Virus record (IMG/VR): IMGVR_UViG_3300025162_000016
Coordinates: 304,759-368,758 of that record
Length of the DNA: 64,000 nt
Strand: one strand, 5' to 3'
Shown here one piece after another: positions 1-64,000 of the stretch. Numbering within the stretch: position 1 is the stretch's first letter; every line of letters starts with the position of its first letter. The position numbers were made by a program, and so were the translations under genes. The notes under the pieces are model-generated. The model made no database searches and had not been told where the DNA came from. It saw nothing but the letters and a program-made list of their open reading frames with translations.

Positions 1-361
1 GTATTTCACCAATTTATTTTTATAAAAATAAATATTAACTCTAAGAATGGTATTTCACCAATTTATTTTATAAAAATAATTATTAATTCTAAAAATGGTA
101 TTTCACCAATTTATTTTTATAAAATAAATATTAACTCTAAGAATGGGTATTTCACCAATTTATTTTTATAAAATAAATATTAACTCTAAGAATGGGTATT
201 TCACCAATTTATTTTTATAAAATAATTAATAACTCTAAGGTTAGAGTTATTTTTTTTTTTAATAAATCTAAGGTTAGAATTAATCGGTGAAAATACCACT
301 TGACGGGATAACTCTAAGGTTAGAGTTAATGAGAGGAATAAATCTAAGGTTAGAGTTGATC
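1..361. repeat. Tandem ~50-bp AT-rich repeats (GTATTTCACCAATTTATTTTTATAAAA..TAACTCTAAG) grading into palindromes
   Basis: About 5 near-identical units at 1-250, then 4 copies of TAA(C/A)TCTAAGGTTAGA(G/A)TT; runs off the left edge. Confidence 0.9.
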
Positions 362-492
362 GGGATATGGGTATAGTTGTACGTACTGGGAGGGAGAGAG
401 GGAGGGAGGGGAGAGAGCGGGATATTTGGATTGGAAAGATTGCGGAAAGAATAGCTTGCTTTTTTACGAGGGAGTAGTAAGATGTAAGGAAT

Positions 493-678
493 ATGATAAC
501 TAAATATAAATGTCCTCTATGTGATGGGTCAATGACGGCGATACCGGATAAGAAGGGTGTTATGGTGAAGTGCTATAATGAACCTTGTGATCCACAATGT
601 AAGGAGAATGTCTTTGGACATGGGAAGAATGAAAAAGATGCTTGGGAAACGGCGTGTGAGAAATATCCGAAGAAATAA
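493..678 (+). CDS. Small Cys-rich (Zn-ribbon-like) phage protein
   Basis: CPLC..C..C motifs; TTGCTT/TAAGAT promoter just upstream. Confidence 0.6.
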   Translation: MITKYKCPLCDGSMTAIPDKKGVMVKCYNEPCDPQCKENVFGHGKNEKDAWETACEKYPKK

Positions 679-774
679 AACAATCTGGTTGACAAAAACA
701 AATAAATCGGTATAGTTTGAAGTGTAATAGATAAACACGGTAAACAAAAAGCAGAATCGAAAGAAACAAAAATT

Positions 775-1803
775 ATGGCGCATCGCATCTTTGAGTATGA
801 CAGGCAGCAGGGTAAGGAGCAAGCATGGCACGGTAAGACGGTAATCACGCCGGATTTGACATTGGACAACAATTGGTTGCGGGAATGGGATTTGGTTCCT
901 CGCAAGATTGCGGATTTGGAAAATAACGAAGAATTGCCTTGGGTGTATCTGCGTTGTTCGGATAATTCGGTTATTCGTGTTGGCCAGCCATATAATCCGG
1001 CGACTTTTCAGCCGGTGAACAATGCGGATTTCTTGGATATGATTAAGGCCAGCATATCGGGCACACCGCATACGGTGAGTTCAGTAGGTTCCTTGCGCAA
1101 TCGGGGCCGGGTATTTGTGAGCATTGAATTGATGGGAATGGAGAAATTCAAGGCGGCGGGCCGGGATTTTGGTGCATTCCTGAATTTCGGTAATGGACAT
1201 GATAAGTCTTCGGTACTTTGGGTCAATACCAGCAACATTTGTACGGTTTGCGACAATACGTTTTCGTGCAATCTGGTATCTGTAGAAAATAAGGTGACTA
1301 AGACGGATGATGATAACGTCCGAATCAGCCAGCGGCATACTAAGAATGTTAAATTGCGGTTGCCGGACATTGCTTCAATGGTAGATAAGGCTATTAGGGT
1401 ACAGGCGGAATTCAAGCTGGAAATGGACAAGCTAGCTGCAATAGCCGTAAGCCGAAACGGAGTTACCCAGCTCTTTGCTGGGTTCATTGGGCGCAATGTA
1501 TCGGATAAAGCCAAGGGGTTATCAACTAGGGCGGTCAACACGGTTGCCAAGTTGGATGATTTGTTTGTCAATGGGCGGGGAAACAGGGGTGAAACGTTGG
1601 CCGATGCGTTTTCAGCTACCACGGACTTTTACACTCACTTTTCTTCTGGCGGTGAAAATGTGATGCGACAAATGGTATCGAGCGATTATGGGTCTGGTCA
1701 AGCCAACAAAGCAGAATTCTGGAATCTGGTTAGGAATGGGGAATTGCGGGAAACAACCAGAGCACGGGGCGAAGAATTGTTAGTGAATACTGCTAAAGAT
1801 TAG
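775..1803 (+). CDS. DUF932 family phage/plasmid protein
   Basis: MAH..AWHG, GSLRNRGRVF, NGHD, TVCDNT motifs; TTGACA/TATAGT promoter at 689-716. Confidence 0.85.
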   Translation: MAHRIFEYDRQQGKEQAWHGKTVITPDLTLDNNWLREWDLVPRKIADLENNEELPWVYLRCSDNSVIRVGQPYNPATFQPVNNADFLDMIKASISGTPHTVSSVGSLRNRGRVFVSIELMGMEKFKAAGRDFGAFLNFGNGHDKSSVLWVNTSNICTVCDNTFSCNLVSVENKVTKTDDDNVRISQRHTKNVKLRLPDIASMVDKAIRVQAEFKLEMDKLAAIAVSRNGVTQLFAGFIGRNVSDKAKGLSTRAVNTVAKLDDLFVNGRGNRGETLADAFSATTDFYTHFSSGGENVMRQMVSSDYGSGQANKAEFWNLVRNGELRETTRARGEELLVNTAKD

Positions 1804-1816
1804 GGGTGAGGAATCA

Positions 1817-1848
1817 GGGAGGGAGCCTAAAAACCCCCTCTCTTTTTT
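1817..1848 (+). terminator. Intrinsic terminator
   Basis: AGGGAGGGAG-loop-CCCCCTCTCT followed by T tract. Confidence 0.6.
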
Positions 1849-1886
1849 AATTTGACAAAAACAAATAAATCGGTATAATTCTGATA

Positions 1887-2150
1887 ATGAGAAATAAAAC
1901 ATTATATGCAGTGATACATCGTCACGAGTATGGAGCCGGATTTTATCTTGTTCGGTGTGCTCATGTTCCTAAGAAAGAAGAAGTTATTCAACATCTTGAT
2001 ATTGATATTGCTGATACGTTGGACGAAGAAGAAATAATTATCGAAGAAATTATTTCAAAAGAAGCGGTAGAAATCCCTGAACCGGATGGCACTGAGGGAC
2101 AAGACCGAAAGAGCTATACCGATACACAAGACCGTAAAAATTATTACTGA
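1887..2150 (+). CDS. Hypothetical acidic protein (probably leaderless)
   Basis: ATG ~7 nt after TATAAT of a TTGACA/TATAAT promoter. Confidence 0.7.
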   Translation: MRNKTLYAVIHRHEYGAGFYLVRCAHVPKKEEVIQHLDIDIADTLDEEEIIIEEIISKEAVEIPEPDGTEGQDRKSYTDTQDRKNYY

Positions 2151-2324
2151 TTTCGCTTGACTTTTTTTGGTCAATCGGTATAGTGTTATCTGCTCTCTCT
2201 CGGTATAGTGCCGGGAGGGGCATTTTTTATTTATTCACCGGCAACAATTCTAAGGTTAGAGTTGATCAACTGTGGGGGGGGGATATGATTTCGTTTGACT
2301 TTTGCATGTTCTGGAATATGCAAT

Positions 2325-2440
2325 AGTGAAGTGCTGGAACAGACCAGACACTATATCACTAAAAAATGAAACTTTGTAGTTGATAATTTTGAATAAACCG
2401 GTATAATTTATTTAGTGAAGTGCTGGAACAGACCAGACAC
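2325..2440 (+). repeat. Two solitary CRISPR-repeat variants (AGTGA...TCACT form)
   Basis: 2325-2360 AGTGAAGTGCTGGAACAGACCAGACACTATATCACT and a partial copy at 2414-2440. Confidence 0.9.
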
Positions 2441-2536
2441 AATAAGACGTAAGACGAAACAAGTAATCATTGACAAAATAAAAAATATCGGTATAGTTAG
2501 TAAAGTTAAGCGATTAAACAAATAAAACAATAAAAA

Positions 2537-2989
2537 ATGAAAAAACAAAATACGGAAGTAGTTGTTGTGACGGAAACGGAAACGGTAACGGCGACAGAAG
2601 TTAAGCGTGGGCGTGGGCGGCCCAGGTTTGAAATTAAGAAGCCGGAGACAAATACGTGGACAATGAATGATGTTAAGGCATTGAACCCTGATGTTTGTGC
2701 ATTGAGTTTATATCAGCATAAGAATAGGTGGATTGCGGAAAATTGGTGTGTGGATAGTGGGGAGCGAATTCCTACGGGCGGGGTGGGAAAGCCATTGACT
2801 GTGTTTATTGCGGTTGCGGCATTGCAACGGTCTAAGGCGGCAAAGAAGGCTGCAAAGACTCGTAAGATGAACAGCAAGCTTCCGGTGGCCCCTCCGGTGG
2901 ATATGGTTGCGGTTCCGGTGACTGATACGGTTGCGGTGACTGATGCGGTTCCGGTGACTGATGCGGTGGAGAATCTGGTGACGGTATAA
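2537..2989 (+). CDS. Putative DNA-binding protein (AT-hook RGRGRPR plus wHTH-like segment)
   Basis: AT-hook motif; segment similar to C-terminus of 5396-6046; VPVTDA repeats. Confidence 0.6.
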   Translation: MKKQNTEVVVVTETETVTATEVKRGRGRPRFEIKKPETNTWTMNDVKALNPDVCALSLYQHKNRWIAENWCVDSGERIPTGGVGKPLTVFIAVAALQRSKAAKKAAKTRKMNSKLPVAPPVDMVAVPVTDTVAVTDAVPVTDAVENLVTV

Positions 2990-3074
2990 TGGTTTACAAT
3001 AAAGACGGCGAGAAAAGTAAAATATTCTTTCCGTCTTTTCTTGACTTTTTATATTATATTCATACACTATACCC

Positions 3075-3884
3075 ATGAATAAAACAAAATTAAGTTTCAC
3101 TCACGGCAATGCAAAGTTATCAAAAGACACTGCAATTCTTTCCCTTCCGGCAGGATATACATGTCCTTTTGCGAACGAGTGCCGGTCTTGTTCGGATAAA
3201 GTTACCGGCAAGATTAAAGATGGTCCACATACGCAATTCCGTTGTTATGCCACAACGGCAGAGTGTTTATTTCCTAACATACGGAGAAGTCGGTGGAATA
3301 ATTTTGAGCTTATTAAAAACGCTAAAACAACAATCGGTATGGCAAATTTGATTGAACAATCTTTGGAAGGGAAGAAAAAAATCAAATTGGTTAGATTTCA
3401 TCAAAGCGGCGATTTCTTTTCGCAAGCATATTTCGATGCTTGGCTTATGGTTGCTCAAAATCATTCTAATCTAATTTTCTATGGTTATACTAAGGCATTG
3501 CCTTATTGGGTAAAGCGATTAGAGGCAATTCCTGCTAATTTTAGGATTGTAGCCTCAAGGGGTGGGACGCATGACAATTTGATTGAAATGTTTGGGTTGC
3601 GGTCGGTGCGGGTTGTGTTATCTGAGCGAGAGGCACGCCGGAAATGGAAGCTTCAAATTGACCATGATGATTCGCATGTCTGGAATTATGACAAGGACTT
3701 TGCCATTGTCATACATGGCATCCAACCGGCGGGAACAAAGGCTAGTAAAGCATGGCAGAAAATTAAAACGCATGGCAAAGGTGGATATAAAGCCAAATAT
3801 TTTGGTGACAAGAAAGTTAAAAAGCAGAATAGTGCAGAAGGCTGGAAAGTTAAACGAGTTTTTGCCGATAAAATAGCGGCATAA
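3075..3884 (+). CDS. Gp88-like phage protein
   Basis: GNAKL, SLPAGYTCP..C, CYA, RFHQSGDF, FYGYTK motifs. Confidence 0.8.
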   Translation: MNKTKLSFTHGNAKLSKDTAILSLPAGYTCPFANECRSCSDKVTGKIKDGPHTQFRCYATTAECLFPNIRRSRWNNFELIKNAKTTIGMANLIEQSLEGKKKIKLVRFHQSGDFFSQAYFDAWLMVAQNHSNLIFYGYTKALPYWVKRLEAIPANFRIVASRGGTHDNLIEMFGLRSVRVVLSEREARRKWKLQIDHDDSHVWNYDKDFAIVIHGIQPAGTKASKAWQKIKTHGKGGYKAKYFGDKKVKKQNSAEGWKVKRVFADKIAA

Positions 3885-3935
3885 AAAACACTAAATACCG
3901 TTGACTTTAATCAAGTTAACGGTATTCTTTTATTT

Positions 3936-4124
3936 ATGAGAACAATACTTGGTCCCGGTGCAAAGTGCCGGGGATATGTTAAAGAGACTGCTAATGGTAA
4001 GGAATTGCTTTCTTCTGGCGGTACCTTACTGGGATACTATAATGAAGATACTGATCAAACACTTGAGCCAGGGGGAAACTTGTATTCCTATGGTGATTGT
4101 CTTATCGAATTGCTTGAAGATTAA
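3936..4124 (+). CDS. Hypothetical protein
   Basis: ORF directly after TTGACT/TATTCT promoter. Confidence 0.6.
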   Translation: MRTILGPGAKCRGYVKETANGKELLSSGGTLLGYYNEDTDQTLEPGGNLYSYGDCLIELLED

Positions 4125-4134
4125 TGTTAACACT

Positions 4135-4452
4135 ATGAACATGAATAATAGAGTTACCCTACAGCGAACAATATTTACTAATTGGAACACCCAAAATCAG
4201 ACTTACGGATACCGTGCGTATGATGATCAAGGGCAAACGTACGGGAATTGTTTTTCTCTTTTGCAAATGAATTTGCCGGATGATCAATTCTTTAGATTGG
4301 TTTATTCGCAGTGTGATGAAATGGTGGCGGCAATGGTAGATTCCTGTTATGAGAATGCGCTTGGAATTGAAATTGATGGGGACGATAAATCGTATGAATG
4401 GGTGAAAGAAACACTTGCAAAAGAGACAGAAATCAGTAATATGACGGTATAA
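4135..4452 (+). CDS. Hypothetical protein
   Basis: ATG at 4135 in frame with track ORF 3949-4452; follows the previous gene. Confidence 0.6.
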   Translation: MNMNNRVTLQRTIFTNWNTQNQTYGYRAYDDQGQTYGNCFSLLQMNLPDDQFFRLVYSQCDEMVAAMVDSCYENALGIEIDGDDKSYEWVKETLAKETEISNMTV

Positions 4453-4465
4453 GAATAATAAAAAC

Positions 4466-4771
4466 ATGAAAATTACATTGAATCAAGCATATCGGTTATT
4501 GGAAGATTGTTCGGCGGTTATTTGGGCGGATTATTTTCTTACATTCCCAGCATTGCAAGATGAGGATAATGAGCCAAAAATGTTTTTGTCCTTAGACTCT
4601 ACGGATGAACACGGGAAAGTGTTTCTGGTGGAATTCTATCGACAAGATAATCAAGAAGTTAAAGCGATTGGGAATTCTTTATTTCTCACGGATACAACGG
4701 GTGAAGAAATTCAACTAACATTATTGCATGCAATGAACACGGAAATTTATTTGGATGGAAAACCGGATTAA
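4466..4771 (+). CDS. Hypothetical protein
   Basis: ORF in operon order. Confidence 0.6.
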   Translation: MKITLNQAYRLLEDCSAVIWADYFLTFPALQDEDNEPKMFLSLDSTDEHGKVFLVEFYRQDNQEVKAIGNSLFLTDTTGEEIQLTLLHAMNTEIYLDGKPD

Positions 4772-4851
4772 TTAAATCTATTAGTTTCCCGTCTATAACA
4801 GGGCGGGGAACTAAGTCTTGACAAAACAGAAATGTAGTATATTATCCTAAT

Positions 4852-5064
4852 ATGATTATTAACAAAATTACCTATGGGTTTGTAGTTCAACAATGGGATA
4901 CAGAAAAAAAACAATGGGTTGGACAAGACTTTGTTGCCGGGGACGTGGTTGAATTTGAAGATGAAACGGGGGATATGATTGATGATGCGGAAATGGAAGA
5001 AATCGAGAGCAAGCCAGCATTATCATTTAAAATGGTTCAACCAGAAAACGAAGCAAAGGCTTGA
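4852..5064 (+). CDS. Hypothetical acidic protein
   Basis: ORF after TTGACA promoter. Confidence 0.65.
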   Translation: MIINKITYGFVVQQWDTEKKQWVGQDFVAGDVVEFEDETGDMIDDAEMEEIESKPALSFKMVQPENEAKA

Positions 5065-5136
5065 CAATTCCAACTAAAGCAGTATAATTTAAGTCGGTGG
5101 TTGCATGTTCTGGAATATGTGCTATATATGATAGAC

Positions 5137-5356
5137 AGTGAAGTGCTGGAACAGACCAGTTACTATATCACTTTATGTTGTTATCTTTTTTAAATTTATC
5201 CCTTGTGAATAAATCTAAGGTTAGAGTTAAAATAACTTGCATGTTTCGGGGATAAGTGCTATATATGATAGACAGTGAAGTGCTGGAACAGACCAGTCAC
5301 TAAAACACTGGGAATATGTGCTACTGTATGCGATAATGAAGTGCTGGAACAAACCG
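5137..5356 (+). repeat. Cluster of three solitary CRISPR-repeat variants
   Basis: 5137-5172, 5274-5309 and degenerate 5335-5356; first two preceded by TTGCATGTT..GTGCTATATATGATAGAC. Confidence 0.9.
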
Positions 5357-5395
5357 ACATTGAAAATAGTTGACTTTTGATGGTGTATCGGTATA

Positions 5396-6046
5396 ATGAG
5401 CAAGATGAAACAAATTGAAGTTGAATTCAAAACTAATGCCAATGGCACCGGGATGCAATTTTTCCGGCAAATTAAAAAAGGTTTTACCCCTAAAGGTAAA
5501 GCTGTATACATATATGAACGTATTCATGCGATTGGAGATAAAGAAGGGGAAACATTTGGATTTGAAGTTATTGCGCCTTCGATAAAGAAGGCAGGAACGT
5601 ATTCGTTACCTGGTGGCAAATCAATTACGTATGCTGAGGATTTTGAGGAATATCCTGGGGCGTCTAAGTTTGGAATATCAGCCTGGTCGTATCCCGCTTA
5701 TCAAGCTGGCGGGGCACGATGGAAATTTGAACAGCTTACAAAAGAACTAATAGAAATTGAAGAAATCGAAGAAACTAATAATATGATTGAAAACGATAAT
5801 GTAGATACAAATGAAGTGCCGTCTAATGTTACTAAGTCGAGGGGACGGCCCAAGAATGATCGTCCGTTGCTAAGTATTCCGTCGGGGGAGTTTAGTACAA
5901 CGGAGCTATGTAAACTAAACAATACTGATTATTCTGTGGCGGCAGTGTTTTTGAGGGACTGTGAAGCGGCTGGGACGGTAAAGCGAACCCGTACCGAGAG
6001 GCGTAATGCTAAGGGGAAGGAAACTCAATTGTTTCAAGTTGTGTAA
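5396..6046 (+). CDS. Hypothetical protein with C-terminal AT-hook (RGRPK) and wHTH-like domain
   Basis: 216-aa ORF after TTGACT/TATAAT promoter. Confidence 0.65.
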   Translation: MSKMKQIEVEFKTNANGTGMQFFRQIKKGFTPKGKAVYIYERIHAIGDKEGETFGFEVIAPSIKKAGTYSLPGGKSITYAEDFEEYPGASKFGISAWSYPAYQAGGARWKFEQLTKELIEIEEIEETNNMIENDNVDTNEVPSNVTKSRGRPKNDRPLLSIPSGEFSTTELCKLNNTDYSVAAVFLRDCEAAGTVKRTRTERRNAKGKETQLFQVV

Positions 6047-6048
6047 AT

Positions 6049-6372
6049 ATGAAATCGAATAAGCCTATCCCTGAAACATATACGAACCGTGTAGCTCAAT
6101 TTAACAAGACTGAGCAACGATTGCCTAATGTTCCTGTTAAAGGCAAGGAGCCGGGTTCTACGCTCACGGATACGACCAAAGAAAACCCTTATATGATTGC
6201 TCGTCTTAAAGTTCTTAATGACTATAAAGAGGGTAGGCGTATTGAAGTGTTGGCAATGGAAAGAGATAATAGAATTGATCACCGGCATTATGAGGAATTC
6301 GTTACCGATGTTCTTAGGGTAGCCGGGGATATTCCTTCTCTGGCTATCCGAAATCGAATCAAAGGAATCTAA
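6049..6372 (+). CDS. Hypothetical protein
   Basis: Coupled to previous gene; terminator at 6395-6424. Confidence 0.6.
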   Translation: MKSNKPIPETYTNRVAQFNKTEQRLPNVPVKGKEPGSTLTDTTKENPYMIARLKVLNDYKEGRRIEVLAMERDNRIDHRHYEEFVTDVLRVAGDIPSLAIRNRIKGI

Positions 6373-6431
6373 TCTAATCTAATCTAATCTACAAATCCCC
6401 TGTCAAGTGACGGGGGATTTTTTATATATTT

Positions 6432-7020
6432 AGTGAATTACTGGAACAGACCAGTCACTATCAACTCTAAGATTAGAATTAAAACGAATTGCATTTTTTT
6501 GAAATTTCTAGTGAATTACTGGAACAGACCAGTCACTAAAACACTACCGGAGAAGGAGTAATAATTTTTTATCACCCTTCTCCGGCATATATGTAGTGAC
6601 GTGCTGGGATATATCAGTCACTAAAACACTCAGACTGTACGGTAAAGGTATCAGCACTTTCCCAACTAAAATGATCTACGATTGCTTTACCGGCAGCATC
6701 ATCTTGATCAAATGCCAATTTGGGTTCAAAATCCGCTTGTTCCGCTTTATTCATAGCAAATTTATAATGATACCCATTATCGTAATCATCTTCGGTACAG
6801 ATTAATTTACAAAAGTAAAAGTCTGGTTCTCCATTACTGTTAATCCCGGCTACCATCATCTTTAAGTCAAGCATAAAGTCAAGCATATTTTTGTTTTTAA
6901 TCGGTTAATTGTTTTTTTACTGTGATATGATTATACGGATTTACGGATAGGAGTCAACTAATAAATGTATATATTTAGTGACGTGCTGGAACAGACCAGT
7001 CTCTATATCTCTATATCACT
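6432..7020 (+). repeat. Four degenerate solitary CRISPR-repeat variants
   Basis: Starts at 6432, 6510, 6595, 6977 (AGTGAATTACTGGAACAGACCAGTCACT / AGTGACGTGCTGG forms). Confidence 0.85.
6614..6886 (-). CDS. Hypothetical acidic protein
   Basis: 90-aa ORF; minus-strand TTGACT/TATAAT promoter at ~6930-6958. Confidence 0.6.
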   Translation of the reverse strand: MLDFMLDLKMMVAGINSNGEPDFYFCKLICTEDDYDNGYHYKFAMNKAEQADFEPKLAFDQDDAAGKAIVDHFSWESADTFTVQSECFSD

Positions 7021-7031
7021 AAATTACTAAA

Positions 7032-7217
7032 TTATTCTTCTTCTAATTTTTCTAGGCGATATTGGCGCAAAGCTTCATTGGTTTGCATTTCGTCTATAAT
7101 ATCGCATTCTTGGGGTTGAAATAATCCCATTATACCGACATTTTCGGCATCTATTGATCCGATGATTTCACCGAATTCATTAACTTCTACGTTTTTATTC
7201 TTTCTCGGTCTGCCCAT
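7032..7217 (-). CDS. Small protein with N-terminal AT-hook (GRPRK)
   Basis: 61-aa ORF with A-rich leader. Confidence 0.6.
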   Translation of the reverse strand: MGRPRKNKNVEVNEFGEIIGSIDAENVGIMGLFQPQECDIIDEMQTNEALRQYRLEKLEEE

Positions 7218-7531
7218 AATTTTGTTTTTGGTTTAATTGTTTTTCAACTATGATTTCACCAATTTATTGATTTCGGGATGAAAGTCAACAATTTTCTTCA
7301 ATTATTTTTCAGATTTCACCGATTTCACCGAATCTATTTTTTCCTATTTCACCGGCGATTTTCATTATACCGATTTTTTCAGAAAGTCAAGCTCCGGTTT
7401 TTATTAAATCTAAGGTTAGAATTGATCCCGTGGGGTGACTTCTAGTATGCCATAATGGCAGGAACCCGCTTTGCCGTGAAATAGTTTTGATATTTCGTTG
7501 ACTTTTTTTATGGTATCGGTATGATGGCGAC

Positions 7532-7858
7532 ATGATTAAAAACAATAAAAACCTTATCACGGTGGCCTTCAATCCAACTTGTTCGGTTGGACAAGATGGT
7601 GATTGGGCCGAGGGCAATAGCAAATTGGCGGCGATAGAACAGGCTTACGAAAACATATCGGGGACTCATGATTCAACCGAATCGCTTGCTAAGCTAAGCT
7701 ATGAAATTGTTAATCTTTGGGAATTACCGGATGTAAGTTATAATGCCTTTTCCCGTTTGCATGCACAATGGCGTCTTGCTCGTCATAATGGATGGACGAG
7801 CGATGAGGCCGATAAAATAATGATGGAAGAACTCGTTCGCCGGGAAGAAGAGGGTTGA
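7532..7858 (+). CDS. Hypothetical protein
   Basis: ATG just after TTGACT/TATGAT promoter. Confidence 0.6.
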   Translation: MIKNNKNLITVAFNPTCSVGQDGDWAEGNSKLAAIEQAYENISGTHDSTESLAKLSYEIVNLWELPDVSYNAFSRLHAQWRLARHNGWTSDEADKIMMEELVRREEEG

Positions 7859-7889
7859 CTTTGTTAAAACAATTCATATACTTTGAAAT

Positions 7890-8159
7890 ATGAAATTATT
7901 CACTGATATTGATGTTACGCCACACGGGGCAATTGTGGGTGCCGGTTCACTTTCGGTTAATCGATCGGAATTGATTACGGACATGCTACCTTGGCAAGAA
8001 CGGTGTTTACAGGAAACCGCTACTGGCTACGGTGCTAAATTGACTACAAGTCTTAAAATTAATTTTAATGGCAAGCTGTTTAGGATTTATAGCACTTGCT
8101 ATGGCAATGCCGGTTCATGTTGGTTCATTGCAAAGAAACGAAAAATATTTGTGTATTAA
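7890..8159 (+). CDS. Hypothetical phage protein
   Basis: TATGYGAKL..CYGNAGS; own promoter, duplicated at 8162-8205. Confidence 0.65.
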   Translation: MKLFTDIDVTPHGAIVGAGSLSVNRSELITDMLPWQERCLQETATGYGAKLTTSLKINFNGKLFRIYSTCYGNAGSCWFIAKKRKIFVY

Positions 8160-8473
8160 TGTTGACTTTGTTAAAACAGTTCATATACTTTGAAATATGA
8201 AATTCAACGTTAAGTACCGATCCAGCACTTCTTTTTTAGCACCAAAGGTTTACCGTGTTATAGTTGAAGCTGCCGACATGGAAACTTGTAAGACAGCAAT
8301 AAATTCATGGAGAGTGCGTGAACTTCGACTTGGTAATAAATTTACAATAATTTCCATCACGGAGACTTGACTTTGTTAAAACAATTCAAGCTGATTATCT
8401 TTCGGAAGTTAAATATTACCGTTGACATTCATTAAAAATCCGGTATGATTATAGATAGTTCTAATAAAACAAT

Positions 8474-8725
8474 ATGAAATATAGATTCACAATGCCGACA
8501 CAAGCACAATGTGATGCGTTATGTATTAAACGAGATGGATTGTATGGTCGTACTCAAATGTGGTTATTGGGAGCAGCAACGGCAGTATCTTGGGTAACTA
8601 AGATCAATTTGATGTTGTCTTTTCCGGGAAATTCATTTATCATGGAAACCAGTAGCGAAATCGTGGTAGATGGTATTACCGAACGATTAGAATCTTATGG
8701 GTTCATTCGGGAAGAAATGAAATAA
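8474..8725 (+). CDS. Hypothetical protein
   Basis: ORF after TTGACA/TATGAT promoter. Confidence 0.55.
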   Translation: MKYRFTMPTQAQCDALCIKRDGLYGRTQMWLLGAATAVSWVTKINLMLSFPGNSFIMETSSEIVVDGITERLESYGFIREEMK

Positions 8726-8730
8726 GAATT

Positions 8731-8985
8731 TGATTTCACCAATTTCCCAGTCGATTTCACCAATCGACTGGGAGACAGTTTTCTCCTTTTTTTCACCGCT
8801 CATTCAATATTCCGGTATTTCTCAAAAAAACAAGCAATTTTATTAACTCTAACCTTAGAGTTGATCGGCAAGTGTGGGAGAGACTGTGAGACTGTGAGAG
8901 TGGGAGAGAAATTGCCGGTGGCTAAAATAGAGTAAAATAAGTCTTGCAATACCGGGAATAATCCGTAGAATGTTGACAATGAAAC
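8731..8985 (+). promoter_or_regulatory. Repeated hairpin-palindrome-promoter cassette (copies at ~10061-10305 and ~10860-11056)
   Basis: Near-identical ~250-bp blocks ending TTGCAATACCGGGAATAATCCGTAGAATG upstream of unrelated genes. Confidence 0.85.
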
Positions 8986-9377
8986 GAATAACAATCAATC
9001 TTATACGTGCCGATGGCGAAGTCTTTTGGAAGGGTCAAACCGAATTCGGGAGCGTTGTCTTGTGTAAGTCCCCTATTGACAACATATTTCCTATTGCGTT
9101 GAATCTTAATTCATTGCAAATGGTTATATCTTCAAATGAACAGCCGGGGTTTTCTTTGATAAAACTATGTCAATCGGGTGGTTATTGGGCCTGGAACCTA
9201 TCCGGTATGGAACAACAACCGACTCTCTTAAACGGTCGCCTCTATTTCCCTTCAGCGCACTATTTTGGATTTGCGGAATCAACTATAGATGCGATTTTAC
9301 GAAGACTAATGGGCAAAGGAAAGAATTATTCTCTTTCCGGGAATCGTAAAGTGTGGATAAAATTCAATACTATTTGA
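8979..9377 (+). CDS. Hypothetical protein
   Basis: ATG 7 nt after TAGAAT -10 box. Confidence 0.55.
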   Translation: MKRITINLIRADGEVFWKGQTEFGSVVLCKSPIDNIFPIALNLNSLQMVISSNEQPGFSLIKLCQSGGYWAWNLSGMEQQPTLLNGRLYFPSAHYFGFAESTIDAILRRLMGKGKNYSLSGNRKVWIKFNTI

Positions 9378-9440
9378 CTTCCCGGCAATAACTCATATAC
9401 TACTCATAGTTAATTAAACAAATAAAGCTAAACAAATATT

Positions 9441-10013
9441 ATGGGCTGGACATTTACAAATAAAGGTTCACAGACAACCAAAGAATTCTTCGAGCGAGCA
9501 TTCAACTATGACAAGCCGGACGAGGGCCGAAGCGGTAATATCATCCGGTTTTCTTCTACGTGGACAACCGCTTATATTGCGTATGAAGTTAAAATTCCGG
9601 CAACGGCGGAATCGCCAGCCAAAAGAGATGTTATCGCAATTGTATGTTTGCTTCGCCATGTTCCTAATGCTAAAGACGGCTACACTTTTGGCTATAAGGA
9701 CATGACGGAAAATATGGGGCCATACGAAAGCAAGTGCCCGAAAACAATTTTGAATTTGCTTACCCCAACAACGAGCGAGTATGCTATTAATTGGCGTAAG
9801 CGGTGCTGGGATAGAATTAACAGGAAAGCTAATGCGCCTAAAGTGAAAGCCGGTGACTTGGTTAAATTTACTGAAATTATTTCTTTCCAACATGGAATAA
9901 AAACGGATTTCCTGACATGGGTTAAAGGTAGTACCTTTCGATATGGGTATAGCCTATGTCGAATTCCCAATTGGAAAGAACGGGAATATATTAACCTTGG
10001 CGCAATTGTTTAG
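9441..10013 (+). CDS. DUF6927-like protein
   Basis: MGW start, GYKDMTENMGP..CP..IL..L..A..WR.RC motif. Confidence 0.7.
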   Translation: MGWTFTNKGSQTTKEFFERAFNYDKPDEGRSGNIIRFSSTWTTAYIAYEVKIPATAESPAKRDVIAIVCLLRHVPNAKDGYTFGYKDMTENMGPYESKCPKTILNLLTPTTSEYAINWRKRCWDRINRKANAPKVKAGDLVKFTEIISFQHGIKTDFLTWVKGSTFRYGYSLCRIPNWKEREYINLGAIV

Positions 10014-10047
10014 TGAAGTGCTGGAACAGACCAGTTACTATATCACT
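10012..10047 (+). repeat. Solitary CRISPR repeat (AGTGA...TCACT form)
   Basis: Full 36-mer overlapping the TAG stop of 9441-10013. Confidence 0.9.
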
Positions 10048-10298
10048 CTATATCACTAGTGGATTTCACCAATTTCCCAGTCGATTTCACCAATCGACTG
10101 GGAGACATTTTTCTCCTTTTTTTCACCGCTCATTCAATATTCCGGTTTTTCAACAAATAGCAAGCAATTTTATTAACTCTAACCTTAGAGTTGATCGGCT
10201 ACTGTGAGAGACTGAGAGCGGGGGGGAAAGTTGTCGGTGCTGGAAAATAGAGTAAAATAAGTCTTGCAATACCGGGAATAATCCGTAGAATGTTGACA

Positions 10299-10637
10299 AT
10301 GAAAAAACAAATACTTCCTCGCACTGGAAATTATTACGGTATGTCCATTGTCCCGACGTATGGGACGGGCACAACTACATGGGTCGAAGGAGAAATGATG
10401 AACACTGATTACGGTCAATTCCGTAGAAGGGGGATAGTGATTCATGCGGGCACACAGGAACTTGTAATGGTAAGATTAGATGTTCCTGATACTTTTTTCA
10501 GTATCCCAGCCACCACAAGAGCAGAACATGGATATGTCACCACGAATGCGAAGGGTGAATTTGAATTCCGCCCGCATACTACCCAAACCGTTTCCCCAGC
10601 ACAATTTCGGAAAGATACTAAACACGCATACAAATAA
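10299..10637 (+). CDS. Hypothetical phage protein
   Basis: PDTFFSIPA motif; cassette promoter. Confidence 0.65.
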   Translation: MKKQILPRTGNYYGMSIVPTYGTGTTTWVEGEMMNTDYGQFRRRGIVIHAGTQELVMVRLDVPDTFFSIPATTRAEHGYVTTNAKGEFEFRPHTTQTVSPAQFRKDTKHAYK

Positions 10638-11074
10638 TATTTGACTTTCCAACAATAACCTATAGAATATCAACAATGAAACAAACATTTGAACAATGGC
10701 TGGATAGAGTAGATGCTGAAATTCAAGCGATAGCGGGAGTGTCTTTACTCGATCTTCCCGATTGTTGCTATCAAGATTGGTACAACGATGAAATATCAGT
10801 GAAAAGGGCAGCGAAAAAAGCGATTCGTACTGCCCAAGAATAAAACCTAGATAAAACAAATTTCCCGCTTGATTTCACCAGTCAAGTGGGAAACTCTTTT
10901 TTCCTCGTGTTCCAATCATTTCGGTTTTTCTCAAAAAAGCAAGCAATTTTATTAACTCTAACCTTAGAGTTGATCGGCTACTGTGAGAGAGAAATTGCCG
11001 GTGGCTAAAATAGAGTAAAATAAGTCTTGCAATACCGGGAATAATCCGTAGAATGTCCATAGTTAAATAAATAT

Positions 11075-11266
11075 ATGCCATACGACGATAACTTCGGTAA
11101 TTGGGAACTGGACGGCGAGGATAGAGACGAAACAATGTCGTTCTATCGCCACTGCCAGAATAATTCAGTGGAGAAAGTGTGCTCCATTTGCGGTCGTCAT
11201 GTAATGTTGATGCCCCAATACGACAAGTGTGATGCGTGTTGCCGTCGCATTGAAAACGGTTATTAG
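11075..11266 (+). CDS. Small Zn-finger-like protein
   Basis: CSICG..CDAC; terminator at 11288-11311. Confidence 0.65.
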   Translation: MPYDDNFGNWELDGEDRDETMSFYRHCQNNSVEKVCSICGRHVMLMPQYDKCDACCRRIENGY

Positions 11267-11515
11267 TCTTAATCGCCCACAAATCATGCTCCCTTCGGGG
11301 AGCCTTTTTTTTGTACTTTTCACCGAACAATCAGCAATTTTATTAACTCTAACCTTAGAGTTGATCACTCGTCCTGGTACAGTATAATTGCCGATATATC
11401 GGCGATTAATTGGCGTATGGCATCATCTATGCTTAGTTGCCGGGGGAAAGCCGGAAAGAGTAAAATAAGTTGCGAATATTCTTGCAAATTAACCGGCAAC
11501 CCGTAAGATTAGGAC

Positions 11516-12142
11516 ATGCTAAATAAAACTACTGATACGGGAGCGGTGCTAGACTTCACTGCCCTTGTCAGCTTACTGGACGGTAACAAGTCGGCCCGTT
11601 TCATTTCTTTGCTCTATCGGACAAAGGAAAGCGGGGAAGTGGCTCGTCATACGCTGCTGTTAAACGTCAAGCGGGAGCGGTGCTTGAAAGTTGACCTGGC
11701 TAGCCTTACTGCCTTGCGCCCTAGCCTTACGGGCATTGAAGCGCAAGCCTGTGATGAATTGGTGGCCAGCATTACGGAGTCTTTGACAACGGGCAGCAAC
11801 AAGCTTTATACAAAGAAGGGTTATTACACTGCCGAGGGTAACGGTAACGTCCAGGTGTCGGTAAAGGACATTGCCTACGTGCGAGGGTATTCCATCGGCA
11901 AAGAGGTTATTACGGAAGGCACCTATAAGAAAGTTAAGTCTAGTGACAAGACTATCGCCAAAAACAAGCTTCGCAAGGGGCTTAAGAATACCAGGGTTCG
12001 GGAATTCGTTATCACGCCAGCAAATTTCATTATGGCTCGTCATAATGGCAAATCCATTGAAATTAATGCACTGCGAACCGATTTCAATTCTTTGGCGGAA
12101 TTGCCCCCAATAACAATCGCCAGTCCTGCCGTTGCAGTGTAA
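11516..12142 (+). CDS. Hypothetical protein
   Basis: 208-aa ORF after TTGCAA/TAAGAT promoter. Confidence 0.7.
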   Translation: MLNKTTDTGAVLDFTALVSLLDGNKSARFISLLYRTKESGEVARHTLLLNVKRERCLKVDLASLTALRPSLTGIEAQACDELVASITESLTTGSNKLYTKKGYYTAEGNGNVQVSVKDIAYVRGYSIGKEVITEGTYKKVKSSDKTIAKNKLRKGLKNTRVREFVITPANFIMARHNGKSIEINALRTDFNSLAELPPITIASPAVAV

Positions 12143-12413
12143 GACGGGTTAACAGGGAGCGTTCCAGCATTGGGCTGGACGCTCTTTTTATTTGCTTTAT
12201 TTCGGTAACGTTATCGGAATTAGACCAGGATAGGTACACGTACAATGTACCGAAAACCGTACGAAAAGTCAATCGAAATTTCAATTTATTTGAAATTAAA
12301 TCTAAGGTTAGAGTTGATCGACAAGAGCGAGCGAGAAATTGCCGGTGAAATAGGTTAAAATAAATTGTAGAAAGTATTTGACTTCAAACCGGAAAACCGG
12401 TATCGTGTTGACA

Positions 12414-12704
12414 ATGAAATCAATACCTATGGAACAGATAACGATAGAAGACAGGAATCTCCGTATCGGTGATGTCGTGCGACTCCTATGTACTGGAGAA
12501 GTAGTAGATACTGGATTTAATCAGCTTGTCGTCATCAACAAGACGGAAGAAGCAATTACCTTTTTTCGTCCTTACGTGAGCTTAGGGGACTTTACATATA
12601 CTGGAGGGGTAATACCCTATATCGGAATTGAGCGGTTCGACGCTCCGTTCCGGGGAGCCGTTTACATACTCCTGGATAATATCTATCGGGAAAAAGCAAT
12701 TTAA
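12414..12704 (+). CDS. Hypothetical protein
   Basis: ATG after promoter cassette duplicated at 12745-12897. Confidence 0.6.
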   Translation: MKSIPMEQITIEDRNLRIGDVVRLLCTGEVVDTGFNQLVVINKTEEAITFFRPYVSLGDFTYTGGVIPYIGIERFDAPFRGAVYILLDNIYREKAI

Positions 12705-12938
12705 TCATTGGAGCCGCTCATAAAGATGGGCGGCTCCAATAGTTTATTTGAAATTAACTCTAAGGTTAGAGTTGATCGACAAGAGCGAGCGAGAAATTGC
12801 CGGTGAAATAGGTTAAAATAAATTGTAGGAAGTATTTGACTTTAAACCGGAAAACCGGTATCGTGTTGACAATGAAATCAATACCTACGGAACAGAAAAC
12901 GATAGTAGACATTTTATAATAATTAACTAAATACATAT

Positions 12939-13409
12939 ATGGGATACAACACGCAGTTTACTGGTCAGTTCAATCTAAACAAACCTCTTTCCGAAAAGGA
13001 TAAAGAGTTTCTAACCACGCTTTCGGAGACACGCCGGATGGCTCGTAAGGTTGATGCAAAGTATGGTATTGAAGGGGAATTCTATGTAGATGGGGCCGGG
13101 ATATTTGGTCAGGATAAGGATGAAACCATTCTTGACAATAACTGCCCTCCCAAAACTCAACCTGGATATTGGTGCCAATGGGTGCCAAACGATGATGGAA
13201 CGGCTATTATCTGGGATTGCAATGAGAAGTTCTATGAATACATTGAATGGATTAACTATTTGATTAAGAATCTTATTGAACCTCGGGGATATTCACTTAC
13301 GGGAGATGTTGAATGGCAGGGAGATGAACCGGATGATTTTGGGATTATCTCTATCAAAGACAACACGGTGCGGATTGGTCAAGGTGTGCGGAGCTATATC
13401 TACAGTTGA
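12939..13409 (+). CDS. Conserved phage hypothetical protein
   Basis: MGY.T.F.G.F, PPKTQPGYWCQW, EKFY.Y.EW, W.G.E motifs. Confidence 0.75.
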   Translation: MGYNTQFTGQFNLNKPLSEKDKEFLTTLSETRRMARKVDAKYGIEGEFYVDGAGIFGQDKDETILDNNCPPKTQPGYWCQWVPNDDGTAIIWDCNEKFYEYIEWINYLIKNLIEPRGYSLTGDVEWQGDEPDDFGIISIKDNTVRIGQGVRSYIYS

Positions 13410-13757
13410 TCCTTTTTAGTCTGCCGCCGAAAGTTTGACGGCAGACTTGACATTTTAGAATAATTCTGATAGTATCAGAAAAGAGGAATTTGATCTGATT
13501 TCAGATTCTGACTCTTTTCCCAACGAATTTACACTAGTAATTGTGGAAATTAACGTAGTTTAACGGCCCACTTTTTCACGGTCAGGATAGTTTGTCGGCC
13601 CACTTTTTCACACCCACCCTAAAAACGTGGGCTTTTTTTGTACATCAATTCCATTAACTCTAACCTTAGAGTTGATCGCTTATGCTGACAACGCCGGTGT
13701 CTAAAATATTTTCAAAAGGTGTTTGACTTCAAACCGGGAAAACGGTATCGTGTTGAC

Positions 13758-13964
13758 ATGAACAAAATCTACGGAAGTCGAACAGAAAAATTGCAACGGT
13801 ATCAAGCAGCCGTCAAGACAATGACGCAAGAACAAGTCGATGCCTGTGCCTGGTTGTTCGGTGGGTATGGTTCTGCCTGGACCCCAGCGAATTGTGCGGC
13901 TCGGTATCAAGAAATTCTAGATCAAGAAATTTCAGAACGAGGGGAAGATAAAACGGGAAATTAA
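13758..13964 (+). CDS. Hypothetical protein
   Basis: ATG right after cassette promoter. Confidence 0.55.
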   Translation: MNKIYGSRTEKLQRYQAAVKTMTQEQVDACAWLFGGYGSAWTPANCAARYQEILDQEISERGEDKTGN

Positions 13965-14008
13965 AAATAATTCTTGCTTTTTTCAATATAACCAGTAGAA
14001 TAACAACC

Positions 14009-14446
14009 ATGAAACTTACATTAACAGTATCGGAGTTAACCGCAATCGTCCGGCACCATTACGCTTTACCGGAACTAACAATCGAAATCGAGGGACTGAA
14101 CGCTATACCCGTTTCCCATGCTATCACGGCAGACAATTTGATTGCCGACCTGCACCACCGCCCATACCCGGCCACGAACGTCTTCAATCCCGCCATCACG
14201 GCAGACAATTTGATTGCCGATCTGCACCACACTAATTGCTTTGATGTTAACAACAATATTGCGCTCGATCATAAGATCGCCGCAATAAAAATCTTGCGGG
14301 AAGTGGTTTGTAACTCCGCCCCCAATACGCAATGCGGACTGGCACAGGCTAAGTGGGCGATAGAGGACTGGCATAGGTTCATTAAATACGTCCGCCAGAA
14401 TGGATTTCCCAAAATGGGAACAGATGACAATAAGAATTGGAGTTAG
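14009..14446 (+). CDS. Hypothetical protein with ribosomal L7/L12 C-terminal-like motif
   Basis: KIAAIKILRE..GLAQAK..IE; internal duplication AITADNLIADLHH. Confidence 0.6.
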   Translation: MKLTLTVSELTAIVRHHYALPELTIEIEGLNAIPVSHAITADNLIADLHHRPYPATNVFNPAITADNLIADLHHTNCFDVNNNIALDHKIAAIKILREVVCNSAPNTQCGLAQAKWAIEDWHRFIKYVRQNGFPKMGTDDNKNWS

Positions 14447-14751
14447 TACATCTTGAATACACGGAGCACTTGGCGGTGCTCTTTGTCCTTCCCTCGCTTG
14501 ACTGGTAATCTTGCGAGGGACTTTTTTTGTTGATTTCACCAGAAAAAAACTAAGTTTCACCAGATAGTTTTTTCCTCCTCCTCCTTCCTCCACTTTCACC
14601 ATTCTTCCGGTATTTCACCGAAAAGCAAGCAAATTTATTAACTCTAACCTTAGAGTTGATCGCTTATGCTGACAACGCCGGTGTCTAAAATAATTTGAAT
14701 TATTTTGATATTCCAATTGACATTCAAATACTTTCTGATACTCTCTTGAAC

Positions 14752-14991
14752 ATGAACATAAACACAGTCCGAATCGCACGTAAATTAAATAAAATCAGTG
14801 TCGCAACTTCTGCCCGCCTTATGCGAAGGCTGGGAAGGGTCAACCCCAAAGCAAATAATTGGGAAGCTTTTTGTGCCTTGCGGGCATCTATCATGCGGGA
14901 AGTTAAACCTCAAATTCAAGCCGCAAGGGATGCCGAGGAATGGATGGAATCACGGCACCGCACGACAAAGCGCCGGTACATAGACGCATAA
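14752..14991 (+). CDS. Hypothetical basic protein
   Basis: ATG after TTGACA/GATACT promoter; terminator at ~15005-15033. Confidence 0.55.
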   Translation: MNINTVRIARKLNKISVATSARLMRRLGRVNPKANNWEAFCALRASIMREVKPQIQAARDAEEWMESRHRTTKRRYIDA

Positions 14992-15150
14992 GCCACCCAA
15001 AACAGTGCTCCGCAAGTGCGGGGCCTTTTTTTTGTACATCAATTCCATTAACTCTAATCTTAGAATTAATCGCCCTCCTGGCGAAGCCGGTGTCTAAAAT
15101 AATTGAAATTATCTCTTGCAATTCATGTCATAATTAGTATATTGTTAAAC

Positions 15151-15396
15151 ATGAACGCTATGTTTACTGAAAAACAAAAACAATTAATTGCCGACCTTGC
15201 GATTGACCTTGCGCCCGAAATGGCGCAAATAGAGGCGAAGCCGGAAACAACCCAGCACCATTATGCGGATTATGGTGCCTTGCTCTCACGGTTAGCTAAG
15301 GGCAATCGTACGGTGGCGATGGTCCTGGCGCACGCTTTCATCAAAGCCGGAGCACACCCAGTGGGTGTAGCCAATGGGCTAAAAATCTTTGTATAG
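15151..15396 (+). CDS. Hypothetical protein
   Basis: ATG after promoter; terminator at 15411-15438. Confidence 0.6.
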   Translation: MNAMFTEKQKQLIADLAIDLAPEMAQIEAKPETTQHHYADYGALLSRLAKGNRTVAMVLAHAFIKAGAHPVGVANGLKIFV

Positions 15397-15664
15397 TTTA
15401 TCCCCACGCATGCCCACCCTAAAAAGGTGGGCTTTTTTATGTACATTTCACCGATAAGTTAGAGTTATTCCACCAATCTATTAATTTCACCAAAACATCA
15501 ATGATTTCGCCAAAATTAACTCTAACCTTAGAGTTAATAAACCTTGCTTCTGTAAACATCGCATTTATAGGTATTTACAGATATTTTGCAAAATTAGAGT
15601 TATTCCCTTGCTTTATTTTGCGAAACGTATAATCTCTGAATAGTTCAAATTAAATAATCAAAAT

Positions 15665-16150
15665 ATGACTGCAAAATCACTCTTCGGACCTAGGCTGGAA
15701 AATGGTGCGGAATACCAGAATGCAATTCGGACGGCGGCAACGGAACTGGCTTCCGTACAGGCCGGTATGGGTATCCCTAGCCTATTTCGCCCGTGCTGGA
15801 CGGATTGCGAGAGTGGCGGGAATGGTTGCCGCAATTTAATCGCCCGCATTCTCATCGAAAACGGTGCCGTCATTGACGGTACCGCCAAAAACGTACATCA
15901 GGGAATGACTACAGAGGCCATCATCTCCGCCGCCAGGGCCATAAACGGCTACGACAAGTATCCCGATCGGACATTTGAACAAAATCTCTCCGTCGTTATG
16001 ACGGAAAGCGGGCAGGCAATCGGTATCCAAATGAGCAATGAAGAGGATGCGGATCGGAATTCCGATGCAAGCAAGGAAGGGAGAATCAGTCGACGCAAAA
16101 ACGCAATTGCAAAAAAGCCCAGGAAATCATGGTTTTTGGTCCTAGAATAG
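15665..16150 (+). CDS. Hypothetical protein
   Basis: 161-aa ORF; terminator at 16180-16207. Confidence 0.6.
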   Translation: MTAKSLFGPRLENGAEYQNAIRTAATELASVQAGMGIPSLFRPCWTDCESGGNGCRNLIARILIENGAVIDGTAKNVHQGMTTEAIISAARAINGYDKYPDRTFEQNLSVVMTESGQAIGIQMSNEEDADRNSDASKEGRISRRKNAIAKKPRKSWFLVLE

Positions 16151-16551
16151 GCCAATAGAATAGGCCAATAGAATTCACTGGATCGCCAAGGGGCGATCCT
16201 TTTTTTTGTACATACCCACATACCAGACTAAAATCCAATCGCCACCATCGGCACGTAGACGCCAGCAAATGCCTATCCTGTAGCCTATGCCATAGGGGGG
16301 GGGGGGGGGGGGGGGGGGGGGGGTAGGTGATTCTAGCTGGAGAGAGGGGGGGAGTGCCCCCGCCCCTCAAGGTTATTTTACTATATGTCTTCATTTTTCG
16401 TGGAGTTTTCTTATACGTATATATGTAGAGATATATATAGTGATATAACAACTGAATTATTTCGACATTTTACGGTGTATGAGGATTAAGGGTGTTGGGG
16501 TGGGGGGTAAAAAAAACTGGGAAAAATTTTTTTATGGCAGGGATTTTATGT

Positions 16552-16758
16552 TTATGGGGAGGGATATTCGCTAGTAGAGGTAATGGATTCGATTTGGTCT
16601 TTTTTGAAGGTACGGATAGCATGGGAGTGGTAGCAGTAGGAGGTAATGGAGTCTTCGGTTTGGGAGATGGGGACGATGATTCGGGAAGTTTTCTCATTTT
16701 TGGCATCGACGTAAGAAATTTTGTAGAGGGTAGGATTAGGGATGCAGATATTTTTCAT
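16552..16758 (-). CDS. Stand-alone WYL-like domain protein
   Basis: ISYVDAKNEKTSRIIVP...YC....IRTFKKDQI matches the WYL consensus. Confidence 0.65.
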   Translation of the reverse strand: MKNICIPNPTLYKISYVDAKNEKTSRIIVPISQTEDSITSYCYHSHAIRTFKKDQIESITSTSEYPSP

Positions 16759-16794
16759 AATTTTTTATTTTTATATTATTCACCGGAGATTATT

Positions 16795-17034
16795 TTATTG
16801 GGGGGGAATATTTTCAATTTTCAGGGCATTATAGATAGCGGTAGAGAGTTCGGTAGCTATTTCGGCACCCCGCATGAAGCCATGAGACCAGAGAGTTTTT
16901 ATAAATTCGAGTTCAGTTGGGGGTGAGTTTTGGAATTTGGAGAGTTTCAATTCGGTCCAGGCGGATTCTTTGAGGGACTCGACGTAGAGTGTTTTATTGG
17001 AAGTATATTCCTGTATATTAATTTGCATGTTCAA
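16795..17034 (-). CDS. Hypothetical protein
   Basis: 79-aa ORF co-oriented with the WYL gene. Confidence 0.5.
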   Translation of the reverse strand: MNMQINIQEYTSNKTLYVESLKESAWTELKLSKFQNSPPTELEFIKTLWSHGFMRGAEIATELSTAIYNALKIENIPPQ

Positions 17035-17145
17035 AGGTTATCAGATATTGGATGAGAAGTCAAGCTAGAAATGTTTGAATTTCATAATCTTCACTTCGTT
17101 GCGGAAACCCCTATCCCTTTAGGGTAGGGGAGGAGCAACGAAAAC

Positions 17146-17433
17146 TTATCCCTGAGTTTGTATGTATTTTTTGATTGTTTCTGGAGATGCTTCTCCAATG
17201 GAACAAGCGAAGTATCCATCAGAGAATAGAGTATTTTCTTTCCAATAATGCCCTTTGAGAAATGCTCTATGTTTTTTGTATATTCTAAATGTTGAAATGG
17301 ACTTGAAGTTATTGACCATTTCCAATACCGACTTTGTAGGAGGATAGTTAACCATTAGGTGTATGTGGTCTTGGTCTGTCTCCATTGCTTTGATGATAAT
17401 ATCCTTCTCATTAGCAATATCATACATAATCAT
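17146..17433 (-). CDS. tnpA: IS200/IS605 TnpA (Y1 HUH transposase), probably N-terminally truncated
   Basis: DHIHL HUH motif, FKSIS, SDGYF, IKKYIQTQ; only 95 aa. Confidence 0.85.
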   Translation of the reverse strand: MIMYDIANEKDIIIKAMETDQDHIHLMVNYPPTKSVLEMVNNFKSISTFRIYKKHRAFLKGHYWKENTLFSDGYFACSIGEASPETIKKYIQTQG

Positions 17434-17804
17434 AAATACTTCAAAAACTTTACTTCAAACCCGTCAATGTTCATTTCTTTGGCAATTTTAATTGCTTCTT
17501 CCTCAAAATTGATTTGGTCGTAAGCAATCTCTTTGAAGTTGTCTTCCTGAAATCCATTCAATCTTTGGGAAAATACTTTGTTCTTTTTCCACCACGATTT
17601 GATGTCATCAATTTTATTTTTACCACCTTGAAACTTATACCAACCCGCTTTCATAGCGTTCTGTTTGGTCTTGTATCCATAACCGCCAGCGTCATCCAAG
17701 AGTTTATCATTTCCATCAACAATAATCCATCTTGTTTCTGGTGGAATACCACTTTCAGGTTCTCTGCTCGGATACACCTTTTCTATAACTTTGAAATCAC
17801 TCAT
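17430..17804 (-). CDS. Hypothetical cargo protein
   Basis: LDDAGGYGYKTKQNA motif; overlaps the tnpA start. Confidence 0.65.
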   Translation of the reverse strand: MSDFKVIEKVYPSREPESGIPPETRWIIVDGNDKLLDDAGGYGYKTKQNAMKAGWYKFQGGKNKIDDIKSWWKKNKVFSQRLNGFQEDNFKEIAYDQINFEEEAIKIAKEMNIDGFEVKFLKYL

Positions 17805-17835
17805 AATGGGAAGTATAACACGAAAAATAAAAAGG

Positions 17836-18015
17836 TCAAGAACAATCGGTTTTATTTATTTTATATTCGGCATATAGTTCTTTTTGATATCGTTTCAGTT
17901 TTTCAATTATTTCGGGTGGTTGAATAACTGAGAATCTTTTCCAACCATCTTTCAATTTTCGTTCTATCCACATTTTTTGAGATTTCTTAATATAATTTGG
18001 TGTTTTTGTTTTCAT
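17836..18015 (-). CDS. Small basic TnpB-associated protein
   Basis: Similar to 48097-48246 (KTP.Y...Q..W.E...K.G...KLK..EL). Confidence 0.6.
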   Translation of the reverse strand: MKTKTPNYIKKSQKMWIERKLKDGWKRFSVIQPPEIIEKLKRYQKELYAEYKINKTDCS

Positions 18016-18039
18016 CTTGTATATATATAGAAGACTAAT

Positions 18040-18525
18040 ATGAAACACAAGAGAAATTTTTGTAAATGTGGAAAAGAAAAAGACATGCGGTCAGAATGGT
18101 GTCGTGATTGTTTTCTCTCTCTTTATAAAAACGGAGAAATTGAAATATTGACCGAAAAAACAAAAGAAGTTATGAGGCATAAACAAAGACATTTACCTCC
18201 ATTTCGTTCCTTATATAATTTTCTTTTAAATTCTCAAAAACATAGAAAGAAAAATATTATTGTAGATTTAACTTTTGATGAATTTCTCGAATTAACAAAA
18301 ATTTCCAATTGTCATTATTGTGGAGAATTAGTTAAATGGGAACCATATCGAAAGGTAGGTGCCACCTGTGCTTATAATTTAGATAGGAAAAATAATAAAA
18401 TTGGTTATACAAAAGATAATTGTGTGGTTTGTTGTAAAGGATGTAATATGTTAAAATCTTATTATGATGATAACGAATTCCTTTCACGAATACAAAAAAT
18501 ATCCAAAAATCTAAAACTATGTTGA
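18040..18525 (+). CDS. HNH endonuclease
   Basis: CHYCG..LDRKNNKIGYTKDNCVVCCKGCNMLK. Confidence 0.85.
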   Translation: MKHKRNFCKCGKEKDMRSEWCRDCFLSLYKNGEIEILTEKTKEVMRHKQRHLPPFRSLYNFLLNSQKHRKKNIIVDLTFDEFLELTKISNCHYCGELVKWEPYRKVGATCAYNLDRKNNKIGYTKDNCVVCCKGCNMLKSYYDDNEFLSRIQKISKNLKLC

Positions 18526-19664
18526 GTTATACGACCACACTTTTAGGAGATTGTCAAGAACTGAAAAAGTTACTTGAATACGAAAGGTTTGTATTCAACC
18601 TTGCTTCCAAGGAACAACTCCCAGAAACAAAGAACTCTCTTGTAGTTCTTCACTCCAAAGTGTATAAAAATGTTCGTAAGTCAAATCCAGAAATCCCATC
18701 CCAAGTAGTAATCAAAGCAGAACAAGAAGTCCTTGCTTCCTATCGTTCTACGAAATCCAATAAACATAAGAAAACTCTCATTGTAAAAAAGAACCTCTCA
18801 ATGAGGTTGGATAAACGATTGTATTCCATTCCCAATAAGTTTTCAATTCGTATAACAGGAGCAACGGAAGGACGAAAAGAATACAAGTTTGTTGTCTATC
18901 CACGACTCAAAGAGTTGATGGAAAAGTATCCATTCCAAGACCCACTTATTTACGAACATAATGGAAAGATTTGTATTGCTTTCTCCTTTGAGAATAAAGT
19001 TGAAAAAGTGAAACAAAGATTGGCATTAGGTGTTGATATTGGCATTCGTAGGAGTGCTGCTTGTTCGGATGGACGACTTATCATTGACAAAAAATTCAAT
19101 GGTGAGAAAAGAGGATTACGACATCTCAAAGATGACTTGAAATCCAAAGGCAGTAAGAGTGCTCGTAAGAAACTTCGTTATTCGTTGCGAAGAAAAGAAC
19201 GCAATAGGAATAAGAACCAAACCCATTTGATTGCCAATGCGGTTCTCTGCACAGACGCAGACACGATTTGTCTTGAAAACCTCAAGAGCATAAAAAGAAA
19301 AAAGAACAAATACCAAAACAAAAGAAGTATATCACAAGTTCCAATGTTTGAACTTCGTAGAGTAATAACCTATAAGGCACAGAACCAAGGAAAGACGGTT
19401 CTGCTTGTTTGCCCTTCTTTCACATCACAACGGGACTCGGTAACGGGTAAAGTTGAAGGTGAAAGAAGAGGTTGTAGATTTTATTCTAAGAATGGAATGA
19501 TATACGACTCGGACATAAATGCTGCCATTAACATTGGCAAAATGTCCAAACATCCCGTATCACAGACACAAAATCTGACTTATGGGCAGGCGTCAGTCAA
19601 TACGCCAAATGAATATAAGTCCCCGCTCATCGGGGCCGTTCAAGCACCTATCCCTTTAGGGTAG
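18519..19664 (+). CDS. tnpB: TnpB RNA-guided nuclease (Zn-finger-less variant)
   Basis: RuvC motifs LGVDIG, ICLENL, DSDINAAINI; 3' end overlaps the right-end hairpin. Confidence 0.9.
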   Translation: MLSYTTTLLGDCQELKKLLEYERFVFNLASKEQLPETKNSLVVLHSKVYKNVRKSNPEIPSQVVIKAEQEVLASYRSTKSNKHKKTLIVKKNLSMRLDKRLYSIPNKFSIRITGATEGRKEYKFVVYPRLKELMEKYPFQDPLIYEHNGKICIAFSFENKVEKVKQRLALGVDIGIRRSAACSDGRLIIDKKFNGEKRGLRHLKDDLKSKGSKSARKKLRYSLRRKERNRNKNQTHLIANAVLCTDADTICLENLKSIKRKKNKYQNKRSISQVPMFELRRVITYKAQNQGKTVLLVCPSFTSQRDSVTGKVEGERRGCRFYSKNGMIYDSDINAAINIGKMSKHPVSQTQNLTYGQASVNTPNEYKSPLIGAVQAPIPLG

Positions 19665-19762
19665 GTGTTGTTGACTTTAGTTATAATATCAATAAATTTA
19701 ATCATCTATTAATATACCGGAAATTTTATGATATTTTTGGATTGGGGGATATACATATAGGA

Positions 19763-20008
19763 ATGAGAATAAGCATTACGAAGATTAAGGGTTGGGATTT
19801 TCAGACACGGTTACAAGAGATTGACAAGCGATTAAAGGTATGTCAAGAGGAATACGGAGAAAGTTCCAAGCGGAAGGAAATTTATTCTGAGGTATTTGAG
19901 GATACAATGAATGAAGTTTGTCAAATTGTTATGTATTGGAAGAGTCATATAAAAAGTAAAGAAGACAAGCCAAAGAAAAGGAGAGTGAAATCGGTTAATA
20001 TTTTTTAG
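19763..20008 (+). CDS. Hypothetical protein
   Basis: ORF from the track, ATG start chosen. Confidence 0.5.
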   Translation: MRISITKIKGWDFQTRLQEIDKRLKVCQEEYGESSKRKEIYSEVFEDTMNEVCQIVMYWKSHIKSKEDKPKKRRVKSVNIF

Positions 20009-20135
20009 ATTATGTTAACATATTACGTTCATTATTTTAACGTTCATGTTTATTACGTAGCGTTTGCGATTTTTTGGTTATAAGGTTGACATTTGCCGGG
20101 AATCTGATATAGTTATAAGAGTTAGCAAACAGATC

Positions 20136-20526
20136 GGGCCTGAACTGGTATCGATCCAGATCATTGACAATTCGGAGCACGTAGAGGATGAGCGTTGGCC
20201 TCTTTAAGCATCGTTCAAAAAACCAAATGGCAAACTGAATAAGTTAGCTGGCCTTGAAGTTTCCTTAGTGGAAGACTCTGAGGCTGTGTTAGTCTGATTG
20301 ACTAATCCGTCATATTGTTTGACTCCTGCTAGAGCAAATGTGGCGTAAAACAGCAGGGCAACCGGTTGTAGTTGTAAATGCAACACTGATTAGCGGCTCT
20401 GTTAGTCGCATATACCTGACGCCAGTTTTTTTTATTTATAGTTAGGTGAATTGCAAAATAGGAATAAACGTGTAGTGCTGGGTTGGAGATTATTTGGAGA
20501 CCGGAGTTCGACTCTCCGCAGGTCCA
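20136..20526 (+). ncRNA. ssrA: tmRNA
   Basis: 5' GGGCCTG pairs with 3' CAGGTCC-A including G3.U; T-arm GGAG-TTCGACT-CTCC; tag ORF 20229-20297; promoter at 20086-20113. Confidence 0.9.
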
Positions 20527-20613
20527 GACCGTATATAAATTGACGCCTCCACGGGGCTACGGTTGGGTAATGCTAAGATCAATTGAGGAGACATGGATGT
20601 CTTCATGTACGAG

Positions 20614-20648
20614 AAAACCGCTTCTTTTTGGATGGAGGCGGTTTTCTT
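20614..20648 (+). terminator. Intrinsic terminator after tmRNA
   Basis: AAAACCGCTTC...GGAGGCGGTTTTCTTT. Confidence 0.7.
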
Positions 20649-20683
20649 TGTACTAATCTTCTTTCCGGCTATATTTATACAAT

Positions 20684-21646
20684 ATGGCTAATTTAATAAA
20701 AGAACTTCAATTAAGGTATTCTCCGGAGGGAGGATCACCCCGACAAGTGTCGCATGATTATTTCGCAATGTTTGCTCTTTGGAGAGCAGAAGGAAGTGGT
20801 GGAGACGGGGGAGCTACATCTATTGGAAGGAGTCGATTAGTTGATGATGTATTTAGGCAAGTGGCAGAAGCAATGGGATTAAAATATGCGGAAGGAAGGC
20901 AACTAGCGGGACGAGAAGTGATAAAAAAAGATATTGGGCAATTGAATCATTATCTCAAGATGGAAGATTGGATGAATTTCCACGGAGTGGTGAAAGATAT
21001 CCTTAGGAAAACGGTGGTATCGACTAGGTTTCAGGAATTGTCAAAGATGGAGACAAATCCAAAAGCACATTTGGATGATTTTAGCAGAATGATTAGAGAG
21101 CTTGTTCGTTCATCCAGAGTTCTTCCAGATGCACCGGGGGCGTCAACTAAGTCTGAGCCCGAGCCAGCATATAAACAATTTGATAAACCATTAACTGCTC
21201 CACCGGCAGCATTATCACCGGAACTCCCAATGAAAGGTGCTCAAATGCATTTGCCGCTTAAACCACAGGAAAAAATTCCGGTTCCTGATTTAACTGGGGT
21301 AAAACCATTAGGGGCACCTATGGCAGGAGATGAGCCAAAGCAAGCACCGCCGATGACGGAAATGTTTTTGAAAAAATATGGATATGAATGGAGTGAAGCA
21401 GATAAAGCGTATAAGAACGATGCTCGAAAATATAAAATACAATTTTTTCCGGATAATTCAGTAGTGGTTACTTCTTCAAGTGGCAAGACCAAAGAATTTA
21501 AAAATATTGGGTTATTATTTCGGGCATTAGCGCACAATAAAAAGAAACGACATCCCGCAAATACACCGGAAGTTCCCGCCGGAGAGCCGAAGGCAGGAGT
21601 AACGACAGAGAATTTTAAGATGTTATACGAATTTCTGTATCATTAA
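20684..21646 (+). CDS. Hypothetical protein with Pro-rich linker (possible virion protein)
   Basis: 320-aa ORF preceded by TATTTATA. Confidence 0.7.
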   Translation: MANLIKELQLRYSPEGGSPRQVSHDYFAMFALWRAEGSGGDGGATSIGRSRLVDDVFRQVAEAMGLKYAEGRQLAGREVIKKDIGQLNHYLKMEDWMNFHGVVKDILRKTVVSTRFQELSKMETNPKAHLDDFSRMIRELVRSSRVLPDAPGASTKSEPEPAYKQFDKPLTAPPAALSPELPMKGAQMHLPLKPQEKIPVPDLTGVKPLGAPMAGDEPKQAPPMTEMFLKKYGYEWSEADKAYKNDARKYKIQFFPDNSVVVTSSSGKTKEFKNIGLLFRALAHNKKKRHPANTPEVPAGEPKAGVTTENFKMLYEFLYH

Positions 21647-21658
21647 TTGTTATCATTT

Positions 21659-23941
21659 ATGAGTAATATTACATTATCACTCATTTTAGAGCTTCTAAAT
21701 CATGATGCTATTCAAGCCGCATTAGCTAAAGCGGGAAAATCAAATTATTCTCGTAAAATTATTGATCTTGATCCAACTAAAGATAAAAATGCAGTTTATT
21801 CCATTAAGTTAACCAAGTTTTTCCTTGAACCTAGATCTGGTAACGACGATCAATTCTATGATATTCTCAAGTCTTATTTTGAAAAATTTCTCCTTTTTAA
21901 AAATAGAAAATTACTGAAAGGTAAAGACGCTGATCTCAATTCAATAAAATCTTTCAAAGATTTTCATAATTTAGTGGATGCAACCGAAGCAGAACTCAAA
22001 AGAAATAAACCGGCAGATATAGTAGCTAAAATTGCTGATCCAGAGAAAGTTGAAGATCAGGGAAATAGAATGGATGTATTAGGTAAGAAGATAGATAAGA
22101 AAGATATTACTTATATCGATCCGACGGTTGTTGTTATTCGGGCAGATAATTCATCGAAATCCAAGAGATATGGTGGTGGATTTAGTAACTGGTGTACGGC
22201 AAGAAAGACCGGAAATTTATTTTATGATTATCGATTTAAAGAGCCACCACAAACGATGTTTTACGTATATTTTTTAAATAAAGATAAGAATGATAATGAA
22301 TTAGTATTACATTTTGGAGTTGATGAAGATAGAGACATTTCTTATACCGACAGATTAAACAAAGAAAGTAGACAAACATTAGATTGGTTAGTGAAAAAGT
22401 TTCCAGAGTTGAAACCTGCATTAGATAAAAATGCATTTGAATTGGTTCCATTGACAGCAACTGAAATAAGAGTTAAAAAGTTACCAGATACGTTATCGGT
22501 GGAACAATTTAATGGATTAAGTTACGATGAGAAAGAGATGTGGTTTCAGTCTGGAGATAGAGAGGCTACATTAGAGGTATGGAATTTAATGGATGAGAAT
22601 TTCAAGAATTTGTATGTGAGAGAATTTTCAGATAGGGAGGATGATATTAACTATGCAGTATATGATACAATAAAAGGGACAAAGTATGAAAAGTTATATA
22701 TGGAAGGAATACAGGAGAGGATAGAAGATGGGATATCCGAGTCGGAGACACATACTATAGATCAATGTAGTCCACATGATTGGGAATTTATCAAGACCAG
22801 TCCGGGGTTGATTAATAAATTAAATTGTAGAGAAGGAATTTATTATACCTTATTTTATTCGCCGAATAAAAAAGAAACGGCCAGTCTACTTGGTGCTGCA
22901 AAGATAGATAGATTATCCGATTGGGAGGTGAAAGATTTGATAGATCGTTCTCAAAACAAAGAGGAAATGATTGAAATTATTTTACAATATAAAGGAAATA
23001 AATTAAGTGATGATAATGTTTATAATTTATTACAAAATTCATCAAATAAAGAGGAAATGATTAAATTTATTTTACAATATAAAGGAAAGAATTTAACCGA
23101 TTCCAATGTAAATGATATATTAACGCATTCTAAAAATAAAGAGGAAATGATTGAAATTATTTTAAAATATACCGGAAATAATTTAAGTGATAATAATGTA
23201 AATGATATATTAACGCATTCTAAAAATAAAGAGGAAATGATTAAAATTATTTTACAATATAAAGGAAATAATTTAACCGATTCCAATGTAAACGATATGT
23301 TAAAGCATTCTCAAAATAAAGAGGAGATGATTAAATTTATTTTAAACTATACCGGAAATCAATTAACCGATTCCAATGTAGAAAGTTTATTTTGGCATTC
23401 TAAAAATAAAAAGGAATTTATTAAAATTGTTTTACACTATAACGGAAATAATTTAACCAGTACGGCTATGAGATATTTGGTAGTGGCTTCTCAAAATAAA
23501 GAGGAGATGATTAAAATTATTTTAAAATATACCGGAAATAAATTAACCGATGAGAATGTAGATCAACTGATAGCGGCTTCATACGACGAGGACGGGTGTG
23601 TAGACGGGTATGTAGAAAATTTAGCCAAAATATTTGTGGCAAATAAGCATAAATTCAGTGAATCTCAAATTATGAATTTTTTGTATAGTAGCCGATACCC
23701 CCAAGAAATTGCTAGAATATTGGGTCAAAAAAATATAAACAAATTAAGTGAATCGAGCATTTTTTCCATATTGTCTACTTATGAACATAAAGAAACGTTT
23801 GCCAAACTTTTAATAACATATATATATCCCAATAGAATGACGCAGTTTAAGTTAAAATTTCCCGAATATAGGGAATTGTTGAACGTTCAAGCTGAGGATG
23901 AGGATGAATGGCATCCAAATTATAAATCTTATTTTAAATAA
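21659..23941 (+). CDS. Large protein with conserved N-domain (YGGG.SNWCTA) and ~30-aa helical tandem repeats; paralog of 49771-51870
   Basis: Repeats NKEEMIxxILxYxGNxLxDxNV; N-terminal ~400 aa nearly identical to the paralog. Confidence 0.85.
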   Translation: MSNITLSLILELLNHDAIQAALAKAGKSNYSRKIIDLDPTKDKNAVYSIKLTKFFLEPRSGNDDQFYDILKSYFEKFLLFKNRKLLKGKDADLNSIKSFKDFHNLVDATEAELKRNKPADIVAKIADPEKVEDQGNRMDVLGKKIDKKDITYIDPTVVVIRADNSSKSKRYGGGFSNWCTARKTGNLFYDYRFKEPPQTMFYVYFLNKDKNDNELVLHFGVDEDRDISYTDRLNKESRQTLDWLVKKFPELKPALDKNAFELVPLTATEIRVKKLPDTLSVEQFNGLSYDEKEMWFQSGDREATLEVWNLMDENFKNLYVREFSDREDDINYAVYDTIKGTKYEKLYMEGIQERIEDGISESETHTIDQCSPHDWEFIKTSPGLINKLNCREGIYYTLFYSPNKKETASLLGAAKIDRLSDWEVKDLIDRSQNKEEMIEIILQYKGNKLSDDNVYNLLQNSSNKEEMIKFILQYKGKNLTDSNVNDILTHSKNKEEMIEIILKYTGNNLSDNNVNDILTHSKNKEEMIKIILQYKGNNLTDSNVNDMLKHSQNKEEMIKFILNYTGNQLTDSNVESLFWHSKNKKEFIKIVLHYNGNNLTSTAMRYLVVASQNKEEMIKIILKYTGNKLTDENVDQLIAASYDEDGCVDGYVENLAKIFVANKHKFSESQIMNFLYSSRYPQEIARILGQKNINKLSESSIFSILSTYEHKETFAKLLITYIYPNRMTQFKLKFPEYRELLNVQAEDEDEWHPNYKSYFK

Positions 23942-23966
23942 TAGAAAGCTATACGAGTTTTTTCAT

Positions 23967-25294
23967 AATTTTTGGAGGAAGGAAACCCCGACGGCTTTAG
24001 CCTCGGGGAGGAATTCCGACCATTCTTAACATTCTACACCAACCACCTCAATTTGTCAACCACAAAAATATTTTAACTTTTTCGATGTTTTTGATATTTT
24101 CATCACTATGTATTGTGTAGTAATGATAACATATAATACCAAACTGAAATTTGAGAAACAAGAAGATTTCAATAATCTCCTTGAATCTCTCAAATTAAAT
24201 CAATCGGCTTGGAATATCATAAGTCAAGAAAGATTTTCTATGACCGGTGGAATATTGAAAATTCTTCACGACAAATGTTATTATAAAGTTAAAAAAGCCC
24301 TGCCAACTATTCCATCGCAGTTTATCATTAAAGCGGAACAAGATGTCATTGCTACTTACAAAACAATTAAATCCAATAAACATAAACTTGATTCTCCCGC
24401 TACAAAAAAGAATTTATCCATTCAATTAGATAAAAGAATCTACAAGTGGATAGACAAAACACACTTAAAAATCACCACATTAAATAAACAAGCAATTGTG
24501 TCGTTTGATGTATATGAAAAGTTAAATGAATTAGATTTTTCCAAATTAAAAGACCCCAAATTATTTTTCAAAAATGGGAATTTCTATCTAAGTTTGATTT
24601 TCGATATTCAGCTTCCGTTTATTGATAATAATAAAATCGTAGGAATTGATGTAGGATTAAAAAGATTAATTTCCACGAGTGAAGGAAATATTGTTAAAGG
24701 CAATGAATTCAATGGGCATAAACGTAAAATTCGTTGGAATAAAAGAAAATTTCAATCTAAAAAGCACTCACATTCAGCGAGAACAAATCGTAAGAAACTC
24801 AGAAAAAAAGAAGCAAATTTTAGTAGAAATTATATACATAATGTTACTAAAAATGTAATTCTAAATACCAATGCAAATATTTTAGTGATAGAAGATTTAA
24901 GTAAAATTAAAAGTAAAAATAAAGGTAAACGATTCAATAATAGATTAAGTCAATTACCATTTTTCGCATTCAGAACTATATTAACATACAAGGCACAACT
25001 TTACGGAAAAAAAGTTGCAACAGTTAACCCCGCCTTTACAAGCCAAATAGATCATAGAGGTTTAGTTGGTGGAAAAAGAAGGGGATGTAGATATTATGGT
25101 TCGGACAATGTAGTATTAGATGCGGATGTAAATGCCGCAATCAATATTGCTAACAGATATGTAGACAATTTGAGTTTACATAAACACTCCGTTTTGTGTT
25201 GCAAAGCACTGGATGGACAGGCTGCGGTCAATCAGCCAATCGTCGGAAGTTCTTTCCGGCAAGCCCCTATCCCTTTAGGGTAGGGGTTGTTGAC
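23967..25294 (+). mobile_element. IS605/IS1341-type element (tnpB only)
   Basis: Left hairpin CCCCGA..TCGGGG, right hairpin CCCCTATCCCTTTAGGGTAGGGG-TTGTTGAC; TTCAT precedes the left end. Confidence 0.8.
24108..25283 (+). CDS. tnpB: TnpB RNA-guided nuclease (Zn-finger-less variant)
   Basis: VGIDVG, VIEDL, DADVNAAINI. Confidence 0.9.
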   Translation: MYCVVMITYNTKLKFEKQEDFNNLLESLKLNQSAWNIISQERFSMTGGILKILHDKCYYKVKKALPTIPSQFIIKAEQDVIATYKTIKSNKHKLDSPATKKNLSIQLDKRIYKWIDKTHLKITTLNKQAIVSFDVYEKLNELDFSKLKDPKLFFKNGNFYLSLIFDIQLPFIDNNKIVGIDVGLKRLISTSEGNIVKGNEFNGHKRKIRWNKRKFQSKKHSHSARTNRKKLRKKEANFSRNYIHNVTKNVILNTNANILVIEDLSKIKSKNKGKRFNNRLSQLPFFAFRTILTYKAQLYGKKVATVNPAFTSQIDHRGLVGGKRRGCRYYGSDNVVLDADVNAAINIANRYVDNLSLHKHSVLCCKALDGQAAVNQPIVGSSFRQAPIPLG

Positions 25295-25567
25295 CGTCGA
25301 TCGTTCTATTTTTTTCAAGCATTCGTGGGCAATTTTGTTTATTTCGACAAATGTTTCTTTATGGGGGCTTTCTTTGCAATGAGGAAAGCTCTCTTTTAGG
25401 ATTTTTTTAAGACCTTCGATTATATCGATTTGAATAGTGGTTTGATTTTGCATTTTAAATAAATATCATATTTCCGGTGTTTTTGTTAACATATAGCTAT
25501 GTATTATAAAAGAGCAAACATTTTATTGAAAAATGTTGACATTTGTTGAAATTCTGCTATAGTAATT

Positions 25568-25731
25568 CCAGTTCTAATAAAATAAACAGTTGTGCGTTGA
25601 TGAATAGAAATATTCCAGCACGGAGCTTATAGTCCCGAGTGTTTTGAAAACCTAAATTTAGTAAGAATAAATTTTAATAGAACAGGTAACTATATGGTGA
25701 AGTGCTGGAACAGACCAGTTACTATATCACC
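25568..25731 (+). ncRNA. Putative scaffold RNA copy A (internally shortened) fused to one CRISPR repeat (25696-25731)
   Basis: TTGACA/TATAGT promoter at 25536-25563; sequence shared with the 45.6, 56.8 and 63.7 kb copies. Confidence 0.6.
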
Positions 25732-25945
25732 TACCAATAATGGGAGTAATCGTAGTGGAAATCAATCGAAGCAAAAAGTGGTGGGAAGAAATGCTTTTGA
25801 AATTCGTCAAGATATTATAGAAAACGCTATAGAAATCATGCGGATGTCCAATCCGAAATCTTCGTTGAATATAGAAGATATGACCGACGACATATTAAAA
25901 ATATCATCAAAATTATATGATTTTGTTGAAAATAAATACCGGTAA
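25694..25945 (+). CDS. Small phage protein whose N-terminus is now encoded by a CRISPR repeat
   Basis: NAFEIRQDII..IL....KLYDFVENK resembles a small T4-like phage protein family. Confidence 0.5.
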   Translation: MVKCWNRPVTISPTNNGSNRSGNQSKQKVVGRNAFEIRQDIIENAIEIMRMSNPKSSLNIEDMTDDILKISSKLYDFVENKYR

Positions 25946-25950
25946 AATAT

Positions 25951-26583
25951 ATGAATTTAAGTTTAACAAATATTATACGGGATAATCCCGATTTAACTAA
26001 AAGATTAGAAGAAGGAACAAAAGAAGTTCGAAAAAGTAAAACTAATTTAGTTCAGGCGGCAAACAATTTCAACAATAAATATACCGATGAGATAGAAGAA
26101 GGAACTCGGCGGCGGCAAATACTTTTGGAAAATGGTAAGGAGGTTGGTAAAACCGAGGAAGAAGTTCTAGGAACATGTGGCGGATTTATTCCTTCGGTTA
26201 GAACTCCTATAATGAATTTTCTGTTTTTTATGATGAGAGATGGAAATCGTTCGGATTGGGTGGGTATTCAAAAAGATCTTAATGAGCAATATGGGCATAT
26301 AGATACAAATTTAGAAGAAGTAGTTTCAGAAAAAGAATTGGATCAGATATATGGGCAATTGATACATGATGATGCGCAATATAAGAATGTAAACGAACCG
26401 GAAGAAATGGACCGATTCATTTATGGAGATATGTCACATGATTTATTTATTAAGATAAAAAAATTAAAAGCTCTATCCCGAAGTGATAATCAAAACGAAG
26501 CGTTTTTAGCATATCAAATATGCATGCGATTATGTCGAAAGTTTGGATTAGAAATAGATAAAATTCCTTGTAACATAAAATAA
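25951..26583 (+). CDS. DUF2786-like domain protein
   Basis: C-terminal KIKKLKALSRSDNQNEA..A....L..KFGL. Confidence 0.7.
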   Translation: MNLSLTNIIRDNPDLTKRLEEGTKEVRKSKTNLVQAANNFNNKYTDEIEEGTRRRQILLENGKEVGKTEEEVLGTCGGFIPSVRTPIMNFLFFMMRDGNRSDWVGIQKDLNEQYGHIDTNLEEVVSEKELDQIYGQLIHDDAQYKNVNEPEEMDRFIYGDMSHDLFIKIKKLKALSRSDNQNEAFLAYQICMRLCRKFGLEIDKIPCNIK

Positions 26584-26594
26584 GTTTTTTTATA

Positions 26595-26814
26595 ATTTTT
26601 GGATGTCTGATATGGATATGAGACTTTTATGTTAATTTGCGAGCGGTTAGGTGGTGTCAAATATGCCGTAGCCGCTCGCAACTTGTAACTCACTGATAAT
26701 GTGGAACTTACGAAATATGATATTTGATGTTGACAAATCGAGGATAATAGAATACACTACCGCTCGCAAATTGATACACAGTTCTTTGACAATACGATAG
26801 TTGCGAGAGACACA
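26595..26814 (+). promoter_or_regulatory. CRISPR leader 1
   Basis: TTGCGAGCGG..CCGCTCGCAA motifs, TTGACA/TAGAAT promoter; near-identical to leader 2. Confidence 0.85.
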
Positions 26815-27352
26815 GGTGAAGTGCTGGAACAGACCAGTTACTATATCACCGGTTGAACTCTGTCATATCTATGTCCACGTTAATCAGGTGAAGTGCTGGA
26901 ACAGACCAGTTACTATATCACCGATCTCTTCCGATGTTTGCTCAAGAGAAGCTTGTTTGGGTGAAGTGCTGGAACAGACCAGTTACTATATCACCTAGGG
27001 TTGCTATAAATGTAACAACCAAACTAGCAGATGGTGAAGTGCTGGAACAGACCAGTTACTATATCACCCAGTACTGGAGTACGGTTAAACCGGACACTAT
27101 ACCCGAGGTGAAGTGCTGGAACAGACCAGTTACTATATCACCAATAAACACTGTTCATCCGTTTCCGTTTCCGGTTTCGTTTGAAGGGTGAAGGTGAAGT
27201 GCTGGAACAGACCAGTTACTATATCACCCGAAAATGGAATATCTCTGCTATAGTTATGTTTGTAAGGTGAAGTGCTGGAACAGACCAGTTACTATAACAC
27301 CATCCTTGGACCAACCATCCAACCATCCAAACAGACCAGTTACTATATCACC
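26815..27352 (+). CRISPR. CRISPR array 1: 7 full repeats plus 1 partial
   Basis: Repeats start at 26815, 26887, 26960, 27033, 27107, 27193, 27266; spacers 36-38 nt (one 50 nt); degenerate distal end. Confidence 0.97.
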
Positions 27353-28057
27353 CTATATCATCCTAAGAAAAGTTATAAATCTTGGAGATATATTTGAAAG
27401 GGTATATATTCCATCTTTAAATAAAGGGTCATCAAACAATCTCAGTTGTGGATTATCTTCCATGGCGGCATTAATATCTATTTTATAAAGAGAAAATTCT
27501 TTGAGTGTATTATTTAATTCAAAAAATCTATTTGCAATTAATTCTGCTTCGTCTTCCGTTCTAGTGAAATATATTCTTTCGGGATGATAACTTATTTTAC
27601 TTAAACTTTTTGGGACCAATCCTATTTTTCGTATTTTATTATCATTGATGGAAGGGGTTGCATGATATAAAACCGAAAATTCCATATCAGTTAATTCCGG
27701 ATCAAATTTTGCTTCGGCTTGAATTGCTATTAATATGTTTAACAATGGGCTATTATTTTTGAAATCATTTTTATCAAATTTTTTCCATTTCATATTTTCT
27801 TTGTTTAATAAACCGGCGGAAATGTACCATCCTAAATTATTAATTAATTTCAATAAGTTATCCAGTTCTTTTTCGGAAGGCGGTTTAATAAAAGAAATGG
27901 TAATAATGTTTCCATTTTTAGGAACTATTTTTATTTTTTCAGTCGAAATTGCCCATCGATTAATCATATCATTGAATTTTGTTTTTGAAACCGAATAGAT
28001 TAATCCTTCGTATAATAAATGATCTCGGATTAGGTGGTTTAGCTTAATCATCTGCAT
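27353..28057 (-). CDS. Putative ADP-ribosyltransferase-fold (Tpt1/KptA-like) protein
   Basis: LYHATP..N...I.KIGLVPK...RIYFT...LYKID...YT..NISP. Confidence 0.6.
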   Translation of the reverse strand: MQMIKLNHLIRDHLLYEGLIYSVSKTKFNDMINRWAISTEKIKIVPKNGNIITISFIKPPSEKELDNLLKLINNLGWYISAGLLNKENMKWKKFDKNDFKNNSPLLNILIAIQAEAKFDPELTDMEFSVLYHATPSINDNKIRKIGLVPKSLSKISYHPERIYFTRTEDEAELIANRFFELNNTLKEFSLYKIDINAAMEDNPQLRLFDDPLFKDGIYTLSNISPRFITFLRMI

Positions 28058-28090
28058 ATATATATATGCCGGTTAAAATAAAACGTCTAC

Positions 28091-28305
28091 AATTTTTGGA
28101 TGTCTGATATGAGACTTTTATGTTAATTTGCGAGCGGTTAGGTGGTGTCAAATATACCGTAGCCGCTCGCAACTTGTAACTCACTGATAATGTGGAACTT
28201 ACGAAATATGATATTTGATGTTGACAAACCGGGGATAATAGAATACACTACCGCTCGCAAATTGATACATAGTTCTTTGATAATACGTTACTTACGAGGG
28301 ATACA
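28091..28305 (+). promoter_or_regulatory. CRISPR leader 2
   Basis: Duplicate of leader 1. Confidence 0.85.
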
Positions 28306-29152
28306 GGTGAAGTGCTGGAACAGACCAGTTACTATATCACCCAATGATCCAACCGCAAACTTTATAAACTGTTGTGTTGGGTGAAGTGCTGGAACAGACC
28401 AGTTACTATATCACCAATATTACTACGTCGTATTTATATATCGAATGATAATGTTGGTGAAGTGCTGGAACAGACCAGTTACTATATCACCCAAGTCTAT
28501 CCATGCAACCTAATACATATCGTTGTGAGGTGAAGTGCTGGAACAGACCAGTTACTATATCACCGGAGAGAGATAAACCTCTACATGGTATGGTTCGGCC
28601 AGTGTGGTGAAGTGCTGGAACAGACCAGTTACTATATCACCTTCCCATATTCTTCGGAGTTACTCGAATTATCCGAGGTGAAGTGCTGGAACAGACCAGT
28701 TACTATATCACCTGTATGTGGTAACTTTTGTTCCTATAGCATCAACAAGGTGAAGTGCTGGAACAGACCAGTTACTATATCACCGTCAACAGTTGACATA
28801 CCTTGAATTCCCGGCGCTGTTGGTGAAGTGCTGGAACAGACCAGTTACTATATCACCTAATGATCCAACCGCAAACTTTATAAACTGTTGTGTTGGGTGA
28901 AGTGCTGGAACAGACCAGTTACTATATCACCAATATTACTACGTCGTATTTATATATCGAATGATAATGTTGGTGAAGTGCTGGAACAGACCAGTTACTA
29001 TATCACCTAGCATACTGGTATGATAGGATCTAAGAAGTAATCTTGGTGAAGTGCTGGAACAGACCAGTTACTATATCACCGACCATCGAGGGGATAACCG
29101 ACACGATTGACCTTACGGCGAATTACTGGAACAGACCAGTCACTATATCGCC
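28306..29152 (+). CRISPR. CRISPR array 2: 12 repeats, 11 spacers
   Basis: 36-bp repeats, 35-41-nt spacers; terminal variant GGCGAATTACTGGAACAGACCAGTCACTATATCGCC. Confidence 0.98.
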
Positions 29153-29179
29153 GCACCTTATAAAATATACGAAAAAAAT

Positions 29180-29389
29180 ATGAAAAAGAAATCTACAAAA
29201 AAAGTTTCAACATTACCCACCGCAGCGGAGGTTTTGAATATTGAAGGAATATATCTTCCTTTAGAAACCGCCAATGTATTATATGCATATTTTCATGCAT
29301 TTTTAGCAAAAGGGTTTACTCAAGAACAATCATTTAAACTCACGGAAAGAATAGCCGGATTTTATTTTAGGTCATCGCCTCTATCCTAA
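29180..29389 (+). CDS. Hypothetical protein
   Basis: KGFTQEQSF motif. Confidence 0.55.
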   Translation: MKKKSTKKVSTLPTAAEVLNIEGIYLPLETANVLYAYFHAFLAKGFTQEQSFKLTERIAGFYFRSSPLS

Positions 29390-29425
29390 CCAAATAGGCT
29401 AGAGTAATATCATTCTCCAAAAATT

Positions 29426-29626
29426 ATGAACATGCATGTACCAGAAGAAATTAGATTGAAATATCCACAGATGGAGTTTCGTGGAAAACAACGGAAGTTG
29501 CATAATCGTACCATGATTGATGCGGAAAATCATCAGACCGGGATGAGTTTCTACTATTCTTTTGAGGAAGATTTCTTCTGGTTCAAAAATTGTGAAATTC
29601 CCGATTGGTTCATAAAAAAAGAATAA
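29426..29626 (+). CDS. Hypothetical protein
   Basis: Operon order. Confidence 0.6.
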   Translation: MNMHVPEEIRLKYPQMEFRGKQRKLHNRTMIDAENHQTGMSFYYSFEEDFFWFKNCEIPDWFIKKE

Positions 29627-29629
29627 AAT

Positions 29630-29932
29630 ATGGAAATCAAAACTAAACTCATTGCAAACACAAATCTTCTTCGTGGTTATGGATGTGGTTATATTGGTGT
29701 TCCCAAAGGTCATCTGTGGCATGGAATGGAGTATGATGATCTACGTGACGTTGATGTTCATGGTGGGCTAACATGGAGCGATAATTATATTCGTGGCGAT
29801 GAAGAGGCCGGTTGGTGGTGGGTTGGATTCGACACTTCTCACAGTGGAGATGATCAGATCAATTGTGATGAAAATTATTGTAATGAGCAAATTAAGAAAC
29901 TTAAACAACAAGCATTGAAAGTTATTGTATGA
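29630..29932 (+). CDS. Conserved phage hypothetical protein
   Basis: CGYIGVP..H, VHGGLTW, WWVGFDT.H motifs. Confidence 0.75.
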   Translation: MEIKTKLIANTNLLRGYGCGYIGVPKGHLWHGMEYDDLRDVDVHGGLTWSDNYIRGDEEAGWWWVGFDTSHSGDDQINCDENYCNEQIKKLKQQALKVIV

Positions 29933-30159
29933 CTGTAAAACAATTAATTGAAAAATTAGGTGAGTATGATCCTGAGATGCCGGTTATGAGTAATGGATAT
30001 GAGGGTGGTTTGAATGATATTGATTCATTTGAAAAACGTGATGTGGTGCTTAATTATCACGAAGCATGGTATTATGGTAAACACGAAAGCGTTGATGGGA
30101 TTCATGGGGAAGGTGATGCTTTGAAAAACACTACGGTTAAAGCATTGATCATCGCATAA
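29929..30159 (+). CDS. Hypothetical protein
   Basis: MTVKQLIEKL..YDPEMPV...GYEGG; ATGA overlap. Confidence 0.7.
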   Translation: MTVKQLIEKLGEYDPEMPVMSNGYEGGLNDIDSFEKRDVVLNYHEAWYYGKHESVDGIHGEGDALKNTTVKALIIA

Positions 30160-30162
30160 AAT

Positions 30163-30987
30163 ATGAAATGTACATGGATAGTAGAAAATTTTGTTAAAGA
30201 ACAGTCGTTTAAAGGTCTTATAGAAGCCGTTAAATCGCTTAATTATCCTTTATTGGAGATTAAAGGTGATTACACAAAATCGACATTAGATCAAATAACG
30301 AGTAAGTGTGTTATGTTGAACGGGTCGATTAAAATGGTTAAGCTAGTTAAACAAGACCTTCCATCCGATTGTTATCCTGTAGTTTATTGTAATTTTGAGA
30401 AATACAAATGTTCCTCGTATTATTCTCATTTCGGGTCATATTTGTTTAATGATAAATATTGTATGATGTCATTGAAGGAGTTGGGGAGACAGAAGTTTGA
30501 TGTGTGGGGTCATTATGGGAAGGATGCTTTAATATTTATTCGTCCCGATTCAGGGGAGAAAACTTTTCAAGCGGGATTATTAGATATTATTGATGTGGAT
30601 ACTCTTAATGAATCGAATAAAGAGTATGAACATGAAATGGTATTGGTATCCACTCCCAAAACCATTATATGGGAAGGTCGGTTTGTGGTATCAAGGTTCA
30701 AAGAAATAATTGCATCTTCCACCTACAGATTTCAAGGACAAGTAAGCTTGATTCCGAGCGTACCAACTGAGACAACCAAGTTTTGCAAAGAATTGTTGGA
30801 TAAAACAGATTATAACCCGGACTCGGTTTTTTGTATGGATTTATGTCAGGACAGTGATAAAAACGTGTGGCTTCTTGAGTTAACTAGTTTTTCGAGTGCG
30901 GGTTTGTATGCTACTGACAAGGTTCAGATTGTAAAACGGGTTTCGGAAATTGCTGAGGAAGAGTATAAAAAATATGAAAATTGCTGA
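30163..30987 (+). CDS. ATP-grasp domain protein (DUF4343/R2K-like)
   Basis: FIRP....K.F, E.RFVV, MD....LLEL..FSSAGLY. Confidence 0.75.
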   Translation: MKCTWIVENFVKEQSFKGLIEAVKSLNYPLLEIKGDYTKSTLDQITSKCVMLNGSIKMVKLVKQDLPSDCYPVVYCNFEKYKCSSYYSHFGSYLFNDKYCMMSLKELGRQKFDVWGHYGKDALIFIRPDSGEKTFQAGLLDIIDVDTLNESNKEYEHEMVLVSTPKTIIWEGRFVVSRFKEIIASSTYRFQGQVSLIPSVPTETTKFCKELLDKTDYNPDSVFCMDLCQDSDKNVWLLELTSFSSAGLYATDKVQIVKRVSEIAEEEYKKYENC

Positions 30988-31189
30988 ATTTGTAGAACTA
31001 TGTGTGTGGGATGCTGATCGAGCAGCGAATTTTCCAACGATGATTAATTTAGCAAAGGTTTCTCAAATTGCGTCATGTGGTGAAAGAAAGTTTACCAGAA
31101 TAATTTTTGAGAATCAAACAGAAATCATAATTAATGGAAAATTTGATGCGGTTAAAATGGAGATAAAACATCAATTGGAATCCGAATGA
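30974..31189 (+). CDS. Hypothetical protein
   Basis: Overlapping operon ORF. Confidence 0.55.
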   Translation: MKIAEFVELCVWDADRAANFPTMINLAKVSQIASCGERKFTRIIFENQTEIIINGKFDAVKMEIKHQLESE

Positions 31190-31392
31190 GAATATTAATA
31201 GAATTTGAAGTGACTGGATGTAAGTCGCAGGACGAAGCCAAAGAGAGTGGGAAAGAGTGGGTTAGGAATAATAATATCACAGTCAAATATGGTGAATGTG
31301 AATTAACTCCTACGGGAGATGTTTTTGACTTTCAACCGTTTGGTGATACAATATGGAAAAAATATTATGACGACTACTATAAAGAATATTAA
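31186..31392 (+). CDS. Hypothetical protein
   Basis: ATGA overlap. Confidence 0.55.
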   Translation: MRILIEFEVTGCKSQDEAKESGKEWVRNNNITVKYGECELTPTGDVFDFQPFGDTIWKKYYDDYYKEY

Positions 31393-31849
31393 GATTACTC
31401 AAAGCATTCAGTGGACATGTAGGAGATGGGGTGGTGTATTTTTAGGATTACGGATTAATTTTCCTGTGACCATCACTGATTACGATGGTAAAAATAATAA
31501 TTCCGTATGGCGGCACATTTTCATTGGACTAGGCTTTTTCTTTTTCACATGGAATATTGATATTGATTATAATTTCCGGGATGAGCCGGTGAAATAATAA
31601 CCGTTGACTTTCTATAAACTTCGTGGTAGTATTTGAACATGACCGATCAAGAGATTAATATTACAATTGCGGAATTGATGGGAATTCCAATGGAAGGTTC
31701 GTGGTGTGAACATTGGGGTAAGATAGCTAGTTGCAGTGCAAAACAACAAGCTATCGCTTTTTTAAGAGTTAAGGGAATAAAGATTTGACTTTCTATAAAA
31801 TTCGTGGTAGTATAACAAAAAAGTAAAAATAAAAGTATAACAAAAAAAT

Positions 31850-32161
31850 ATGATTAAAGAACTAACAAAAGAACAGAGTGATAAGTTTGGTGAGTATGTC
31901 AAGGTATGGACCGAGAAGGGGTTGACCACCCAACGGCAAACAGAAAGCGATGCTAAGATTGATTTCTGGAATTTTCAAAAGCACATTCTCAAGAAAGAAA
32001 ATCCGGCACCAGTAATTATTTTAGATTCACCGCTAAAATGTTGGATGGCGGTAGTGATGTCGTCCGCCATGAAGAGTTTGCCGGCAGAAAAAATTCAGAA
32101 AAATGTGATGGATAAGATCACGCCTGTAGTGGGCAAACTCTCTGTAAAACATGAAAACTAA
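31850..32161 (+). CDS. Stand-alone N-terminal module of DUF6745-type proteins
   Basis: MIKELTKEQ...Y...W...GL.T....P.IILDSP; own promoter. Confidence 0.65.
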   Translation: MIKELTKEQSDKFGEYVKVWTEKGLTTQRQTESDAKIDFWNFQKHILKKENPAPVIILDSPLKCWMAVVMSSAMKSLPAEKIQKNVMDKITPVVGKLSVKHEN

Positions 32162-32364
32162 AACAACTAAGGAAATTAAAACTAAACTTCCTAAAACTAA
32201 AGTAGTCAACTATACAGTTGATCCTGAACAGGGGTCTATGTTCTTGGCATACGCTGCCCCAAAAGAATACGCCGTTAAATCCATTGATCGTAAAGGAAAA
32301 AAAGCGACGGTCACATATATTATATAAGCACGTTGAATTCTGAGTTCGTGACCGCTAGAATTAC

Positions 32365-34814
32365 ATGAATAATAAATTAATTAATGATCAAATTTATTTA
32401 CAAGTTGAGGATCAAATTAGATCACAAGTGCTGTCACAAGTTGAGTTACAAGTTTGGTCACAAGTCTATTCACAAGTCTATTCACAAATTCGGTCACAAG
32501 TTAGTTCACAAGTCTGGTCACTAGTTAAGTCACAAGTTGAGTCACCGGTTTGGTCACAAGTTGAGTCACAAGTGCGTCAACACGTTAGAAATGAGCTAAG
32601 ATCAAATGAGCATTAAATTAATTATGGATCAAGTTTGGTCGCAAGTTAGGCATCAAATCGAGTCACAAATTTGGGATCAAGTCTGGTCACAAGTTCAGTT
32701 ACAAGTCTATTCACAAGTCTATTTGCAAGTTGCGTTACAAGTTCTGAATAAAGTTAGGTCACAAGTTGCGGATCAATTGCGGTCACAATTAGAATCAAAT
32801 AAATTATAAAGTAATGCGAGGGACAACATAAAAATGGATTTTCCGGATCAAGTAATATTACAAGAGATGGGTAAAATAATGGGACGAGTTGAGTCACAAA
32901 TTGCGTCACAAGTTAGGTCACAAGTTTCGTCACAAGTTGCGAACCAAATTCAGTCACAGATGATGTCACAAATTCGGAATCAAATAGATAAATAGTGATG
33001 TCTCAATTACAGTTACAAGTTCGGACTCAGGTAAGGCATCAACTTGAAAGGTTTCTAATGTATCCGATGGTGGTACAAACTGGAAGTTTAATATCTCAAG
33101 AAGTCAACAACCAAATAGAATCCCAAGTTGGGCGTAAAATATGGGAAACCGTGGAGTTGAACATAGCATATACAATGGAATTCCAAGTTAAAGAACAACT
33201 AGAATTACATGAATAATACATTAATTAATGATCAAGTCTGGTCACAAGTCTATTCACAAGTTTGGCAACAAGTTCGGAATCAAGTTAGTTCACAAGTCTA
33301 TTCACAAGTTGATTCACAAGTCTGTTCACAAGTTTGGGATCAAGCTGGGTCACAAGTGCGGTCACAAATTTGGGATCAAGTAGGGCAACAAATTAGAAAT
33401 GAGCTAAGATCAAATGAGTATTAAATTAATTAATGATCAAGTCACGTCACAAGTTCAGTCACAAATTTGGGATCGAGTTTGGGATCAAGTGATGTCCCAA
33501 GTTTCGTCACAAGTTAGCTCAGAAGTTTGGAAACAAGTCTGGTCACAAGTTGAGTCAGAAGTGGCAGAACAACTCTGGTCACAAGTCAAGGATCCAGTCT
33601 GGTCACAAGTTCGGTCACAACTAGAATTATATGAATAATAAATTAATTAATGATCAAATTTATTCACAAGTTTCGGTACAAGTTGAGGATCAAGTTTGGG
33701 CACAAGTGCTATCACCAGTTCAGTCACGAGTTTCGTCACAACTGATGTCACAAGTTGAGTCACAAGTTGTGGCACAAGTTTGGTATAAATTAATTAATGA
33801 TCAAATTTATTCACAAATTAGATCACAAGTCTATTCACAAGTTGAGTTACAAGTTGAGTTACAAGTGCGGTCACAAGTCTGGTCACAAGTTGATTCAGAA
33901 GTGCGGTCACAAGTTCGGGATCAAGTTAAGTTACAAGTTGCATCACAAGTTAGGTCACAAGTTGGGGATCAAGTTGGGGATCAAGTTGGGGATCAAGTGA
34001 TGTCCCAAGTTTCGTCACAAGTTAGCTCAGAAGTTTGGAAACAAGTCTGGTCACAAGTTGAGTCACAAGTCTGGTCACAAGTTCAATTAATTAATGATCA
34101 AATTTATTTACAAGTTGAGTCACAAGTCTGGTCACAAGTTAATTCACAAATTCGGTCACAAGTTAGTAATCAAGTTAGGTCACACGTTGCGGATCAATTG
34201 CGGTCACAACTAGAATTACATGAATAATAAATTAATTAATGATCAAATTTATTTACAAGTTGAGGATCAAATTAGATCACAAGTGCTGTCACAAGTTGAG
34301 TCACAAGTCTGGTCACAAGTTCGGCAAGTTGAAGCACAAGTTCGGAAACAAGTTGAGTCACAAGTTTATTCACAAGTCTATTCACAAGTGCTGTCACAAG
34401 TTGAGTCACAAGCCAATTCACAAGTCTGGTCACAAGTTGATTCAGAAGTGCGGGCACAAGTTCGGGATCAAGTTAAGTTACAAGTTGCATCACAAGTTAG
34501 GTCACAAGTTGGGGATCAAGCTGGGGATCAAGTTAGGCAACAAATTATAAATGAACTAAGGTCGCATGAATAATAAATTAATTAATGATCAAATTTATTT
34601 ACAAGTTGAGGATCAAATTAGATCACAAGTGCTGTCACGAGTTGAGAACCAAGTCTGGTCACAAGTTAAGGATCAAGTGGGGCAACAAGTCTGGTCACAA
34701 GTTCGGTTACAAGTTGCGTTACAAGTTAGGGATCAAGTTAGATCACAAGTCTATTCACAAATTCGGTCACAAGTTAGGTTACAAATTTTGTCACAAGTTC
34801 AATCACAATTATAA
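32365..34814 (+). repeat. Block 1 of Gln/Val/Ser-rich (QVxS)n short ORFs (~9 ORFs)
   Basis: 12-bp unit TCACAAGTNNNN; most ORFs start MNNKLINDQ/MSIKLI and end LELHE/LRSNE. Confidence 0.9.
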
Positions 34815-34862
34815 GTGTTGACTTTCTATAAATCCTCTGATAGTATTGGAGGAGTGGAATAA

Positions 34863-35867
34863 ATGAATGTTCAGGATCAAATACATAAAAATGTGTGGTG
34901 TCCGTACGCCGAGGTTTCGGAAAACGTGCCACTTATTATCACATATCATATCGCATTTATATGTGATCAAATAGATAATTCAGTAAGATTTCAAGTAGCT
35001 AACCCACTTGAACTACAAATAAATAATCAAATTAAAAAAGAAACAACAGAAAATATGAATGAAATAGCTAAAGAAATGAATACCGATACGAATGATAAAA
35101 TCCGGGATCAAATTGTAGCCAATATATTGTCTCAACTAAAATCAAAAGTGACGGATGATGAAACCGAAATCGGGAATCAAGTAAAACTCGAAGTGGCAGA
35201 AGAAATCAAATCACATATTATGGCTCAAATGACATCAGAAGACAACAAATTCGTATATCCCTACTTCGATTGCCAGTTCTGGGCATCTTGGTTCAGTTTC
35301 TATGAATTTATGAAGACTGAACTAGGTATTGAATTCCCGAATGAAAAGGAATATAATATCCTCAAAGATTGTCAGAAATATGGCATGGTATTTCCTTTGG
35401 ATGACCTTTGTGTCGTATGTCAGCCGCCGACAATTATTAAAAAGAATAATTCAGGGTTGCACTGTGAGAATGGTCCGGCACTCAGTTATAACGGAGACAA
35501 CGAGATATTTGCATTGAACGGGGTGGTAATGCCTAAAGAATATGTATTAACTCCTGCTAGAGATATTACCGCAGAGACGGTTATGAAGGAGACCAATGTA
35601 GAGATTCGCCGGGAATTACTTAGGAAGGTAGGTATTGAGCGGCTAATGAATGATTTGCCACATAAACTGTTGGAGACCCGTGGTAACTACGAATTGTATA
35701 GTATTGATCTAAGTAATGAAATTAAAGATGCACGTTATCTGAAAATGCAGAACCCATCCATCGGAGTTTTTCATTTGGAGGGACTAGCTCCTGGTATTAA
35801 TACAATTGAGGAAGCTCTTAAATGGAGGAATAATAATTTGTTTGTTGACGCCGAAATTCTAACGTAA
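34863..35867 (+). CDS. DUF6745-type protein
   Basis: W.SFYEF, LHCENGPAL.Y....FALNGV, ETNVEIRRE....GIER, L.M.NPS; own promoter at 34818-34846. Confidence 0.75.
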   Translation: MNVQDQIHKNVWCPYAEVSENVPLIITYHIAFICDQIDNSVRFQVANPLELQINNQIKKETTENMNEIAKEMNTDTNDKIRDQIVANILSQLKSKVTDDETEIGNQVKLEVAEEIKSHIMAQMTSEDNKFVYPYFDCQFWASWFSFYEFMKTELGIEFPNEKEYNILKDCQKYGMVFPLDDLCVVCQPPTIIKKNNSGLHCENGPALSYNGDNEIFALNGVVMPKEYVLTPARDITAETVMKETNVEIRRELLRKVGIERLMNDLPHKLLETRGNYELYSIDLSNEIKDARYLKMQNPSIGVFHLEGLAPGINTIEEALKWRNNNLFVDAEILT

Positions 35868-35885
35868 ACCTAATGTTAAAACCTA

Positions 35886-38800
35886 ATGTTAAAGCTAATG
35901 ACACAAGTTGAGTCACAAGTTAGCTCACAAGTTTGGGATCAAGTTATGGATCAAGTTCGGTCACAAGTCTGGTCACAAGTTGCGTCACAAGTCTATTCAC
36001 AAGTTTGGAAGCAAGTTATGGATCAAGTTCGGTCACAAGTTGAGATTCAAGTGGGGCAACACGTTATAAATGAACTGGGGTCGAATGTATAATAAATTAA
36101 TTGATGATCAAGTTCGGTCACAAGTTAGGGATCGAGTTTGGAAACAAGTTGAGTTACAAGTTTCAACTCAAGTGTCGTCACAAGTTAGTTCAGAAGTGAG
36201 GTCGCAAATTTGGGATCAAGTTTGGAAACAAGTCTATTCACAAGTTCAGTCACACGTCTGGGATCAAGTCGAAGCACAAGTTCGGAATCAACTTCGGTTA
36301 CAACTAGAATTACATGAATGATATAATTAGATATCAAATTAGGGATCGAGTTAGGTCACAAGTTGTGGATCAAGTCTGGTCACAAGTTTCGGCACAAGTT
36401 GATTCAGAAGTGAGGTCGCAAGTTTGGGATCAAGTGATGTTACAAGTTCAGTCACAAGTTGCGAACCAAATTCGGTCACAACTAGAATCACATGAACATT
36501 AATAAATTAATTAATGATCAAGTCTGTTTACAAGTTTGGGATCGAGTTAGGTCGCAAGTTTCGTCACAAGTTACGTTACAAGTCACGTCACAAGTTGAGG
36601 ATCAAGTGATGTCCCAAGTTCAGTCACAAGTTCAGTCACAAGTCTATTCACAAGTCACGTCACAAGTTCAGTCACAAGTTTGGGATCGAATTAGGTCACA
36701 AGTTCAGTCACGAGTTGCGTCACAAGTCTGGTCACAAGTTGAGTTACAAGTCACGTCACAAGTTGTGTTACAAGTTCGGAATCAAGTTAAATCACAAGTG
36801 CGGTCACAACTAGAATTACATGAATGATATAATTAAATATCAAATTAGGGATCGAGTTAGGTCACAAGTTGCGGATCAAGTTCGTTCACAAGTCTGGTCA
36901 CAAGTTAGGTCACAAGTTCTGAATAAAGTTAGGTCACACGTTGCGGCACAAGTTGGGGTAAAAGTTGGGGTGAAAGTTGAGTCACAAATTAGGGATCAAG
37001 TTATGAATCAAGTTAGGTCACAAGTTAGTGATCAAGTTGCGACACAAGTGCGGACACAAGTGCAGAATCAAGTGCGGTCACAACTAGAATTACATGAATG
37101 ATATAATTAAAAACCAAATTCTTGATCAAGTTAGGTCACAAGTTGAGAACAAAGTCTGGTCACAAGTTAGGGATCAAGCTTGGGCACAAGTCACGTCACA
37201 AGTTAGGGATCAAGTCTGGTCACAAGTTGGGTCACAAGTTGGGGCACAAGTTCGGTCACAAGTTCGGGTACAAGTAGCTGAACAAGTTGGGTCACAAGTT
37301 GGGTCACAAGTTGGGGCACAAGTTCGGTCACAAGTTCGGGTACAAGTAGCTGAACAAGTTGGGTCACAACTAGAATTACATGAATGATATAATTAAATAT
37401 CAAATTTTTGATCGAGTTAGGTTACAAGTGCAGGATCAAGTTTGGTCACAAGTTGACGTTCAAATTTGGGATCAAATCTGGTTACAGGTAATGTCACAAG
37501 TGTTGTTACAAGTTGAGTTACAAGTTCGGAATCAAGTAATTAATCAAGTTCAGTTACAAGTGATGACTCCATTGATAAAACGAATGGATGAACATGTGGA
37601 TGATCAAGTTTGGACCCACGTTTGGAATCAAATTGGGTTACAAGTGGCACAGCAAATTCAATCCCAAGTCAGAAATCAAGTTAGGTCACAACTCGAATCA
37701 CATGAATAATCTAATTAGATACCAAATTAGATCACAAGTTGATTCACAAGTGCGGTCACAAGTTATAACACTCTGGTCCCAAGTTACGTCACAAGTGCGG
37801 CCACAAGTCTGTTCACAAGTTTTGGATCAAGTTGCGTCACAAGTTCGGTCACAAGTGTGGTCACAAGTTAGTGATCAAGTTGCGACACAAGTTGGGGCAC
37901 AAGTTCGGAATCAAGTAATGTTACAACTCGAATCACATGAATAATCTACTTAAAAACCAAATTTGGGATCAAGTTGAGGCACAAGTTGAGTTGCAAGTGG
38001 GATATCAAATTTGGGATCAAGTTAGGTCACGAGTTGAGTCACTAATGATGTTACAAGTTCGGAAACAAGTTGAGTCACAAGTTTATTCACAAATTCGGTC
38101 ACAAGTTAGGGATCAAGTGGGGCAACAAGTTCAGTCACAAGTCTGGTCACAAGTTATGTCACAACTAGAATCACATGAATGATATAATAAGGAATAAAAT
38201 TGGGAAACAAGTTCTGGTACAAGTGATGTCCCAAGTTGATGAACAAGTTAGTTCACAAGTTAGGGATCAAGTCTGGTCACAAGTTAAGTCACAAGTCTAT
38301 TCACAAGTCTATTCACAAGTTGAGGATCAAGTTAGTTCACAAGTCTATTTGCAAGTTGAGTTACAAGTCTATTCACAAGTCACGTCACAAGTTAGGTCAC
38401 AAGTTATGTCACAAGTCTGTTCACAAGTTAGGGATAAAGTAATGTTACAACTCGAATCACATGAATAATCTACTTAAAAACCAAATTTGGGATCAAGTTG
38501 AGGCACAAGTTTGGAATCGAGTTAGGTCACAAGTTCGGAATAAAGTTAAGTTACAAGTTGCATCACAAGTCTGGTCACAAGTTCGGAATCAAGTAATGTT
38601 ACAAGTCTGGGATCAAGTGCGGTCACACGTTTCGTCACAACTCGAATCACATGAATAATCTACTTAAAAACCAAATTTGGGATCAAGTATGGTCGCAAGT
38701 CACGTCACAAGTTCTGTTACCTGTGATGTCCCAAGTTGATGAACAGGTTGGGGTTCAAATCTGGTCACAAGCTAAGTCACAAGTTGAGTCGGAAGTGGCA

Positions 38801-41800
38801 GAACAAGTCTGGTCACAAGTTCGGAATCAAGTAATGTTACAACTCGAATCACATGAATAATCTACTTAAAAACCAAATTTGGGATCAAGTTGAGGCACAA
38901 GTTGAGTTGCAAGTGGGGGATCAAATTTGGGATCGAGTTAGGTCACGAGTTGAGTCACTAATGATGTTACAAATTTGGGATCGAGTTAGGTCACGAGTTG
39001 AGAACCAAGTCTGGTCGCAAGTTAAGGATCAAGTGGGGCAACAAGTTATAAATGAACTAAGGTCGCATGAATAATAAATTAATTAATGATCAAGTTTGGA
39101 ATCAAGTTAGGCAACAAGTCTATTCACAAGTTGAGTTACAAGTTGAGTTACAAGTGCGGTCACAAGTTGGGCAACAAGTTAGGGATCAAGTCTTGATACA
39201 AATCCGGTTACAAATTTGGTCACAGATTCAGTTACAAGTTCGGTCACAAGTCGAGTCAGAAGTAGCAAAACAAGTGTGGTCACAAATTAGAAATCACGTT
39301 ATGTCACAATTAGAATCACATGAATGATATAATAACGAATAAAATCGGGAAACAAGTTCAGTCACAAGTTTGGCAACAAGTTGAGTACCCAATGTTGAAA
39401 CACCTCGTATCACAAGTTACGTCAAGAGGTCGGGATAAAGTTAGGCAACAAGTTAGTAATCAAGTCTGGTCACAAATTAAGTCACAGGTCAATTCACAAG
39501 TTCAGTCACGAGTTGCGTCACAAGTCTGGTCACAAGTCCGGTTACAAGTTTCGTCACAAGTCTGGTTACAAATTTGGCAACAAGTTATAAATGAACTAAT
39601 ATCGCATGAATAATATAATAACGAATAAAATCGGGAAACAAGTTCAGTCACAAGTTAGTTCACAAGTCTGGTCACAACTAGAATTACATGAATAATCAAA
39701 TTAAAGATCAAATTTGGGGTCGAGTTTTGTCACAAGTTTCAGCACAACTTCACCTAATTGATGCTCAAGTCTGGTCACAAGTTAGGTCACAAGTTGAGAA
39801 CCAAGTCTGGTCACAAGTTTCGTCACAAGTTATGTTAAAAGTTGAGTCACAAGTTGAGTCACAAGTTATAAATGAACTGGGGTCGCATGAATAATAAATT
39901 AATTAATGATCAAGTCTGGTCACAAGACTATTCACACATCTATTCACAAGTTCCGTTACGAGTTTGGGTTCAAGTCTGGTCACAAGTCCGGGATCAAGTT
40001 CGGAAACAAGTCTGGCAAGTTGAGGATCAAGTTACGTCACAAGTTTCGTCACAAGTTTGGGATCGAGTCTGGTCACAAGTTCAGTCACAAGCCAATTCAC
40101 AAGTTGAGGCTCAAGTTCGTTCACAAGTCTGGTCACAAGTTATGTCACAAGTTACGTCACAAGTTGATGAACAAGTCTGGTCACAAGTTCGGGATCAAGT
40201 GATGTTACAAGTTCAGTCACGAGTTGCGTCACAAATCTGGTCACAAGTCTGGTCACCAGTCGGGGCACAAGTTTCGTCACAAGTTAGCTCACAAGTTAGC
40301 TCACAAGTTTGGCAACAAGTTGAACAAGTTAGCTCACAAGTTCCGTCACAAATTAGGTCGCACGTTGAGTTACAAGTTAGGAACCGAGTTATAAATGAAC
40401 TAAGATCGCATGAATAATAAATTAATTAATGAACAAGTCTGGTCACAAACTTGGGATCAAGTTGCGGCACAAGTTGTGGATCAAGTTAACTCACAAGTTA
40501 TGTTAAAAGTTGAGTCGGAAGTGGCAGAACAAGTCTGGTCACAAGTTCGGAATCAAATTATGTCACAAGTCTATTCACAAGTTGCGTTACAAGTGCAGGA
40601 TCAAGTTAGTTCACAAGTTAGGAATCAAGTTTGGGATCGAGTAATGTTACAAGTTCGGAATAAAGTTAAGTCACAAGTTCAGTCGCAAGTTTGGGATCGA
40701 GTAATGTTACAAGTTGCGTCACAAGTTATAAATGAACTGGGATCGAATGTATAATAAATTAATTAATGATCAAGTCTGGTTACAAGTTTGGGATCGAGTT
40801 AGGTCGCAAGTTAGTTCACAAATTTGGGATCGAGTCTGGTCACAAGTTAAGTCACAAGTTGCGGCACAAGTTGATTCACAAGTGCGGTCACAAGTAAATA
40901 GTCAAGTTATAGCACAAATTAGAAATAAGCTAAGATCAAATGAGTATTAAATTAATTGATGATCAAGTCTGGTCACAAGTTCAACCAGAAATTTGGGATC
41001 GAGTTAAATCGCCAATGGTGAAACATCTAGTATCACAAGTCACATTACAAGTCACGTTACAAGTTGAGTCACAAGTTATGTCACAAGTTTGGCAACAAAT
41101 TTGGCAACAAGTTTCGTCACAAGTTCGGTCACAACTAGAATCACATGAATAATACATTAATTAATGATCAAGTTTGGCAACAAGTTAGCTCACAAGTTTG
41201 GCAACAAGTTGAACAAGTTAGCTCACAAGTTGCGTCACAGGTTTCGTCACAAGTCAAGGATCCAGTCTGGTCACAAGTTCGGTCACAACTAGAATTATAT
41301 GAATAATAAATTAATTAATGATCACTTTTGGGATCAAGTCTGGTCACAGGTGATATCACAAGCTTCGTTACAAATTGAGTTACAAGTTAGCTCACAAGTT
41401 ATATCACAAGTCGGGTCACAAGTTCGGTCACAAGTTTGGAAGCAAGTTCAGTCACAAGTTAGTAATCAAGTTAGGCAACAAATTATAAATGAACTGGGGT
41501 CGAATGTATAATAAATTAATTAATGATCAAGTTTGGAATCAAGTTAGGCAACAAGTCTATTCACAAGTTGATTCACAAGTTGCGGCACAAATAAATAATC
41601 AGATTAAGTCACAAGTTCAGAATCAAGTTGCGTCACAAGTTTGGAAGCAAGTTCAGTCACAAGTTAGTAATCAAGTTATAGCACAAATTAGAAATGAACT
41701 GGGGTCGAATGTATAATAAATTAATTAATGATCAAGTCTATTCACAAGTGCTGTCACAAGTTTGGGAGCAAGTTGCGTCACAAATAAATAATCAGATTAA

Positions 41801-44800
41801 GTCACAAGTTCAGAATCAAGTGATAGCACAAGTCACGTCACAAGTTTGGGATCAAGTTTCAAATCAAGTTTTGGAACGAATTATATCTCAAGTTTCGGAA
41901 CAAGTTTCGGAACAAGTTGAGTTATACGTTTTGGATCAAGTTAGAGCACATGTAGTGAGTAAACTTTGGGTAAGTAAATAATCAAATATATAATAACTTG
42001 TTACGAATTATGAAGGAGAAAATGATATATCAAGTGTCGAGGGACGTGCAGAATCAAGTGCGGGATAAGGTTTGGAATCAAGTTGAGTTACACGTTTTGG
42101 ATCAAATTTCGTCACAAGTCAATTCACAAGTCAATTCACAAGTCTGGTCACAAGTCTGGTCACAAGTCTGGTCACAAGTGGGGGATCAAGTTCGGTCACA
42201 ATTAGAATCACATGAATAATAAATTAGTTAATGATAAAATCTGGTCACAAATTTGGGATCGAATTAGGTCACAAGTTCAGTCACGAGTTAGCTCACAAGT
42301 TAGCTCACAAGTTTGGCAACAAGTTATGAATCGAGTTACGTCACAAGTTAATGATCAAGTCTATTCACAAGTTATGTCACAAATTTGGGATCGAGTCACG
42401 TCACAAGTTGAGGATCAAGTTGCGGCACAAGTTCGGTCACAACTAGAATTACATGAATAATAATAAATTAGTTAATGATCAAGTCTATTCACAAGTTATG
42501 TCACAAGTTGAGTCACAAGTTTCAACTCAAGTGTCGTCACAAGTTGAGTTGGAAGTTGTGTTACAAGTTGCGGTACGAGTTAGTTCACAAGTTAGGAATC
42601 AAGTTTGGGATCGAGTTAGTTCACAAGTTAGGAATCAAGTTTTGGATCGAGTTAGGTCACAAGTTGATTACCCAATGATGAAACACCTCCTATCACAAGT
42701 TACGTCACAAGTTAGGTCACAAGTTAGGTCACAAGTCTATTCACAAGTCCGGTCACAAGTTAGCTCGGAAGTTTGGAAACAAGTTTCGTCACAAATAGCA
42801 GAACAAGTGCGGTCACAATTAGAATTACATGAATGATATAACTAACTATCAAATTTGGGTTCAAGTTAAGTCACAAGTCTGGTCACAAGTTAAGTCACAA
42901 GTTGAGGATCAAGCTTGGGCACAAGTCACGTCACAAGTAGCAGAACAAGTTTGGGATCAAGTCTGGTCACAAGTTCGGAATCAAATCACGTTACAAGTCA
43001 ATTCACAAGTAGCAGAACAAGTAGCAGAACAAGTGCGGTCACAAATATCTTCCAATGGACAATTTATATAATCAAGTTCAGTCACAAGTTGCATCCCACG
43101 TTGATTCCCAAGTCTGGTCACAAGTTTCAACTCAAGTCTCGTCACAAGTTGAATTAGAAGTGAGGTCGCAAGTCTATTCACAAATTGAGGATCAAGTTCG
43201 TTCACAAGTCAATTCACAAGTTGCGTCACAAGTAGCAGAACAAGTGCGGTCACAAATATCTTCCAATGGACAATTTATATAATCAAATTATTGATCAAGT
43301 TGAGTTACACGTTTTGGATCAAGTTTCGTCACAAGTCTGGTCACAAGTCTGGTCACAAGTCTGGTCACAAGTTGATTCAGAAGTGCGGTCACAAGTTCTG
43401 AATAAAGTTAGGTCACAAGTTTCGTCACAAGTTTGGGATCAAGTTTGGTCACAAGTTAGGGATCAAGTGATGTTACAAGTTTCGTCACAAGTTTGGGATC
43501 AAGTGATGTTACAAGTTGCGTTACAAGTTCTGAATAAAGTTAGGTCACAAGTTGCGGATCAATTGCGGCACAATTAGAATCAAATAAATTATAAAGTAAT
43601 GCGAGGGACAACATAAAAATGGATTTTCCGGATCAAGTAATATTACAAGAGATGGGTAAAATAATGGGACGAGTTAGGTCACAAGTTGCGGATCAAGTTC
43701 GGTCACAAGTGAGGACACAAGTTTGGGATCAAGTTTGGAATCGACTTATTAAAGCTGGTGGATCACAAGTTAAATCAGAAATTGAGTCACAAATATCTTC
43801 CAATGAACAATTTATATAAACAAGTTCAGTCACAAGTAGCAGAACAAGTGCGGTCACAAGTTGATTCACAAGTTGCGACACAAGTTCGAATTCAAATCAA
43901 TTCACAAGTTACGTCACAAGTCTATTCACAAGTTGCGGATCAAGTTTCGGAACAAGTCTGGTCACAAGTCTGGTCACAAGTTTCGCCACAAGTCCATTCA
44001 CAAGTATGGTCACAAGTTCGGTTACAAGTTGCGTTACAAGTTTGGGATCAAGTTAGATCACACGTTGCGGCACAAGTCTATTCACAAGTGCTGTCACAAA
44101 TTAGAGATCAAGTTATAAATAAGCTAAGATCACATGAATAATACATTAATTAATTATCAAACCTATTCACAAGTTTGGGATCGAGTGAGGGGACACGTTG
44201 CGGATCAAATAATGTTACAAGTGATGACTCCATTGATAAAACGAATGGATGAACAAGTTGCGTCACAAGTTTCGTCACAAATTTCGTCACAAGTCACGTC
44301 ACAAAATGAATTTGGGTCGCATGAATAATAGATTAATTAAAGACCAAATCGAGTCACAAATCTATTCACAAGTCACGTCACAAGTTAGGGATCAAGTCTG
44401 GTCACAAGTCACGTCACAAGTAGCAGAACAAGTGAGGTCACAAGTCTGTTCACAAGTTCGAATTCAAGTTAGGTCACAAGTTGCGTTACAAGTTGAGTTA
44501 CAAGTTCGGTTACAAGTAAATGAGCAGATTCGGAATCAAGTTGCGGCACAAGTTATAAATGAACTGGGGTCGAATGTATAATAAATTAATTAAAGACCAA
44601 ATCGAGTCACAAGTTTGGCGACAAGTTGAAGCACAAATCGAGTCACAGGTGGTATACCCAATGTTCGGACACCTCGTATCACAAATTGCGTCACAAGTTT
44701 CATCTCAAGTTATGTCACGAGTTGAGCCACAAGTTAGGACACAAGTGAATGAGCATGTTGCGGATCAATTGCGGTCACAATTAGAATTACATGAATAATA

Positions 44801-45196
44801 AATTAGTTAATGATCAAGTCTATTCACAAGTTTCGACTCAAGTTTCGGAACAAGTCTGGTCACACGTTGTGTCACAAGTTTCGTCACAAGTTGATGATCA
44901 AGTTTGGGATCAAGTTAGATCACACGTTGCGGCACAAGTTAGTTCACAAGTTCGGTCACAACTAGAATTACATGAATAATAATCGAATTATTGATCAAGT
45001 TTCGACTCAAGTTTGGTCACAAGTTTGGGATCAAGTTGAGTCACAAGTTAGCTCACAAGTCTGGTCACAAGTTCGGTTACAAGTTGCGTTACAAGTTAGG
45101 AATCAAGTTTGGTCACAAGTTGCGGCACAAGTTAAGGAAAATGTTGAATCACAAATTAGAAGCCACCTCGCCCGCTCTATTTTGTTTGTTGACTAG
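35886..45196 (+). repeat. Block 2 of (QVxS)n short ORFs (~38 ORFs, ~30-180 aa, mostly overlapping)
   Basis: Successive ORFs mostly joined by 8- or 11-nt start/stop overlaps (ATGAATAA, ATGAATGA, ATGTATAA, ATGAGTATTAA). Confidence 0.9.
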
Positions 45197-45248
45197 TTAT
45201 GGGTTTTGTGGTTGACAAATTGAGGTAGTTGGTGTAGACTATTAAAGC

Positions 45249-45449
45249 ATGAGAACTGCTGAAGAAATAATTAAAGAAAATGGATGGGATGAATATAAGA
45301 CAGTGGCGGAAATTAAAGCCATTCAAGCCGATGCGTGGCAAGACGCCATTAAACACGCAATTTCCATAGCTAAAAGATATAGTAAAGATGATTCATGGGG
45401 TCAGGAAAAAATCATAGTGAAAGAACTCGGTAATCTTCTTGAAAAATAA
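45249..45449 (+). CDS. Hypothetical protein
   Basis: ATG just after TTGACA/TAGACT promoter. Confidence 0.6.
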   Translation: MRTAEEIIKENGWDEYKTVAEIKAIQADAWQDAIKHAISIAKRYSKDDSWGQEKIIVKELGNLLEK

Positions 45450-45654
45450 TATGAATACTGATTATGAACAAGGATGGGATGCTTATATGTCCGGCCTATA
45501 TAAAGAGGATTGCCCACACACAAACAACCTCTCACAAGGTGGAGATTGGTTAGATGGTTGGTGGGCGGCACAAATACAATTGAGAGATTCCAATGTAGTA
45601 GCAGAAAAACCAACACTAAAACCAATACCATGTAAGTGCGGTAAAGAATATTAA
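45439..45654 (+). CDS. Hypothetical protein, possibly truncated by the scaffold insertion
   Basis: YEQGWDAY..G....CP...W..GW motif; stop lies inside the scaffold copy. Confidence 0.55.
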   Translation: MKNNMNTDYEQGWDAYMSGLYKEDCPHTNNLSQGGDWLDGWWAAQIQLRDSNVVAEKPTLKPIPCKCGKEY

Positions 45655-45817
45655 TAAACATAGGTTAATTGACTAACAAAAAGATGAGAATAGAAATATT
45701 CCAGCACGGAGCTTATAGTCCCGAGTGTTTTAAAAACCTAAATTTAGTAAGAATAAATTTCAATAGAACAGGTAACTATATGGTGAAGTGCTGGAACAGA
45801 CCAGTTACTATATCACC
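45640..45817 (+). ncRNA. Putative scaffold RNA copy B (5'-truncated) fused to one CRISPR repeat (45782-45817)
   Basis: Near-identical to 63859-64000, followed by an exact 36-bp repeat. Confidence 0.6.
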
Positions 45818-46117
45818 CAAATGAGTTATATAAACACGAAACGGATGAAGAACGAATTATTCGTATGATAAAAGCTAGATCGGCAGAAGATACATATGCT
45901 TATTGTATCATGAGACTTCAAAATTTAGGACGAATTTGAAAATTTAAAAATATGAGACTTAAACGAAATAACGTGCTTTTGACTAGTATTAGTTTCATTT
46001 TGGCGAGTGTGGTATTGTGGATATCGCCGTCCACAAGTTTCAATGTTGAATTTGCGATTTTTGATTTGAAATTAGCATCGATATTGTTTGCGGCATATCT
46101 GTGCATGGATAAAAAAT

Positions 46118-46612
46118 ATGAAACTAAATAAAATGTATCTAGTATTGGGCGATTCATCCGACGATGGACACGGTAAGTATGAGAAAGTTTTACTTAATAG
46201 TAACGTTAAAGTAGACTCAATTCGGTACGCCTACAAGGCATCATGTAAGCTTACAGGGGTGAGTTTTAATCATAGCACAGACTATACAGAGGTTGGTAAT
46301 AAGAATCAAATTGCGACTAAATATGAGGATGGCGTGCTTCATAAAAAAGTTTTTGATATTCTTGCTAAACATGGGCTTACTAAGGACATGTTGAGAGAAT
46401 GGGACGTGTGCGATTATTTCGAGGAAGGAGATTTTGAAGATGGTCAATTTGGGTTGTATGCAGAAATTTTCGTTAGTCTTTGGATTTGGTTTGTTAAACT
46501 GAGCTTACCTGAGGTAGTAATATTAGAACGTGACATTCCTAAAGAGGTGATTCCGAATATTAATGGCTGTAAAAATCTATCTAGTCAATTTGGTTACGGA
46601 TTATATATTTAA
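46118..46612 (+). CDS. Conserved phage hypothetical protein
   Basis: LGD.S.DGHG...AYKASC..TG; FGYGLY C-terminus. Confidence 0.7.
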   Translation: MKLNKMYLVLGDSSDDGHGKYEKVLLNSNVKVDSIRYAYKASCKLTGVSFNHSTDYTEVGNKNQIATKYEDGVLHKKVFDILAKHGLTKDMLREWDVCDYFEEGDFEDGQFGLYAEIFVSLWIWFVKLSLPEVVILERDIPKEVIPNINGCKNLSSQFGYGLYI

Positions 46613-46624
46613 AATGATTAATAT

Positions 46625-46954
46625 ATGGGAACTAATTTAGACATTAACGAAATTTATAAAATTTTAAGTGAACATAAGTTGTTTGTGGGAAGAATGATTT
46701 CTTCTTATAAAAAATCTCCAAAGGGATGTACATGCGTTTGGAATGGAAACATTGTAACTCGCACATATGGAAAGATTTGGTATGGTGATTTGAATCTAAC
46801 CAAAGAAGGTGATATTTTGAAGGAAATTGCTAATTGTATTGGAGAACCTCTTTATATTCTACGGGAAAGTGATTGTCGTTTTGGATCGGAGAATGATCCA
46901 ATTGATACGATTATTGGTAGAAGTATTTGGAACACAACTCAGAACCTTGTTTAA
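46625..46954 (+). CDS. Conserved phage hypothetical protein
   Basis: GRMIS..K, KIWYGDL.LT, LYILRE.D.RF. Confidence 0.7.
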   Translation: MGTNLDINEIYKILSEHKLFVGRMISSYKKSPKGCTCVWNGNIVTRTYGKIWYGDLNLTKEGDILKEIANCIGEPLYILRESDCRFGSENDPIDTIIGRSIWNTTQNLV

Positions 46955-47023
46955 AAAAGAGCACACATTTTGTTGAAAATCTCGAACTGTTAGAAGAATT
47001 CTCAGAGTCATTATTGAAATAAT

Positions 47024-47248
47024 ATGGGTGAAATTGCTATTGGAGATTTGTTTAAGCATAAGAAATATGGATTTACCGGTAAATTGATTTGCGTTGATCA
47101 TTTCTCCAATATCCATGTAATCCAATCGGCAGATAACCGAGAGCCAAAATATTATTCCGATGAATTATATGAAGGGATAGAATATCCACCAACTCTTACA
47201 TGGAAAGGTCTGGAATATCAGATGGAAGAAGATTTTGAAAAAATATGA
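47024..47248 (+). CDS. Hypothetical protein
   Basis: ORF track. Confidence 0.5.
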   Translation: MGEIAIGDLFKHKKYGFTGKLICVDHFSNIHVIQSADNREPKYYSDELYEGIEYPPTLTWKGLEYQMEEDFEKI

Positions 47249-47434
47249 AAATAAACGACATTATCAGATATCAAAATTATACATCGGATGATCGTAAGTC
47301 ATCGATTAGAAAAATGAGGATAGTAGAGATGCGATTGCTCGGTGACCCCAAAAACCTTACAGAACGTTTTATTGGAGAAACTTTGAGTGGTAAAGATAAA
47401 CAATGGATTTATGAGGATCAAATTGTCAAATAAA

Positions 47435-47791
47435 ATGAAGAATAGAGAAATTAAATTTAGAGTATGGCATCATTCGTTTTCGAGATTCCTGACGCCGGAT
47501 GAATGGTTTCTAGCGTTGGATGGTAAGTTACTATTTACTGATTTTACCACGGATGAATGGAGGATTGTAGATTCGGATTATACTATTCAACAATATACCG
47601 GACTTAAAGATAAAAACGATAAAGAAATCTATGAGGGTGATATTGTTAAAACTGAATTTGGTCATATGTTTAGTAGTAATATTCATGTGGTAGAGTATAT
47701 AAAAAATAGATTTGTCCCCGATGATGTGTGTGATACTGATGGTGTAGAAGTTATCGGGAATATTTTTGAGAATTTAGATTTGGTAAAATAA
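47435..47791 (+). CDS. YopX family protein
   Basis: REIKFRVW..QYTGLKDKN.KEIYEGDI..EVIGNIFEN. Confidence 0.9.
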   Translation: MKNREIKFRVWHHSFSRFLTPDEWFLALDGKLLFTDFTTDEWRIVDSDYTIQQYTGLKDKNDKEIYEGDIVKTEFGHMFSSNIHVVEYIKNRFVPDDVCDTDGVEVIGNIFENLDLVK

Positions 47792-48096
47792 TATGAGTAA
47801 AACGAAATATTACATCAAAATAGTGCTGCCCGAAAATGATCACGGCTCTGTGCTAGGATTAGAACTAACAGAAAAAATCAGGACCGAGTTGGATAATTAT
47901 CTTAACCAAGTGTTCAATAATTTTGAAGTTAAAATAATAACTGAAGTTTCTAGTTCGTAAAATAATGTCTTGAGTCATTTCATTGATTATTAGGTAATTT
48001 ATACCAAATCATAGAAAACTATACCACAAATATAAAAAATTGTCAAGAAGTATCACTCTTTTTGCTCTTTGAGATTTCTAAGCAATATATATTGCT

Positions 48097-48246
48097 ATGA
48101 AAACACCTATATATACAAAAATTGCACAGCGAAACTGGATGGAAAAGCGAAAGAAAGCGGGATATTGCTGGGCTACTTTCTTTACCACCAAGGAGAACGT
48201 AGCTAAATTAAAGGAGTTCTACGCTGAACTCAAAAAGTCCAAATGA
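48097..48246 (+). CDS. Small basic TnpB-associated protein (49 aa, not in track)
   Basis: MKTPIYTKIAQRNWMEKRKKAG...KLKEFYAEL; ATGA overlap with 48243. Confidence 0.65.
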   Translation: MKTPIYTKIAQRNWMEKRKKAGYCWATFFTTKENVAKLKEFYAELKKSK

Positions 48247-49493
48247 TCCGCTCATCAAACCATACAACAAAATTTGCAAATCCTCTCAAACTAAAGAGGT
48301 TGTCCAGATTCGTTGACGAATACAGGCGAGTTGGCCAAATCATTATCGATACTATCTGGGCCAACGGTTATGACAGCTTTATTCCATTAAAGGATCAACT
48401 TAATTGCCCAAAATACCTTGACTACAATCGGTTTGACGTGGAAACAGACATTTCCCCAAGAGCAATGAGTTCGCTCACAACCCAAATATGTGCTGCCCTA
48501 TCAGCATCCACAAAAAAACGAAAGAAACTTCTATATACAAAATCCAAACTAATAGATGAAAATATACCAACAAAATCTATCGATAGACTGTTGACAAAAT
48601 ACATAATCGTAAAACCAGACTGCCGTTACATGAATCCAGAACTTAGTTCCAAATGTAGCGACATCGAATCTGGAAAATCCTTCGACTACTTTCTACGAAT
48701 AAAATGTATCGGTAAATCTTATGGTCACATAAAAATTCCACTAAAACATACCAAAATGAGCCTAAAATGGCTCAAATCAGGAAAACCACTCACATCATAT
48801 TCTTTAACTACATCTTCTATTACACTGAGGTTTGAAATTAAACCTTTACGCACAACCATTGGAACAAAGGTTATTGGTGTTGATCAAGGGATGAAAGACG
48901 TTGCTACTTGTTCTGATTCCCAAACAACCCCCAAAACCGATGCTCATGGACACTCGCTTGAATTTATAATAAACAAACTGTCAAGAAAAAAGAGGGGTAG
49001 CAGAGCATTTGAAAAAACACAGTCTCACAGAAAAAATTTTATTAATTGGTCAATCAATCAATTAAATTTTAATGATGCCAAAGAAATTCGATTGGAAAAA
49101 ATATGGAACATTGGCTACAAAAATCGAACGTCAAGAAAGCTTTCACATTGGACAAACACGTTGATTAGAGATAAAATTATTGGAAAATGCGAAGAACTGG
49201 AGGTTCCAGTCATCGAGCAGGATTCCACTTATCGTTCCCAACGTTGTTTTAATTGCGGATTGGTACGAAAAGCCAATCGGAAAGGTAAATTATACAAATG
49301 TAAGAAATGTGGGTATGAGGCGGATGCTGATTTCAATGCAAGCCTAAACCATAGTATTGATTTGCCTGATATCGATTGGCGGTTTCGTGGTAAAGGACAC
49401 AATCTAGGCAAGGGGTTCCGATGGACTCCTACCGGATTGTTCAACCTTGACGGATCGGAGCTTAGAGTCCCGGTTTCCAACAAACAAGGATAA
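48243..49493 (+). CDS. tnpB: TnpB/Cas12f-like RuvC nuclease
   Basis: IGVDQG, IRLEKI, SQRCFNCG..CKKCG, DADFNASLN. Confidence 0.85.
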   Translation: MIRSSNHTTKFANPLKLKRLSRFVDEYRRVGQIIIDTIWANGYDSFIPLKDQLNCPKYLDYNRFDVETDISPRAMSSLTTQICAALSASTKKRKKLLYTKSKLIDENIPTKSIDRLLTKYIIVKPDCRYMNPELSSKCSDIESGKSFDYFLRIKCIGKSYGHIKIPLKHTKMSLKWLKSGKPLTSYSLTTSSITLRFEIKPLRTTIGTKVIGVDQGMKDVATCSDSQTTPKTDAHGHSLEFIINKLSRKKRGSRAFEKTQSHRKNFINWSINQLNFNDAKEIRLEKIWNIGYKNRTSRKLSHWTNTLIRDKIIGKCEELEVPVIEQDSTYRSQRCFNCGLVRKANRKGKLYKCKKCGYEADADFNASLNHSIDLPDIDWRFRGKGHNLGKGFRWTPTGLFNLDGSELRVPVSNKQG

Positions 49494-49770
49494 TTTTCTA
49501 TAAATTATCTAACTCTACATCATATACTATGGAAAGTTGTTACGTATGCAAACGTGCTAAATCCAACCAAGAAAATCCATATATTTGTAATACTTGTAGT
49601 AAATTAGGATATATAGAAAATAAATGTTTACCAATCGGATTTTTTGATTTTGTTTGTTGGAAACCATTCGTCAAACTCCCATTAGGCAATTGAATTAATA
49701 TGCAAAGAGAAATTAAAATTAGAGTATGAAGAATTAAAGGTTTTTTGTTTATAATTACATATTTATTTAT

Positions 49771-51870
49771 ATGATAATAAAATTAAATGAAATAAAAAGT
49801 GTAATACGGGAACTCCTCTTAGAACTTTTTAATAAAGACGCCTCCAAAACCGCATTAGCTAAAGCGGGAAAATCAAAATATTTTGATAAAATTATTGATC
49901 TTGATCCAACTAAAGATAAAAATGCAGTTTATTCCATTAAATTAACTAAATTTTTTCTTGAACCCAGATCTCAATCCGATGATCAATTCTTAGAATTACT
50001 CAAATCTTATTTTGAAAAATATCTTCTTTTTAAAAATAGAAAACTATTAAAAGGTAAAGACGCTGATCTCAATTCAATAAAATCTTTCAAAGATTTTCAT
50101 AATTTAATTGATGCAACCGAAGCGGAACTCAAAAGAAATAAACCCGTCGATGTCGTTGCTAAAATTGCGGAACCGGAGAAAGTTGATGATCAGGGAAGCA
50201 TAATAGAAGCATTAGGTAAGAAGATAGATAAGAAGGATATTACCTATGTTGATCAAAATGTTATTGTTGTTCGGGCAGATAATTCATCGAAATCGAAGAG
50301 ATATGGTGGTGGATTTAGTAACTGGTGTACGGCGAGAAAGTCCGGAAATTTATTTTATAATTATCGATTTGAAGAGCCACCACAAACGATGTTTTACGTA
50401 TATTTTTTAAATAAAGATAAGAATGATAATGAATTAGTGTTGCATTTCGGAGTTGATGAAGATAGAGACATTTCTTATACCGACAGATTAAACAAAGAAA
50501 GTAGACAAACATTAGATTGGTTGGTGAGAAAGTTTCCCGAATTAAAACCTGCGTTGGCTTCTAATGCATTTAAACTAGTTCCATTGACAGCGACAGAGAT
50601 AAGAGTTAAAAAGTTACCAGATACGTTATCGGTGGAACAATTTAATGGATTAAGTTACGATGAGAAAGAGATGTGGTTTCAGTCTGGAGATAGAGAGGTT
50701 ACATTAGATGTATGGAATTTGATGGATGAGAATTTCAAGAATTTGTATGTGAGAGAATTTTCAGATAGGGAGGATGATATTGATAATGAGATATTTAATA
50801 TAATAAGAGGGACAAAGTATGAAAAATTATATATGGAAGGAATACAGGAGAGGATAGAAGATGGGATATCCGAATCGGAGACACATACTATAGATCAATG
50901 TAGTCCGCATGAGTTGGAATTTATCAAGACCAGTCCAGGGTTGATTAATAAATTAAGTGATTATACTGTTTATAGTTTATTAGATCAATCACAGAATAAA
51001 GACGAGATGGCTCGGATATTGGGTCCGGAGAATATAAATAAATTAAATAGTGATAATGTTTATAAAATATTAGATTATTCACAGAATAAAGACGAGATGG
51101 CTCGGATATTGGGTCCGGAAAATATAAATAAATTAAGTGATGATAATGTTTATAGTTTATTACAAAATTCATCAAATAAAGACGAAATGTCCAAAATTAT
51201 TTTACAATATAAAGGAAATAATTTAAGTGATAATAATGTTTATAATTTATTACACTATTCATCAAATAAAAACGAGATGGCTAAAATACTTGGTAGTGAA
51301 AATATAAATAAATTAAGTGATAATACTGTTTATTATTTATTATACTATTTACTGAATAAAGACGAGATGGCTAAACTTATTTTACAATATAAAGGAAATA
51401 ATTTAAGTGATAATAATGTTTATAATTTATTACACTATTCACAGAATAAAGACGAGATTGCTAAGATATTGGGTCCGGGGAATATAAATAAATTAAATAG
51501 TGATAATGTTTATAAAATATTAGATTATTCACAGAATAAAGACGAGATGGCTCGGATATTGGGTCCGGAAAATATAAATAAATTAAGTAATAATAATGTT
51601 TATTATTTATTACACTCTTCACTGAATAAAGAAGAGATGGCTAAAATACTTGGTAGTGAAAATATAAATAAATTAAGTGATAATACTGTTTATTATTTAT
51701 TATACTATTCACTGAATAAAGAAGAGATGGCTAAGATTTTGATGAATTATTTAAGTTCCGATAGGATAGAGCAATTTAAATTAAAATTTCCGCAACAAGC
51801 GAAGTGGTTTAATGCGTCACCTACTCCAATTAGGGAGCGTCATTCCAATTATAAATCCTATTACAGTTGA
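49771..51870 (+). CDS. Paralog of 21659-23941 with a different set of ~30-aa repeats
   Basis: Shared N-domain; repeats NKDEMAxILGxENINKLxDxxVYxLL. Confidence 0.85.
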   Translation: MIIKLNEIKSVIRELLLELFNKDASKTALAKAGKSKYFDKIIDLDPTKDKNAVYSIKLTKFFLEPRSQSDDQFLELLKSYFEKYLLFKNRKLLKGKDADLNSIKSFKDFHNLIDATEAELKRNKPVDVVAKIAEPEKVDDQGSIIEALGKKIDKKDITYVDQNVIVVRADNSSKSKRYGGGFSNWCTARKSGNLFYNYRFEEPPQTMFYVYFLNKDKNDNELVLHFGVDEDRDISYTDRLNKESRQTLDWLVRKFPELKPALASNAFKLVPLTATEIRVKKLPDTLSVEQFNGLSYDEKEMWFQSGDREVTLDVWNLMDENFKNLYVREFSDREDDIDNEIFNIIRGTKYEKLYMEGIQERIEDGISESETHTIDQCSPHELEFIKTSPGLINKLSDYTVYSLLDQSQNKDEMARILGPENINKLNSDNVYKILDYSQNKDEMARILGPENINKLSDDNVYSLLQNSSNKDEMSKIILQYKGNNLSDNNVYNLLHYSSNKNEMAKILGSENINKLSDNTVYYLLYYLLNKDEMAKLILQYKGNNLSDNNVYNLLHYSQNKDEIAKILGPGNINKLNSDNVYKILDYSQNKDEMARILGPENINKLSNNNVYYLLHSSLNKEEMAKILGSENINKLSDNTVYYLLYYSLNKEEMAKILMNYLSSDRIEQFKLKFPQQAKWFNASPTPIRERHSNYKSYYS

Positions 51871-51963
51871 AAACATTTCTGGTAGAACGTTAATTATCTG
51901 AACCCGGTGTTCAACAATTTCAAAGTTAAAATAGTAACTGAAGTTTCAAGTTAGTAAAATAAT

Positions 51964-52416
51964 ATGCAAAGAGAAATTAAATTTCGAGTTTGGGATGTCG
52001 ATGGAAAGAAATTCATTGATCCGCAACATTATGATATCGGACAAGTTCTACTTGATTTTGCGGGCAATATCAGAATTGCAGCATGGTCACAAGGTAATGG
52101 AGATAATGCCGCCGATTCTGTATATTCTCCCGTAGGCAATCAAAGTAATTATACTATTCAACAATATACCGGACTTAAAGATAAAAATAACAAAGAAATC
52201 TATGAGGGTGATATTCTCGTGTATTCAGAAAATGATCCAACCTCCACTGCTGATAGAACATTGGTGCGTGTAGAATATAAAGGGAGCGGTTTTTGTTATA
52301 GAGATTTAGCTACAAATAAACTCGACTCTATTCATTCCATCATCGGAATTGTTGAAGTTGATGTTGACGCAGAAATTATTGGTAATATCTTTGAAAATGT
52401 CTATTTGTTGCCATAA
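51964..52416 (+). CDS. YopX family protein
   Basis: REIKFRVW..QYTGLKDKNNKEIYEGDI..IIGNIFEN. Confidence 0.9.
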   Translation: MQREIKFRVWDVDGKKFIDPQHYDIGQVLLDFAGNIRIAAWSQGNGDNAADSVYSPVGNQSNYTIQQYTGLKDKNNKEIYEGDILVYSENDPTSTADRTLVRVEYKGSGFCYRDLATNKLDSIHSIIGIVEVDVDAEIIGNIFENVYLLP

Positions 52417-52418
52417 TT

Positions 52419-52640
52419 ATGCTTAAAAAAGTTATATATCGAATTTCAGAACGAGTTATAGATCAAGTCTATTTACGAGTTGGGGCACAAGTTCAGAATC
52501 AAGTTGAGTCACAAGTCTGGTCACAAGTTGAGTCACAAGTTCAGTCACAAGTTAAAGAGCAAGTTATGTCACAAGTTGAGGGTCAAGTTTGGGTACAAGT
52601 CAGGGATAAAATTATGGCTCAGATTCATAGTCAGATTTAG
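52419..52640 (+). CDS. Isolated (QVxS)n short ORF
   Basis: Same tetrapeptide repeat as at 32-45 kb. Confidence 0.75.
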   Translation: MLKKVIYRISERVIDQVYLRVGAQVQNQVESQVWSQVESQVQSQVKEQVMSQVEGQVWVQVRDKIMAQIHSQI

Positions 52641-52964
52641 TTAAAATCCCACTGGAATCAGTACTGTGTCAAAAAATATGAAGTCGTCAAAAAATAAACG
52701 GAAATGGCCTACTTTAGAAGGTAGACTTAATCACCCACTAACATCTCGGGGCGCTGGCTTGAAGCAAATGAAGGCAAATGGAGATATTTTAACTCCATTA
52801 GCCGAAAAAGAACTGGAAAAATATTTGTCAAAATCAAACAAATCAATTGCGGACTGAACCGTCTGACGGTACGCACTGAAAATAAAAAATGAACTCTTGA
52901 CAAAAACGATAAACTAGTGTAGATTGGAGATAGTTATAAACAAACAGATAGTAATAATAAAATT

Positions 52965-53300
52965 ATGAATAAAAACAGAAATACAGCAAAAATTAATGCA
53001 CAGCAGGGTGATGTAATTCTAAAACGTCTCACGGCTCTCCCATCCGGCGAAGCAAAGCTAATTTCTAAAGGCAAATTGGTCCTTGCGGATGGGGAAAGTA
53101 CCGGGCATTATCACGGATTATTTGAAGAAAACAGTGAATTGCGTCAGTACGGCAACACAATGGTCCTCGATCTAAAAGAGGAAGCGACATTGACTCATCA
53201 AGAGCATGGACCGATTACCTTGGAGCCGGGGTTGTGGGAAGTTGGCAAGGTTCAGGAGTATGATTATTTTGCTCAAATGAAGCGTCCGGTGATGGATTAA
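52965..53300 (+). CDS. QGDV/TGH.H beta-rich protein, usual partner of DUF6745 genes
   Basis: QQGDVIL..LVLADGESTGHYH..LTHQEHGPITL.PG.W.V...QEYD. Confidence 0.75.
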   Translation: MNKNRNTAKINAQQGDVILKRLTALPSGEAKLISKGKLVLADGESTGHYHGLFEENSELRQYGNTMVLDLKEEATLTHQEHGPITLEPGLWEVGKVQEYDYFAQMKRPVMD

Positions 53301-53330
53301 CATATAAATGCGGCAGATTAATTATAAATT

Positions 53331-53549
53331 ATGAGCAATAGTAATAATGTATGCATTAACTGCCGCATTTCCTCAAAACGATATGGGATGATATGTGGAA
53401 AGTGTGGAACAGAGATGGTGGGTATAGGTAAGAAATGGGGGGTGCCGAGGAAGGCTGATATTAAGGGTTGGAGGGATGTAGGGGCTATGGTAAGGGATAT
53501 ATTGGCTGAGAAGGCTAGGACGAGATATGGAGTTAATGCAGTAGAATAA
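53331..53549 (+). CDS. Small Zn-ribbon protein
   Basis: CINCR..CGKCG. Confidence 0.65.
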   Translation: MSNSNNVCINCRISSKRYGMICGKCGTEMVGIGKKWGVPRKADIKGWRDVGAMVRDILAEKARTRYGVNAVE

Positions 53550-53717
53550 ACAAGTTATGACCGACCGAGAATTTGTAACACTGGTTGACAAATTAAAAAA
53601 TGACGAGCCGTTTACTGATAAAGATGAAAAACTTTTGAGATATTGCGTTGAAGAAGGGTTCCTTGAAGTTACAGAAGACGAAGATAATAATAGTTACGAA
53701 TAAATTATGGCAATTAT

Positions 53718-53954
53718 ATGAAGTTTAGAGTTTGGAGTAATAAGTATAAAATGTATCACGATGATGCAATGTGGCCTAATAATCAACGGTCGATGCAACT
53801 ATTCTTTTTAGATCCGAATGGAAAGCTGCATGAGATGGTATGGTTTAGTGATACACCGGGGGAGTGTCTTACTGAGGTAACCATTGATAAAAATGATTAT
53901 GTTGTGGAACTAATAGGTGGTGGCAAGAAAAAAAGTAAACATGAAAAACTTTGA
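53718..53954 (+). CDS. Hypothetical protein (YopX-like N-terminus)
   Basis: MKFRVW; flanked by ~94-bp direct repeats. Confidence 0.55.
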   Translation: MKFRVWSNKYKMYHDDAMWPNNQRSMQLFFLDPNGKLHEMVWFSDTPGECLTEVTIDKNDYVVELIGGGKKKSKHEKL

Positions 53955-54022
53955 GATATTGCGTTGAAGAAGGCTTCCTTGAAGTTACAGAAGACGAAGA
54001 TAATAATAGTTACGAATAAGTT

Positions 54023-54586
54023 ATGGCAATTATACTACCGACACCAAAAGACCGCAGTTTAATATTTAGCAAAACCGTCAATAATGACAGTGTTGCTGAA
54101 CTGACAAAAACACTGCTTGATATTAGCACCGATGATGCGTATATCTCAAAAATATATAATGTTCATGATATTGCATACAAACCGCAACCCATCAAAATTC
54201 ATATTGATAGTTATGGTGGATCAGTATATCAAGGATTAGGTCTTTTGAATATAATGAAGAACTGTACCACCCCAATTCATACCATTGTTACGGGGTGTGC
54301 TATGAGTTGTGGATTTTTGATCTCTATCAGTGGGCATAAACGATTTGCTTATCAACATTCAACTTTTATGTACCATCAAGTAGCAAGTTATGAGTTTGGA
54401 AAGTTGAAAGATATTGAGGATGGAGTTATAGAAACAAAACGATTGCAACATATCATCGAACAACATACAATTAGCCAGACGAAAATTCCTATTGCCAAAT
54501 TAACTGAGGTTTACAATAAAAAAGAAGATTGGTATATGGACTCGAAGCAAGCTCTTAAACTAGGGGTAATTGATGAAATTATATAA
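54023..54586 (+). CDS. clpP: ClpP-like serine protease
   Basis: IDSYGGSV, GCAMSCG, FMYHQ, WYM....A..LG.IDEII. Confidence 0.9.
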   Translation: MAIILPTPKDRSLIFSKTVNNDSVAELTKTLLDISTDDAYISKIYNVHDIAYKPQPIKIHIDSYGGSVYQGLGLLNIMKNCTTPIHTIVTGCAMSCGFLISISGHKRFAYQHSTFMYHQVASYEFGKLKDIEDGVIETKRLQHIIEQHTISQTKIPIAKLTEVYNKKEDWYMDSKQALKLGVIDEII

Positions 54587-54617
54587 ATGTTTTTAGAAAC
54601 TAAATTTCGACTGTGAT

Positions 54618-55766
54618 ATGGCATCTACACGATATGTAAGAAGAAATATGATTGAAGAAGGATTATACGACAATGAACCGAGTTATGTAAGGGCAACCAT
54701 ATACGAACGAGTATTTGGAAAAGTCCCTTTTGCCGGGTTTGAAGCTCATGATTTTTTGGTCTGCCGAGAGAAACTTCAGGAGTGGATTAATAGTAATGGA
54801 TTTACATTGCTTCATGCTAAATTAGCGGTTTATCATGATGATGGAGAAGAGCGACTTACTCGATATTACGTTAATAATGAGACCAAGGTAATGATTACCC
54901 TACGTCGTAGTTATAACAATCCGGATATGGAACGAGATGTTTTAATTAGCGACGGTGATCCCAGTGACCGAAACAAGAATCCCAATAAATTCGTATGGCT
55001 TTCTTATTATGGGCCGACTGAAGAAATTACTTTAGCATTTAAAAAAGTAATGGATGGTCTTCGGATTAAAGAAGATACCAAGAATAAGTTATACATGCTT
55101 AAATCGACGGATTATGGTGGGTTGGAATTAGATTCGTTTCCAACTAACTGTGAAAATATATCATTGGAGTTAAATTATGGAAAGGCTTTTGCAAAAGTGC
55201 ATAAGCATATTATAGAAAATCTTACAGGTAAGAAATCGGGGTTGTATATTTTTCATGGACCACCAGGCACTGGGAAAACTTCTATAATTAAATATCTTAC
55301 TACTATAGTAGAAACCAGAAAGTTTATTTTTGTTCCCAATACATTAATTTCGGAATTGTTTTCCCCCAAATTAGTTGACAAATTATATGCATTTAAGAAT
55401 TCGGTATTAGTTCTTGAAGATGCTGAGATTTGTGTATTTAAACGGAATGGACAAAATAATGAATTGGTCTCGGGAATTCTCAATATTACAGATGGATTAT
55501 TGAAAGATTTATTAAATATTTCTATTATCGTAACATTTAATTCCGCAGATATTGATGAGTTAGATACTGCTCTGTTGAGAAAAGGACGACTCAAAGTGAT
55601 TCATAAGTTTGATTTACTTTCAATTGAAGAATCTAAAAAACTGGCTAAACATTTGAAGAAGAAGAAAGAAGTTACTAAATCACTATCGTTAGCCGATATT
55701 TATAATTTAGATGAGGAAACCGGTGTAGAAGATGTTCCTGAGAAAAAAGTTGGATTTGGCGGATAA
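54618..55766 (+). CDS. AAA+ ATPase
   Basis: Walker A GPPGTGKT, Walker B VLEDAE, D.ALLRKGRL. Confidence 0.9.
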   Translation: MASTRYVRRNMIEEGLYDNEPSYVRATIYERVFGKVPFAGFEAHDFLVCREKLQEWINSNGFTLLHAKLAVYHDDGEERLTRYYVNNETKVMITLRRSYNNPDMERDVLISDGDPSDRNKNPNKFVWLSYYGPTEEITLAFKKVMDGLRIKEDTKNKLYMLKSTDYGGLELDSFPTNCENISLELNYGKAFAKVHKHIIENLTGKKSGLYIFHGPPGTGKTSIIKYLTTIVETRKFIFVPNTLISELFSPKLVDKLYAFKNSVLVLEDAEICVFKRNGQNNELVSGILNITDGLLKDLLNISIIVTFNSADIDELDTALLRKGRLKVIHKFDLLSIEESKKLAKHLKKKKEVTKSLSLADIYNLDEETGVEDVPEKKVGFGG

Positions 55767-55812
55767 ATGTGTTTTTTAAAATTTGAAACGATATTTAAAT
55801 GTGGCAAGAAGT

Positions 55813-55885
55813 CGCAGGGCTGCTGGGTGCAGAGTTGTTTTTCATATGAATGACGTGGTGGGTTCGAACCCCATATCTGCGACCA
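55813..55885 (+). tRNA. tRNA-Met/Ile(CAT)-like, atypical
   Basis: T-arm GTGGG-TTCGAAC-CCCAT, loop TTCATAT, ACCA end; weak D-arm and wobble-rich stems. Confidence 0.55.
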
Positions 55886-55895
55886 AATTTTACAT

Positions 55896-55969
55896 GCATC
55901 ATTAGCATAAAAGTAATGTCCGAGTTTTCCAAACTCGTAAAGTCGGGGCAGTACCGACATGGTGCTCCA
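55896..55969 (+). tRNA. tRNA-Gly(TCC)
   Basis: Acceptor GCATCAT/ATGGTGC, U73-CCA, anticodon arm CGAGT-TTTCCAA-ACTCG; T-loop GGCAGTA. Confidence 0.85.
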
Positions 55970-56102
55970 AATTATTAATAACGGTGACTAGTTCACCTCA
56001 TGCTTGGTAATTTAAAAAAAAAATAGCGAATTGATAAATCGCAAATGCTGGCTCTAATCCAGTCCAAGTATATTTTAATTTTTTTCTGATATAGTTAGCC
56101 CT

Positions 56103-56576
56103 ATGATTACGTATATAGAATTAAATGCGGTATTAACAGATAGCGGAATTCGTCAAGAGGCAATTCAAATCTTCGATGAGGAATTTGTTCTTCCGACCTC
56201 CCATTGGATAACGCACGATTTAGGCGCATCTCTAGATAAATTTTTCTTCGATACCGGAATAAAATTTGGATATAACCAATATGAATGTAATAAGTTTGCT
56301 AAAACTGCAACTACAATAGCGGATTGGTCTTGGGCTAAAACTAAAACCCGAGACGTCGCATTGGCATTTGGTATGTTTGGTTATATTGGAGGCGTGGATG
56401 GGCATATGATTAATATTGCCGTTCACAGAGATTCCGCCAGCAAATTATATTTAGCTTTTTACGAACCTCAACCCTTTGTTGCCGAAGGTGAAATGGCATC
56501 TCGACTTGTATGTTTAACTCAAAAAACTCTTTCAAAAGAAGATATTCGGTCTTGTATCTCGTGCTTATTTTTATAA
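56103..56576 (+). CDS. Putative Cys-protease/transglutaminase-like (agglutinin C-terminal-like) protein
   Basis: ECNKFA...GHMIN....FYEPQ. Confidence 0.55.
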   Translation: MITYIELNAVLTDSGIRQEAIQIFDEEFVLPTSHWITHDLGASLDKFFFDTGIKFGYNQYECNKFAKTATTIADWSWAKTKTRDVALAFGMFGYIGGVDGHMINIAVHRDSASKLYLAFYEPQPFVAEGEMASRLVCLTQKTLSKEDIRSCISCLFL

Positions 56577-56767
56577 GCTTTCTATCAGTAACGGGATGTA
56601 CAACTACTTCCCCTACAGTAAATTTACCTCCGGTTGAATTTACCGAGTGAACTATATTTATATTTTGTCATATCCCCGCCGCCTCTAGGCTGTACAGTAA
56701 CGACAGTTAATGCGTAATTGCGGGGATTTTATATTGGACCATCGTAACTCCAACTGGTACTATTAGA

Positions 56768-57030
56768 ATAGTTACCTGTTCTATTGAAATTTATTCTCGC
56801 TAAATTTAGGTTTTTAAAACACTCGGGACTATAAGCTCCGTGCTGAAAATATTTCTATTCTCATCTTTTTGTTAGCCAATTAACCTATGTTTATTAATAT
56901 TCTTCACCGGAAAAATATATTAAAACAAGCGATTTATTGACAGAATTTCACTTCGGTTGCAGTTTTAATGTTGACGCAGTGGACACCACCTACTCGTCAA
57001 CCCACAACTGTTTATTTTATTAGAACTGAA
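56768..57030 (-). ncRNA. Putative scaffold RNA copy C (full length, no CRISPR repeat)
   Basis: Reverse complement of 63740-64000; promoter at ~57034-57061. Confidence 0.6.
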
Positions 57031-57104
57031 GTTACTATAGCAGAATTTCTATAAATGTCAACATTTTTCAATAAAATGTTTGCTCTTTTCTGATACTTAT
57101 AAAC

Positions 57105-57605
57105 ATGAAAACAAAATTTATATTTCTTATAATAAGTTTCTTACTGTTGGTAGGATGTAACACCGTTCCTAGTTTTACTTCTAATAATATTCTTAATTTA
57201 AGAGTGGTAGATGCTTCTCAAAACATACTGAGAGGTGGTCAACCAGATGCGAAGGGATTTATATATTTGAAATCACTTGGTATAACTAATATTATTAAAC
57301 TTAATTTAGAAGATAATGAGGATGCGGAGGCAACTGCATTAGGAATGACGGTGGTTTATATTCCTATTAACACATATGATCAGGTAATTCATTTGGAAAA
57401 GTGGAAGTTCGAGGTTGCGGTAATTGCTATAACTCCGAACACTTTCATTCATTGTGCGCATGGACAAGATCGAACTGGGTTGGTTGTAGCGGGATATAGG
57501 ATGGCGAATGGAATGTCTAAAGCAGATGCAGAAAAAGAAATGCTGGCGAATGGATTTCACAAAGAATTGATTGGGTTATGGGGATTTTTTAAAAAAATAA
57601 ATTAA
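57105..57605 (+). CDS. Tyrosine/dual-specificity phosphatase lipoprotein
   Basis: HCAHGQDRTG P-loop; lipobox LLVGC. Confidence 0.85.
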   Translation: MKTKFIFLIISFLLLVGCNTVPSFTSNNILNLRVVDASQNILRGGQPDAKGFIYLKSLGITNIIKLNLEDNEDAEATALGMTVVYIPINTYDQVIHLEKWKFEVAVIAITPNTFIHCAHGQDRTGLVVAGYRMANGMSKADAEKEMLANGFHKELIGLWGFFKKIN

Positions 57606-57638
57606 TGATTTATCTTTTTCTGTTGATATTTAAGATAT

Positions 57639-59357
57639 ATGACAGAAAAACAATCACTCCCATCAAGCGTTTATAATTGGAAGAGACAAAAGCCAGATTC
57701 TCGTGATTATAAATTTGCAGAAATACCTTCGGTGAAACGATTAAAAGTAACAACTCCACCACCGGTTGTTAATTTACGAAAATGGTGTTCTGAAGTAGAA
57801 AATCAAAAATCTTTAGGTAGTTGTTTTACCGGCGATACTTTAATTCCTCTTTTGAATGGAAAGATAGCTACACTGAAAGAACTTACAGATGGGATGTATG
57901 GGAAAACTTTTTGGGTATATGGAAATAAAAATGGAAGAATGGTTCCTGCGTTAGCATCCGCATCTCTTACACAGTATATCGCACCCATTTATAATGTCAC
58001 ATTAGATAATGGGAGAACAATAAAATGTACTGCTGATCATCAGTTTTTGATGCGAGATGGTAATTACAAAAAAGCAATGGAATTAGTATCTGGGGATAGT
58101 TTAATGTCATTTAGAAGAAAATATAATAAATTGGGATATGAGTATGTTTTTTGCCACAGTGACCACAAATATCATCTTACACATTGGTTAGTCGGAAGTT
58201 ATATACATGATTATTCTGTTAATAAAAATGGAGTAGAAGTGATACATCATAAGGATTTTATTAAAAATAATAATACTCCGGAAAATTTGGTAGGAATGAC
58301 AATACAAGAACATTCAATATATCAAAATAAAACGGCGGAATGTAAATTAAAACGTTTTATCGCAGCGAAAAATAGATGGAAAGATATAACGCCGGAAGCT
58401 ATGAGTCGTGTTGTAGATTCCGCAGAAATACGTTTGGGGGCAGTGGGAACACGAAGTCAGATAGCAAAAACAGCAAACGAGGTATTTCTTAAATGTGGAA
58501 ATATTTCTAAAGAACAATGGGAAACGACGGACGTAACAAAACGATTTAAGTTTGAAACGGCGATGAAATATTTTGGAAACCAAGACGAGTTATTGATTGC
58601 TGCACAAAATTATAATCATAAAGTCGTATCGGTCATTAATAGTAATACATCCGAAGATGTTTATTGTCTCACGGTACCAGATACTCAAAATTTTGCACTT
58701 AATGATGGAGTTTATGTTCATAATTGTACCGGCCAGGCGTGGGTGGGTTTAATGGAGTGGCATGAGAATTTCATGGGAAGAGGAGGAAAGGCATTTCAAA
58801 ATCTTAGTCGGTTGTTTGTTTATTATAATGAACGGGAACTTGAAGGAACCATCAATGAGGATGCCGGTGCCGAATTAAGAAGTGGAGCAAAAGCATTGGC
58901 TACGTGGGGGGTTTGTTATGAAAAAAGTTGGCCTTATAACATTGATACTTTCACACAAAAACCAAGTCCAATATGTTATCAGGATGGAGCTATTCATAAA
59001 ATTAATAGTTATTATTCTATCAGTACATTTAATCATCTTAAAATGTGTTTGGCAAACAATTTGCCGGTGGTATTTGGATTTATGGTATATTCGAGTTTTG
59101 ATTCCGATGTGGTTGCTAAAACCGGTATAGCTTCTATGCCAGATATTAAAAACGAGGAATTGCTGGGGGGACACGCCGCAATGATTGTGGGATATAATAA
59201 TTATGAGAAGCGATTTTTAGTAAGAAATTCGTGGGGGAAAAATTGGGGACTTAAAGGAATTAATGCCGGTTATTTTACGCTTCCCTACGATTATGTGGCT
59301 AATCCCAATCTTGCCAGTGATTTTTGGACGGTGGTTCGTATTGTCGAAGACGCATGA
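57639..59357 (+). CDS. C1 (papain) family cysteine peptidase interrupted by an intein
   Basis: Q..LGS|C, LSRLFVYYNER, GGHA..IVGY, VRNSWG..WG..GYF. Confidence 0.9.
   Translation: MTEKQSLPSSVYNWKRQKPDSRDYKFAEIPSVKRLKVTTPPPVVNLRKWCSEVENQKSLGSCFTGDTLIPLLNGKIATLKELTDGMYGKTFWVYGNKNGRMVPALASASLTQYIAPIYNVTLDNGRTIKCTADHQFLMRDGNYKKAMELVSGDSLMSFRRKYNKLGYEYVFCHSDHKYHLTHWLVGSYIHDYSVNKNGVEVIHHKDFIKNNNTPENLVGMTIQEHSIYQNKTAECKLKRFIAAKNRWKDITPEAMSRVVDSAEIRLGAVGTRSQIAKTANEVFLKCGNISKEQWETTDVTKRFKFETAMKYFGNQDELLIAAQNYNHKVVSVINSNTSEDVYCLTVPDTQNFALNDGVYVHNCTGQAWVGLMEWHENFMGRGGKAFQNLSRLFVYYNERELEGTINEDAGAELRSGAKALATWGVCYEKSWPYNIDTFTQKPSPICYQDGAIHKINSYYSISTFNHLKMCLANNLPVVFGFMVYSSFDSDVVAKTGIASMPDIKNEELLGGHAAMIVGYNNYEKRFLVRNSWGKNWGLKGINAGYFTLPYDYVANPNLASDFWTVVRIVEDA
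57822..58724 (+). mobile_element. Intein (301 aa) with HNH homing endonuclease
   Basis: Starts CFTGDT, block B CTADH, IHHKDF.K.NN.PENL, ends VYCLTV...VHN|C. Confidence 0.9.
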
Positions 59358-59893
59358 AAATAGCGTTTTATAAAGGAACTAGTTGGTTTAGTAAAGCAAT
59401 CATGCGAATTTCCCGTGGGGGTTATTCTCATGCGGCGGTTCAATTAAACGACGGAACCATTGTTGAAGCGGGTGTAAAAAATGGGGTATGTCTGAGAAAA
59501 AGTTTATTGGACGACGTGGATATTAATACTACGGTCGATGTATTTGATGTTCAAACTACGCCGGAAGAAGATGAAATTATTTGTGATTTCTTGATTCGAC
59601 AAATGGGGAAGGGGTATGATTTCTGGAATATAATTGGGTTTGTATTATATTCATCTAAAGAAGGAAGAAAAGGATATGATCGGTGGTTTTGTAGTGAATT
59701 GGTAGTGGCGGCTTTTCGACAAGCCGGAATCAATCTACTCACACGAGTTGACGCATGGAAAATATCACCCACGATTTTATCTTATAGTCCTCTCCTAAAA
59801 AGCGGACAGAGAATGCAGATTACAAAAAGTAAACGATTCGGTGGCATAAAACACTCAAATTCAATACATACGACAACTGAAAACTTAGGATAA
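59354..59893 (+). CDS. Permuted papain-like NlpC/P60 (YiiX/YebB-like) protein
   Basis: YSHAA..EA, GKGYD, WFCSELV, ISP. Confidence 0.85.
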   Translation: MKIAFYKGTSWFSKAIMRISRGGYSHAAVQLNDGTIVEAGVKNGVCLRKSLLDDVDINTTVDVFDVQTTPEEDEIICDFLIRQMGKGYDFWNIIGFVLYSSKEGRKGYDRWFCSELVVAAFRQAGINLLTRVDAWKISPTILSYSPLLKSGQRMQITKSKRFGGIKHSNSIHTTTENLG

Positions 59894-59976
59894 TAGTTTA
59901 TTTGCGGGCACAAGGACATCATTTTAATGGTTTTTGAATAATTTGAACTATTTATAGGATGAACTATAGATAAAAT

Positions 59977-61368
59977 ATGCATATCATTACACCGTATAAT
60001 CCGTGGGCTCCTAAAAAGAAAAAAACTTGGCAGGAAGAGTTGTGGGAACAGCAAACCATTGCGGAGGCTGAAGCAAGAATGTTAGCAGAAGCTAGTAGCA
60101 GGACATTACCCAATAATTCTCCTAATACTTCAATGGCAACGGTTGGACCAATGGCAAATACTATGGCAGGCGGTGGCGGTAAACCCGTTTATGCATTTTT
60201 TAGCGCCGGTTCAGACGTGGTAAATTTCGATCGGAGTCCTGCTAGTGGAGATGGCCCAGTCACGGTCAATTTTATAAATTTAACTACAACTCCTCAGTTC
60301 GATTCATATAAATGGAGATTTAGTGATAATACTACTAGTACGGATGTAAATCCGGTTCATATATTTCAAAGCGGAAGTACTAATTCAACCATTTATATCG
60401 CATCGTTGGAAGTAAGTAATTCTGTAACCGGTGCGCCGGGTGGAAGAAGTCCAGATGTTTTTATTGTGGTAGGAGTTCCTAGTGTAACTGCCAGTTATAC
60501 GTATACAACTACATCCAAGGTAGCGCCTTTCTCGGCGTCGTTTACTAATACTTCGATTAATACAAGTCAAACAAAAACGACTTCGTATGTTTGGATAATC
60601 AAAAACGACAATAATACATACACGTCTACGGCGACCGATTTTGAGGTTAGAATTGATAGTGGAAGTGTTACCGCATCGCTCGGAATGACTGGATCGTATG
60701 GATTAACTAGTTTGACTAATTCAATGTTTAAGGCGGCAGCACCCACATTATTAGTATCCTACACCGTGGTCACTTCGTCTAAATATGCTCCCGCTAATGT
60801 AACGTTATCAAGTTCATATAGCTATACCGGAATCGGAACTCTTAGTGGACTCTGGCGTGAAGGAGAGTATCAGGAAAATGGCACGGAATATGTGGTTGGA
60901 TATCCCGGTGCAAAAGTTATTGGGCCGGAAGTTTTCAATACGAAATCGATTTCGGGCGGTGATGGAAAATTCACCTCATCATTAGCAATTACTGAGTCTA
61001 TATACGGAATTACCGCTTTCTATACTCAGAGTTTCCAGCTTAAATTGCCAACGTTGGAACTGTCATTCGTCACTCGTTCATTTGGTAACGGTGGAATAGA
61101 GAATTCTTATATGGAGCCGGTTTCAATGTCGTACACTTCGAGTATCGTTACGGAAGGTATGTATGGGGCGAATTACACATTCCTTTGGGATTTCGGTGCG
61201 GCAAGTTTCACAAACTCTCAAGGAGTTTATGCTGGGACTGCAACAACTCAAGGACCGCATTTCCGATCTGATTATGCTCCCGGTTCATACACGGCATCAC
61301 TGGAAGTTACATCGAGCATTTATGGATTGTCGGTGAGATCAACTCAAAGTTTCGTTGTCGGATCTTAA
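59977..61368 (+). CDS. PKD-domain Ser/Thr-rich protein (probable virion surface protein)
   Basis: SGDGPVTVNF...YKWRF.D...ST..NP.H.F; WDFG; YTASLEV. Confidence 0.75.
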   Translation: MHIITPYNPWAPKKKKTWQEELWEQQTIAEAEARMLAEASSRTLPNNSPNTSMATVGPMANTMAGGGGKPVYAFFSAGSDVVNFDRSPASGDGPVTVNFINLTTTPQFDSYKWRFSDNTTSTDVNPVHIFQSGSTNSTIYIASLEVSNSVTGAPGGRSPDVFIVVGVPSVTASYTYTTTSKVAPFSASFTNTSINTSQTKTTSYVWIIKNDNNTYTSTATDFEVRIDSGSVTASLGMTGSYGLTSLTNSMFKAAAPTLLVSYTVVTSSKYAPANVTLSSSYSYTGIGTLSGLWREGEYQENGTEYVVGYPGAKVIGPEVFNTKSISGGDGKFTSSLAITESIYGITAFYTQSFQLKLPTLELSFVTRSFGNGGIENSYMEPVSMSYTSSIVTEGMYGANYTFLWDFGAASFTNSQGVYAGTATTQGPHFRSDYAPGSYTASLEVTSSIYGLSVRSTQSFVVGS

Positions 61369-61499
61369 TTTAAACACTCATTATAAAATCAAAGACAAGG
61401 CGTTAGTAAAATAACGCCTTTTCTTTTTTGTAACATAATCGTAACATAGATTCATCAATTTCGTTTGCGGTTCTTCATAGTTATTTGCAAATTAAAATT

Positions 61500-62186
61500 A
61501 TGATGAAAAATCTAAAAGTATATGTTTATGTCGCCGCCCTGATCATGGTCGGTGTTTTTAATGTTAATGCTCAAACTAATGTTGTATCAACGGGTTCCAC
61601 AAATAAACCTGTACATAAAACATTTAAAACCTTTGATTTGAGTAATTTCGTCTTTACAGTTGAAAACGAGTTCCGTGCTAAAGACACGGGCACCTCCTTC
61701 TTCTATGAACATAATGATATTCAAGCTAAATATCTTTTGATAGACAAATATTTTGATATCTTCACTGATTATCGACTTATTTTTAAAAACAGTGCCGAAG
61801 GTAATAATTGGAAAAATCAAAGTATGTTTCTTGAAGGCTTTAATATAAAATATCCCGAACAAACGTGGGGTAAAATTAACCTCCGTCAACGACTTGAAAT
61901 TGGACTGAACCATGCTCCTACAAAAGACACTTATCAGTGGAATGTGTTTCCCAAATATAATACCCCATGGAAACTTACTAAATATGAAATCAATCCATTC
62001 GTAGCCGATGAATCCTTCTTTGACACCCAGCAATCTATGGGCTTTGTAAAAAATCGAGTCTATGCTGGTATAGATTATAAGTTTACTCCCAAAATCAAAG
62101 GTGGTACTTGGTACTACTATGAAACCGCTGCTCATTCATCATCAACCGCAAATGTCCTCGTTACCCAGATTAAATTCGAATTTTAA
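61500..62186 (+). CDS. Outer-membrane beta-barrel (DUF2490-like)
   Basis: Signal peptide, R.RLE, PFVADE.F, NRVYAG, terminal Phe. Confidence 0.7.
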   Translation: MMKNLKVYVYVAALIMVGVFNVNAQTNVVSTGSTNKPVHKTFKTFDLSNFVFTVENEFRAKDTGTSFFYEHNDIQAKYLLIDKYFDIFTDYRLIFKNSAEGNNWKNQSMFLEGFNIKYPEQTWGKINLRQRLEIGLNHAPTKDTYQWNVFPKYNTPWKLTKYEINPFVADESFFDTQQSMGFVKNRVYAGIDYKFTPKIKGGTWYYYETAAHSSSTANVLVTQIKFEF

Positions 62187-62192
62187 ATTAAT

Positions 62193-63068
62193 ATGAAATA
62201 TCTTTTTATAAGTGCTATTCTCAGTCTGTTAATGGTAGGTTGTAATAAATCTAATAACATCGTGACAACCCCAACCACTACCATCCAAGTAAAAGGCTCA
62301 GATACAATGGTTAATCTGGCTCAAGCATGGGCAGAAGAATATGTAAAAACAAATCCTGCCATCAATGTGGAGGTTTGTGGCGGCGGGTCTGGTGTTGGTA
62401 TTGCTGCCCTCGAAAAGGGAATCATTGATATAGCGAATAGTAGCCGTAATATGAAACCCGACGAAATTGATGCTACTAAAAAAATAACAGGTAAGTTACC
62501 AGTGGAGTTCGTAGTCGGTTATGACGCTCTTGGTGTATATGTTCATATTGATAATCCCATTAATGAAATTACCATCGAACAACTCGCCCAAATCTATGTG
62601 GCAAATGGTAAAATTAATAAATGGTCGGATATTGGTATCAAAATTCCCAATGGAGAAGATAACATTGTCCTCGTCAATAGACAATCTAGTTCGGGAACAT
62701 ATGAGTTCTTCAGAGAACATGTTCTAAACAAAAAAGACTTCCGCCTCGGTTCGAGGGATATGAATGGTTCAAAAGAAGTGGTTGAATTAGTTTCATTTAC
62801 AAAAGCCGCTATCGGCTATAGTGGTATGGGGTATAATATACCGGGAAAAGTAAAAATGTTGAAAATAGCTAAAGCTGCCGGTATCCCATCCGTCGAACCT
62901 ACAATGATAAATGCATTAAATAAATCATACCCTCTATCTCGTTCACTATTATGTTATACTCTAGGAGAACCCGCTGGTGAACTGAAAAAATATCTTGATT
63001 GGTGCGTATCTCCTCCCGGTCAAAAAATAGTAGAACAAACGGGATATGTTCCACTCCCAATTAAATGA
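62193..63068 (+). CDS. pstS: Phosphate ABC transporter substrate-binding protein
   Basis: KGSDTM, GGGSGVGI, SSR, R..SSGTYEFF, YPLSR.L; lipobox. Confidence 0.93.
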   Translation: MKYLFISAILSLLMVGCNKSNNIVTTPTTTIQVKGSDTMVNLAQAWAEEYVKTNPAINVEVCGGGSGVGIAALEKGIIDIANSSRNMKPDEIDATKKITGKLPVEFVVGYDALGVYVHIDNPINEITIEQLAQIYVANGKINKWSDIGIKIPNGEDNIVLVNRQSSSGTYEFFREHVLNKKDFRLGSRDMNGSKEVVELVSFTKAAIGYSGMGYNIPGKVKMLKIAKAAGIPSVEPTMINALNKSYPLSRSLLCYTLGEPAGELKKYLDWCVSPPGQKIVEQTGYVPLPIK

Positions 63069-63097
63069 GCGGCAATTATCATTTTGTTTCTATTTAT

Positions 63098-63308
63098 TTT
63101 GAAGGAAGCAGAAAACCCATCTGCTTCCAGCGGATGGGATGAATGCGACCCATTGAAAAATAGTTTGATGTTTCTCATTTCTCAAAAATATATATTCTTG
63201 TAGAAAGCAATCTTCGGATTAGCATTCTCAAGGGCTGGAAGAGTCCTATAGAAACTCTAATGTTAGAGACAAGTGGAAACCCACTTGCTTTAGCGGGTGG
63301 GTACTTCA
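63098..63308 (+). mobile_element. Non-coding IS200/IS605 miniature element (PATE-like)
   Basis: Left hairpin CCCATCTGC-TTCCA-GCGGATGGG; right hairpin CCCACTTGC-TTTA-GCGGGTGGG-TACTTCA; no transposase or tnpB between. Confidence 0.7.
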
Positions 63309-63313
63309 TAAAT

Positions 63314-63688
63314 ATGATTAAACTAAAAGATATTTTGTTTGAGCTTATTGATAAGAATGCGATATTATATTTAGGATGGGTTAAACGCAATAACCATGAT
63401 GTTATGGGAATGGACATTCAGTCTGGGGAGGATGAGACGCATCATAATTATATGCTCGGATTGCCTCCGGAATGGAGAAATGAATTTGATAGTAATTTAT
63501 TGAGATGGAGATATCGAAAAGATATTAATATTGTCTATTGGTGGGAGTTTGGTAATCCAACCGATGACGAGAAAGAGGCGGTAGAACACTGGATTGAAAA
63601 AAAATTAAATCAAAAAAATCCTTCTCATAAAATTATTCCTACCGATAAAAATAATATGACTTTTTGGAAATCTCATGGAGAAGATTAA
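63314..63688 (+). CDS. Hypothetical protein
   Basis: Likely start MIKLKDILFE just after the IS end. Confidence 0.65.
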   Translation: MIKLKDILFELIDKNAILYLGWVKRNNHDVMGMDIQSGEDETHHNYMLGLPPEWRNEFDSNLLRWRYRKDINIVYWWEFGNPTDDEKEAVEHWIEKKLNQKNPSHKIIPTDKNNMTFWKSHGED

Positions 63689-63739
63689 CAATGTCAAATT
63701 TTGATGTTGACATTTATAGAAATTCTGCTATAGTAATTC

Positions 63740-64000
63740 CAGTTCTAATAAAATAAACAGTTGTGGGTTGACGAGTAGGTGGTGTCCACTGCGTCAACAT
63801 TAAAACTGCAACCGAAGTGAAATTCTGTCAAAAAATCGCTTGTTTTAATATATTTTTCCGGTGAAGAATATTAATAAACATAGGTTAATTGACTAACAAA
63901 AAGATGAGAATAGAAATATTCCAGCACGGAGTTTATAGTCCCGAGTGTTTTAAAAACCTAAATTTAGCGAGAATAAATTTCAATAGAACAGGTAACTATC
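63740..64000 (+). ncRNA. Putative scaffold RNA copy D (full length; 3' flank outside window)
   Basis: TTGACA/TATAGT promoter at 63707-63734; multiple hairpins. Confidence 0.6.

What the first reader, a model, noticed from the sequence alone, without database searches (positions are those of the whole stretch)
229..15538. ~18 copies of an 11+2+11 palindrome confined to the first 15.5 kb
Seen: consensus ATTAACTCTAA-(GG/CC)-TTAGAGTTGAT near 230, 263, 309, 339, 2245, 5210, 6462, 7404, 8843, 10172, 10952, 11343, 12297, 12754, 13654, 14638, 15048 and 15516. All are intergenic, usually 60-110 bp upstream of a promoter, and I saw none after 16 kb. The core dinucleotide comes in blocks (mostly GG to 7.4 kb, CC 8.8-11.3 kb, GG 12.3-12.8 kb, mostly CC after). 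Inference: operators for a phage dimeric regulator, replication or DNA-entry signals, or recombination sites. The arm-2 bp-arm geometry resembles serine-recombinase sites that could delimit gene cassettes.
Basis: partly seen in the sequence, partly recalled or inferred. Interest (0 to 1): 0.65.

Follow-up and report, generated by a model that had tools for sequence, protein, structure and literature searches.

The report
Conserved palindrome between phage early-gene cassettes
A 24-base palindrome sits in most long gaps between the small early genes of a giant T4-like phage and six of its uncultured relatives; it looks like the docking site of a still unidentified DNA-binding protein that controls or organises these gene cassettes.

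Summary
All 18 copies lie at the stated coordinates. None lies elsewhere in the 368,758-bp phage genome, and shuffles expect zero.

The window is the end of a T4-like jumbo phage. The palindromes sit in a 15-kb block of small, mostly orphan early genes. The usual order is gene, GC-rich terminator, direct repeats of TTTCACC, palindrome, sigma-70-like promoter, then an ATG 6-9 nt after the -10.

The same palindrome family, ATTAAnTCTAA-SS-TTAGAnTTAAT, recurs 5-10 times per contig in six independent relatives. It holds orthologous positions there.

Across 63 sites the variable arm positions show no base-pair covariation. The RNA hairpin is weak, and separate terminators exist. This argues for a double-stranded protein-binding site rather than a hairpin.

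The GG/CC centre has no fixed polarity relative to the promoters, and it is GC in one relative. The only serine recombinases are three distant IS607-type transposases, so the recombinase reading has no support.

My best reading (about 0.5) is a dispersed operator or upstream site of an early-gene regulon. The binder is not identified; the candidates are a conserved AT-hook/winged-helix-like protein and a 208-aa protein with no fold match.

The closest described analogue is the PeSL cassette of T4-type phages. The reads test for rearrangements could not be run.

The parts
1..239 (+). Tandem array of 4.9 x 49 bp. Each unit holds one TTTCACC box and one isolated half-site (ATTAACTCTAAG). It lies at the left edge of the region, after about 0.8 kb of non-coding DNA.
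228..360 (.). Cluster of four palindromes (228-251, 261-284, 307-330, 337-360; centre GG) upstream of the first operon (493-1803). The first is followed by T11; the last overlaps a weak -35.
2243..2266 (.). Palindrome with centre GG, after terminator 2194-2220. It lies 204 bp upstream of the promoter (-35 at 2470) of the AT-hook/winged-helix-like gene 2537-2989.
5208..5231 (.). Palindrome with centre GG, flanked by solitary copies of the 36-bp CRISPR-like repeat.
6460..6483 (.). Palindrome whose outer bases are reversed (centre GA on the + strand). It lies between convergent genes (6049-6372 on + and 6614-6886 on -), with no promoter next to it.
7403..7426 (.). Degenerate palindrome with centre GG in a divergent gap. 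Four intergenic TTTCACC boxes (7254-7353) lie on its left, with a fifth at 7166 inside gene 7032-7217, and promoter 7498-7525 lies on its right.
8842..8865 (.). Canonical palindrome, centre CC, in the module terminator 8743-8775, boxes 8734-8797, palindrome, promoter 8944-8971.
10172..10195 (.). Canonical palindrome, centre CC. The module is a paralogue of the one at 8842 (about 90% identity over about 250 bp).
10951..10974 (.). Canonical palindrome, centre CC.
11342..11365 (.). Canonical palindrome, centre CC, upstream of the conserved 208-aa gene. It is orthologous to palindromes upstream of the same gene in five other phage contigs.
12295..12318 (.). Palindrome, centre GG. The module is 96% identical to the one at 12753.
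12753..12776 (.). Palindrome, centre GG, with the same outer bases as the CC copies.
13653..13676 (.). Canonical palindrome, centre CC.
14637..14660 (.). Canonical palindrome, centre CC, preceded by four TTTCACC boxes (14534-14619).
15047..15070 (.). Degenerate palindrome, centre TC.
15515..15538 (.). Last palindrome, centre CC. Boxes lie at 15446 and 15485, and isolated half-sites in the opposite sense at 15459 and 15594.
8734..8797 (+). Example of a TTTCACC box cluster. One box forms the loop of the terminator hairpin 8743-8775. Similar clusters lie at 7254-7353, 10064-10127, 14534-14619 and 15446-15491.
12378..12416 (+). Example of a cassette promoter (TTGACT, 17 nt, TATCGT) with the ATG 7 nt after the -10. 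The same geometry occurs at 7498, 8944, 10264, 11482, 13723, 14717 and 15116.
2537..2989 (+). Candidate binder: a 150-aa protein with an RGRGRP AT-hook, a probable winged helix and a long basic helix. Homologues are present in 4 of the 5 relatives checked for it.
11516..12142 (+). The best-conserved protein of the region (208 aa, 62-74% identity in all palindrome-bearing contigs). It has no family, no solved relative and no fold match. It co-occurs with the palindrome.
8474..8725 (+). 83-aa protein found in all five palindrome-bearing relatives checked for it and in none of the contigs without the palindrome. Function unknown.

Best explanation
The palindrome is a double-stranded DNA binding site for a sequence-specific protein that binds as a dimer or a higher oligomer. 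Each 11-bp arm has two conserved blocks, ATTAA and TCTAA.

It belongs to a composite, repeated intergenic cassette that separates the small transcription units of the early, accessory ('hyperplastic') region. The phage is a T4-like jumbo phage, and six related phage contigs carry the same element. The cassette order is terminator, an array of TTTCACC boxes, the palindrome, an A-rich stretch, a sigma-70-like promoter and a probably leaderless start codon.

One protein bound at all these sites would regulate the whole set of early cassettes together. It might shut them off after the early phase, or boost or insulate their promoters. The isolated half-sites of the 49-bp array and the four clustered copies at the left edge would form a high-affinity cluster in front of the first operon.

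Shown: the sites, their confinement to one region, their architecture, their conservation in relatives and the lack of pairing covariation.

Inferred: that a protein binds, that it is phage-encoded, and that the effect is on transcription.
For: 1. Non-random and confined: 18 copies against 0 expected, all within 15.3 kb of a 369-kb genome.

2. The 24-mer is far better conserved than its flanks among paralogous modules. Median identity is 0.875, against a 0.34 matched fraction in the 60-bp flanks (shuffled flanks: 0.22).

3. Phylogenetic footprint. The pattern TCTA[AG]NN[CT]TAGA occurs 10, 7, 9, 10, 9 and 5 times in six independent contigs, where about 0.1 is expected per contig. Their proteins are only 40-85% identical to the window's. 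In the orthologous gap upstream of the 208-aa gene, the only conserved blocks are the palindrome, the boxes, the -35/-10 and the ATG.

4. Sequence is conserved, not pairing. In 63 sites the variable arm positions form Watson-Crick pairs no more often than if the arms were independent (position 7: 21 observed against 26.3 +/- 2.2; position 11: 31 against 36.1 +/- 2.7).

5. A hairpin role is unlikely. The RNA hairpin is weak (-9.3 kcal/mol; -3.1 for the copy at 7403), 17 of 18 copies lack a T-run, and separate GC-rich terminators lie just upstream.

6. The copies of one genome share that genome's own variant: TCTAG..CTAGA in L149, AGTCTAAGCTTAGACT in L154. This is expected if all sites track one binder.

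7. Half-sites occur alone as well as in pairs, as with the monovalent and bivalent C1 operators of phage P1.

8. A conserved early protein with an AT-hook and a probable winged helix is encoded behind one of the palindromes in the window, in L149 and in L150.
Against: - No binder is identified. The winged-helix assignment rests on a pLDDT-60 model and Z scores of 3.0-3.6, which are not significant. The 208-aa protein has no recognisable fold.
- The distance to the promoter is variable and not in helical phase: the centre lies 91-125 nt before the inferred start in the window, and the gap ranges from about 75 to about 330 nt in orthologues. This is unusual for a classical repressor or activator.
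- The palindrome occurs in 62-79% of long intergenic gaps whatever the gene orientation. At least one is a true convergent junction with no promoter (6460-6483).
- Many promoters of the region have no palindrome.
- Genome-specific variants could equally result from gene conversion among copies.
- The gene calls of the relatives are automatic and miss leaderless genes, so the junction classes are approximate.
Confidence: 0.5

Rival explanations
1. Cassette linker for recombination. The palindrome, alone or with the rest of the repeated intergenic module, serves mainly as a patch of identity. It could also be the target of a nuclease or recombinase. Through it, self-contained promoter-gene-terminator cassettes are deleted, duplicated, inverted or exchanged between co-infecting phages, as proposed for PeSL elements of T4-type phages. 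Because the sequence is its own reverse complement, any two copies can pair in either orientation.
For: - The phage is T4-like, and the region is a block of orphan genes that differs strongly between relatives.
- Near-identical modules flank unrelated genes (90% and 96% identity).
- The centre is GG or CC far more often than GC or CG (9 Watson-Crick centres against 29.4 +/- 3.3 expected). This fits flips by antiparallel gene conversion or hairpin-mediated template switching.
- The only inverted gene block of the window (6614-7217) lies between two palindromes. The block 5396-6372 is inverted relative to L149 and is also bounded by palindromes.
- Palindromes occur at junctions of every orientation.
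- PeSL papers report mini-circles and short-homology exchange (PMC2839356, PMC4122927).
Against: - The two assemblies of this phage are 99.995-100% identical across the region, so no variant is seen.
- There is no resolvase/invertase-type or tyrosine recombinase. The serine enzymes are IS607 transposases with unrelated ends.
- Once gap length is controlled, palindromes are not enriched at strand switches (p = 0.26 to 1.0).
- Some lineage-specific genes lie inside a unit without a palindrome of their own (1887-2150).
- Recombination alone does not explain why a specific 24-28 bp sequence is kept across phages whose proteins differ by 30-60%.
Confidence: 0.2
2. Architectural, partition-like or replication element. 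Arrays of direct repeats (TTTCACC boxes and half-sites) plus inverted repeats resemble iteron/operator sets, centromere-like sites and the dispersed sites of silencers that spread or bridge. Examples are KorB on plasmid RK2, omega on pSM19035 and SopB on phage N15 (named from my own knowledge). On this reading the sites load a protein that compacts, silences or insulates the whole 15-kb domain, or they mark an origin.
For: - The 5 x 49-bp array with half-sites and four adjacent palindromes lies at a 1.3-kb non-coding stretch, where gene direction and GC skew change sign.
- In all relatives, directional arrays of up to eight boxes point towards the palindrome.
- Position relative to promoters is loose, and sites occur at all kinds of junction.
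Against: - No ParB, Rep or related protein was looked for systematically, and none turned up in the region's Pfam or PHROG scans.
- GC skew here follows gene direction, so it does not mark an origin.
- Fourteen or more modules per phage is far more than an origin or a centromere needs.
Confidence: 0.1
3. Structure-forming element. The palindrome acts as an RNA hairpin (back-up terminator, processing site, 3' stabiliser or nut-like signal) or as a DNA cruciform extruded by the negative supercoiling behind strong promoters.
For: - Canonical copies fold into a 10-bp stem with a 4-nt loop (z about -3.5 to -4.0).
- The first copy is followed by T11.
- Copies lie just after terminators, where read-through RNA would contain them.
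- TTTCACC boxes often form the loops of terminator hairpins.
Against: - There is no compensatory change at any variable stem position in 63 sites.
- About a third of the copies carry mismatches. The copy at 7403 folds no better than shuffles.
- The stem is AT-rich, and 17 of 18 copies lack a T-run.
- Proper terminators precede the sites.
- Sites also occur in divergent gaps, where no transcript should cross them.
Confidence: 0.07
4. A selfish or neutral short repeat, like REP or miniature inverted-repeat elements. It would spread by duplication of modules or by a transposase, for example the IS200-like tnpA remnant at 17146-17433, and have no function for the phage.
For: - It is confined to one region and often embedded in duplicated modules.
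- An IS200-family Y1 transposase fragment lies 1.6 kb from the last copy.
- The phage carries several insertion sequences.
Against: - The same sequence holds orthologous positions in phages whose flanks no longer align.
- Flanks decay while the 24-mer stays.
- The tnpA fragment has a 96%-identical copy in the complete relative G006, which has no palindromes.
Confidence: 0.05

Closest known systems
PeSL (promoter-early stem-loop) cassettes of T4-type phages (Arbiol et al. 2010, PMC2839356; Comeau et al. 2014, PMC4122927)
   Same: - The phage superfamily matches: the major capsid protein is gp23-like.
- The setting matches: blocks of small orphan early genes.
- The intergenic module is repeated in the same way, with a stem-loop upstream of a strong sigma-70-like promoter.
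- The stem-loop sequence is phage-specific yet conserved.
- Nearly identical modules flank unrelated genes.
   Different: - In PeSLs the stem-loop is the GC-rich terminator, placed just upstream of the promoter. Here a separate terminator exists.
- The conserved element here is an AT-rich 24-28 bp palindrome that is a poor terminator.
- It lies 16-330 nt from the -35, comes with arrays of TTTCACC boxes, and has a sequence conserved between phages.
- PeSL genes have Shine-Dalgarno sites. These genes appear leaderless.
C1 repressor operators of phage P1 (annotated in NC_005856)
   Same: - Many operators of one repressor are dispersed over early operons.
- Single (monovalent) sites and overlapping inverted pairs (bivalent) both occur.
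- The operator ATTGCTCTAATAAATT shares ATT..CTCTAA with the half-site ATTAACTCTAA.
   Different: - No C1 homologue exists in this phage or its relatives (best tblastn E 0.036-0.94, scattered).
- P1 operators overlap or abut promoters.
- The half-site match is short and may be chance.
Dispersed palindromic sites of plasmid global regulators (KorB on RK2, omega on pSM19035); from my own knowledge, not tested here
   Same: - Palindromes or arrays of short repeats lie upstream of many promoters.
- The distances to the promoter vary, and one protein acts at all of the sites.
   Different: - No ParB-like or ribbon-helix-helix protein was identified here.
- The site sequence and length differ.
- This is a lytic-type T4-like phage, not a plasmid.
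Crossover sites of serine invertases and resolvases (hix, gix, res site I); from my own knowledge
   Same: The geometry is arm, 2-bp centre, arm, about 24-26 bp in all, with a non-palindromic centre in most copies.
   Different: - No invertase or resolvase gene is present; there are only IS607-type transposases.
- The centre polarity is random relative to the module, and the centre is symmetric in one relative.
- There are too many sites, and no enhancer or accessory-site layout.
REP/BIME extragenic palindromes of bacteria; from my own knowledge
   Same: They are short imperfect palindromes in intergenic DNA after genes, present in many copies.
   Different: - REPs are transcribed, are spread over the whole genome and are linked to RAYT transposases.
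- These sites are confined to one regulon-like block.
- They show no pairing covariation and are conserved at orthologous positions.

Membership tests
PeSL cassette (T4-type phages) | Located in a hyperplastic region of a T4-like phage | tested here: met
   The major capsid protein matches phrog_138 and gp23-type capsids of T4-like phages. The region's genes are mostly without family and vary between relatives.
PeSL cassette (T4-type phages) | Strong sigma-70-like early promoter inside the repeated module | tested here: inconclusive
   Consensus matches are present and conserved in orthologues. Promoter activity was not measurable.
PeSL cassette (T4-type phages) | The conserved stem-loop is an effective terminator placed just upstream of the promoter | tested here: not met
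   The palindrome is AT-rich (-9.3 kcal/mol or weaker) and has no T-run in 17 of 18 copies. Separate GC-rich terminators lie upstream of it.
PeSL cassette (T4-type phages) | Indels and exchanges between close relatives map to the modules; mini-circles form | tested here: inconclusive
   Gene-content differences and one inversion relative to L149 end in gaps that carry a palindrome. However, most long gaps carry one anyway.
Operator of a dimeric transcription factor | Dyad-symmetric site whose half-sites are conserved as sequence, without pairing covariation | tested here: met
   63-site matrix and covariation test.
Operator of a dimeric transcription factor | Defined position relative to the regulated promoter | tested here: not met
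   The centre lies 91-125 nt before the inferred start in the window. The palindrome-to-promoter gap is about 75 to 330 nt in orthologues, and some sites have no promoter.
Operator of a dimeric transcription factor | A cognate DNA-binding protein | tested here: inconclusive
   Candidates come from co-occurrence only. The AT-hook/winged-helix-like protein gives weak structural matches. The 208-aa protein has no fold match.
Serine-recombinase crossover site | A resolvase or invertase encoded with the sites | tested here: not met
   There are three Resolvase-domain genes, all IS607-type with an N-terminal helix-turn-helix and an overlapping tnpB. They lie at genome 11, 76 and 181 kb.
Serine-recombinase crossover site | An asymmetric 2-bp core that sets a consistent polarity | tested here: not met
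   GG and CC are mixed relative to module orientation in every genome. The centre is GC in 8 of 9 sites of L154.
Serine-recombinase crossover site | Rearrangement junctions at the core | not testable with these tools
The two assemblies are identical.
Integron attC / tyrosine-recombinase cassette site | An integrase of the tyrosine recombinase family | tested here: not met
   PF00589 has no match in the genome, while the control genomes all match.
Intrinsic terminator | GC-rich stem followed by a T-run | tested here: not met
   Only 228-251 has a T-run. The terminator scan picks other hairpins, not the palindromes.
P1 C1 operator | Match to the 17-bp operator and presence of a C1-type repressor | tested here: not met
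   There is a partial half-site resemblance only, and no C1 homologue.

The most novel reading that the evidence does not exclude
The palindrome, the directional TTTCACC arrays and the isolated half-sites are the cis-sites of a dedicated machine encoded by this clade of T4-like jumbo phages. That machine could include the 208-aa protein, which has no known fold. It acts on DNA at cassette boundaries in one of two ways: as an integron-like system that excises, inverts and captures promoter-gene-terminator cassettes, or as a clamp or bridging silencer that switches off the whole early domain from dispersed loading sites.
Probability: 0.12. Interest if true: 0.85.

Novelty: new variant of a known kind. 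Interest (0 to 1): 0.6.

Why it matters
How large phages that lack the T4 AsiA/MotA pair switch off their early genes is largely unknown. So is the way their blocks of orphan 'accessory' genes are assembled and exchanged.

This finding supplies a sharply defined cis-element that is conserved across seven uncultured jumbo-phage contigs. It comes with companion motifs and a short list of co-occurring proteins. Together these make the question testable by pull-down, reporter and transcript-mapping experiments.

If the element proves to be a regulon operator, it defines a new early-gene control circuit. If it proves to be a recombination site, it would give PeSL-type cassette shuffling a specific target.

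Tried and rejected
- **Near-identical DNA in cultured phages:** none found.
- **Exact-motif scans:** in IMG/VR and JGI metagenomes, only this phage holds many copies. Its own contig and a 99.995-100% identical fragment account for them; single hits elsewhere are at chance level and in unrelated contexts.
- **Relatives found through the GP88-like gene, the 1003-aa neighbour and the capsid gene:** these either lacked the region or lacked the motif.
- **Closest complete relative (G006):** it has no such palindrome. Its homologous early region carries a different one, ATAGATTTAAATCTAT, inside the promoter spacer. The half-site resemblance (AAATCTA) is noted but unproven.
- **Rfam:** no RNA family at the palindromes.
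- **IS607 link:** the ends of the three copies carry no half-sites.
- **P1 C1 link:** no homologue.
- **Strand switches:** enrichment of palindromes there disappears once gap length is controlled.
- **TTTCACC box as a MotA-box-like promoter element:** no consistent -10 follows it.
- **208-aa protein:** no Pfam or PHROG family, no PDB sequence match, no Foldseek match, and only helical-hairpin matches by VIA-align.
- **Atlas look-ups for two candidate proteins:** nothing usable.
- **AsiA and MotA families:** not detected, but the search had no positive control.
- **Whole-record search of the Logan, ENA and JGI relatives:** not possible, because the records are not held.
- **Searches not used:** the large representative-protein search and the complex predictor.
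- **Constraints:** no other genetic code was needed, and no contig looked human.

Full report
**1.

The window is the last 64 kb of a 368,758-bp virus record with a 7,102-bp terminal repeat. The 18-bp core with up to two mismatches occurs 18 times in the whole genome. All copies lie between window positions 229 and 15538, and the reversed control pattern gives none.

Three details were missed.
- The inner TCTAA-NN-TTAGA never varies. Position 3/16 of the 18-mer varies in eight copies, always on one arm only.
- The outer bases ATT...GAT keep the same orientation whether the centre is GG or CC. What flips is therefore the centre, not the site or the module.
- The first 239 bases are a 49-bp tandem repeat in which each unit carries a single half-site.

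**2. The setting**

The major capsid protein is of the T4 gp23 type. Its best cultured relatives are a Microcystis phage and Flavobacterium phages at about 52% identity. This is a T4-like jumbo phage.

The 15-kb region holds about 30 small genes, nearly all on the + strand and nearly all without a family. The exceptions are DUF932, GP88, DUF6927 and a weak DUF5419 match. Its G+C content is 0.38-0.45, against about 0.35 for the genome.

Sigma-70-like promoters with a 16-17-nt spacer are dense, and GC-rich intrinsic terminators are present. The regular module reads as follows:
- gene
- terminator
- one to five direct copies of TTTCACC
- palindrome
- 40-70 nt
- GCCGGTGnCTAAAATA
- -35 and -10
- ATG 6-9 nt after the -10

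TTTCACC occurs 21 times here against 13 in the other 346 kb. The centre of the palindrome lies 91-125 nt before the inferred start, and the spacing is not in helical phase. Several promoters of the region have no palindrome. One palindrome (6460-6483) lies between convergent genes.

**3. Relatives**

Exact-motif scans of IMG/VR and of the JGI metagenomes found many copies only in this phage. They were in its own contig and in an 84-kb fragment that is 99.995-100% identical. The closest complete relative, G006 (capsid 73% identical), has no such site. Its homologous early region (DUF932 53% identical) carries another palindrome, ATAGATTTAAATCTAT, between the -35 and -10 of about twenty promoters. 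There too an ATG follows about 7 nt after the -10.

The decisive material came from protein searches with two proteins that the family scans left open, followed by fetching the encoding contigs. The loose pattern TCTA[AG]NN[CT]TAGA is expected about 0.1 times per contig. It occurs:

| Contig | Copies |
|---|---|
| L149 | 10 |
| L150 | 7 |
| L154 | 9 |
| L155 | 10 |
| L156 | 9 |
| L160 | 5 |

It does not occur in L151/L152, L153, L157 or L159. L145 has a single hit, and G006 has three, about the chance number for its length.

The 63-site matrix from the window and five of these contigs (L160 came later) gives (CG)ATTAAnTCTAA-SS-TTAGAnTTAAT(CG). The TTTCACC arrays of up to eight copies always point towards the palindrome. 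They recur in all these contigs, often as the loop of the preceding terminator or directly abutting the palindrome or an isolated half-site.

I aligned the gap upstream of the 208-aa gene from six phages. The palindrome, the boxes, the promoter hexamers and the ATG are the only conserved blocks. The distance from palindrome to promoter ranges from about 75 to about 330 nt.

**4. Hairpin or protein site**

In the 63 sites the variable arm positions pair no more often than expected if the two arms varied independently within each genome.

| Arm position | Watson-Crick pairs observed | Expected if arms independent |
|---|---|---|
| 7 | 21 | 26.3 +/- 2.2 |
| 8 | 48 | 48.0 |
| 10 | 42 | 40.8 |
| 11 | 31 | 36.1 +/- 2.7 |

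The canonical RNA hairpin is worth only -9.3 kcal/mol, and the copy at 7403 folds no better than shuffled sequence. Only the first copy has a T-run, and true terminators lie upstream. Rfam finds nothing there. Selection therefore acts on the sequence of each half-site. That is the signature of a double-stranded protein-binding site.

Each genome has its own variant shared by its copies: TCTAG..CTAGA in L149, and AGTCTAAGCTTAGACT without the outer ATTAA in L154. This fits sites that track one binder, but it also fits gene conversion among copies.

**5. The centre**

The centre is GG or CC far more often than GC or CG: 9 self-complementary centres against 29.4 +/- 3.3 expected. It has no consistent polarity relative to the boxes and the promoter. 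In L154 it is GC in eight of nine sites.

The simplest account is a mutational one and is my inference. The centre flips either by template switching in the hairpin or by short-patch conversion from a copy aligned antiparallel, which a palindrome allows. This needs no site-specific enzyme. It also explains why the outer bases stay put.

**6. Recombinases**

The genome has three Resolvase-domain genes. All three have an N-terminal helix-turn-helix and a 4-nt overlap with a tnpB gene. They are IS607-type insertion sequences at 11, 76 and 181 kb, and their ends carry no half-site. No tyrosine recombinase was found.

An IS200-type tnpA fragment lies at 17146-17433. It has a 96%-identical copy in G006, which has no palindromes.

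I did not try another route.

**7. Position relative to genes**

Using the automatic gene calls of the relatives, palindromes lie in tandem, divergent and convergent gaps. They look enriched at strand switches, but this vanishes once gap length is controlled. For gaps of at least 180 bp the counts are 15 of 19 against 30 of 48 (p = 0.26).

Some 'convergent' cases are gene-calling errors, because leaderless genes are missed. The one at 6460 is real. In the window, the only gene block on the - strand lies between two palindromes. The block 5396-6372 is inverted relative to L149. This is compatible with exchange at the modules but does not show it.

**8. Who binds**

Gene co-occurrence leaves three candidates.
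- **The 208-aa protein (11516-12142).** It is present at 62-74% identity in all seven palindrome-bearing contigs. It is absent or only 40-43% identical in the contigs without the palindrome.
- **The 83-aa protein (8474-8725).** It is present in all five palindrome-bearing relatives checked for it and in none of the contigs without the palindrome.
- **The 150-aa protein (2537-2989).** It has homologues in four of the five relatives checked. The one lacking it within the 20 kb read is L154, whose sites also lack the ATTAA block.

The 208-aa family has 111 clusters but no annotation and no solved relative. Its confident model (pLDDT 82) has no fold match.

The 150-aa family has an invariant RGRP AT-hook followed by a region that looks like a winged helix. 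The model is weak (pLDDT 60; 73-80 in the core). The best structural neighbours of that core are winged-helix regulators, but only at Z 3.0-3.6, which is not significant. A palindrome lies upstream of this gene in the window, in L149 and in L150.

None of this identifies the binder. The P1 C1 operators, read from the annotated record, resemble the half-site, but no C1 homologue exists.

**9. Verdict**

The element is real and confined to one region, and it is conserved in a clade of uncultured T4-like jumbo phages.

It works most like a dispersed operator or upstream site of a regulon of early accessory cassettes (confidence about 0.5). Its loose spacing and its presence at promoter-less junctions keep two rivals alive: a boundary or recombination role like that proposed for PeSL elements (0.2) and an architectural role (0.1).

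It is not a member of the PeSL class in the strict sense, because the conserved stem-loop is not the terminator. It is not a serine-recombinase site by any feature I could test.

I rate it a new variant of a known kind, with interest 0.6.

Noticed in passing
window 26821-27272 and 28312-29123; genome 9154-9590 and 297378-298322; solitary copies at window 2331, 2420, 5143, 5280, 6438, 6516, 6983, 10018, 25702, 45788: A 36-bp repeat (GGTGAAGTGCTGGAACAGACCAGTTACTATATCACC) forms four CRISPR-like arrays with 70-77-bp spacing and unique spacers. One array lies next to a Cas3-like helicase (genome 298524-300800) and a TnpB gene. About 17 solitary copies exist. Eight of them lie in the palindrome region, some flanking palindromes, in a variant with ends AGTGA...TCACT.
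   Followed up: partly
window 7498-7534, 8944-8984, 10264-10304, 11482-11518, 12378-12416, 13723-13763, 14717-14754, 15116-15153; also L149, L150, L154, L155 (alignment A3): In many cassettes the start codon lies 6-9 nt after the -10 hexamer, so the early messages are probably leaderless. The same geometry is conserved in the orthologous promoter of five phages and in the relative G006. Other genes have A-rich leaders without a Shine-Dalgarno site.
   Followed up: partly
window 32365-45150: Dozens of small tandem genes encode proteins made of four-residue SQVx repeats, starting MNNKLINDQ... and ending ...ELHE. This gives the 12-bp periodicity over 13 kb.
   Followed up: partly
window 20136-20529 and 56001-56071: The phage encodes a full-length tmRNA (93.8 bits) and a tRNA.
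   Followed up: no
genome 11050-12890, 76127-77946, 180451-182345 (loci L147, L146, L148): Three IS607-like insertion sequences, each a serine-recombinase tnpA overlapping a tnpB by 4 nt, sit in the phage genome. A further TnpB gene lies at L013:7795-8988.
   Followed up: yes
window 17146-17804 (- strand): An IS200-type Y1 transposase lacks its first 30 or so domain residues and is fused in an ATGA overlap to a 124-aa gene. The pair recurs at 90-96% protein identity in relative G006 at 110515-111266.
   Followed up: partly
window 16295-16323: A run of 29 G lies in a low-complexity, G-rich non-coding stretch just right of the region. The second assembly of this phage (G001) ends about 60 bp beyond it.
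   Followed up: no
G006 (IMGVR_UViG_3300031884_000002) 21281-38627, loci L127/L144: The closest complete relative has its own palindrome, ATAGATTTAAATCTAT, placed between the -35 TTGACA and the -10 of about twenty early promoters on both strands. Its half-site AAATCTA resembles that of the window's palindrome with the arms swapped.
   Followed up: partly
L153 2274, 2321, 6131, 8514: A more distant relative without the palindrome has four copies of another 6+2+6 palindrome, TGTTACnnGTAACA.
   Followed up: no
window 22948-23560 and 50947-51741: Two arrays of 90-bp tandem repeats (6.7 and 8.8 copies, 78-79% matches) are probably coding repeats.
   Followed up: no
genome 1-7102 = 361657-368758 (window 56899-64000): The record ends in an exact 7,102-bp direct repeat of its start. 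For a T4-like phage this may be assembly overlap of a circularly permuted genome rather than fixed ends.
   Followed up: partly

What the first reader, a model, noticed from the sequence alone, without database searches (positions are those of the whole stretch)
2303..10056. ~10 solitary CRISPR-repeat units in the early region with compensatory terminal changes (possible RNA anti-CRISPRs)
Seen: repeat variants at 2325, 2414, 5137, 5274, 5335, 6432, 6510, 6595, 6977 and 10012, 17-25 kb from the arrays. The full-length ones change both ends together (GGTGA..TCACC to AGTGA..TCACT), and most keep the CTGG-AACAGA-CCAG stem, which implies selection on pairing. The copies at 5137 and 5274 sit just behind a repeated TTGCAT..TATATAT promoter-like block. 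The DNA between copies is promoter or palindrome sequence, not spacers. Established: solitary repeat units in phages can act as Racr RNAs that titrate Cas proteins. Alternatives: RNA-processing sites that cut early transcripts, or operator sites.
Basis: partly seen in the sequence, partly recalled or inferred. Interest (0 to 1): 0.8.

Follow-up and report, generated by a model that had tools for sequence, protein, structure and literature searches.

The report
Stand-alone CRISPR repeats among phage early genes
A roughly 360-kb phage that carries its own Cas12-type CRISPR system has about ten stand-alone, slightly altered copies of its own CRISPR repeat among its early genes; they are real and fold like the repeat, but it is still open whether they work as decoy or regulatory RNAs or are decaying duplicates.

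Summary
Nine of the ten listed sites are highly significant matches to a sequence-and-structure model of the repeat, all on the + strand. The tenth (5335) is a truncated remnant. The hairpin, including the terminal stem, is supported by covariation across four related CRISPR systems.

The window is the end of a ~362-kb huge-phage genome. A cas3 gene, a 1003-aa Cas12-like gene and another array lie directly upstream of the window, 3.0–9.3 kb before the first unit. The units are therefore the phage's own repeat, and no bacterial species-representative genome carries it.

The early copies form a private subfamily (A1…U36). Several sit in a duplicated promoter-like cassette, and one starts exactly at a predicted transcription start.

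- Only 3–5 copies keep the conserved 3' box.
- Close strains (95–99% identical) show indels, gains and losses in the units.
- Phages with a homologous early region but no sign of this CRISPR system have none.
- No target was found for the sequences downstream of the units.

My best reading (confidence about 0.4) is early sense-strand hairpin RNAs that bind the phage-type Cas12-like effector. That works like a Racr, but it does not meet the Racr definition. Neutral decay inside recombining promoter cassettes is a serious rival.

The parts
2325..2360 (+). Solitary unit, intact hairpin, A1-U36 class, keeps the CTATATCA box
   Evidence: 4 mismatches to the array repeat. Model hit of 58.4 bits. Fold of -13.3 kcal/mol. 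Identical in strains L030 and L031.
2380..2407 (+). Sigma-70-like promoter (TTGATA-16-TATAAT) that places +1 at the first base of unit 2414
   Evidence: Matches 11 of 12 consensus positions. The unit starts 6 nt after the -10 hexamer. The 49-nt insert carrying this promoter is absent in strains L030 and L031.
2414..2449 (+). Solitary unit with a degenerate 3' end; the terminal stem is broken
   Evidence: 7 mismatches. Model hit of 29.5 bits. Only the inner stem folds.
5101..5136 (+). Promoter-like cassette (TTGCAT, 16 nt, TATATAT, gatagac) directly in front of unit 5137
   Evidence: Read from the sequence. The cassette recurs at 5238-5273, and in part before 2325, 5335 and L030:19108. It was not called by the strict promoter scan.
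5137..5172 (+). Solitary unit, intact; it differs from the array repeat only by G1>A and C36>T
   Evidence: Model hit of 58.9 bits. Fold of -11.3 kcal/mol.
5274..5309 (+). Solitary unit with the TCACTAAAACACT 3' variant, behind a second copy of the cassette (5238-5273)
   Evidence: 5 mismatches. Model hit of 57 bits. The only cassette-plus-unit at this position in strain L030 carries the TTACTATATCACT form.
5335..5366 (+). Truncated remnant (5' 23 nt only), 4 nt before the -35 hexamer of the promoter of the next gene
   Evidence: Marginal model hit of 9.3 bits. Alignment. Position 2 differs between strains.
6432..6467 (+). Solitary unit (AATTAC variant) with a degenerate 3' end, just after a terminator hairpin
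   Evidence: 9 mismatches. Model hit of 32.5 bits. Its 5' end is rearranged in L030 and L031.
6510..6545 (+). Solitary unit (AATTAC variant, TAAAACACT 3' end)
   Evidence: 7 mismatches. Model hit of 51.8 bits. Identical in the sister strains.
6595..6630 (+). Solitary unit with an altered loop (GATATA); it overlaps the 3' end of a - strand ORF
   Evidence: 10 mismatches. Model hit of 42 bits. G2>A without compensation in L030 and L031.
6977..7020 (+). Solitary unit with an 8-nt internal duplication, lying between - strand ORFs
   Evidence: Model hit of 44.4 bits. The duplication is absent in L030 and L031.
10012..10047 (+). Solitary unit, intact, A1-U36 class. It overlaps the stop codon of the DUF6927 gene and lies about 25 nt before a terminator hairpin.
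   Evidence: Model hit of 58.9 bits. Identical in the sister strains.
25696..25731 (+). Perfect solitary repeat (G1-C36 class) behind a conserved ~110-nt scaffold
45782..45817 (+). Perfect solitary repeat (G1-C36 class) behind the same scaffold
26815..27352 (+). Cognate CRISPR array A1 (8 repeats plus a degenerate end copy) with a conserved leader upstream
28306..29152 (+). Cognate CRISPR array A2 (11 repeats plus an end copy that carries the compensated GGCGA..TCGCC stem)

Best explanation
The units are solitary copies of the phage's own type V CRISPR repeat. They form a private subfamily that begins with A and, where intact, ends with U, so the first and last bases still pair.

They spread through the early region by duplication, partly as a promoter-like cassette followed by a unit.

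They are transcribed in the sense direction as hairpins in early RNAs, and at least one copy lies at the very 5' end of its RNA.

The most likely ligand is the 1003-aa Cas12-like effector encoded just upstream of the window. The intact copies (2325, 5137, 10012, perhaps 5274, 6510 and 6977) would occupy that effector with RNAs that carry no array spacer. This is a decoy-like (Racr-like) action, directed at the phage-family effector: the phage's own, or that of a co-infecting relative. The remaining copies are decaying.

Shown here: the units, their hairpin and its covariation, the cognate cas locus, the cassette, and the turnover between strains.

Inferred only: transcription, binding to the effector, and any effect on interference.
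For: 1. Real, strand-specific units. All 30 significant model hits in the window are on the + strand.

2. The hairpin is selected.
- On 18 family members from four lineages, 91% of cells pair.
- 8 of 12 pairs show changes on both sides.
- 0 of 500 shuffles reach this value, and slid controls pair at 19-49%.
- The terminal stem covaries at three pairs: 1-36 GC/AU, 2-35 GC/UA and 3-34 UA/CG.

3. In 5137 and 10012 the only two differences from the array repeat are the complementary end changes. By my own estimate, two random substitutions would hit one base pair and restore pairing in about 1% of cases.

4. G-U pairs (9-25, 13-20) exist only on the + strand reading. The sense strand of the intact units folds about 2 kcal/mol better than the antisense strand.

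5. The cognate effector is next door.
- cas3 and the Cas12-like gene lie directly upstream of the window, followed on the same strand by repeat copies.
- The gene pair is found with family repeats in each related lineage whose contig reaches a repeat (L041-L044).
- The RuvC residues are invariant.

6. The position fits an RNA 5' end.
- The strong promoter at 2380-2407 places +1 on the first base of unit 2414.
- About ten early genes in the region have the same 6-7 nt gap between the -10 hexamer and the A of ATG.
- A-first units cluster here, while G-first solos lie inside longer leaders or scaffolds.

7. Precedent. Solitary repeat units just downstream of promoters act as RNA anti-CRISPRs, including against a Cas12a system (PMC10651486). 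Single pseudo-repeat RNAs are loaded into Cas12a (10.1101/2024.10.29.618823).
Against: - Only 4 of 10 copies keep the CTATATCA box that is conserved in three of the four lineages' array repeats (the fourth has CTAAATCA). The 3' third, which in type V crRNAs lies next to the guide, is the least conserved part of the units.
- Between 95-99% identical strains the units change at least as fast as other intergenic DNA: 0.05-0.10 differences per aligned base against 0.04-0.05. The changes include uncompensated G2>A changes, an 8-nt indel, a rearranged 5' end, and copy gain and loss.
- Phages with homologous early regions (63-82% GP88 identity) have no units of any family type. In the stretches held for them, no cas gene of this system is visible either.
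- The TTGCAT..TATATAT cassette is not a canonical promoter by the scan.
- Units 6595 and 6977 lie in a block of - strand genes.
- It is not obvious what a phage gains by titrating its own effector.
- No expression or binding data exist.
Confidence: 0.4

Rival explanations
1. By-products of recombination. The units are decaying copies of the repeat that hitch-hike in duplicated promoter and stem-loop cassettes of a fast-changing early region, much like the PeSL cassettes of T4-type phages. Any role is generic (homology for module shuffling) and does not involve a Cas protein.
For: - The cassette plus unit is repeated at 2325, 5137, 5274, 5335 and L030:19108.
- Differences between close strains sit at the cassettes and units: a 49-nt promoter insert, a 137-bp duplication, a 3'-end swap, and an extra copy.
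- The units are not better conserved than the intergenic background.
- About half the copies are degenerate.
- Relatives that show no sign of this CRISPR system lack units altogether.
- PeSL precedent: PMC2839356 and PMC4122927.
Against: - The complementary A1/U36 change, and a perfect inner stem-loop in 8 of 10 copies, argue that pairing was selected at least when the subfamily arose.
- In PeSLs the stem-loop precedes the promoter, whereas several units here follow it.
Confidence: 0.3
2. Cas-independent cis elements. The unit would be a 5'-terminal or intergenic RNA hairpin that stabilises or insulates early transcripts. It would be derived from the repeat only by descent.
For: - The hairpin pairs from its first to its last base.
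- It starts at the predicted +1 for unit 2414.
- Unit 10012 sits in a 3' UTR just before a terminator.
- From established knowledge: a fully paired 5'-terminal stem-loop protects mRNA from 5'-end-dependent decay in E. coli.
Against: - The loop AACAGA and the GAAG box, conserved across lineages and not needed for a plain hairpin, are kept in most units.
- Most units lack a U-tract, so they are not intrinsic terminators.
Confidence: 0.15
3. Guide-bearing regulators (crRNA-like RNAs of the CreR/Cracr kind). Each unit plus the 10-20 nt that follow would direct the effector to a partly matching promoter to repress it.
For: - Type V crRNAs have the repeat 5' of the guide, so a single repeat is enough (10.1101/2024.10.29.618823).
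- The relative L043 has a two-repeat mini-array in the 5' UTR of its cas12-like gene.
- Units 6510 and 10012 are followed by hairpins.
Against: - No 10-nt seed of any downstream sequence matches elsewhere more often than chance in about 106 kb of this genome: 25 hits against a control mean of 63, and no shared flanking motif.
- The cas3/cas12 intergenic region gives only two chance-level 7-8 nt seed matches, both from the A-rich seed of unit 2325.
- The PAM is unknown, because no protospacer was found.
Confidence: 0.1
4. Racr in the strict published sense: decoys that mimic the repeat of a host CRISPR-Cas system and block host immunity.
For: Solitary repeat units behind promoter-like sequence in a virus, placed for early expression (PMC10651486).
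Against: - A scan of one genome per bacterial and archaeal species found only three single chance matches and no array.
- The cognate arrays and cas genes are on the phage itself.
- The host is unknown.
Confidence: 0.07

Closest known systems
Solitary repeat units (SRUs) and RNA anti-CRISPRs (Racr), Camara-Wilpert et al. 2023 (PMC10651486)
   Same: Stand-alone CRISPR-repeat copies in a viral genome. They are intergenic, often directly behind a promoter-like sequence, and keep the repeat hairpin. A decoy action on a Cas12 effector has a precedent.
   Different: - The repeat belongs to the phage's own CRISPR-Cas system, not to a known host system.
- cas genes are on the same element.
- There are about ten clustered copies, several within 100 bp of each other.
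- Half of them are degenerate.
- No acr neighbours can be recognised.
- Function is untested.
crRNA-like regulatory RNAs (CreR/CreA; viral Cracr), 10.1101/2023.03.10.532045, PMC10120712, 10.1101/2024.10.29.618823
   Same: Degenerate single repeats or mini-arrays derived from the cognate repeat. The type V version is one pseudo-repeat, a short guide and a terminator.
   Different: No partial target was found for any downstream sequence. Most units are kilobases away from the cas genes.
PeSL mobile promoter/stem-loop cassettes of T4-type phages (PMC2839356, PMC4122927)
   Same: A repeated composite of an early promoter and a stem-loop between small ORFs in a plastic region. Differences between close strains fall at the cassettes.
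   Different: The stem-loop here is a recognisable CRISPR repeat with family-specific conserved loop and boxes. The order is often promoter first, then hairpin.
CRISPR systems of huge phages (Al-Shayeb et al. 2020, PMC7162821)
   Same: A huge phage with compact arrays, no visible adaptation genes, a type V effector, and a tmRNA.
   Different: The effector is a divergent 1003-aa Cas12 paired with Cas3. More than 20 solitary repeats are scattered over the roughly 106 kb of the genome that could be read here.

Membership tests
Racr / SRU | CRISPR-repeat-like unit in a mobile element, outside any repeat-spacer array | tested here: met
   Nine significant model hits lie between 2325 and 10047. There is no 72-76 nt periodicity and no spacers.
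Racr / SRU | Truly solitary: no other full or partial repeat within 100 bp (SRUFinder rule, PMC10651486) | tested here: not met
   Start-to-start spacings are 89 nt (2325/2414), 61 nt (5274/5335) and 78 and 85 nt (6432/6510/6595). Only 6977 and 10012, and marginally 5137, are isolated.
Racr / SRU | Immediately downstream of a promoter | tested here: inconclusive
   Clear for 2414, where an 11/12 promoter ends 6 nt before the unit. The cassette before 2325, 5137, 5274 and 5335 is promoter-like but was not called by the scan. Units 6595, 6977 and 10012 have no adjacent promoter.
Racr / SRU | Repeat matches the CRISPR-Cas system of the host | tested here: not met
   The scan of genome contigs gave three single chance matches and no array. 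Only one genome per species was searched, and the host is unknown.
Racr / SRU | Not associated with cas genes on the element | tested here: not met
   cas3 and a Cas12-like gene lie 3.0-9.3 kb upstream of the first unit, and at least four arrays are on the same genome.
Racr / SRU | Expressed as a small RNA that binds Cas proteins and lowers interference | not testable with these tools
   No expression or biochemical data are available.
crRNA-like regulators (CreR/CreA/Cracr) | Downstream pseudo-spacer with at least 9-10 PAM-proximal matches to a cas or toxin promoter | tested here: not met
   No excess of 10-nt seed matches in about 106 kb of the phage. The cas3/cas12 intergenic region gives only two chance-level 7-8 nt seed matches. 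About 70% of the genome and the host were not available.
crRNA-like regulators (CreR/CreA/Cracr) | Pseudo-repeat keeps the part of the repeat that binds the effector | tested here: inconclusive
   The inner stem-loop is exact in 8 of 10 units. The 3' box CTATATCA is kept in only 4 of 10. Which part the effector reads is unknown.
CRISPR array | Regular alternation of repeats and unique spacers of 30-40 nt | tested here: not met
   Spacings range from 61 to 3035 nt. The DNA between units holds promoters, terminators and ORFs.
Repeat family of the Cas12-like + Cas3 system | Match to the sequence-and-structure model built from four lineages | tested here: met
   29.5-58.9 bits for nine units. Five of these units were among the model's 18 training sequences, so their scores are partly circular; units 2414, 6432, 6977 and 10012 were not in the training set. 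No hits were found in phages with homologous early regions that show no sign of the system.
PeSL-like mobile regulatory cassettes | Repeated promoter plus stem-loop composite, with strain differences falling at the cassettes | tested here: met
   The cassette recurs five times. Indels, a duplication and a gained copy lie at the cassettes. The order of the elements differs from classical PeSLs.

The most novel reading that the evidence does not exclude
The A-first, U-last units are a dedicated class of primary-transcript 5' hairpins made from the phage's own CRISPR repeat. Early in infection they would load or titrate the Cas12-like/Cas3 machinery. That would make them either an RNA anti-CRISPR used in conflicts between sibling huge phages that share this effector family, or a built-in timer that holds back the phage's own nuclease.
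Probability: 0.2. Interest if true: 0.8.

Novelty: new variant of a known kind. Interest (0 to 1): 0.5.

Why it matters
Solitary repeat units are known as viral decoys against host CRISPR systems. Here the same kind of element belongs to a CRISPR system that the virus itself carries, and it has multiplied inside the early region.

If the units bind the phage effector, RNA mimicry of repeats would extend to two new settings: conflicts between phages, and self-regulation of virus-encoded nucleases. It would also give a natural set of repeat variants for mapping what a new Cas12 family recognises in its guide RNA.

If they turn out to be decaying copies, they show how CRISPR repeats seed recombination and regulatory cassettes in huge-phage genomes.

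Tried and rejected
- **Host arrays.** A 19-base core of the repeat was scanned against one genome per bacterial and archaeal species. It gave only three single chance matches.
- **Known phages.** There is no nucleotide match for the early region. No protospacer for the arrays was found in the GenBank phage collection.
- **Spacer targets.** 59 spacers from five arrays of three phage lineages, plus one mini-array spacer from sister strain L030, matched only themselves among all fetched loci. The PAM therefore stays unknown.
- **Guide hypothesis.** Seed searches with the sequences downstream of 20 solitary copies gave nothing above chance. The cas3/cas12 promoter region gave only two chance-level 7-8 nt matches, and the L043 mini-array spacer gave none.
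- **Co-variation of solos with arrays in other lineages.** Degenerate family patterns were scanned in the viral and metagenome collections. These found arrays of one relative and only chance singles otherwise. The L044-type core is absent from the viral collection. The relatives' contigs are too short to show their early regions.
- **Relatives of the Cas12f-like gene** (33-59% identity) have no arrays or family repeats within 10 kb.
- **Relatives of the early-region proteins** (GP88 at 63-82% identity, the 213-aa ORF at 56-58%) have promoters and palindromic sites but no units.
- **Neighbouring ORFs** give no Pfam or PHROG function and no sign of acr or aca genes.
- **Rfam** has no family for the unit.
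- **Terminator reading rejected.** Most units lack a U-tract.

Full report
**What the window is.**
The window matches the last 64 kb of a 368,758-bp viral contig at 100% identity. The two ends of that contig overlap: the window's last 5.4 kb is shown directly to be identical to the contig's start, and the coordinates imply an overlap of about 7.1 kb. The genome is therefore probably circular and about 362 kb. It has no relative in the GenBank phage collection. It carries a tmRNA. It has two CRISPR arrays with a 36-nt repeat at 26815-27352 and 28306-29152.

**Check of the observation.**
- All ten listed sites exist, on the + strand, with 2 to 10 mismatches to the array repeat. Shuffled sequence gives 0-1 hits per strand even at 14 mismatches.
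- I built a covariance model from 18 family members and ran it over the window with filters off.
- It returns 30 significant hits, all on the + strand. Nine early units have E between 1e-12 and 5e-5.
- The copy at 5335 is a 5' fragment with a marginal score.
- The core CTGGAACAGACCAG is exact in 8 of 10.
- All ten begin with A instead of G.
- Units 2325, 5137 and 10012 also end with T instead of C and keep a fully paired terminal stem.
- Units 5274, 6510 and 6595 keep four of five terminal pairs.
- Units 2414 and 6432 have lost the stem.
- The block in front of 5137 and 5274 is repeated as described.

**The hairpin is real and selected.**
The Cas12-like gene described below has relatives in four other contigs whose arrays carry related but different repeats.
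- Across these lineages and the solitary copies, 91% of cells pair.
- 8 of 12 pairs show changes on both sides.
- No shuffle out of 500 reaches the observed covariation, and sliding the partners drops pairing to 19-49%.
- The terminal stem alone shows three independent compensated pairs: 1-36 GC/AU in the early units; 2-35 GC/UA between lineages; 3-34 UA/CG in the last repeat of array A2 at 29117.
- In 5137 and 10012 the two complementary end changes are the only differences from the array repeat. By my own estimate this is a roughly 1% event for two random substitutions.
- The G-U pairs read as pairs only on the + strand. The sense strand of intact units folds about 2 kcal/mol better than the antisense strand, which is a weak point in favour of RNA.

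Directly upstream of the window, the same genome carries:
- a further array on the opposite strand;
- a cas3 gene with HD and helicase domains, 758 aa;
- a divergently transcribed 1003-aa protein whose C-terminal part matches Cas12X/Cas12j-type structures (profile E of 5e-24) and has invariant RuvC residues;
- right after its stop codon and on the same strand, a degenerate repeat, a perfect repeat and a 3-mismatch repeat.

The cas3/Cas12-like pair is found in every relative examined, with family repeats wherever the contig reaches them. This effector is therefore the probable user of the repeat.

The early units are the phage's own repeat. The first lies 3.0 kb from the end of the Cas12-like gene and about 8.7 kb from the nearest array, not 17-25 kb away.

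More solitary copies exist: perfect ones at 25696 and 45782, and others outside the window. The genome holds more than 20 solitary copies in the roughly 106 kb I could read. No bacterial or archaeal species-representative genome has an array with this repeat.

**Anatomy of the early units.**
- They fall into a subfamily defined by A1.
- The 5' 23 nt are nearly invariant. The 3' 13 nt vary: CTATATCACT in 2325, 5137 and 10012, and in 6977 with an 8-nt duplication; TAAAACACT in 5274, 6510 and 6595; unrelated sequence in 2414, 6432 and 5335.
- The box CTATATCA is conserved in three of the four lineages' array repeats.
- Five copies (2325, 5137, 5274, 5335 and an extra one in a sister strain) follow a shared cassette of TTGCAT, 16-17 nt, a TATATAT or TACTGT element, and 7-8 nt. 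This cassette fails the strict -10 rule of the scan.
- Unit 2414 starts 6 nt after the -10 of an 11/12 promoter.
- About ten early genes in the region have their ATG 6-7 nt after a -10 hexamer. Transcripts here appear to start at that A.
- The A-first units fit that design, which may explain the G1>A change and the compensating C36>U. The G-first solos lie inside longer leaders or scaffolds.
- Unit 10012 overlaps a stop codon and precedes a terminator. Units 6595 and 6977 lie among - strand genes.

**Conservation.**
- Two sister strains (95-99% nucleotide identity) keep most units.
- They lack the 49-nt promoter between 2325 and 2414.
- They have one cassette-plus-unit where the window has two.
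- They carry the other 3' form at that copy.
- They have a rearranged 5' end at 6432.
- They have an uncompensated G2>A at 6595.
- They lack the 8-nt duplication at 6977.
- They hold an extra cassette-plus-unit that the window lacks.
- Per aligned base, the units differ at least as much as other intergenic DNA.
- Phages with homologous early regions but more distant proteins have dense promoters and palindromic sites. They have no hit to the family model, and they show no cas genes of this system in the stretches held.
- I could not test whether lineages with a different repeat have solitary copies of their own repeat. Their contigs are short, and pattern scans of the viral and metagenome collections found none.

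**Tests of specific mechanisms.**
- The sequences that follow the units have no seed matches above chance elsewhere in the readable part of the genome. The cas3/cas12 intergenic region gave only two chance-level 7-8 nt matches.
- Array spacers match nothing available, so the PAM is unknown.
- Neighbouring ORFs have no recognisable function.
- Most units lack a U-tract and are not terminators.

**Interpretation.**
The units meet the descriptive definition of solitary repeat units. They fail three defining features of published Racrs: a host cognate system, absence of cas genes on the element, and true solitude within 100 bp (PMC10651486).
- **Best-supported mechanism (about 0.4).** The intact copies are made early as sense hairpin RNAs and are bound by the phage-family Cas12-like effector, which they occupy without providing an array spacer. 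This works like a Racr, but the target would be the phage's own effector or that of a co-infecting relative.
- **Main rival (about 0.3).** The units are decaying passengers of recombining promoter cassettes, comparable to PeSLs (PMC2839356, PMC4122927).
- **Less likely.** A Cas-independent hairpin role (about 0.15), guide-bearing regulators (about 0.1; 10.1101/2024.10.29.618823) and strict anti-host Racrs (about 0.07).

**Verdict.**
This is a real feature and a new variant of a known kind. Its function is unproven. Interest is moderate (0.5).

Noticed in passing
L026 692-6096 (just upstream of window position 1): A cas3 gene (HD plus helicase, 758 aa) is transcribed divergently from a 1003-aa Cas12-like gene with intact RuvC residues. 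The nearest solved structures are Cas12X/Cas12j19. The gene pair recurs in four other contigs (45-58% identity). A type V effector that is consistently paired with Cas3 may deserve its own study.
   Followed up: partly
window 25585-25731, 45671-45817; L013 11200-11377: Three near-perfect solitary repeats each sit behind a non-coding stretch carrying the motif GGAGCTTAKAGTCCC, which is also found at the 3' end of the Cas12f/TnpB-like genes. In the two window copies the stretch is a shared ~110-nt scaffold that also holds a 9-nt anti-repeat (TTCCAGCAC). It looks like a natural scaffold-plus-repeat guide RNA, or like a TnpB-type element end abutting repeats.
   Followed up: partly
window 18519-19664, 24108-25283, 48243-49493: Three compact TnpB/Cas12f-like ORFs (381, 391 and 416 aa) from two families. 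A fourth paralogue lies just beyond the window end.
   Followed up: partly
window 32365-45215: About 13 kb holding some fifty tandem small ORFs built from 12-nt units. These encode tetrapeptide repeats of the form S-Q-V-x.
   Followed up: no
window 20136-20529 and 56001-56071: A full-length tmRNA (Rfam, 93.8 bits). A tRNA-like hit is seen by Rfam but not by ARAGORN.
   Followed up: no
window 1852-10680 (for example ATG at 1887, 3075, 4852, 5405, 7532, 7890, 8979, 10299): About ten early genes have their ATG 6-7 nt after a strong -10 hexamer. This suggests leaderless early mRNAs.
   Followed up: partly
window 1-360, 7250-7350, 8732-8984, 10062-10304, 10856-11056: A 49-bp tandem repeat (4.9 copies) carries ATTTCACCAAT and TAACTCTAAG motifs. 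The first motif recurs in terminator loops. The palindrome TAACTCTAACCTTAGAGTT recurs more than ten times in ~250-bp repeated intergenic modules. These are probably protein-binding sites of the early region.
   Followed up: no
window 26639-26814 and 28130-28305; L042, L044, L047: A ~190-nt array leader is conserved across lineages. It has a hairpin (GCGAGCGG..CCGCTCGC), a promoter and a CCGCTCGCAAA box. In L044 and L047 the leader is followed by a single repeat only.
   Followed up: partly
L043 5029-5136: Two variant repeats with one 36-nt spacer lie in the 5' UTR of the cas12-like gene of a relative (true start codon at 5171). This is the layout of an autoregulatory mini-array.
   Followed up: partly
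window 28342-28455 and 28858-28971: Array A2 contains an internal duplication of two spacers with their repeats.
   Followed up: no
window 57639-59357; 21647-23941 and 49771-51870: A papain-like protease ORF is interrupted by an intein with an HNH domain. Two large ORFs carry 30-aa tandem repeats.
   Followed up: no

What the first reader, a model, noticed from the sequence alone, without database searches (positions are those of the whole stretch)
25536..64000. Four dispersed ~260-nt structured RNA scaffolds, two fused directly to one CRISPR repeat (candidate natural single-guide system)
Seen: the same non-coding block occurs at 25568-25695 (internal deletion), 45640-45781 (5'-truncated), 56768-57030 (minus) and 63740-64000. 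Copies A, C and D have their own TTGACA/TGCTATAGT promoter. The block has hairpins (GTTGACG..CGTCAAC; TGTTTTAATAT..ATATTAATAAACA), and its ends are imperfectly complementary (GTTCTA..TAGAAC). All copies end at ...AATAGAACAGGTAACTAT. In A and B an exact array repeat follows, then unique sequence; C goes straight into unique sequence. The block contains TTCCAGCAC, the reverse complement of repeat nt GTGCTGGAA, and this is altered (TTTCAGCAC) only in the repeat-less copy C. Established: type V-F (Cas12f) tracrRNAs pair with the repeat, and TnpB omegaRNAs carry a 3' guide taken from flanking DNA. Inference: these may be tracr-repeat-guide fusions, intermediate between omegaRNA and CRISPR, spread through a phage genome. 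Caveat: the 9-nt anti-repeat can also pair locally with GTGTT.
Basis: partly seen in the sequence, partly recalled or inferred. Interest (0 to 1): 0.92.

Follow-up and report, generated by a model that had tools for sequence, protein, structure and literature searches.

The report
Orphan TnpB guide-RNA genes in phage
The repeated ~260-base block is not a CRISPR tracrRNA: it is a promoter-driven copy, without a protein gene, of the guide-RNA end of a transposon nuclease (TnpB), present five times in a 362-kb lake phage, so it is a natural case of guide-RNA genes separated from their nuclease gene.

Summary
The block occurs at the stated coordinates, and a fifth full copy lies outside the window. 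Four copies carry a TTGACA-16-TATAGT promoter, and all five end at ...GGTAACTAT.

The last 80-95 nt of every copy are homologous to the 3' end of the omegaRNA, which is also the transposon right end, of an IS607-family TnpB clade common in large phages. A covariance model built only from 29 tnpB 3' ends finds all five copies end to end (E 4e-5 to 2e-4). A sequence profile (E 3e-6) and blastn (76% identity, E 7e-9) agree. All matches stop at the family's right-end boundary, where TnpB guides begin.

So these are orphan omegaRNA-type guide genes with 3' guides taken from the flank. They probably work in trans with a phage TnpB. I could not test transcription or binding.

The tracrRNA reading fails:
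- The CRISPR repeat folds on itself, with covariation across relatives.
- The 9-nt "anti-repeat" lies in a conserved omegaRNA hairpin arm.
- The two repeat-fused copies stem from one event and are the degenerate ones.

The 5' ~170 nt has no detectable relatives.

The parts
25536..25563 (+). sigma-70-type promoter of copy A (TTGACA, 16 nt, TATAGT, TG-extended)
   Evidence: 11 of 12 matches
25566..25693 (+). copy A. It keeps the 5' ~45 nt and the 3' 93 nt of the scaffold; about 165 nt of the middle are deleted between short similar stretches. The omegaRNA 3' module is at 25600-25693.
   Evidence: R1 match 43.5 bits, E 1.7e-4
25696..25731 (+). exact CRISPR repeat, 2 nt behind the end of copy A
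45639..45779 (+). copy B, the 3' 142 nt only, with no promoter of its own. Its first bases overlap the stop of a small ORF. The omegaRNA 3' module is at 45681-45779.
   Evidence: R1 47.3 bits, E 4.1e-5
45782..45817 (+). exact CRISPR repeat, 2 nt behind the end of copy B. The junction is the same as in A.
56768..57061 (-). copy C, full length: promoter 57061-57034, RNA of about 260 nt ending at 56768, omegaRNA 3' module at 56857-56768. It points against the neighbouring genes.
   Evidence: R1 45.9 bits, E 7e-5; nhmmer E 3.4e-6
56742..56767 (-). flank of C, the putative guide. Counting the last 4 nt of the scaffold, it matches the tnpA gene of the phage's IS607 at genome 11175-11200 in antisense at 23 of 26 positions.
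   Evidence: E about 1e-3 per query; status uncertain
63707..63999 (+). copy D, full length: promoter 63707-63734, omegaRNA 3' module at 63901-63999. It continues at genome 7102 into unique sequence that forms a small hairpin, followed by a gene.
   Evidence: R1 44.3 bits, E 1.3e-4
48243..49516 (+). TnpB gene (416 aa, same family, RuvC D-E-D kept) with its own omegaRNA 3' module and right end at 49432-49516 (AACTCT subtype)
24108..25294 (+). TnpB gene of another clade (391 aa) just upstream of copy A. Its own right end, ...GGGTTGTTGAC, follows the stop directly, so copy A is not its guide RNA.
26815..27352 (+). CRISPR array: 7 repeats plus a degenerate end, 6 spacers
28306..29152 (+). CRISPR array: 12 repeats with the last one degenerate, 11 spacers

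Best explanation
Each block is a guide-RNA gene of the TnpB (OMEGA) type with no protein gene attached.

Shown:
- The last 80-95 nt are a homologue of the omegaRNA 3' module of an IS607-family TnpB clade. The module consists of a covarying hairpin around GGAGCTTATAGTCC, an A-rich linker, a second hairpin, and the terminal AACTAT.
- The block ends exactly at that family's transposon right-end boundary.

Inferred:
- A strong sigma-70 promoter transcribes about 260 nt of scaffold and reads on into the flank. The first 16-20 flank bases then serve as the guide.
- The RNA is loaded in trans by a TnpB encoded elsewhere in the phage. The best candidate is the 404-aa protein at genome 76732-77946. It is part of a complete IS607 with a serine-recombinase tnpA, has an intact RuvC triad, and is the only gene in the genome with an AACTAT-type right end.
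- The complex would cut or bind DNA that matches the flank next to a TAM. Under the usual TnpB logic this favours retention and spread of the insertion among co-infecting genomes.

The CRISPR repeat behind A and B is a secondary juxtaposition from one event, not a tracr:repeat partnership. The 5' ~170 nt are of unknown origin and appear dispensable or exchangeable.
For: - Model R1 was built from 29 tnpB 3' ends with no scaffold copy in it. Its hairpin has 7 of 8 pairs with compensatory changes.
- R1 matches all five copies over model positions 1-92, at 43-47 bits and E 4e-5 to 2e-4. Every match ends on the last scaffold base.
- Genome-wide, R1 finds only the 4 gene-attached modules and the 5 orphans at E <= 1.
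- Five other phage genomes, 1.25 Mb in total, give only their gene-attached module.
- An nhmmer profile of 27 tnpB 3' regions hits the copies at profile positions 221-296 only, E 3e-6 to 2e-5, again ending at the right end.
- blastn matches the last 75 nt to the tnpB 3' end of a related phage (L037) at 76% identity, E 7e-9. Both ends of the match coincide with the boundary.
- The right-end boundary ...ACTAT is confirmed by two paralogous elements in one phage, whose similarity stops there.
- The promoters score 11 of 12 with TG.
- C and E point against their neighbours, so they are not mRNA leaders.
- C, D and E are 97-98% identical. Their few differences lie in loops or keep wobble pairs.
- The 3' module is the only part kept in all copies. 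A lacks the middle, B lacks the 5' half, and a population variant has 136 nt of the middle replaced.
- The TnpBs of this family keep the D, E, D residues.
- Protein-less IS derivatives whose omegaRNAs must be used in trans are described in the literature (preprint 10.1101/2023.03.14.532601).
Against: - There is no transcript evidence: no RNA run was listed.
- There is no binding or cleavage data, and the TAM is unknown.
- No terminator follows the putative guides.
- The 5' ~178 nt show no similarity to tnpB genes. It is therefore unproven that the whole RNA is a competent omegaRNA.
- The module is closer to the omegaRNA of a TnpB in another phage (L037) than to that of the candidate partner. 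The two proteins are only 58% identical.
- No left end and no common 5' boundary were found, so the way the copies spread is unexplained.
- Only one flank has a match elsewhere. It is imperfect (23 of 26), with mismatches where a seed would lie.
- Relatives carrying this TnpB family show no orphan copies.
Confidence: 0.55

Rival explanations
1. Inert relics. The blocks are decayed right ends of former IS607/TnpB elements (solo right ends) that were copied by recombination. The promoter merely drives downstream genes (A, D) or makes pointless antisense RNA (C, E). No TnpB uses them.
For: - Only the last 80-95 nt are homologous to the family.
- A and B are visibly degenerate.
- There is no left end and the 5' boundaries are inconsistent.
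- The cognate TnpB, which would be L037-like, is not in the genome.
- No convincing targets were found.
- Right ends of serine-recombinase elements could themselves be recombination sites with a sharp crossover point.
Against: - Three full copies are 97-98% identical, including an 11-of-12 promoter.
- The hairpin of the 3' module is intact in all five copies, and their substitutions preserve pairing.
- The 3' module is the one part always kept.
- Variants occur in other lake samples.
Confidence: 0.25
2. The block is a tracrRNA whose anti-repeat pairs with the CRISPR repeat, and A and B are natural single guides (tracr-repeat-guide) for a Cas12f-like nuclease or the phage Cas12.
For: - A 9-nt stretch is complementary to the repeat. 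By my arithmetic, about 0.03 such matches are expected by chance.
- A and B are followed by an exact repeat.
- Systems in which an omegaRNA split into tracrRNA and crRNA are discussed in the literature (the details rest on my own knowledge).
Against: - The repeat self-folds into a 12-13-bp hairpin. Of its 12 pairs, 9 show changes on both sides across relatives, and 0 of 500 shuffles reach this.
- The scaffold:repeat duplex energy is reached by 34 of 500 shuffles.
- The 9-mer overlaps the 5' arm of conserved hairpin 1.
- D and E keep the 9-mer without having a repeat.
- A and B come from one event and are degenerate.
- The repeat family co-occurs with Cas12 (1003 aa) and Cas3 in four relatives at 45-58% identity, with no scaffold found in their short contigs.
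Confidence: 0.05
3. In A and B, the TnpB guide is the CRISPR repeat itself. The RNA would direct a TnpB to CRISPR repeats, either for insertion or homing next to arrays or to attack arrays of rival phages that carry the same system.
For: - The right end lies 2 nt from a repeat in A and B.
- In relative L026, an IS607 of the same AACTAT type sits directly behind the only repeat after the CRISPR leader.
- Three of the four arrays lie 0.4-1.5 kb from a tnpB gene.
Against: - There was one fusion event only.
- A and B are degenerate, and B has no promoter.
- The phage's own 56 repeats would be at risk unless the TAM is absent there.
- A third suspected junction, at genome 12980, is not significant: 453 of 1000 shuffles reach its score.
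- Other phages with this TnpB family have no such repeat nearby.
Confidence: 0.08
4. Antisense regulators. The 3' extensions act by RNA-RNA pairing, C against the IS607 transposase mRNA and E against the 3' end of a methyltransferase mRNA, without any nuclease.
For: - The C flank is antisense to tnpA codons near the TPTGTI motif at 23 of 26 positions.
- E overlaps the end of a convergent FkbM-type methyltransferase gene.
Against: - D and A are not antisense to anything.
- The tnpA match is in trans, short and imperfect.
- An exact 19-mer match in an unrelated phage gene shows how easily this coding motif recurs.
- This reading does not explain conservation of the omegaRNA module.
Confidence: 0.07

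Closest known systems
TnpB omegaRNA (reRNA) of IS200/IS605-IS607 elements
   Same: The 3' module is homologous in sequence, and in a covarying hairpin, to omegaRNA ends of an IS607-type TnpB clade. The block ends at the transposon right end, and variable flank follows where the guide lies.
   Different: No tnpB reading frame overlaps it. It has its own promoter. The 5' two thirds are unrelated to tnpB genes. There are five copies at unrelated loci.
PATE-like protein-less IS200/IS605 derivatives that encode omegaRNAs used in trans (Meers et al., preprint 10.1101/2023.03.14.532601)
   Same: These are multi-copy elements with no protein gene. They carry a guide-RNA scaffold that must rely on a TnpB encoded elsewhere.
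   Different: Those elements keep both transposon ends and are moved by a Y1 transposase. Here only the right end is recognisable, the parent family is IS607 (serine recombinase), the host is a jumbo phage, and a dedicated sigma-70 promoter is part of the copied unit.
TldR guide RNAs (domesticated TnpB-like repressors; preprint 10.1101/2023.11.30.569447)
   Same: An omegaRNA-derived scaffold with a fixed natural guide that is no longer tied to transposition.
   Different: TldR guides sit beside their nuclease-dead protein gene. Here the RNAs are separated from any tnpB, and the family's nucleases keep D, E, D.
Type V-F (Cas12f) tracrRNA / single guide, and transposon-CRISPR intermediates
   Same: A long structured RNA upstream of a repeat and a 3' guide in copies A and B, with evolutionary kinship to TnpB.
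   Different: There is no real anti-repeat. The repeat is self-folding and belongs to a Cas12-Cas3 system. The fusion is a single, degenerate event.
Solitary CRISPR repeat units in phages (RNA anti-CRISPRs, mini-arrays; PMC11656645)
   Same: Single repeats are scattered through a phage genome, including those behind A and B.
   Different: The repeats match the phage's own arrays and Cas12, not a known host system, and most sit at the 5' end of transcription units.

Membership tests
TnpB omegaRNA / OMEGA guide RNA | Sequence and structure homology to the omegaRNA of a TnpB clade | tested here: met
   For the last 80-95 nt only. R1 gives 43-47 bits, E 4e-5 to 2e-4. nhmmer gives E 3e-6. blastn gives E 7e-9. 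The 5' part shows no homology.
TnpB omegaRNA / OMEGA guide RNA | The 3' end of the scaffold coincides with the transposon right end and is followed by variable guide sequence | tested here: met
   All matches end on the last common base ...AACTAT. The boundary is verified by paralogous elements L050/L060. The five flanks differ.
TnpB omegaRNA / OMEGA guide RNA | Encoded within or overlapping the 3' end of a tnpB gene | tested here: not met
   There is no open frame. The C-terminal profile finds nothing in the copies. blastx gives only E 0.09, driven by the hairpin region.
TnpB omegaRNA / OMEGA guide RNA | Transcribed, bound by TnpB, and directs TAM-dependent DNA cleavage | not testable with these tools
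   No RNA run was listed, and no biochemistry is available.
PATE-like non-autonomous IS element | No protein-coding gene, several copies | tested here: met
   Five copies, all without an ORF.
PATE-like non-autonomous IS element | Both transposon ends (left and right) present with constant boundaries | tested here: not met
   The 3' boundary is constant. The 5' boundaries differ among A, C/E and D, and there is no similarity to regions upstream of tnpA or tnpB.
tracrRNA of a type V system | An anti-repeat that pairs extensively with the CRISPR repeat | tested here: not met
   Only 9 nt pair. The duplex energy of -22.5 kcal/mol is reached by 34 of 500 shuffles. The 9-mer lies in the arm of hairpin 1.
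tracrRNA of a type V system | The repeat depends on the tracrRNA rather than on its own fold; anti-repeat and repeat covary | tested here: not met
   The repeat's own hairpin covaries in 9 of 12 pairs, with 0 of 500 shuffles as high. No scaffold homologue is available beside the related arrays.
tracrRNA of a type V system | Encoded next to the effector gene and array | tested here: inconclusive
   A lies 1.1 kb upstream of an array and 0.2 kb behind an unrelated-clade tnpB. C, D, E and B do not. The cas12-cas3 locus is 26 kb from the nearest copy.
Known RNA families (Rfam 15) | Match at or near a family's gathering score | tested here: not met
   No match at gathering score. Only chance-level snoRNA hits appear at E 2.8-8.8.

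The most novel reading that the evidence does not exclude
The phage keeps a small library of trans-acting omegaRNA genes, each with its own promoter and its own fixed guide. They retarget one TnpB to several sites, and one lineage (A/B) is programmed with, or processed at, the CRISPR repeat of the phage's Cas12-Cas3 system. That would be a living example of guide genes uncoupled from the nuclease gene, and of cross-talk between a transposon nuclease and a CRISPR system. This is a stage often postulated on the path from TnpB to type V CRISPR.
Probability: 0.15. Interest if true: 0.85.

Novelty: new variant of a known kind. Interest (0 to 1): 0.55.

Why it matters
TnpB guide RNAs are normally embedded in the nuclease gene and tied to one insertion site. 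Here the guide module has been separated from the gene, given a strong promoter, and multiplied inside a virus that also carries 15 tnpB genes and a Cas12-Cas3 CRISPR system.

If the RNAs are used in trans, this would show how a single-guide transposon nuclease can acquire several independent guides. That is a step that models of CRISPR origin require. It would also offer a compact natural promoter-scaffold-guide cassette to test for genome editing.

If they are inert, the case still serves as a warning: a 9-nt "anti-repeat" next to a repeat can be a by-product of transposon ends landing beside CRISPR repeats.

Tried and rejected
- Rfam, at gathering and at permissive thresholds, gave nothing.
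- Exact-pattern scans of IMG/VR and JGI metagenomes, using 3' and 5' motifs of the block and the repeat core, returned only fragments of the same phage or chance hits in coding DNA.
- blastn of the block against isolate phages found no match.
- No RNA run was listed.
- The Cas12 protein scan of IMG/VR found only itself.
- Protein remnant test: the colinear blastx alignment to a TnpB C-terminus (E 0.09) was not confirmed by a family profile run on six-frame windows. I therefore reject the claim that the whole block is a pseudogenised tnpB 3' end, for lack of proof.
- The 5' 178 nt compared with the upstream parts of 25 homologues scored no better than shuffles.
- A suspected third right-end/repeat junction behind the tnpB at genome 12890 is not significant.
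- Guide searches: within the genome, only the C flank gives a hit. The exact 19-mer hit in IMG/VR lies in an unrelated structural gene and is chance. The E flank hits only the phage itself.
- Array spacers have no match in isolate phages.
- Empty-site reconstruction at copy E, through homologues of the methyltransferase, was inconclusive. The tail supplied by the element has the same length as native tails.
- The 5'-UTR leader reading is rejected because C and E face away from any gene.


Full report
**Setting.**
- The window is the last 64 kb of a 368,758-bp virus contig from lake water. Its first and last 7,102 bases are identical, so the unique length is 361,656 bp and the window's end continues at genome position 7103.
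- The genome holds four CRISPR arrays with 36 spacers and a 36-nt repeat, and about 19 solitary repeats.
- It also holds a Cas3 gene divergent from a 1003-aa Cas12, which is only distantly like Cas12j19/Cas12X.
- There is no Cas1.
- There are 15 TnpB-like genes.

**The observation.**
- A has the promoter, about 45 nt of the 5' end and the last 93 nt. B has only the last 142 nt. C (minus strand) and D are full length.
- All end at ...GGTAACTAT.
- A and B continue with AT and an exact repeat. C continues with unique sequence.
- Using the terminal overlap, D also runs into unique sequence.
- A fifth full copy, E (genome 237371-237040, minus strand), does the same.
- Promoters in A, C and D match 11 of 12 positions with a TG-extended -10.
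- Read depth over the block is 5-6 times that of the flanks in three DNA runs. Every loose end seen there is explained by the five copies.
- The RNA folds somewhat better than shuffles (z = -2.4).

**What it is.**
- A blastx comparison gave the first lead. The block resembles the C-terminal coding end of one of the phage's TnpB genes, and that gene is followed by the same terminal GTAACTAT.
- This TnpB subfamily has four genes in the phage, all with the RuvC D-E-D residues. It has 37 relatives in IMG/VR, mostly on large phage contigs, and only two in prokaryote genomes.
- Their 3' ends share four features: a hairpin around GGAGCTTATAGTCC, an A-rich linker, a second hairpin, and a terminal [ACT]ACTNT.
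- In the first hairpin, 7 of 8 pairs show compensatory changes.
- A covariance model (R1) built from 29 such ends, with no scaffold copy included, finds all five copies over its whole length. Scores are 43-47 bits, E 4e-5 to 2e-4, and each match stops on the last common base.
- In the whole genome, R1 finds the four gene-attached modules, the five orphans, and nothing else at E <= 1.
- In five other phage genomes, R1 finds only the gene-attached module.
- A sequence-only profile of 27 tnpB 3' regions hits the copies at its last 76 positions, E 3e-6 to 2e-5.
- blastn aligns the last 75 nt with the tnpB 3' end of another phage at 76% identity, E 7e-9.
- Two paralogous elements in one phage are similar exactly up to ...GACTAT, so this motif is the true right end.
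- The sharp 3' boundary of the block is therefore the right-end boundary of an IS607-type element. By established knowledge of TnpB, that is where the guide begins.

**Limits of the homology.**
- The first ~178 nt, which include both conspicuous hairpins, resemble nothing.
- A family protein profile run on six-frame windows finds no trace of a coding remnant.
- Pairwise scores against 25 homologues equal those of shuffles.
- The DNA profile does not extend upstream.
- This part is also the variable one. It is deleted in A, cut off in B, and 136 nt of it are replaced in a variant present in three DNA runs, one of which barely contains the phage itself.
- The 3' module is the only constant part.

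**Why it is not a tracrRNA.**
- The repeat family travels with the Cas12-Cas3 pair. Four relatives at 45-58% protein identity have the same gene pair and a homologous repeat.
- Across 14 repeat variants, the repeat's own two-helix hairpin is kept by changes on both sides in 9 of 12 pairs (0 of 500 shuffles reach this; slid controls collapse).
- A self-folding repeat is the hallmark of effectors that need no tracrRNA (established knowledge).
- The best scaffold:repeat duplex is matched by 34 of 500 shuffled scaffolds. In cis, the repeat of copy B folds on itself.
- TTCCAGCAC overlaps the 5' arm of omegaRNA hairpin 1. That arm varies freely in homologues from phages with no such repeat nearby.
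- D and E keep the 9-mer without having a repeat.
- A and B share the AT junction and private substitutions, so the fusion arose once. Both copies are degenerate.
- The tnpB just upstream of A belongs to another clade and ends with its own ...GGGTTGTTGAC.
- The nuclease at 48243 has its own right end of the AACTCT subtype.

**How it most likely works.**
- Shown: homology, the boundary, promoter quality, copy number, and orientation.
- Inferred: transcription from the promoter through the module into the flank, loading by a TnpB in trans, and guide-directed action on DNA.
- The best partner candidate is the 404-aa TnpB at genome 76732-77946. It lies in an IS607 with a resolvase-type tnpA, keeps its catalytic residues, and is the only gene with an AACTAT-type end.
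- However, the module is nearer to the omegaRNA of a 58%-identical TnpB from another phage.
- C and E face against their neighbours, so they cannot be mRNA leaders. D and A could also drive downstream genes.
- The C flank matches the tnpA of the phage's other IS607 in antisense at 23 of 26 positions. This is suggestive at E about 1e-3. The mismatches lie where a seed would be, and the same coding motif recurs by chance elsewhere.
- Protein-less IS derivatives whose omegaRNAs must be used in trans are already described. The kind is therefore known, but this variant is not. It has an IS607 parent, a right end only, its own promoter, a foreign 5' part, a jumbo-phage host, and one lineage abutting a CRISPR repeat.

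**The repeat junction.**
- In relative L026, an IS607 of the same subtype sits directly behind the single repeat that follows the CRISPR leader.
- Three of the phage's four arrays lie within 1.5 kb of a tnpB.
- These transposons thus seem to land near repeats, which can explain the A/B junction without any functional coupling.
- The alternative, that the repeat is read as a TnpB guide, is not excluded.

**Verdict.**
- The block is real and non-random.
- It is identified with high confidence (about 0.9) as an omegaRNA/right-end module. I place moderate confidence (about 0.45-0.55) on it acting as a trans guide-RNA gene.
- The CRISPR single-guide reading is not supported.

Noticed in passing
genome 298524-303928 (L009 4525-9929), just upstream of the window: A Cas3 (type I-C-like) gene is divergent from a 1003-aa Cas12 with intact RuvC motifs. 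The pair and a homologous covarying repeat are conserved in four metagenomic relatives. The genome has no Cas1. This resembles the Cas12-Cas3 hybrid mentioned in PMC10910872.
   Followed up: partly
window 2325-10047, 25696, 45782; genome 12987, 229885, 279857, 282075, 282812, 304154, 304355: About 19 solitary CRISPR repeats are present. Most lie 0-10 nt behind a -10 box and in front of a gene, so they would form the 5' end of many transcripts. Nine in window 2325-10047 are AGTG...CACT variants whose end bases covary. Relatives have such repeats just behind cas12 or at its start (L029 9107-9142; L028 5029-5064).
   Followed up: partly
window 32256-45100: About 13 kb hold roughly 50 tandem small genes (80-118 aa). 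Each encodes MNDIIK..., then a run of four-residue x-S-Q-V repeats (12-nt period), then ...SQLE[LS]HE. Stops and starts overlap (ATGAATGA).
   Followed up: partly
whole genome; window 18519-19664, 24108-25283, 48243-49493: There are fifteen TnpB-like genes from several clades in one phage. Two have serine-recombinase tnpA genes (IS607), and five end with ...GGGTTGTTGAC directly after the stop. Three of the four CRISPR arrays lie 0.4-1.5 kb from a tnpB.
   Followed up: partly
L026 3336-5140 (relative of the phage's Cas12-Cas3 locus): An IS607 of the AACTAT subtype is inserted directly behind the single repeat after the CRISPR leader. Its tnpB is split by an HNH-like ORF, but the omegaRNA end is intact (R1 62.5 bits).
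   Followed up: partly
window 20136-20529 and 56001-56071: A phage-encoded tmRNA (93.8 bits) and a tRNA.
   Followed up: no
window 57639-59357: A papain-like cysteine protease gene is interrupted by an intein that carries an HNH endonuclease.
   Followed up: no
window 226-15541: Many copies of a 25-30-nt palindrome (core CTCTAACCTTAGAG) lie between small genes. They are probably terminators or operators of a cassette-like early region.
   Followed up: no
window 56899-64000 = genome 1-7102: The contig has an exact 7,102-nt terminal overlap whose start lies inside scaffold copy C. The assembly was probably broken at this repeat, and the overlap may reflect a circular or permuted genome rather than true terminal repeats.
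   Followed up: partly
window 21647-23941 and 49771-51870: Two paralogous genes (86% identity over 300 nt at their starts) carry 90-nt tandem repeats.
   Followed up: no
L011 946-1563 (genome 236445-237062): Copy E supplies, in antisense, the last seven codons and the stop of an FkbM-type methyltransferase gene. The resulting tail has the same length as in homologues.
   Followed up: partly

What the first reader, a model, noticed from the sequence alone, without database searches (positions are those of the whole stretch)
25694..45938. Repeat-ended units appear to insert into or beside genes, suggesting mobility
Seen: at 25694 ATG plus the repeat reads in frame into what looks like a genuine small phage gene. 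At 45640 the scaffold interrupts an ORF after PCKCGK, and a start-less frame (NELYKHETDEERIIRMIK..) resumes after the repeat. At 10012 and 27352 repeats abut stop codons. The truncation point of copy B coincides with an internal GGTGAAG (GGTAAAG in copy B), the same heptamer that begins the repeat. Inference: repeat ends act as integration or recombination ends, so flanking DNA becomes the guide, as in IS200/IS605 omegaRNAs.
Basis: inference. Interest (0 to 1): 0.6.

Follow-up and report, generated by a model that had tools for sequence, protein, structure and literature searches.

The report
Repeat-ended guide modules replacing phage genes
In a giant phage genome, short modules that end in one copy of the phage's own CRISPR repeat have replaced the front ends of genes that are still intact in sibling strains. 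The leftover gene sequence therefore sits exactly where a CRISPR guide would start, which may be a way for one phage strain to target its siblings.

Summary
The window belongs to a ~362-kb huge-phage genome. It carries real CRISPR arrays (36-nt repeat; 26815-27352, 28306-29152), about a dozen solitary copies of that repeat, and several TnpB insertion sequences.

The 'scaffold' is a stand-alone, promoter-bearing copy of the guide-RNA (omegaRNA) scaffold of the phage's IS607-type TnpB. A covariance model built from ten TnpB loci hits all four scaffold copies and nothing else. In copies A and B the scaffold is fused to one CRISPR repeat.

Sibling-strain contigs supply the alternative alleles:
- Unit A (25506-25732) stands where siblings have 709 nt of an intact 316-aa gene.
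- Unit B (45457-45817) stands where siblings have 85 nt of an intact 69-aa gene.
- A third, sibling-only solitary repeat replaces window 10857-10913.

In all three the difference ends at the repeat's last base (within one base at A). The allele without the unit reads TTM|CA there.

These are repeat-ended replacements, not clean transposon insertions: left ends are ragged, target DNA is lost, and there is no duplication. The best reading is recombination at the repeat/spacer boundary. This creates single-repeat guide modules whose flank is the guide against the intact sibling allele. Function is untested and the effector was not found.

The parts
25506..25732 (+). Unit A. It comprises scaffold copy A (to 25693, with a ~135-nt internal deletion relative to C/D), AT, the CRISPR repeat 25696-25731, and one further base. 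A promoter-like site lies at 25536-25563.
   Evidence: Absent from sibling contigs L108/L137, which have 709 nt of an intact 316-aa gene instead. Homology resumes at 25733. Promoter scan: 11/12 match with TG. Model R1 hit at 25557-25698, E 1e-4.
25694..25945 (+). Chimeric 83-aa ORF. ATG plus the repeat give 13 codons. The remaining 70 codons are the 3' remnant of the 316-aa gene. 25732 onward is in the 'spacer position'.
   Evidence: BLASTP 70/70 identical to residues 247-316 of L108:5045-5995. The sibling allele reads GATTC|CACCAAT; the window has T25732 for the first C.
45457..45817 (+). Unit B, the segment absent from siblings. It comprises the body of the RMF-like ORF (45451-45654), 5'-truncated scaffold copy B (45639-45779), AT, and the CRISPR repeat 45782-45817.
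   Evidence: Sibling contigs L132-L136 have 85 nt of an intact 69-aa gene here. The left junction follows the shared ATGAAT. The right junction is at 45818, the first base after the repeat. Weak RMF hit. R1 hit at 45650-45784, E 1.2e-3.
45818..45939 (+). 3' remnant (39 codons plus stop) of a 69-aa gene, lying in the 'spacer position' after repeat B.
   Evidence: phmmer against 1.8 billion proteins: P0122 (69 aa, 95% identity, residues 31-69), P0123, P0124. The sibling allele reads TATTA|CAAATGAG.
56768..57116 (-). Scaffold copy C: full length, own promoter (57061-57034), not followed by a repeat. The bases after its end (56767-56748) match the antisense strand of the IS607 tnpA gene at 18/20.
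   Evidence: (R1 E 5e-5).
63704..63999 (+). Scaffold copy D: full length, 98% identical to C. It continues beyond the window into L001 and is not followed by a repeat.
26586..27352 (+). CRISPR array 1: a ~230-nt leader, 7 repeats from 26815, and a 5'-truncated terminal repeat at 27330-27352.
   Evidence: The sibling strain has the same leader and repeat but entirely different spacers.
28085..29152 (+). CRISPR array 2: a leader 92% identical to leader 1, and 12 repeats from 28306. The last repeat is a variant with compensatory end changes.
2325..10047 (+). Nine solitary AGTGAAG...CACT-type repeats, starting at 2325, 2414, 5137, 5274, 6432, 6510, 6595, 6977 and 10012.
   Evidence: The end pair G1-C36 is replaced by A1-T36. 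One of them (2414) lies 6 nt after a promoter that passes the scan.
10857..10913 (+). The window is the 'unit-less' allele of a third site. Siblings have a ~88-nt promoter-like piece plus a solitary repeat here.
   Evidence: L137/L138 reverse-complemented: homology resumes at window 10914, directly after the sibling's repeat. The window reads TGTTC|CAATCATT.
47971..49516 (+). IS607-type TnpB element (gene 48243-49493), absent in siblings. Its omegaRNA-like 3' region (49382-49516) ends in TAACTCT.
   Evidence: R1 E 7.5e-20. The sibling empty site differs at guide position 2.
23967..25294 (+). IS605-type TnpB element (gene 24108-25283), absent in siblings, lying 211 nt upstream of unit A. It is a separate event from unit A.
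   Evidence: Occupied sites read TTCAT before the left end; empty sites read TTTAT.

Best explanation
The units are single-repeat CRISPR guide modules, not transposons. Each consists of a promoter-bearing upstream piece joined to one copy of the phage's own CRISPR repeat. In A and B the upstream piece is a stand-alone copy of the omegaRNA scaffold of the phage's IS607-type TnpB. At the third site it is a different promoter-like piece.

Each unit has replaced the front part of a resident gene. What is left of the gene therefore begins exactly where a spacer would begin.

Proposed origin (inferred): the phage's CRISPR machinery acquired a spacer against its own or a sibling's DNA, next to a TTM motif. 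The conflict was then resolved by recombination or templated repair between that spacer, in a single-repeat mini-array, and its protospacer. Alternatively, an integrase-type joining occurred at the PAM boundary. Either route fuses 'upstream piece + repeat' to the protospacer and deletes the PAM side. It gives an exact right junction and a ragged left one.

Proposed consequence (inferred): the module's transcript is a crRNA-like RNA whose guide is the flank. That guide matches the intact allele of co-circulating sibling strains, where it follows TTM. The module-bearing strain could therefore cut siblings, and the module could spread by repair in a homing-like way.

Shown here: the anatomy, the omegaRNA homology, the alternative alleles, the junction positions, the TTM|CA motif, and the junction-proximal SNPs.

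Inferred: every step involving RNA, a nuclease or recombination.
For: - The repeat belongs to real arrays that turn over. There are 33-44 distinct spacers, conserved leaders, and a sibling strain with the same leader but different spacers, one of which is the reverse complement of a window spacer.
- Three independent strain-polymorphic sites end at the repeat's 3' end: A within one base (homology resumes at 25733), B exactly (45818), and the sibling-only unit opposite window 10857-10913 exactly.
- The downstream frames are true gene remnants.
- All three unit-less alleles read TTM|CA at the junction. That 5-mer has frequency 0.0033 in the window, so two further sites matching the first has probability ~1e-5.
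- The left extents of the units differ (227, 361 and ~113 nt), as do the target losses (709, 85 and 57 nt).
- Strains differ by ~0.5-1.2% overall. Yet the only SNP within 45 nt of junction A is the first base after the repeat. The TnpB sites show the same pattern in the TAM or at guide position 2. This fits nuclease pressure on unit-less alleles.
- Scaffolds A and C carry the best sigma-70-like promoter of their regions.
- Both alleles occur in the same sample series (BUCK21-1, ERZ27313xxx), so co-infection is plausible.
Against: - No CRISPR effector or adaptation genes were found in the ~75 kb examined. Only ordinary IS-type TnpBs are present.
- No protospacer was found for any array spacer, so the PAM is not independently known.
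- Copy B has lost the scaffold promoter.
- The donor mini-arrays implied by the model were not observed.
- The third site lies in a paralogous, recombining region.
- The TTM|CA motif was defined after the fact, from three sites.
- There is no expression data.
Confidence: 0.45

Rival explanations
1. Neutral recombination debris. Dispersed repeats, scaffolds and paralogous intergenic modules recombine in a highly recombinogenic phage. The units are scars with no RNA-level function, and the junction regularities reflect local sequence bias.
For: - Copy A has an internal deletion between short direct repeats, and copy B is truncated without its promoter.
- The 8.7-11 kb region contains recombining paralogous modules.
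- Covariation in the repeat does not exceed shuffles.
Against: - Three independent right junctions fall at the repeat's last base, with no homology there.
- The unit-less alleles share TTM|CA.
- At site A the SNP lies exactly at the junction.
- The repeat keeps its hairpin through compensatory end changes.
Confidence: 0.2
2. The repeat hairpin is the right end of a transposable unit, moved by a transposase of the IS200/IS605/IS607 kind. The unit inserts after a short target motif (TTM), so the flank becomes the guide.
For: - The repeat folds as a strong hairpin ending at its last base (-13 kcal/mol).
- The genome carries active IS605- and IS607-type elements, including an IS607 transposase.
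- In unit-less alleles a short motif precedes the junction, as a TAM would.
Against: - There is no conserved left end: the left boundaries differ in all units.
- The target motif and 57-709 nt upstream of it are lost rather than kept to the left of the unit.
- There is no duplication.
- The bona fide TnpB elements of this genome end in GTTGAC or TAACTCT, not in the repeat.
Confidence: 0.15
3. Scaffolds A and B are omegaRNA genes whose guide is the CRISPR repeat itself. By homology the omegaRNA ends at ...GGTAACTAT and AT+repeat follows. IS607-type TnpB would then be directed at DNA carrying this repeat, for example the arrays or solitary repeats of rival strains.
For: - Model R1 aligns its 3' end (UAACUGU) to GGUAACUAU in all four copies.
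- The right end of the resident TnpB element is confirmed at that motif by a sibling empty site.
- Copy C's equivalent position matches another mobile-element gene, IS607 tnpA, at 18/20.
Against: - The A/B identity runs through all 36 nt of the repeat and stops exactly at its end. That is longer than a TnpB guide and matches a CRISPR boundary.
- At site A the repeat arrived together with the scaffold, because no repeat is present in the sibling allele.
- The third repeat-ended unit has no scaffold at all.
Confidence: 0.1
4. The solitary repeats, including those of A and B, are RNA decoys of the Racr kind. They would soak up a Cas protein of the host or of a rival phage. Their positions next to gene remnants would then be incidental.
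For: Racrs are solitary CRISPR repeats in phage genomes (PMC10651486). Here there are at least 12 solitary repeats, all on the transcribed strand, several behind TATA-like boxes.
Against: - The repeat is that of the phage's own arrays.
- No bacterial or archaeal species representative carries an array with its 18-nt core; there were only single chance hits.
- The decoy idea does not explain the junction regularities.
Confidence: 0.1

Closest known systems
TnpB/omegaRNA (OMEGA) elements of IS200/IS605 and IS607, and their guide-RNA-driven homing (PMC8612924; bioRxiv 10.1101/2023.03.14.532601; IS607 reRNAs: PMC11061315)
   Same: - The scaffold is homologous to the omegaRNA region of the phage's IS607-type TnpB.
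- The DNA beside the element supplies the guide.
- Occupied and empty alleles co-exist.
- Empty alleles differ in the TAM or seed.
   Different: - The units carry no tnpB or tnpA.
- They end in a CRISPR repeat rather than at the omegaRNA end.
- They have no defined left end.
- They delete target DNA on arrival.
- Rfam (including RAGATH-18) does not recognise the scaffold.
Virus-borne CRISPR arrays, mini-arrays and solitary repeat units, including RNA anti-CRISPRs (PMC10651486; the huge-phage arrays and virus mini-arrays are recalled from the literature)
   Same: - Orphan arrays and solitary repeats occur in a huge phage.
- Spacers presumably target competitors.
- Some solitary repeats sit behind promoter-like sequences.
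   Different: - Here the solitary repeats mark strain-polymorphic replacements of gene 5' parts.
- The 'spacer' is the continuing gene itself.
- Two of the repeats are fused to an omegaRNA scaffold.
Transposon-CRISPR intermediates (TranC) and the omegaRNA-to-tracrRNA/crRNA split in the origin of type V systems (PMC10691335; TranC structure 9jfo appears among the PDB hits)
   Same: TnpB-sized nucleases, an omegaRNA-like scaffold and CRISPR repeats occur together in one genome, and a scaffold directly abuts a repeat.
   Different: - No TnpB is linked to an array.
- Relatives of the IS607-type TnpB in other viral contigs have no arrays.
- The candidate 9-nt anti-repeat is not better than chance by duplex energy.
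Recombination between a CRISPR spacer and its protospacer in a phage genome (Varble et al. 2019, Nat Microbiol; recalled from memory, and its title appears in reference lists found)
   Same: It gives a junction 'repeat | protospacer continuing into the target genome', which is the junction seen here.
   Different: The known case involves a host CRISPR locus and an infecting phage and leads to transduction. Here both partners would be phage DNA, and the product is a stable allele.

Membership tests
CRISPR array | Several near-identical direct repeats separated by unique spacers of similar length | tested here: met
   7+1 and 12 repeats of 36 nt, with spacers of 35-50 nt. There are 33-44 distinct spacers across the genome's arrays.
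CRISPR array | Conserved leader with a promoter upstream of the first repeat | tested here: met
   The leaders are 92% identical and carry TTGACA-17-TACACT. The same leader sits at a third array in L001.
CRISPR array | Spacer turnover between strains | tested here: met
   Sibling L108 has the same leader and repeat, but all of its spacers differ.
CRISPR-Cas locus | Adjacent cas effector and adaptation genes | tested here: not met
   No Cas1, Cas2 or large Cas12 was found in the window plus L001. Array-adjacent ORFs have no PADLOC, Pfam or PHROG hit. The rest of the 362-kb genome was not examined.
IS200/IS605/IS607 TnpB-omegaRNA element (for the scaffold-repeat units) | OmegaRNA-type scaffold homologous to that at the 3' end of a tnpB gene | tested here: met
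   Model R1, built from 10 TnpB loci, hits all four scaffold copies (E 5e-5 to 1.3e-3). The next hit has E>1.
IS200/IS605/IS607 TnpB-omegaRNA element (for the scaffold-repeat units) | tnpB (and tnpA) inside the element | tested here: not met
   There is no TnpB or transposase ORF within 25506-25732 or 45457-45817.
IS200/IS605/IS607 TnpB-omegaRNA element (for the scaffold-repeat units) | Defined left and right ends; simple insertion that keeps the target motif and loses no target DNA | tested here: not met
   Left ends are ragged, and 709, 85 and 57 nt of target are replaced. By contrast, the genome's true TnpB elements give clean empty sites.
IS200/IS605/IS607 TnpB-omegaRNA element (for the scaffold-repeat units) | Guide equals the DNA directly after the omegaRNA end | tested here: inconclusive
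   In A and B the bases after the aligned omegaRNA end are AT plus the CRISPR repeat. In C and D they are unrelated flanks. No RNA data exist.
RNA anti-CRISPR (Racr) / solitary repeat unit | Solitary CRISPR-type repeat in a virus genome, transcribed on its own | tested here: inconclusive
   The repeats are clearly solitary. Only one of the nine early-region repeats has a scan-passing promoter directly upstream. No expression data exist.
RNA anti-CRISPR (Racr) / solitary repeat unit | Mimics the repeat of the host's CRISPR system | tested here: not met
   The 18-nt core gives only single chance hits in 185,579 species genomes. The host is unknown, so this is not final.
Type V-F / TranC-like system with tracrRNA | Compact TnpB-like effector linked to the array | tested here: not met
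   All TnpB copies near arrays are IS elements, absent from siblings that keep the arrays. Relatives elsewhere lack arrays.
Type V-F / TranC-like system with tracrRNA | Anti-repeat in the scaffold pairing with the repeat | tested here: inconclusive
   A 9-nt complement (TTCCAGCAC to GTGCTGGAA) lies in the conserved part of all copies. However, the duplex energy (-22 kcal/mol) is within one sd of shuffled repeats.

The most novel reading that the evidence does not exclude
The repeat-ended modules are a CRISPR-based drive between co-infecting phage strains. A crRNA made of the solitary repeat plus the adjoining gene remnant cuts the intact allele of sibling genomes next to TTM, and repair copies the module in. 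The direct fusion of a stand-alone TnpB omegaRNA scaffold to a CRISPR repeat would then be a living intermediate between transposon guide RNAs and CRISPR RNAs.
Probability: 0.25. Interest if true: 0.9.

Novelty: new variant of a known kind. Interest (0 to 1): 0.7.

Why it matters
If the modules work as proposed, three things follow.
- CRISPR repeats would be shown acting as the mobile end of self-propagating guide genes inside a virus population. That joins two mechanisms so far seen separately: TnpB-style homing and CRISPR targeting.
- There would be a natural example of an omegaRNA scaffold physically joined to a CRISPR repeat. This makes the debated transposon-to-CRISPR transition testable on a real system.
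- The fate of self- or sibling-targeting spacers in phage-borne arrays would have a concrete answer.

Even if the modules are only scars, the exact repeat-end junctions at a shared TTM|CA site record a DNA joining reaction at the repeat/spacer boundary. That reaction is worth identifying.

Tried and rejected
- **Host mimicry.** The 18-nt repeat core was scanned in 185,579 species genomes and in JGI metagenome contigs. Only chance single hits appeared, apart from this phage itself.
- **Scaffold elsewhere.** The scaffold 21-mer was scanned in IMG/VR. Only this phage has it.
- **Rfam.** Only a tmRNA and a tRNA pass the gathering threshold. No family, RAGATH-18 included, matches the TnpB 3' end or the scaffold even at E<=10.
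- **tracrRNA idea.** The repeat/scaffold duplex energy is no better than for shuffled repeats.
- **Repeat covariation.** Compensatory end changes exist but do not exceed shuffles.
- **Scaffold versus tnpB loci by BLAST.** This gave only a marginal 17-22-nt motif (E 0.09). The covariance model was needed.
- **Protospacers.** No spacer matches any locus fetched. Three spacer cores scanned in IMG/VR found only the array itself, so no independent PAM is available.
- **TnpB as array effector.** All three TnpB subfamilies behave as ordinary insertion sequences, so none can be called the array's effector.
- **Window-type contigs for B and the early region.** They show no variation. Sibling alleles were reached only through the remnant's homologue P0122 and a sibling-specific protein.
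- **IS607 element in L001.** No empty allele was found.
- **RMF-like ORF.** It has no homologues and no second copy in the sequences held.
- **Leader/scaffold 11-mer.** The 11-mer TAGGTGGTGTC shared by the leader and the scaffold hairpin loops could be chance and was not pursued.
Full report
**What the window is.** The window has 30-45% G+C and almost all of its genes lie on the + strand. It carries a tmRNA (20136-20529), a tRNA, an intein-bearing protease and many small ORFs. It is identical to part of IMGVR_UViG_3300025162_000016 / Ga0209083_1000006, a 368,758-bp viral contig. That contig's last ~7.1 kb repeats its first 7.1 kb, so the window's end continues into locus L001.

**The repeat is a CRISPR repeat.** The 36-nt unit GGTGAAGTGCTGGAACAGACCAGTTACTATATCACC forms two arrays in the window.
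- The arrays lie at 26815-27352 and 28306-29152. Each sits behind a ~230-nt leader; the two leaders are 92% identical and carry a sigma-70-like promoter.
- At least two more arrays lie elsewhere in the genome.
- There are 33-44 distinct spacers.
- A sibling strain (L108) has the same leader and repeat at array 1, but every spacer differs. One of its spacers is the reverse complement, offset by 2 nt, of a window spacer. The arrays are therefore in active use.
- The repeat folds into a hairpin closed by its first and last bases (-13 kcal/mol). Variants keep that closure through paired changes, G1-C36 to A1-T36 and T3-A34 to C3-G34. With such closely related copies this does not exceed shuffled controls.
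- The repeat core occurs 29 times in the window against 0 expected. Eleven of these are solitary: nine AGTGAAG...CACT-type copies between 2.3 and 10 kb, plus the two copies of the finding.

**What the 'scaffold' is.** There are four copies.
- C (57116-56768, minus strand) and D (63704-63999) are full length and 98% identical.
- A (25506-25693) has a ~135-nt internal deletion.
- B (45639-45779) lacks the 5' 200 nt and starts at GGTAAAG, where C and D read GGTGAAG.
- A and C carry TTGACA-16-TG-TATAGT, the best promoter-like site in their regions.

The window and L001 also hold several TnpB genes.
- The subfamily represented by 48243-49493 and L001:5292-6536 is IS607-type. In L001 it overlaps an upstream serine-recombinase gene that passes NCBI's IS607 transposase model.
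- Ten members of this subfamily from IMG/VR share the same 3' architecture. It runs in this order: a coding motif, a stem-loop GGAGYTTANAGTCCC with covarying flanks, a variable hairpin, and TAACTGT.
- A covariance model built from these ten loci found, in 75 kb on both strands, only the two tnpB 3' ends (E 1e-20) and all four scaffold copies (E 5e-5 to 1.3e-3). The next hit had E>1.
- The model's 3' end aligns to the point (...GGTAACTAT) where the four copies stop being alike.
- A sibling empty site confirms that the resident element really ends at that motif (47971-49516).

The scaffold is therefore a stand-alone, promoter-driven omegaRNA-like gene. Rfam does not know it.

**The alternative alleles.** Exact-protein look-ups retrieved contigs of sibling strains, 98.8-99.5% identical in collinear blocks, from the same sample series as window-type contigs.

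- *Site A.* Siblings L108 and L137 lack 25506-25732. In its place they carry 709 nt, the body of an intact 316-aa gene. Homology resumes at 25733. The 83-aa ORF of the finding consists of 13 codons from ATG plus the repeat, followed by the last 70 codons of that gene at 100% identity.
- *Site B.* The start-less frame after the repeat matches the C-terminal 39 residues of 63-76-aa proteins. Sibling contigs L132-L136 carry the intact 69-aa gene directly after the 66-aa gene. Window 45457-45817 replaces 85 nt of it. That segment holds the body of a small RMF-like ORF, truncated scaffold B, AT and the repeat. The left junction follows a shared ATGAAT, and the right junction is the first base after the repeat.
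- *Site 3.* Here the window is the allele without a unit. Siblings L137 and L138 have an ~88-nt promoter-like piece plus an AGTGAAG-type solitary repeat where the window has 10857-10913. Homology again resumes directly after the repeat.

Three independent differences thus end at the repeat's last base (within one base at A). On the other side they start at unrelated places and remove 709, 85 and 57 nt.

**Regularities at the junctions.** The unit-less alleles read GATTC|CACC, TATTA|CAAA and TGTTC|CAAT. All three fit TTM|CA. That 5-mer has frequency 0.0033 in the window, so two further sites matching the first has probability ~1e-5.

At site A the only difference within 45 nt on either side is the first base after the repeat: T in the window, C in the sibling.

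The true TnpB elements show the same pattern.
- Both IS605-type elements (23967-25294 and 17086-19675) follow TTCAT. Two further insertions of the same element, in L105 and L107, also follow TTCAT. Both sibling empty sites read TTTAT.
- The IS607-type empty site differs at guide position 2.

With ~1% divergence, four of five junctions carrying their only nearby SNP in the motif or seed positions is improbable (order 1e-4, my estimate). It is what nuclease pressure on unoccupied alleles would produce.

**Interpretation.** So is the omegaRNA analogy.

The units do not behave as transposons. They have no conserved left end, no nuclease or transposase inside, no duplication, and they lose the target motif together with upstream DNA. 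The genome's real TnpB elements give clean empty sites and end in other sequences.

The simplest process that yields 'upstream piece + repeat | sequence that follows TTM in the other allele' acts at the repeat/spacer boundary. Two candidates fit.
- Recombination or templated break repair between a spacer in a single-repeat mini-array and its protospacer. This reaction is known between host arrays and phages (Varble et al. 2019, recalled from memory).
- An integrase-type joining of a PAM-cut end to the repeat.

Either would remove the PAM side, give an exact right junction, and leave the left side to be settled by whatever short homology is available. At B that homology would be ATGAAT. At A it would be a 64%-similar 28-nt stretch shared with copy C's flank.

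Once formed, the module would produce a repeat-plus-flank RNA matching the intact sibling allele. All steps involving RNA, nuclease and repair are inferred.

**Weaknesses.**
- No CRISPR effector or adaptation gene was found in the ~75 kb examined.
- No protospacer was found, so there is no independent PAM.
- There is no expression evidence.

**A competing structural reading.** By homology the omegaRNA ends two bases before the repeat. Scaffold A/B RNA might therefore use the repeat itself as a TnpB guide. Copy C's corresponding 20 bases match the antisense strand of the IS607 tnpA gene at 18/20, which hints that stand-alone scaffolds can carry meaningful guides.

Against this reading:
- A/B identity runs to the exact end of the 36-nt repeat.
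- The repeat arrived together with the scaffold at site A.
- Site 3 has no scaffold.

**Novelty.** Each component is known: phage-borne arrays, solitary repeats, TnpB elements and their homing. The following were not found in the papers searched:
- omegaRNA scaffolds existing as stand-alone genes and fused to a CRISPR repeat;
- repeat-ended replacement of gene 5' parts at a shared TTM|CA site;
- junction-proximal differences in sibling alleles.

I class the finding as a new variant of a known kind, with a more radical reading (a CRISPR-repeat-ended drive) not excluded.

Noticed in passing
window 32200-45150: About 45 tandem small genes (60-180 aa, mostly overlapping by 8 nt) are built from 12-nt repeats encoding xQVx (for example SQVW/DQVR). 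Their number and order differ between strains (L109 vs L110 vs L132).
   Followed up: partly
window 23964-23966 and 17083-17085; L108 4860-4862 and ~548-550: Four independent insertions of the IS605-type TnpB element follow TTCAT, while both empty sites in the sibling strain read TTTAT. The IS607-type empty site differs at guide position 2. This looks like nuclease-escape alleles of unoccupied sites.
   Followed up: partly
window 56748-56767 (minus strand) vs L001 4823-4842: The 20 bases after scaffold copy C match the antisense strand of the IS607 transposase gene at 18/20 (a 21-nt island at 20/21). There is no similarity beyond that island.
   Followed up: partly
window 26650-26660, 28142-28152, 56968-56978, 63777-63787: The 11-mer TAGGTGGTGTC sits in the loop of a hairpin in both CRISPR leaders and in scaffold copies C and D. 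The stems differ (GCGAGCGG/CCGCTCGC vs GTTGACG/CGTCAAC). A similar TAGGTGTTGT lies at the right end of the IS605-type TnpB elements.
   Followed up: no
window 226-15541: An 18-bp palindrome, AACTCTAACCTTAGAGTT, recurs at least 15 times in intergenic positions. It often lies near terminator-like hairpins of the type TTTCCCnnnnGATTTCACC, and may be an operator or terminator set of the early region.
   Followed up: no
window 2305-2324, 5101-5120, 5238-5257; L137 (reverse complement) ~2515-2535: A conserved TTGCATGTTCTGGAATATG-like piece precedes several solitary repeats. It may be a phage-specific promoter or part of the duplicated module.
   Followed up: no
window 28342-28455 and 28858-28971: Two consecutive spacers of array 2 are duplicated further down the same array, with one base changed. 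This indicates an internal array duplication.
   Followed up: no
window 28713-28748 vs L108 6901-6936: A sibling-strain spacer is the reverse complement, shifted by 2 nt, of a window spacer. Another pair (28785-28821 vs L108 7152-7187) targets diverged versions of one sequence. The two strains therefore sampled the same unknown target repeatedly.
   Followed up: partly
window 21647-23941 and 49771-51870: Two paralogous large ORFs (764 and 699 aa, 83-86% identical at the 5' end) contain arrays of 90-nt (30-aa) tandem repeats. Their length varies between strains (576-699 aa for the second one).
   Followed up: no
window 20136-20529 and 56001-56071: Rfam finds a full-length tmRNA and a tRNA, but ARAGORN reported neither on the same sequence.
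   Followed up: no
window 57639-59357: A papain-like cysteine protease gene is interrupted by an intein with an HNH endonuclease domain.
   Followed up: no
L001 6560-6668: The solitary repeat 95 nt downstream of the IS607-type tnpB in L001 is also preceded by AT, and by ~25 nt resembling the scaffold's last bases (CAATAG...AACTATA). It may be a third, still more truncated scaffold-repeat unit.
   Followed up: partly
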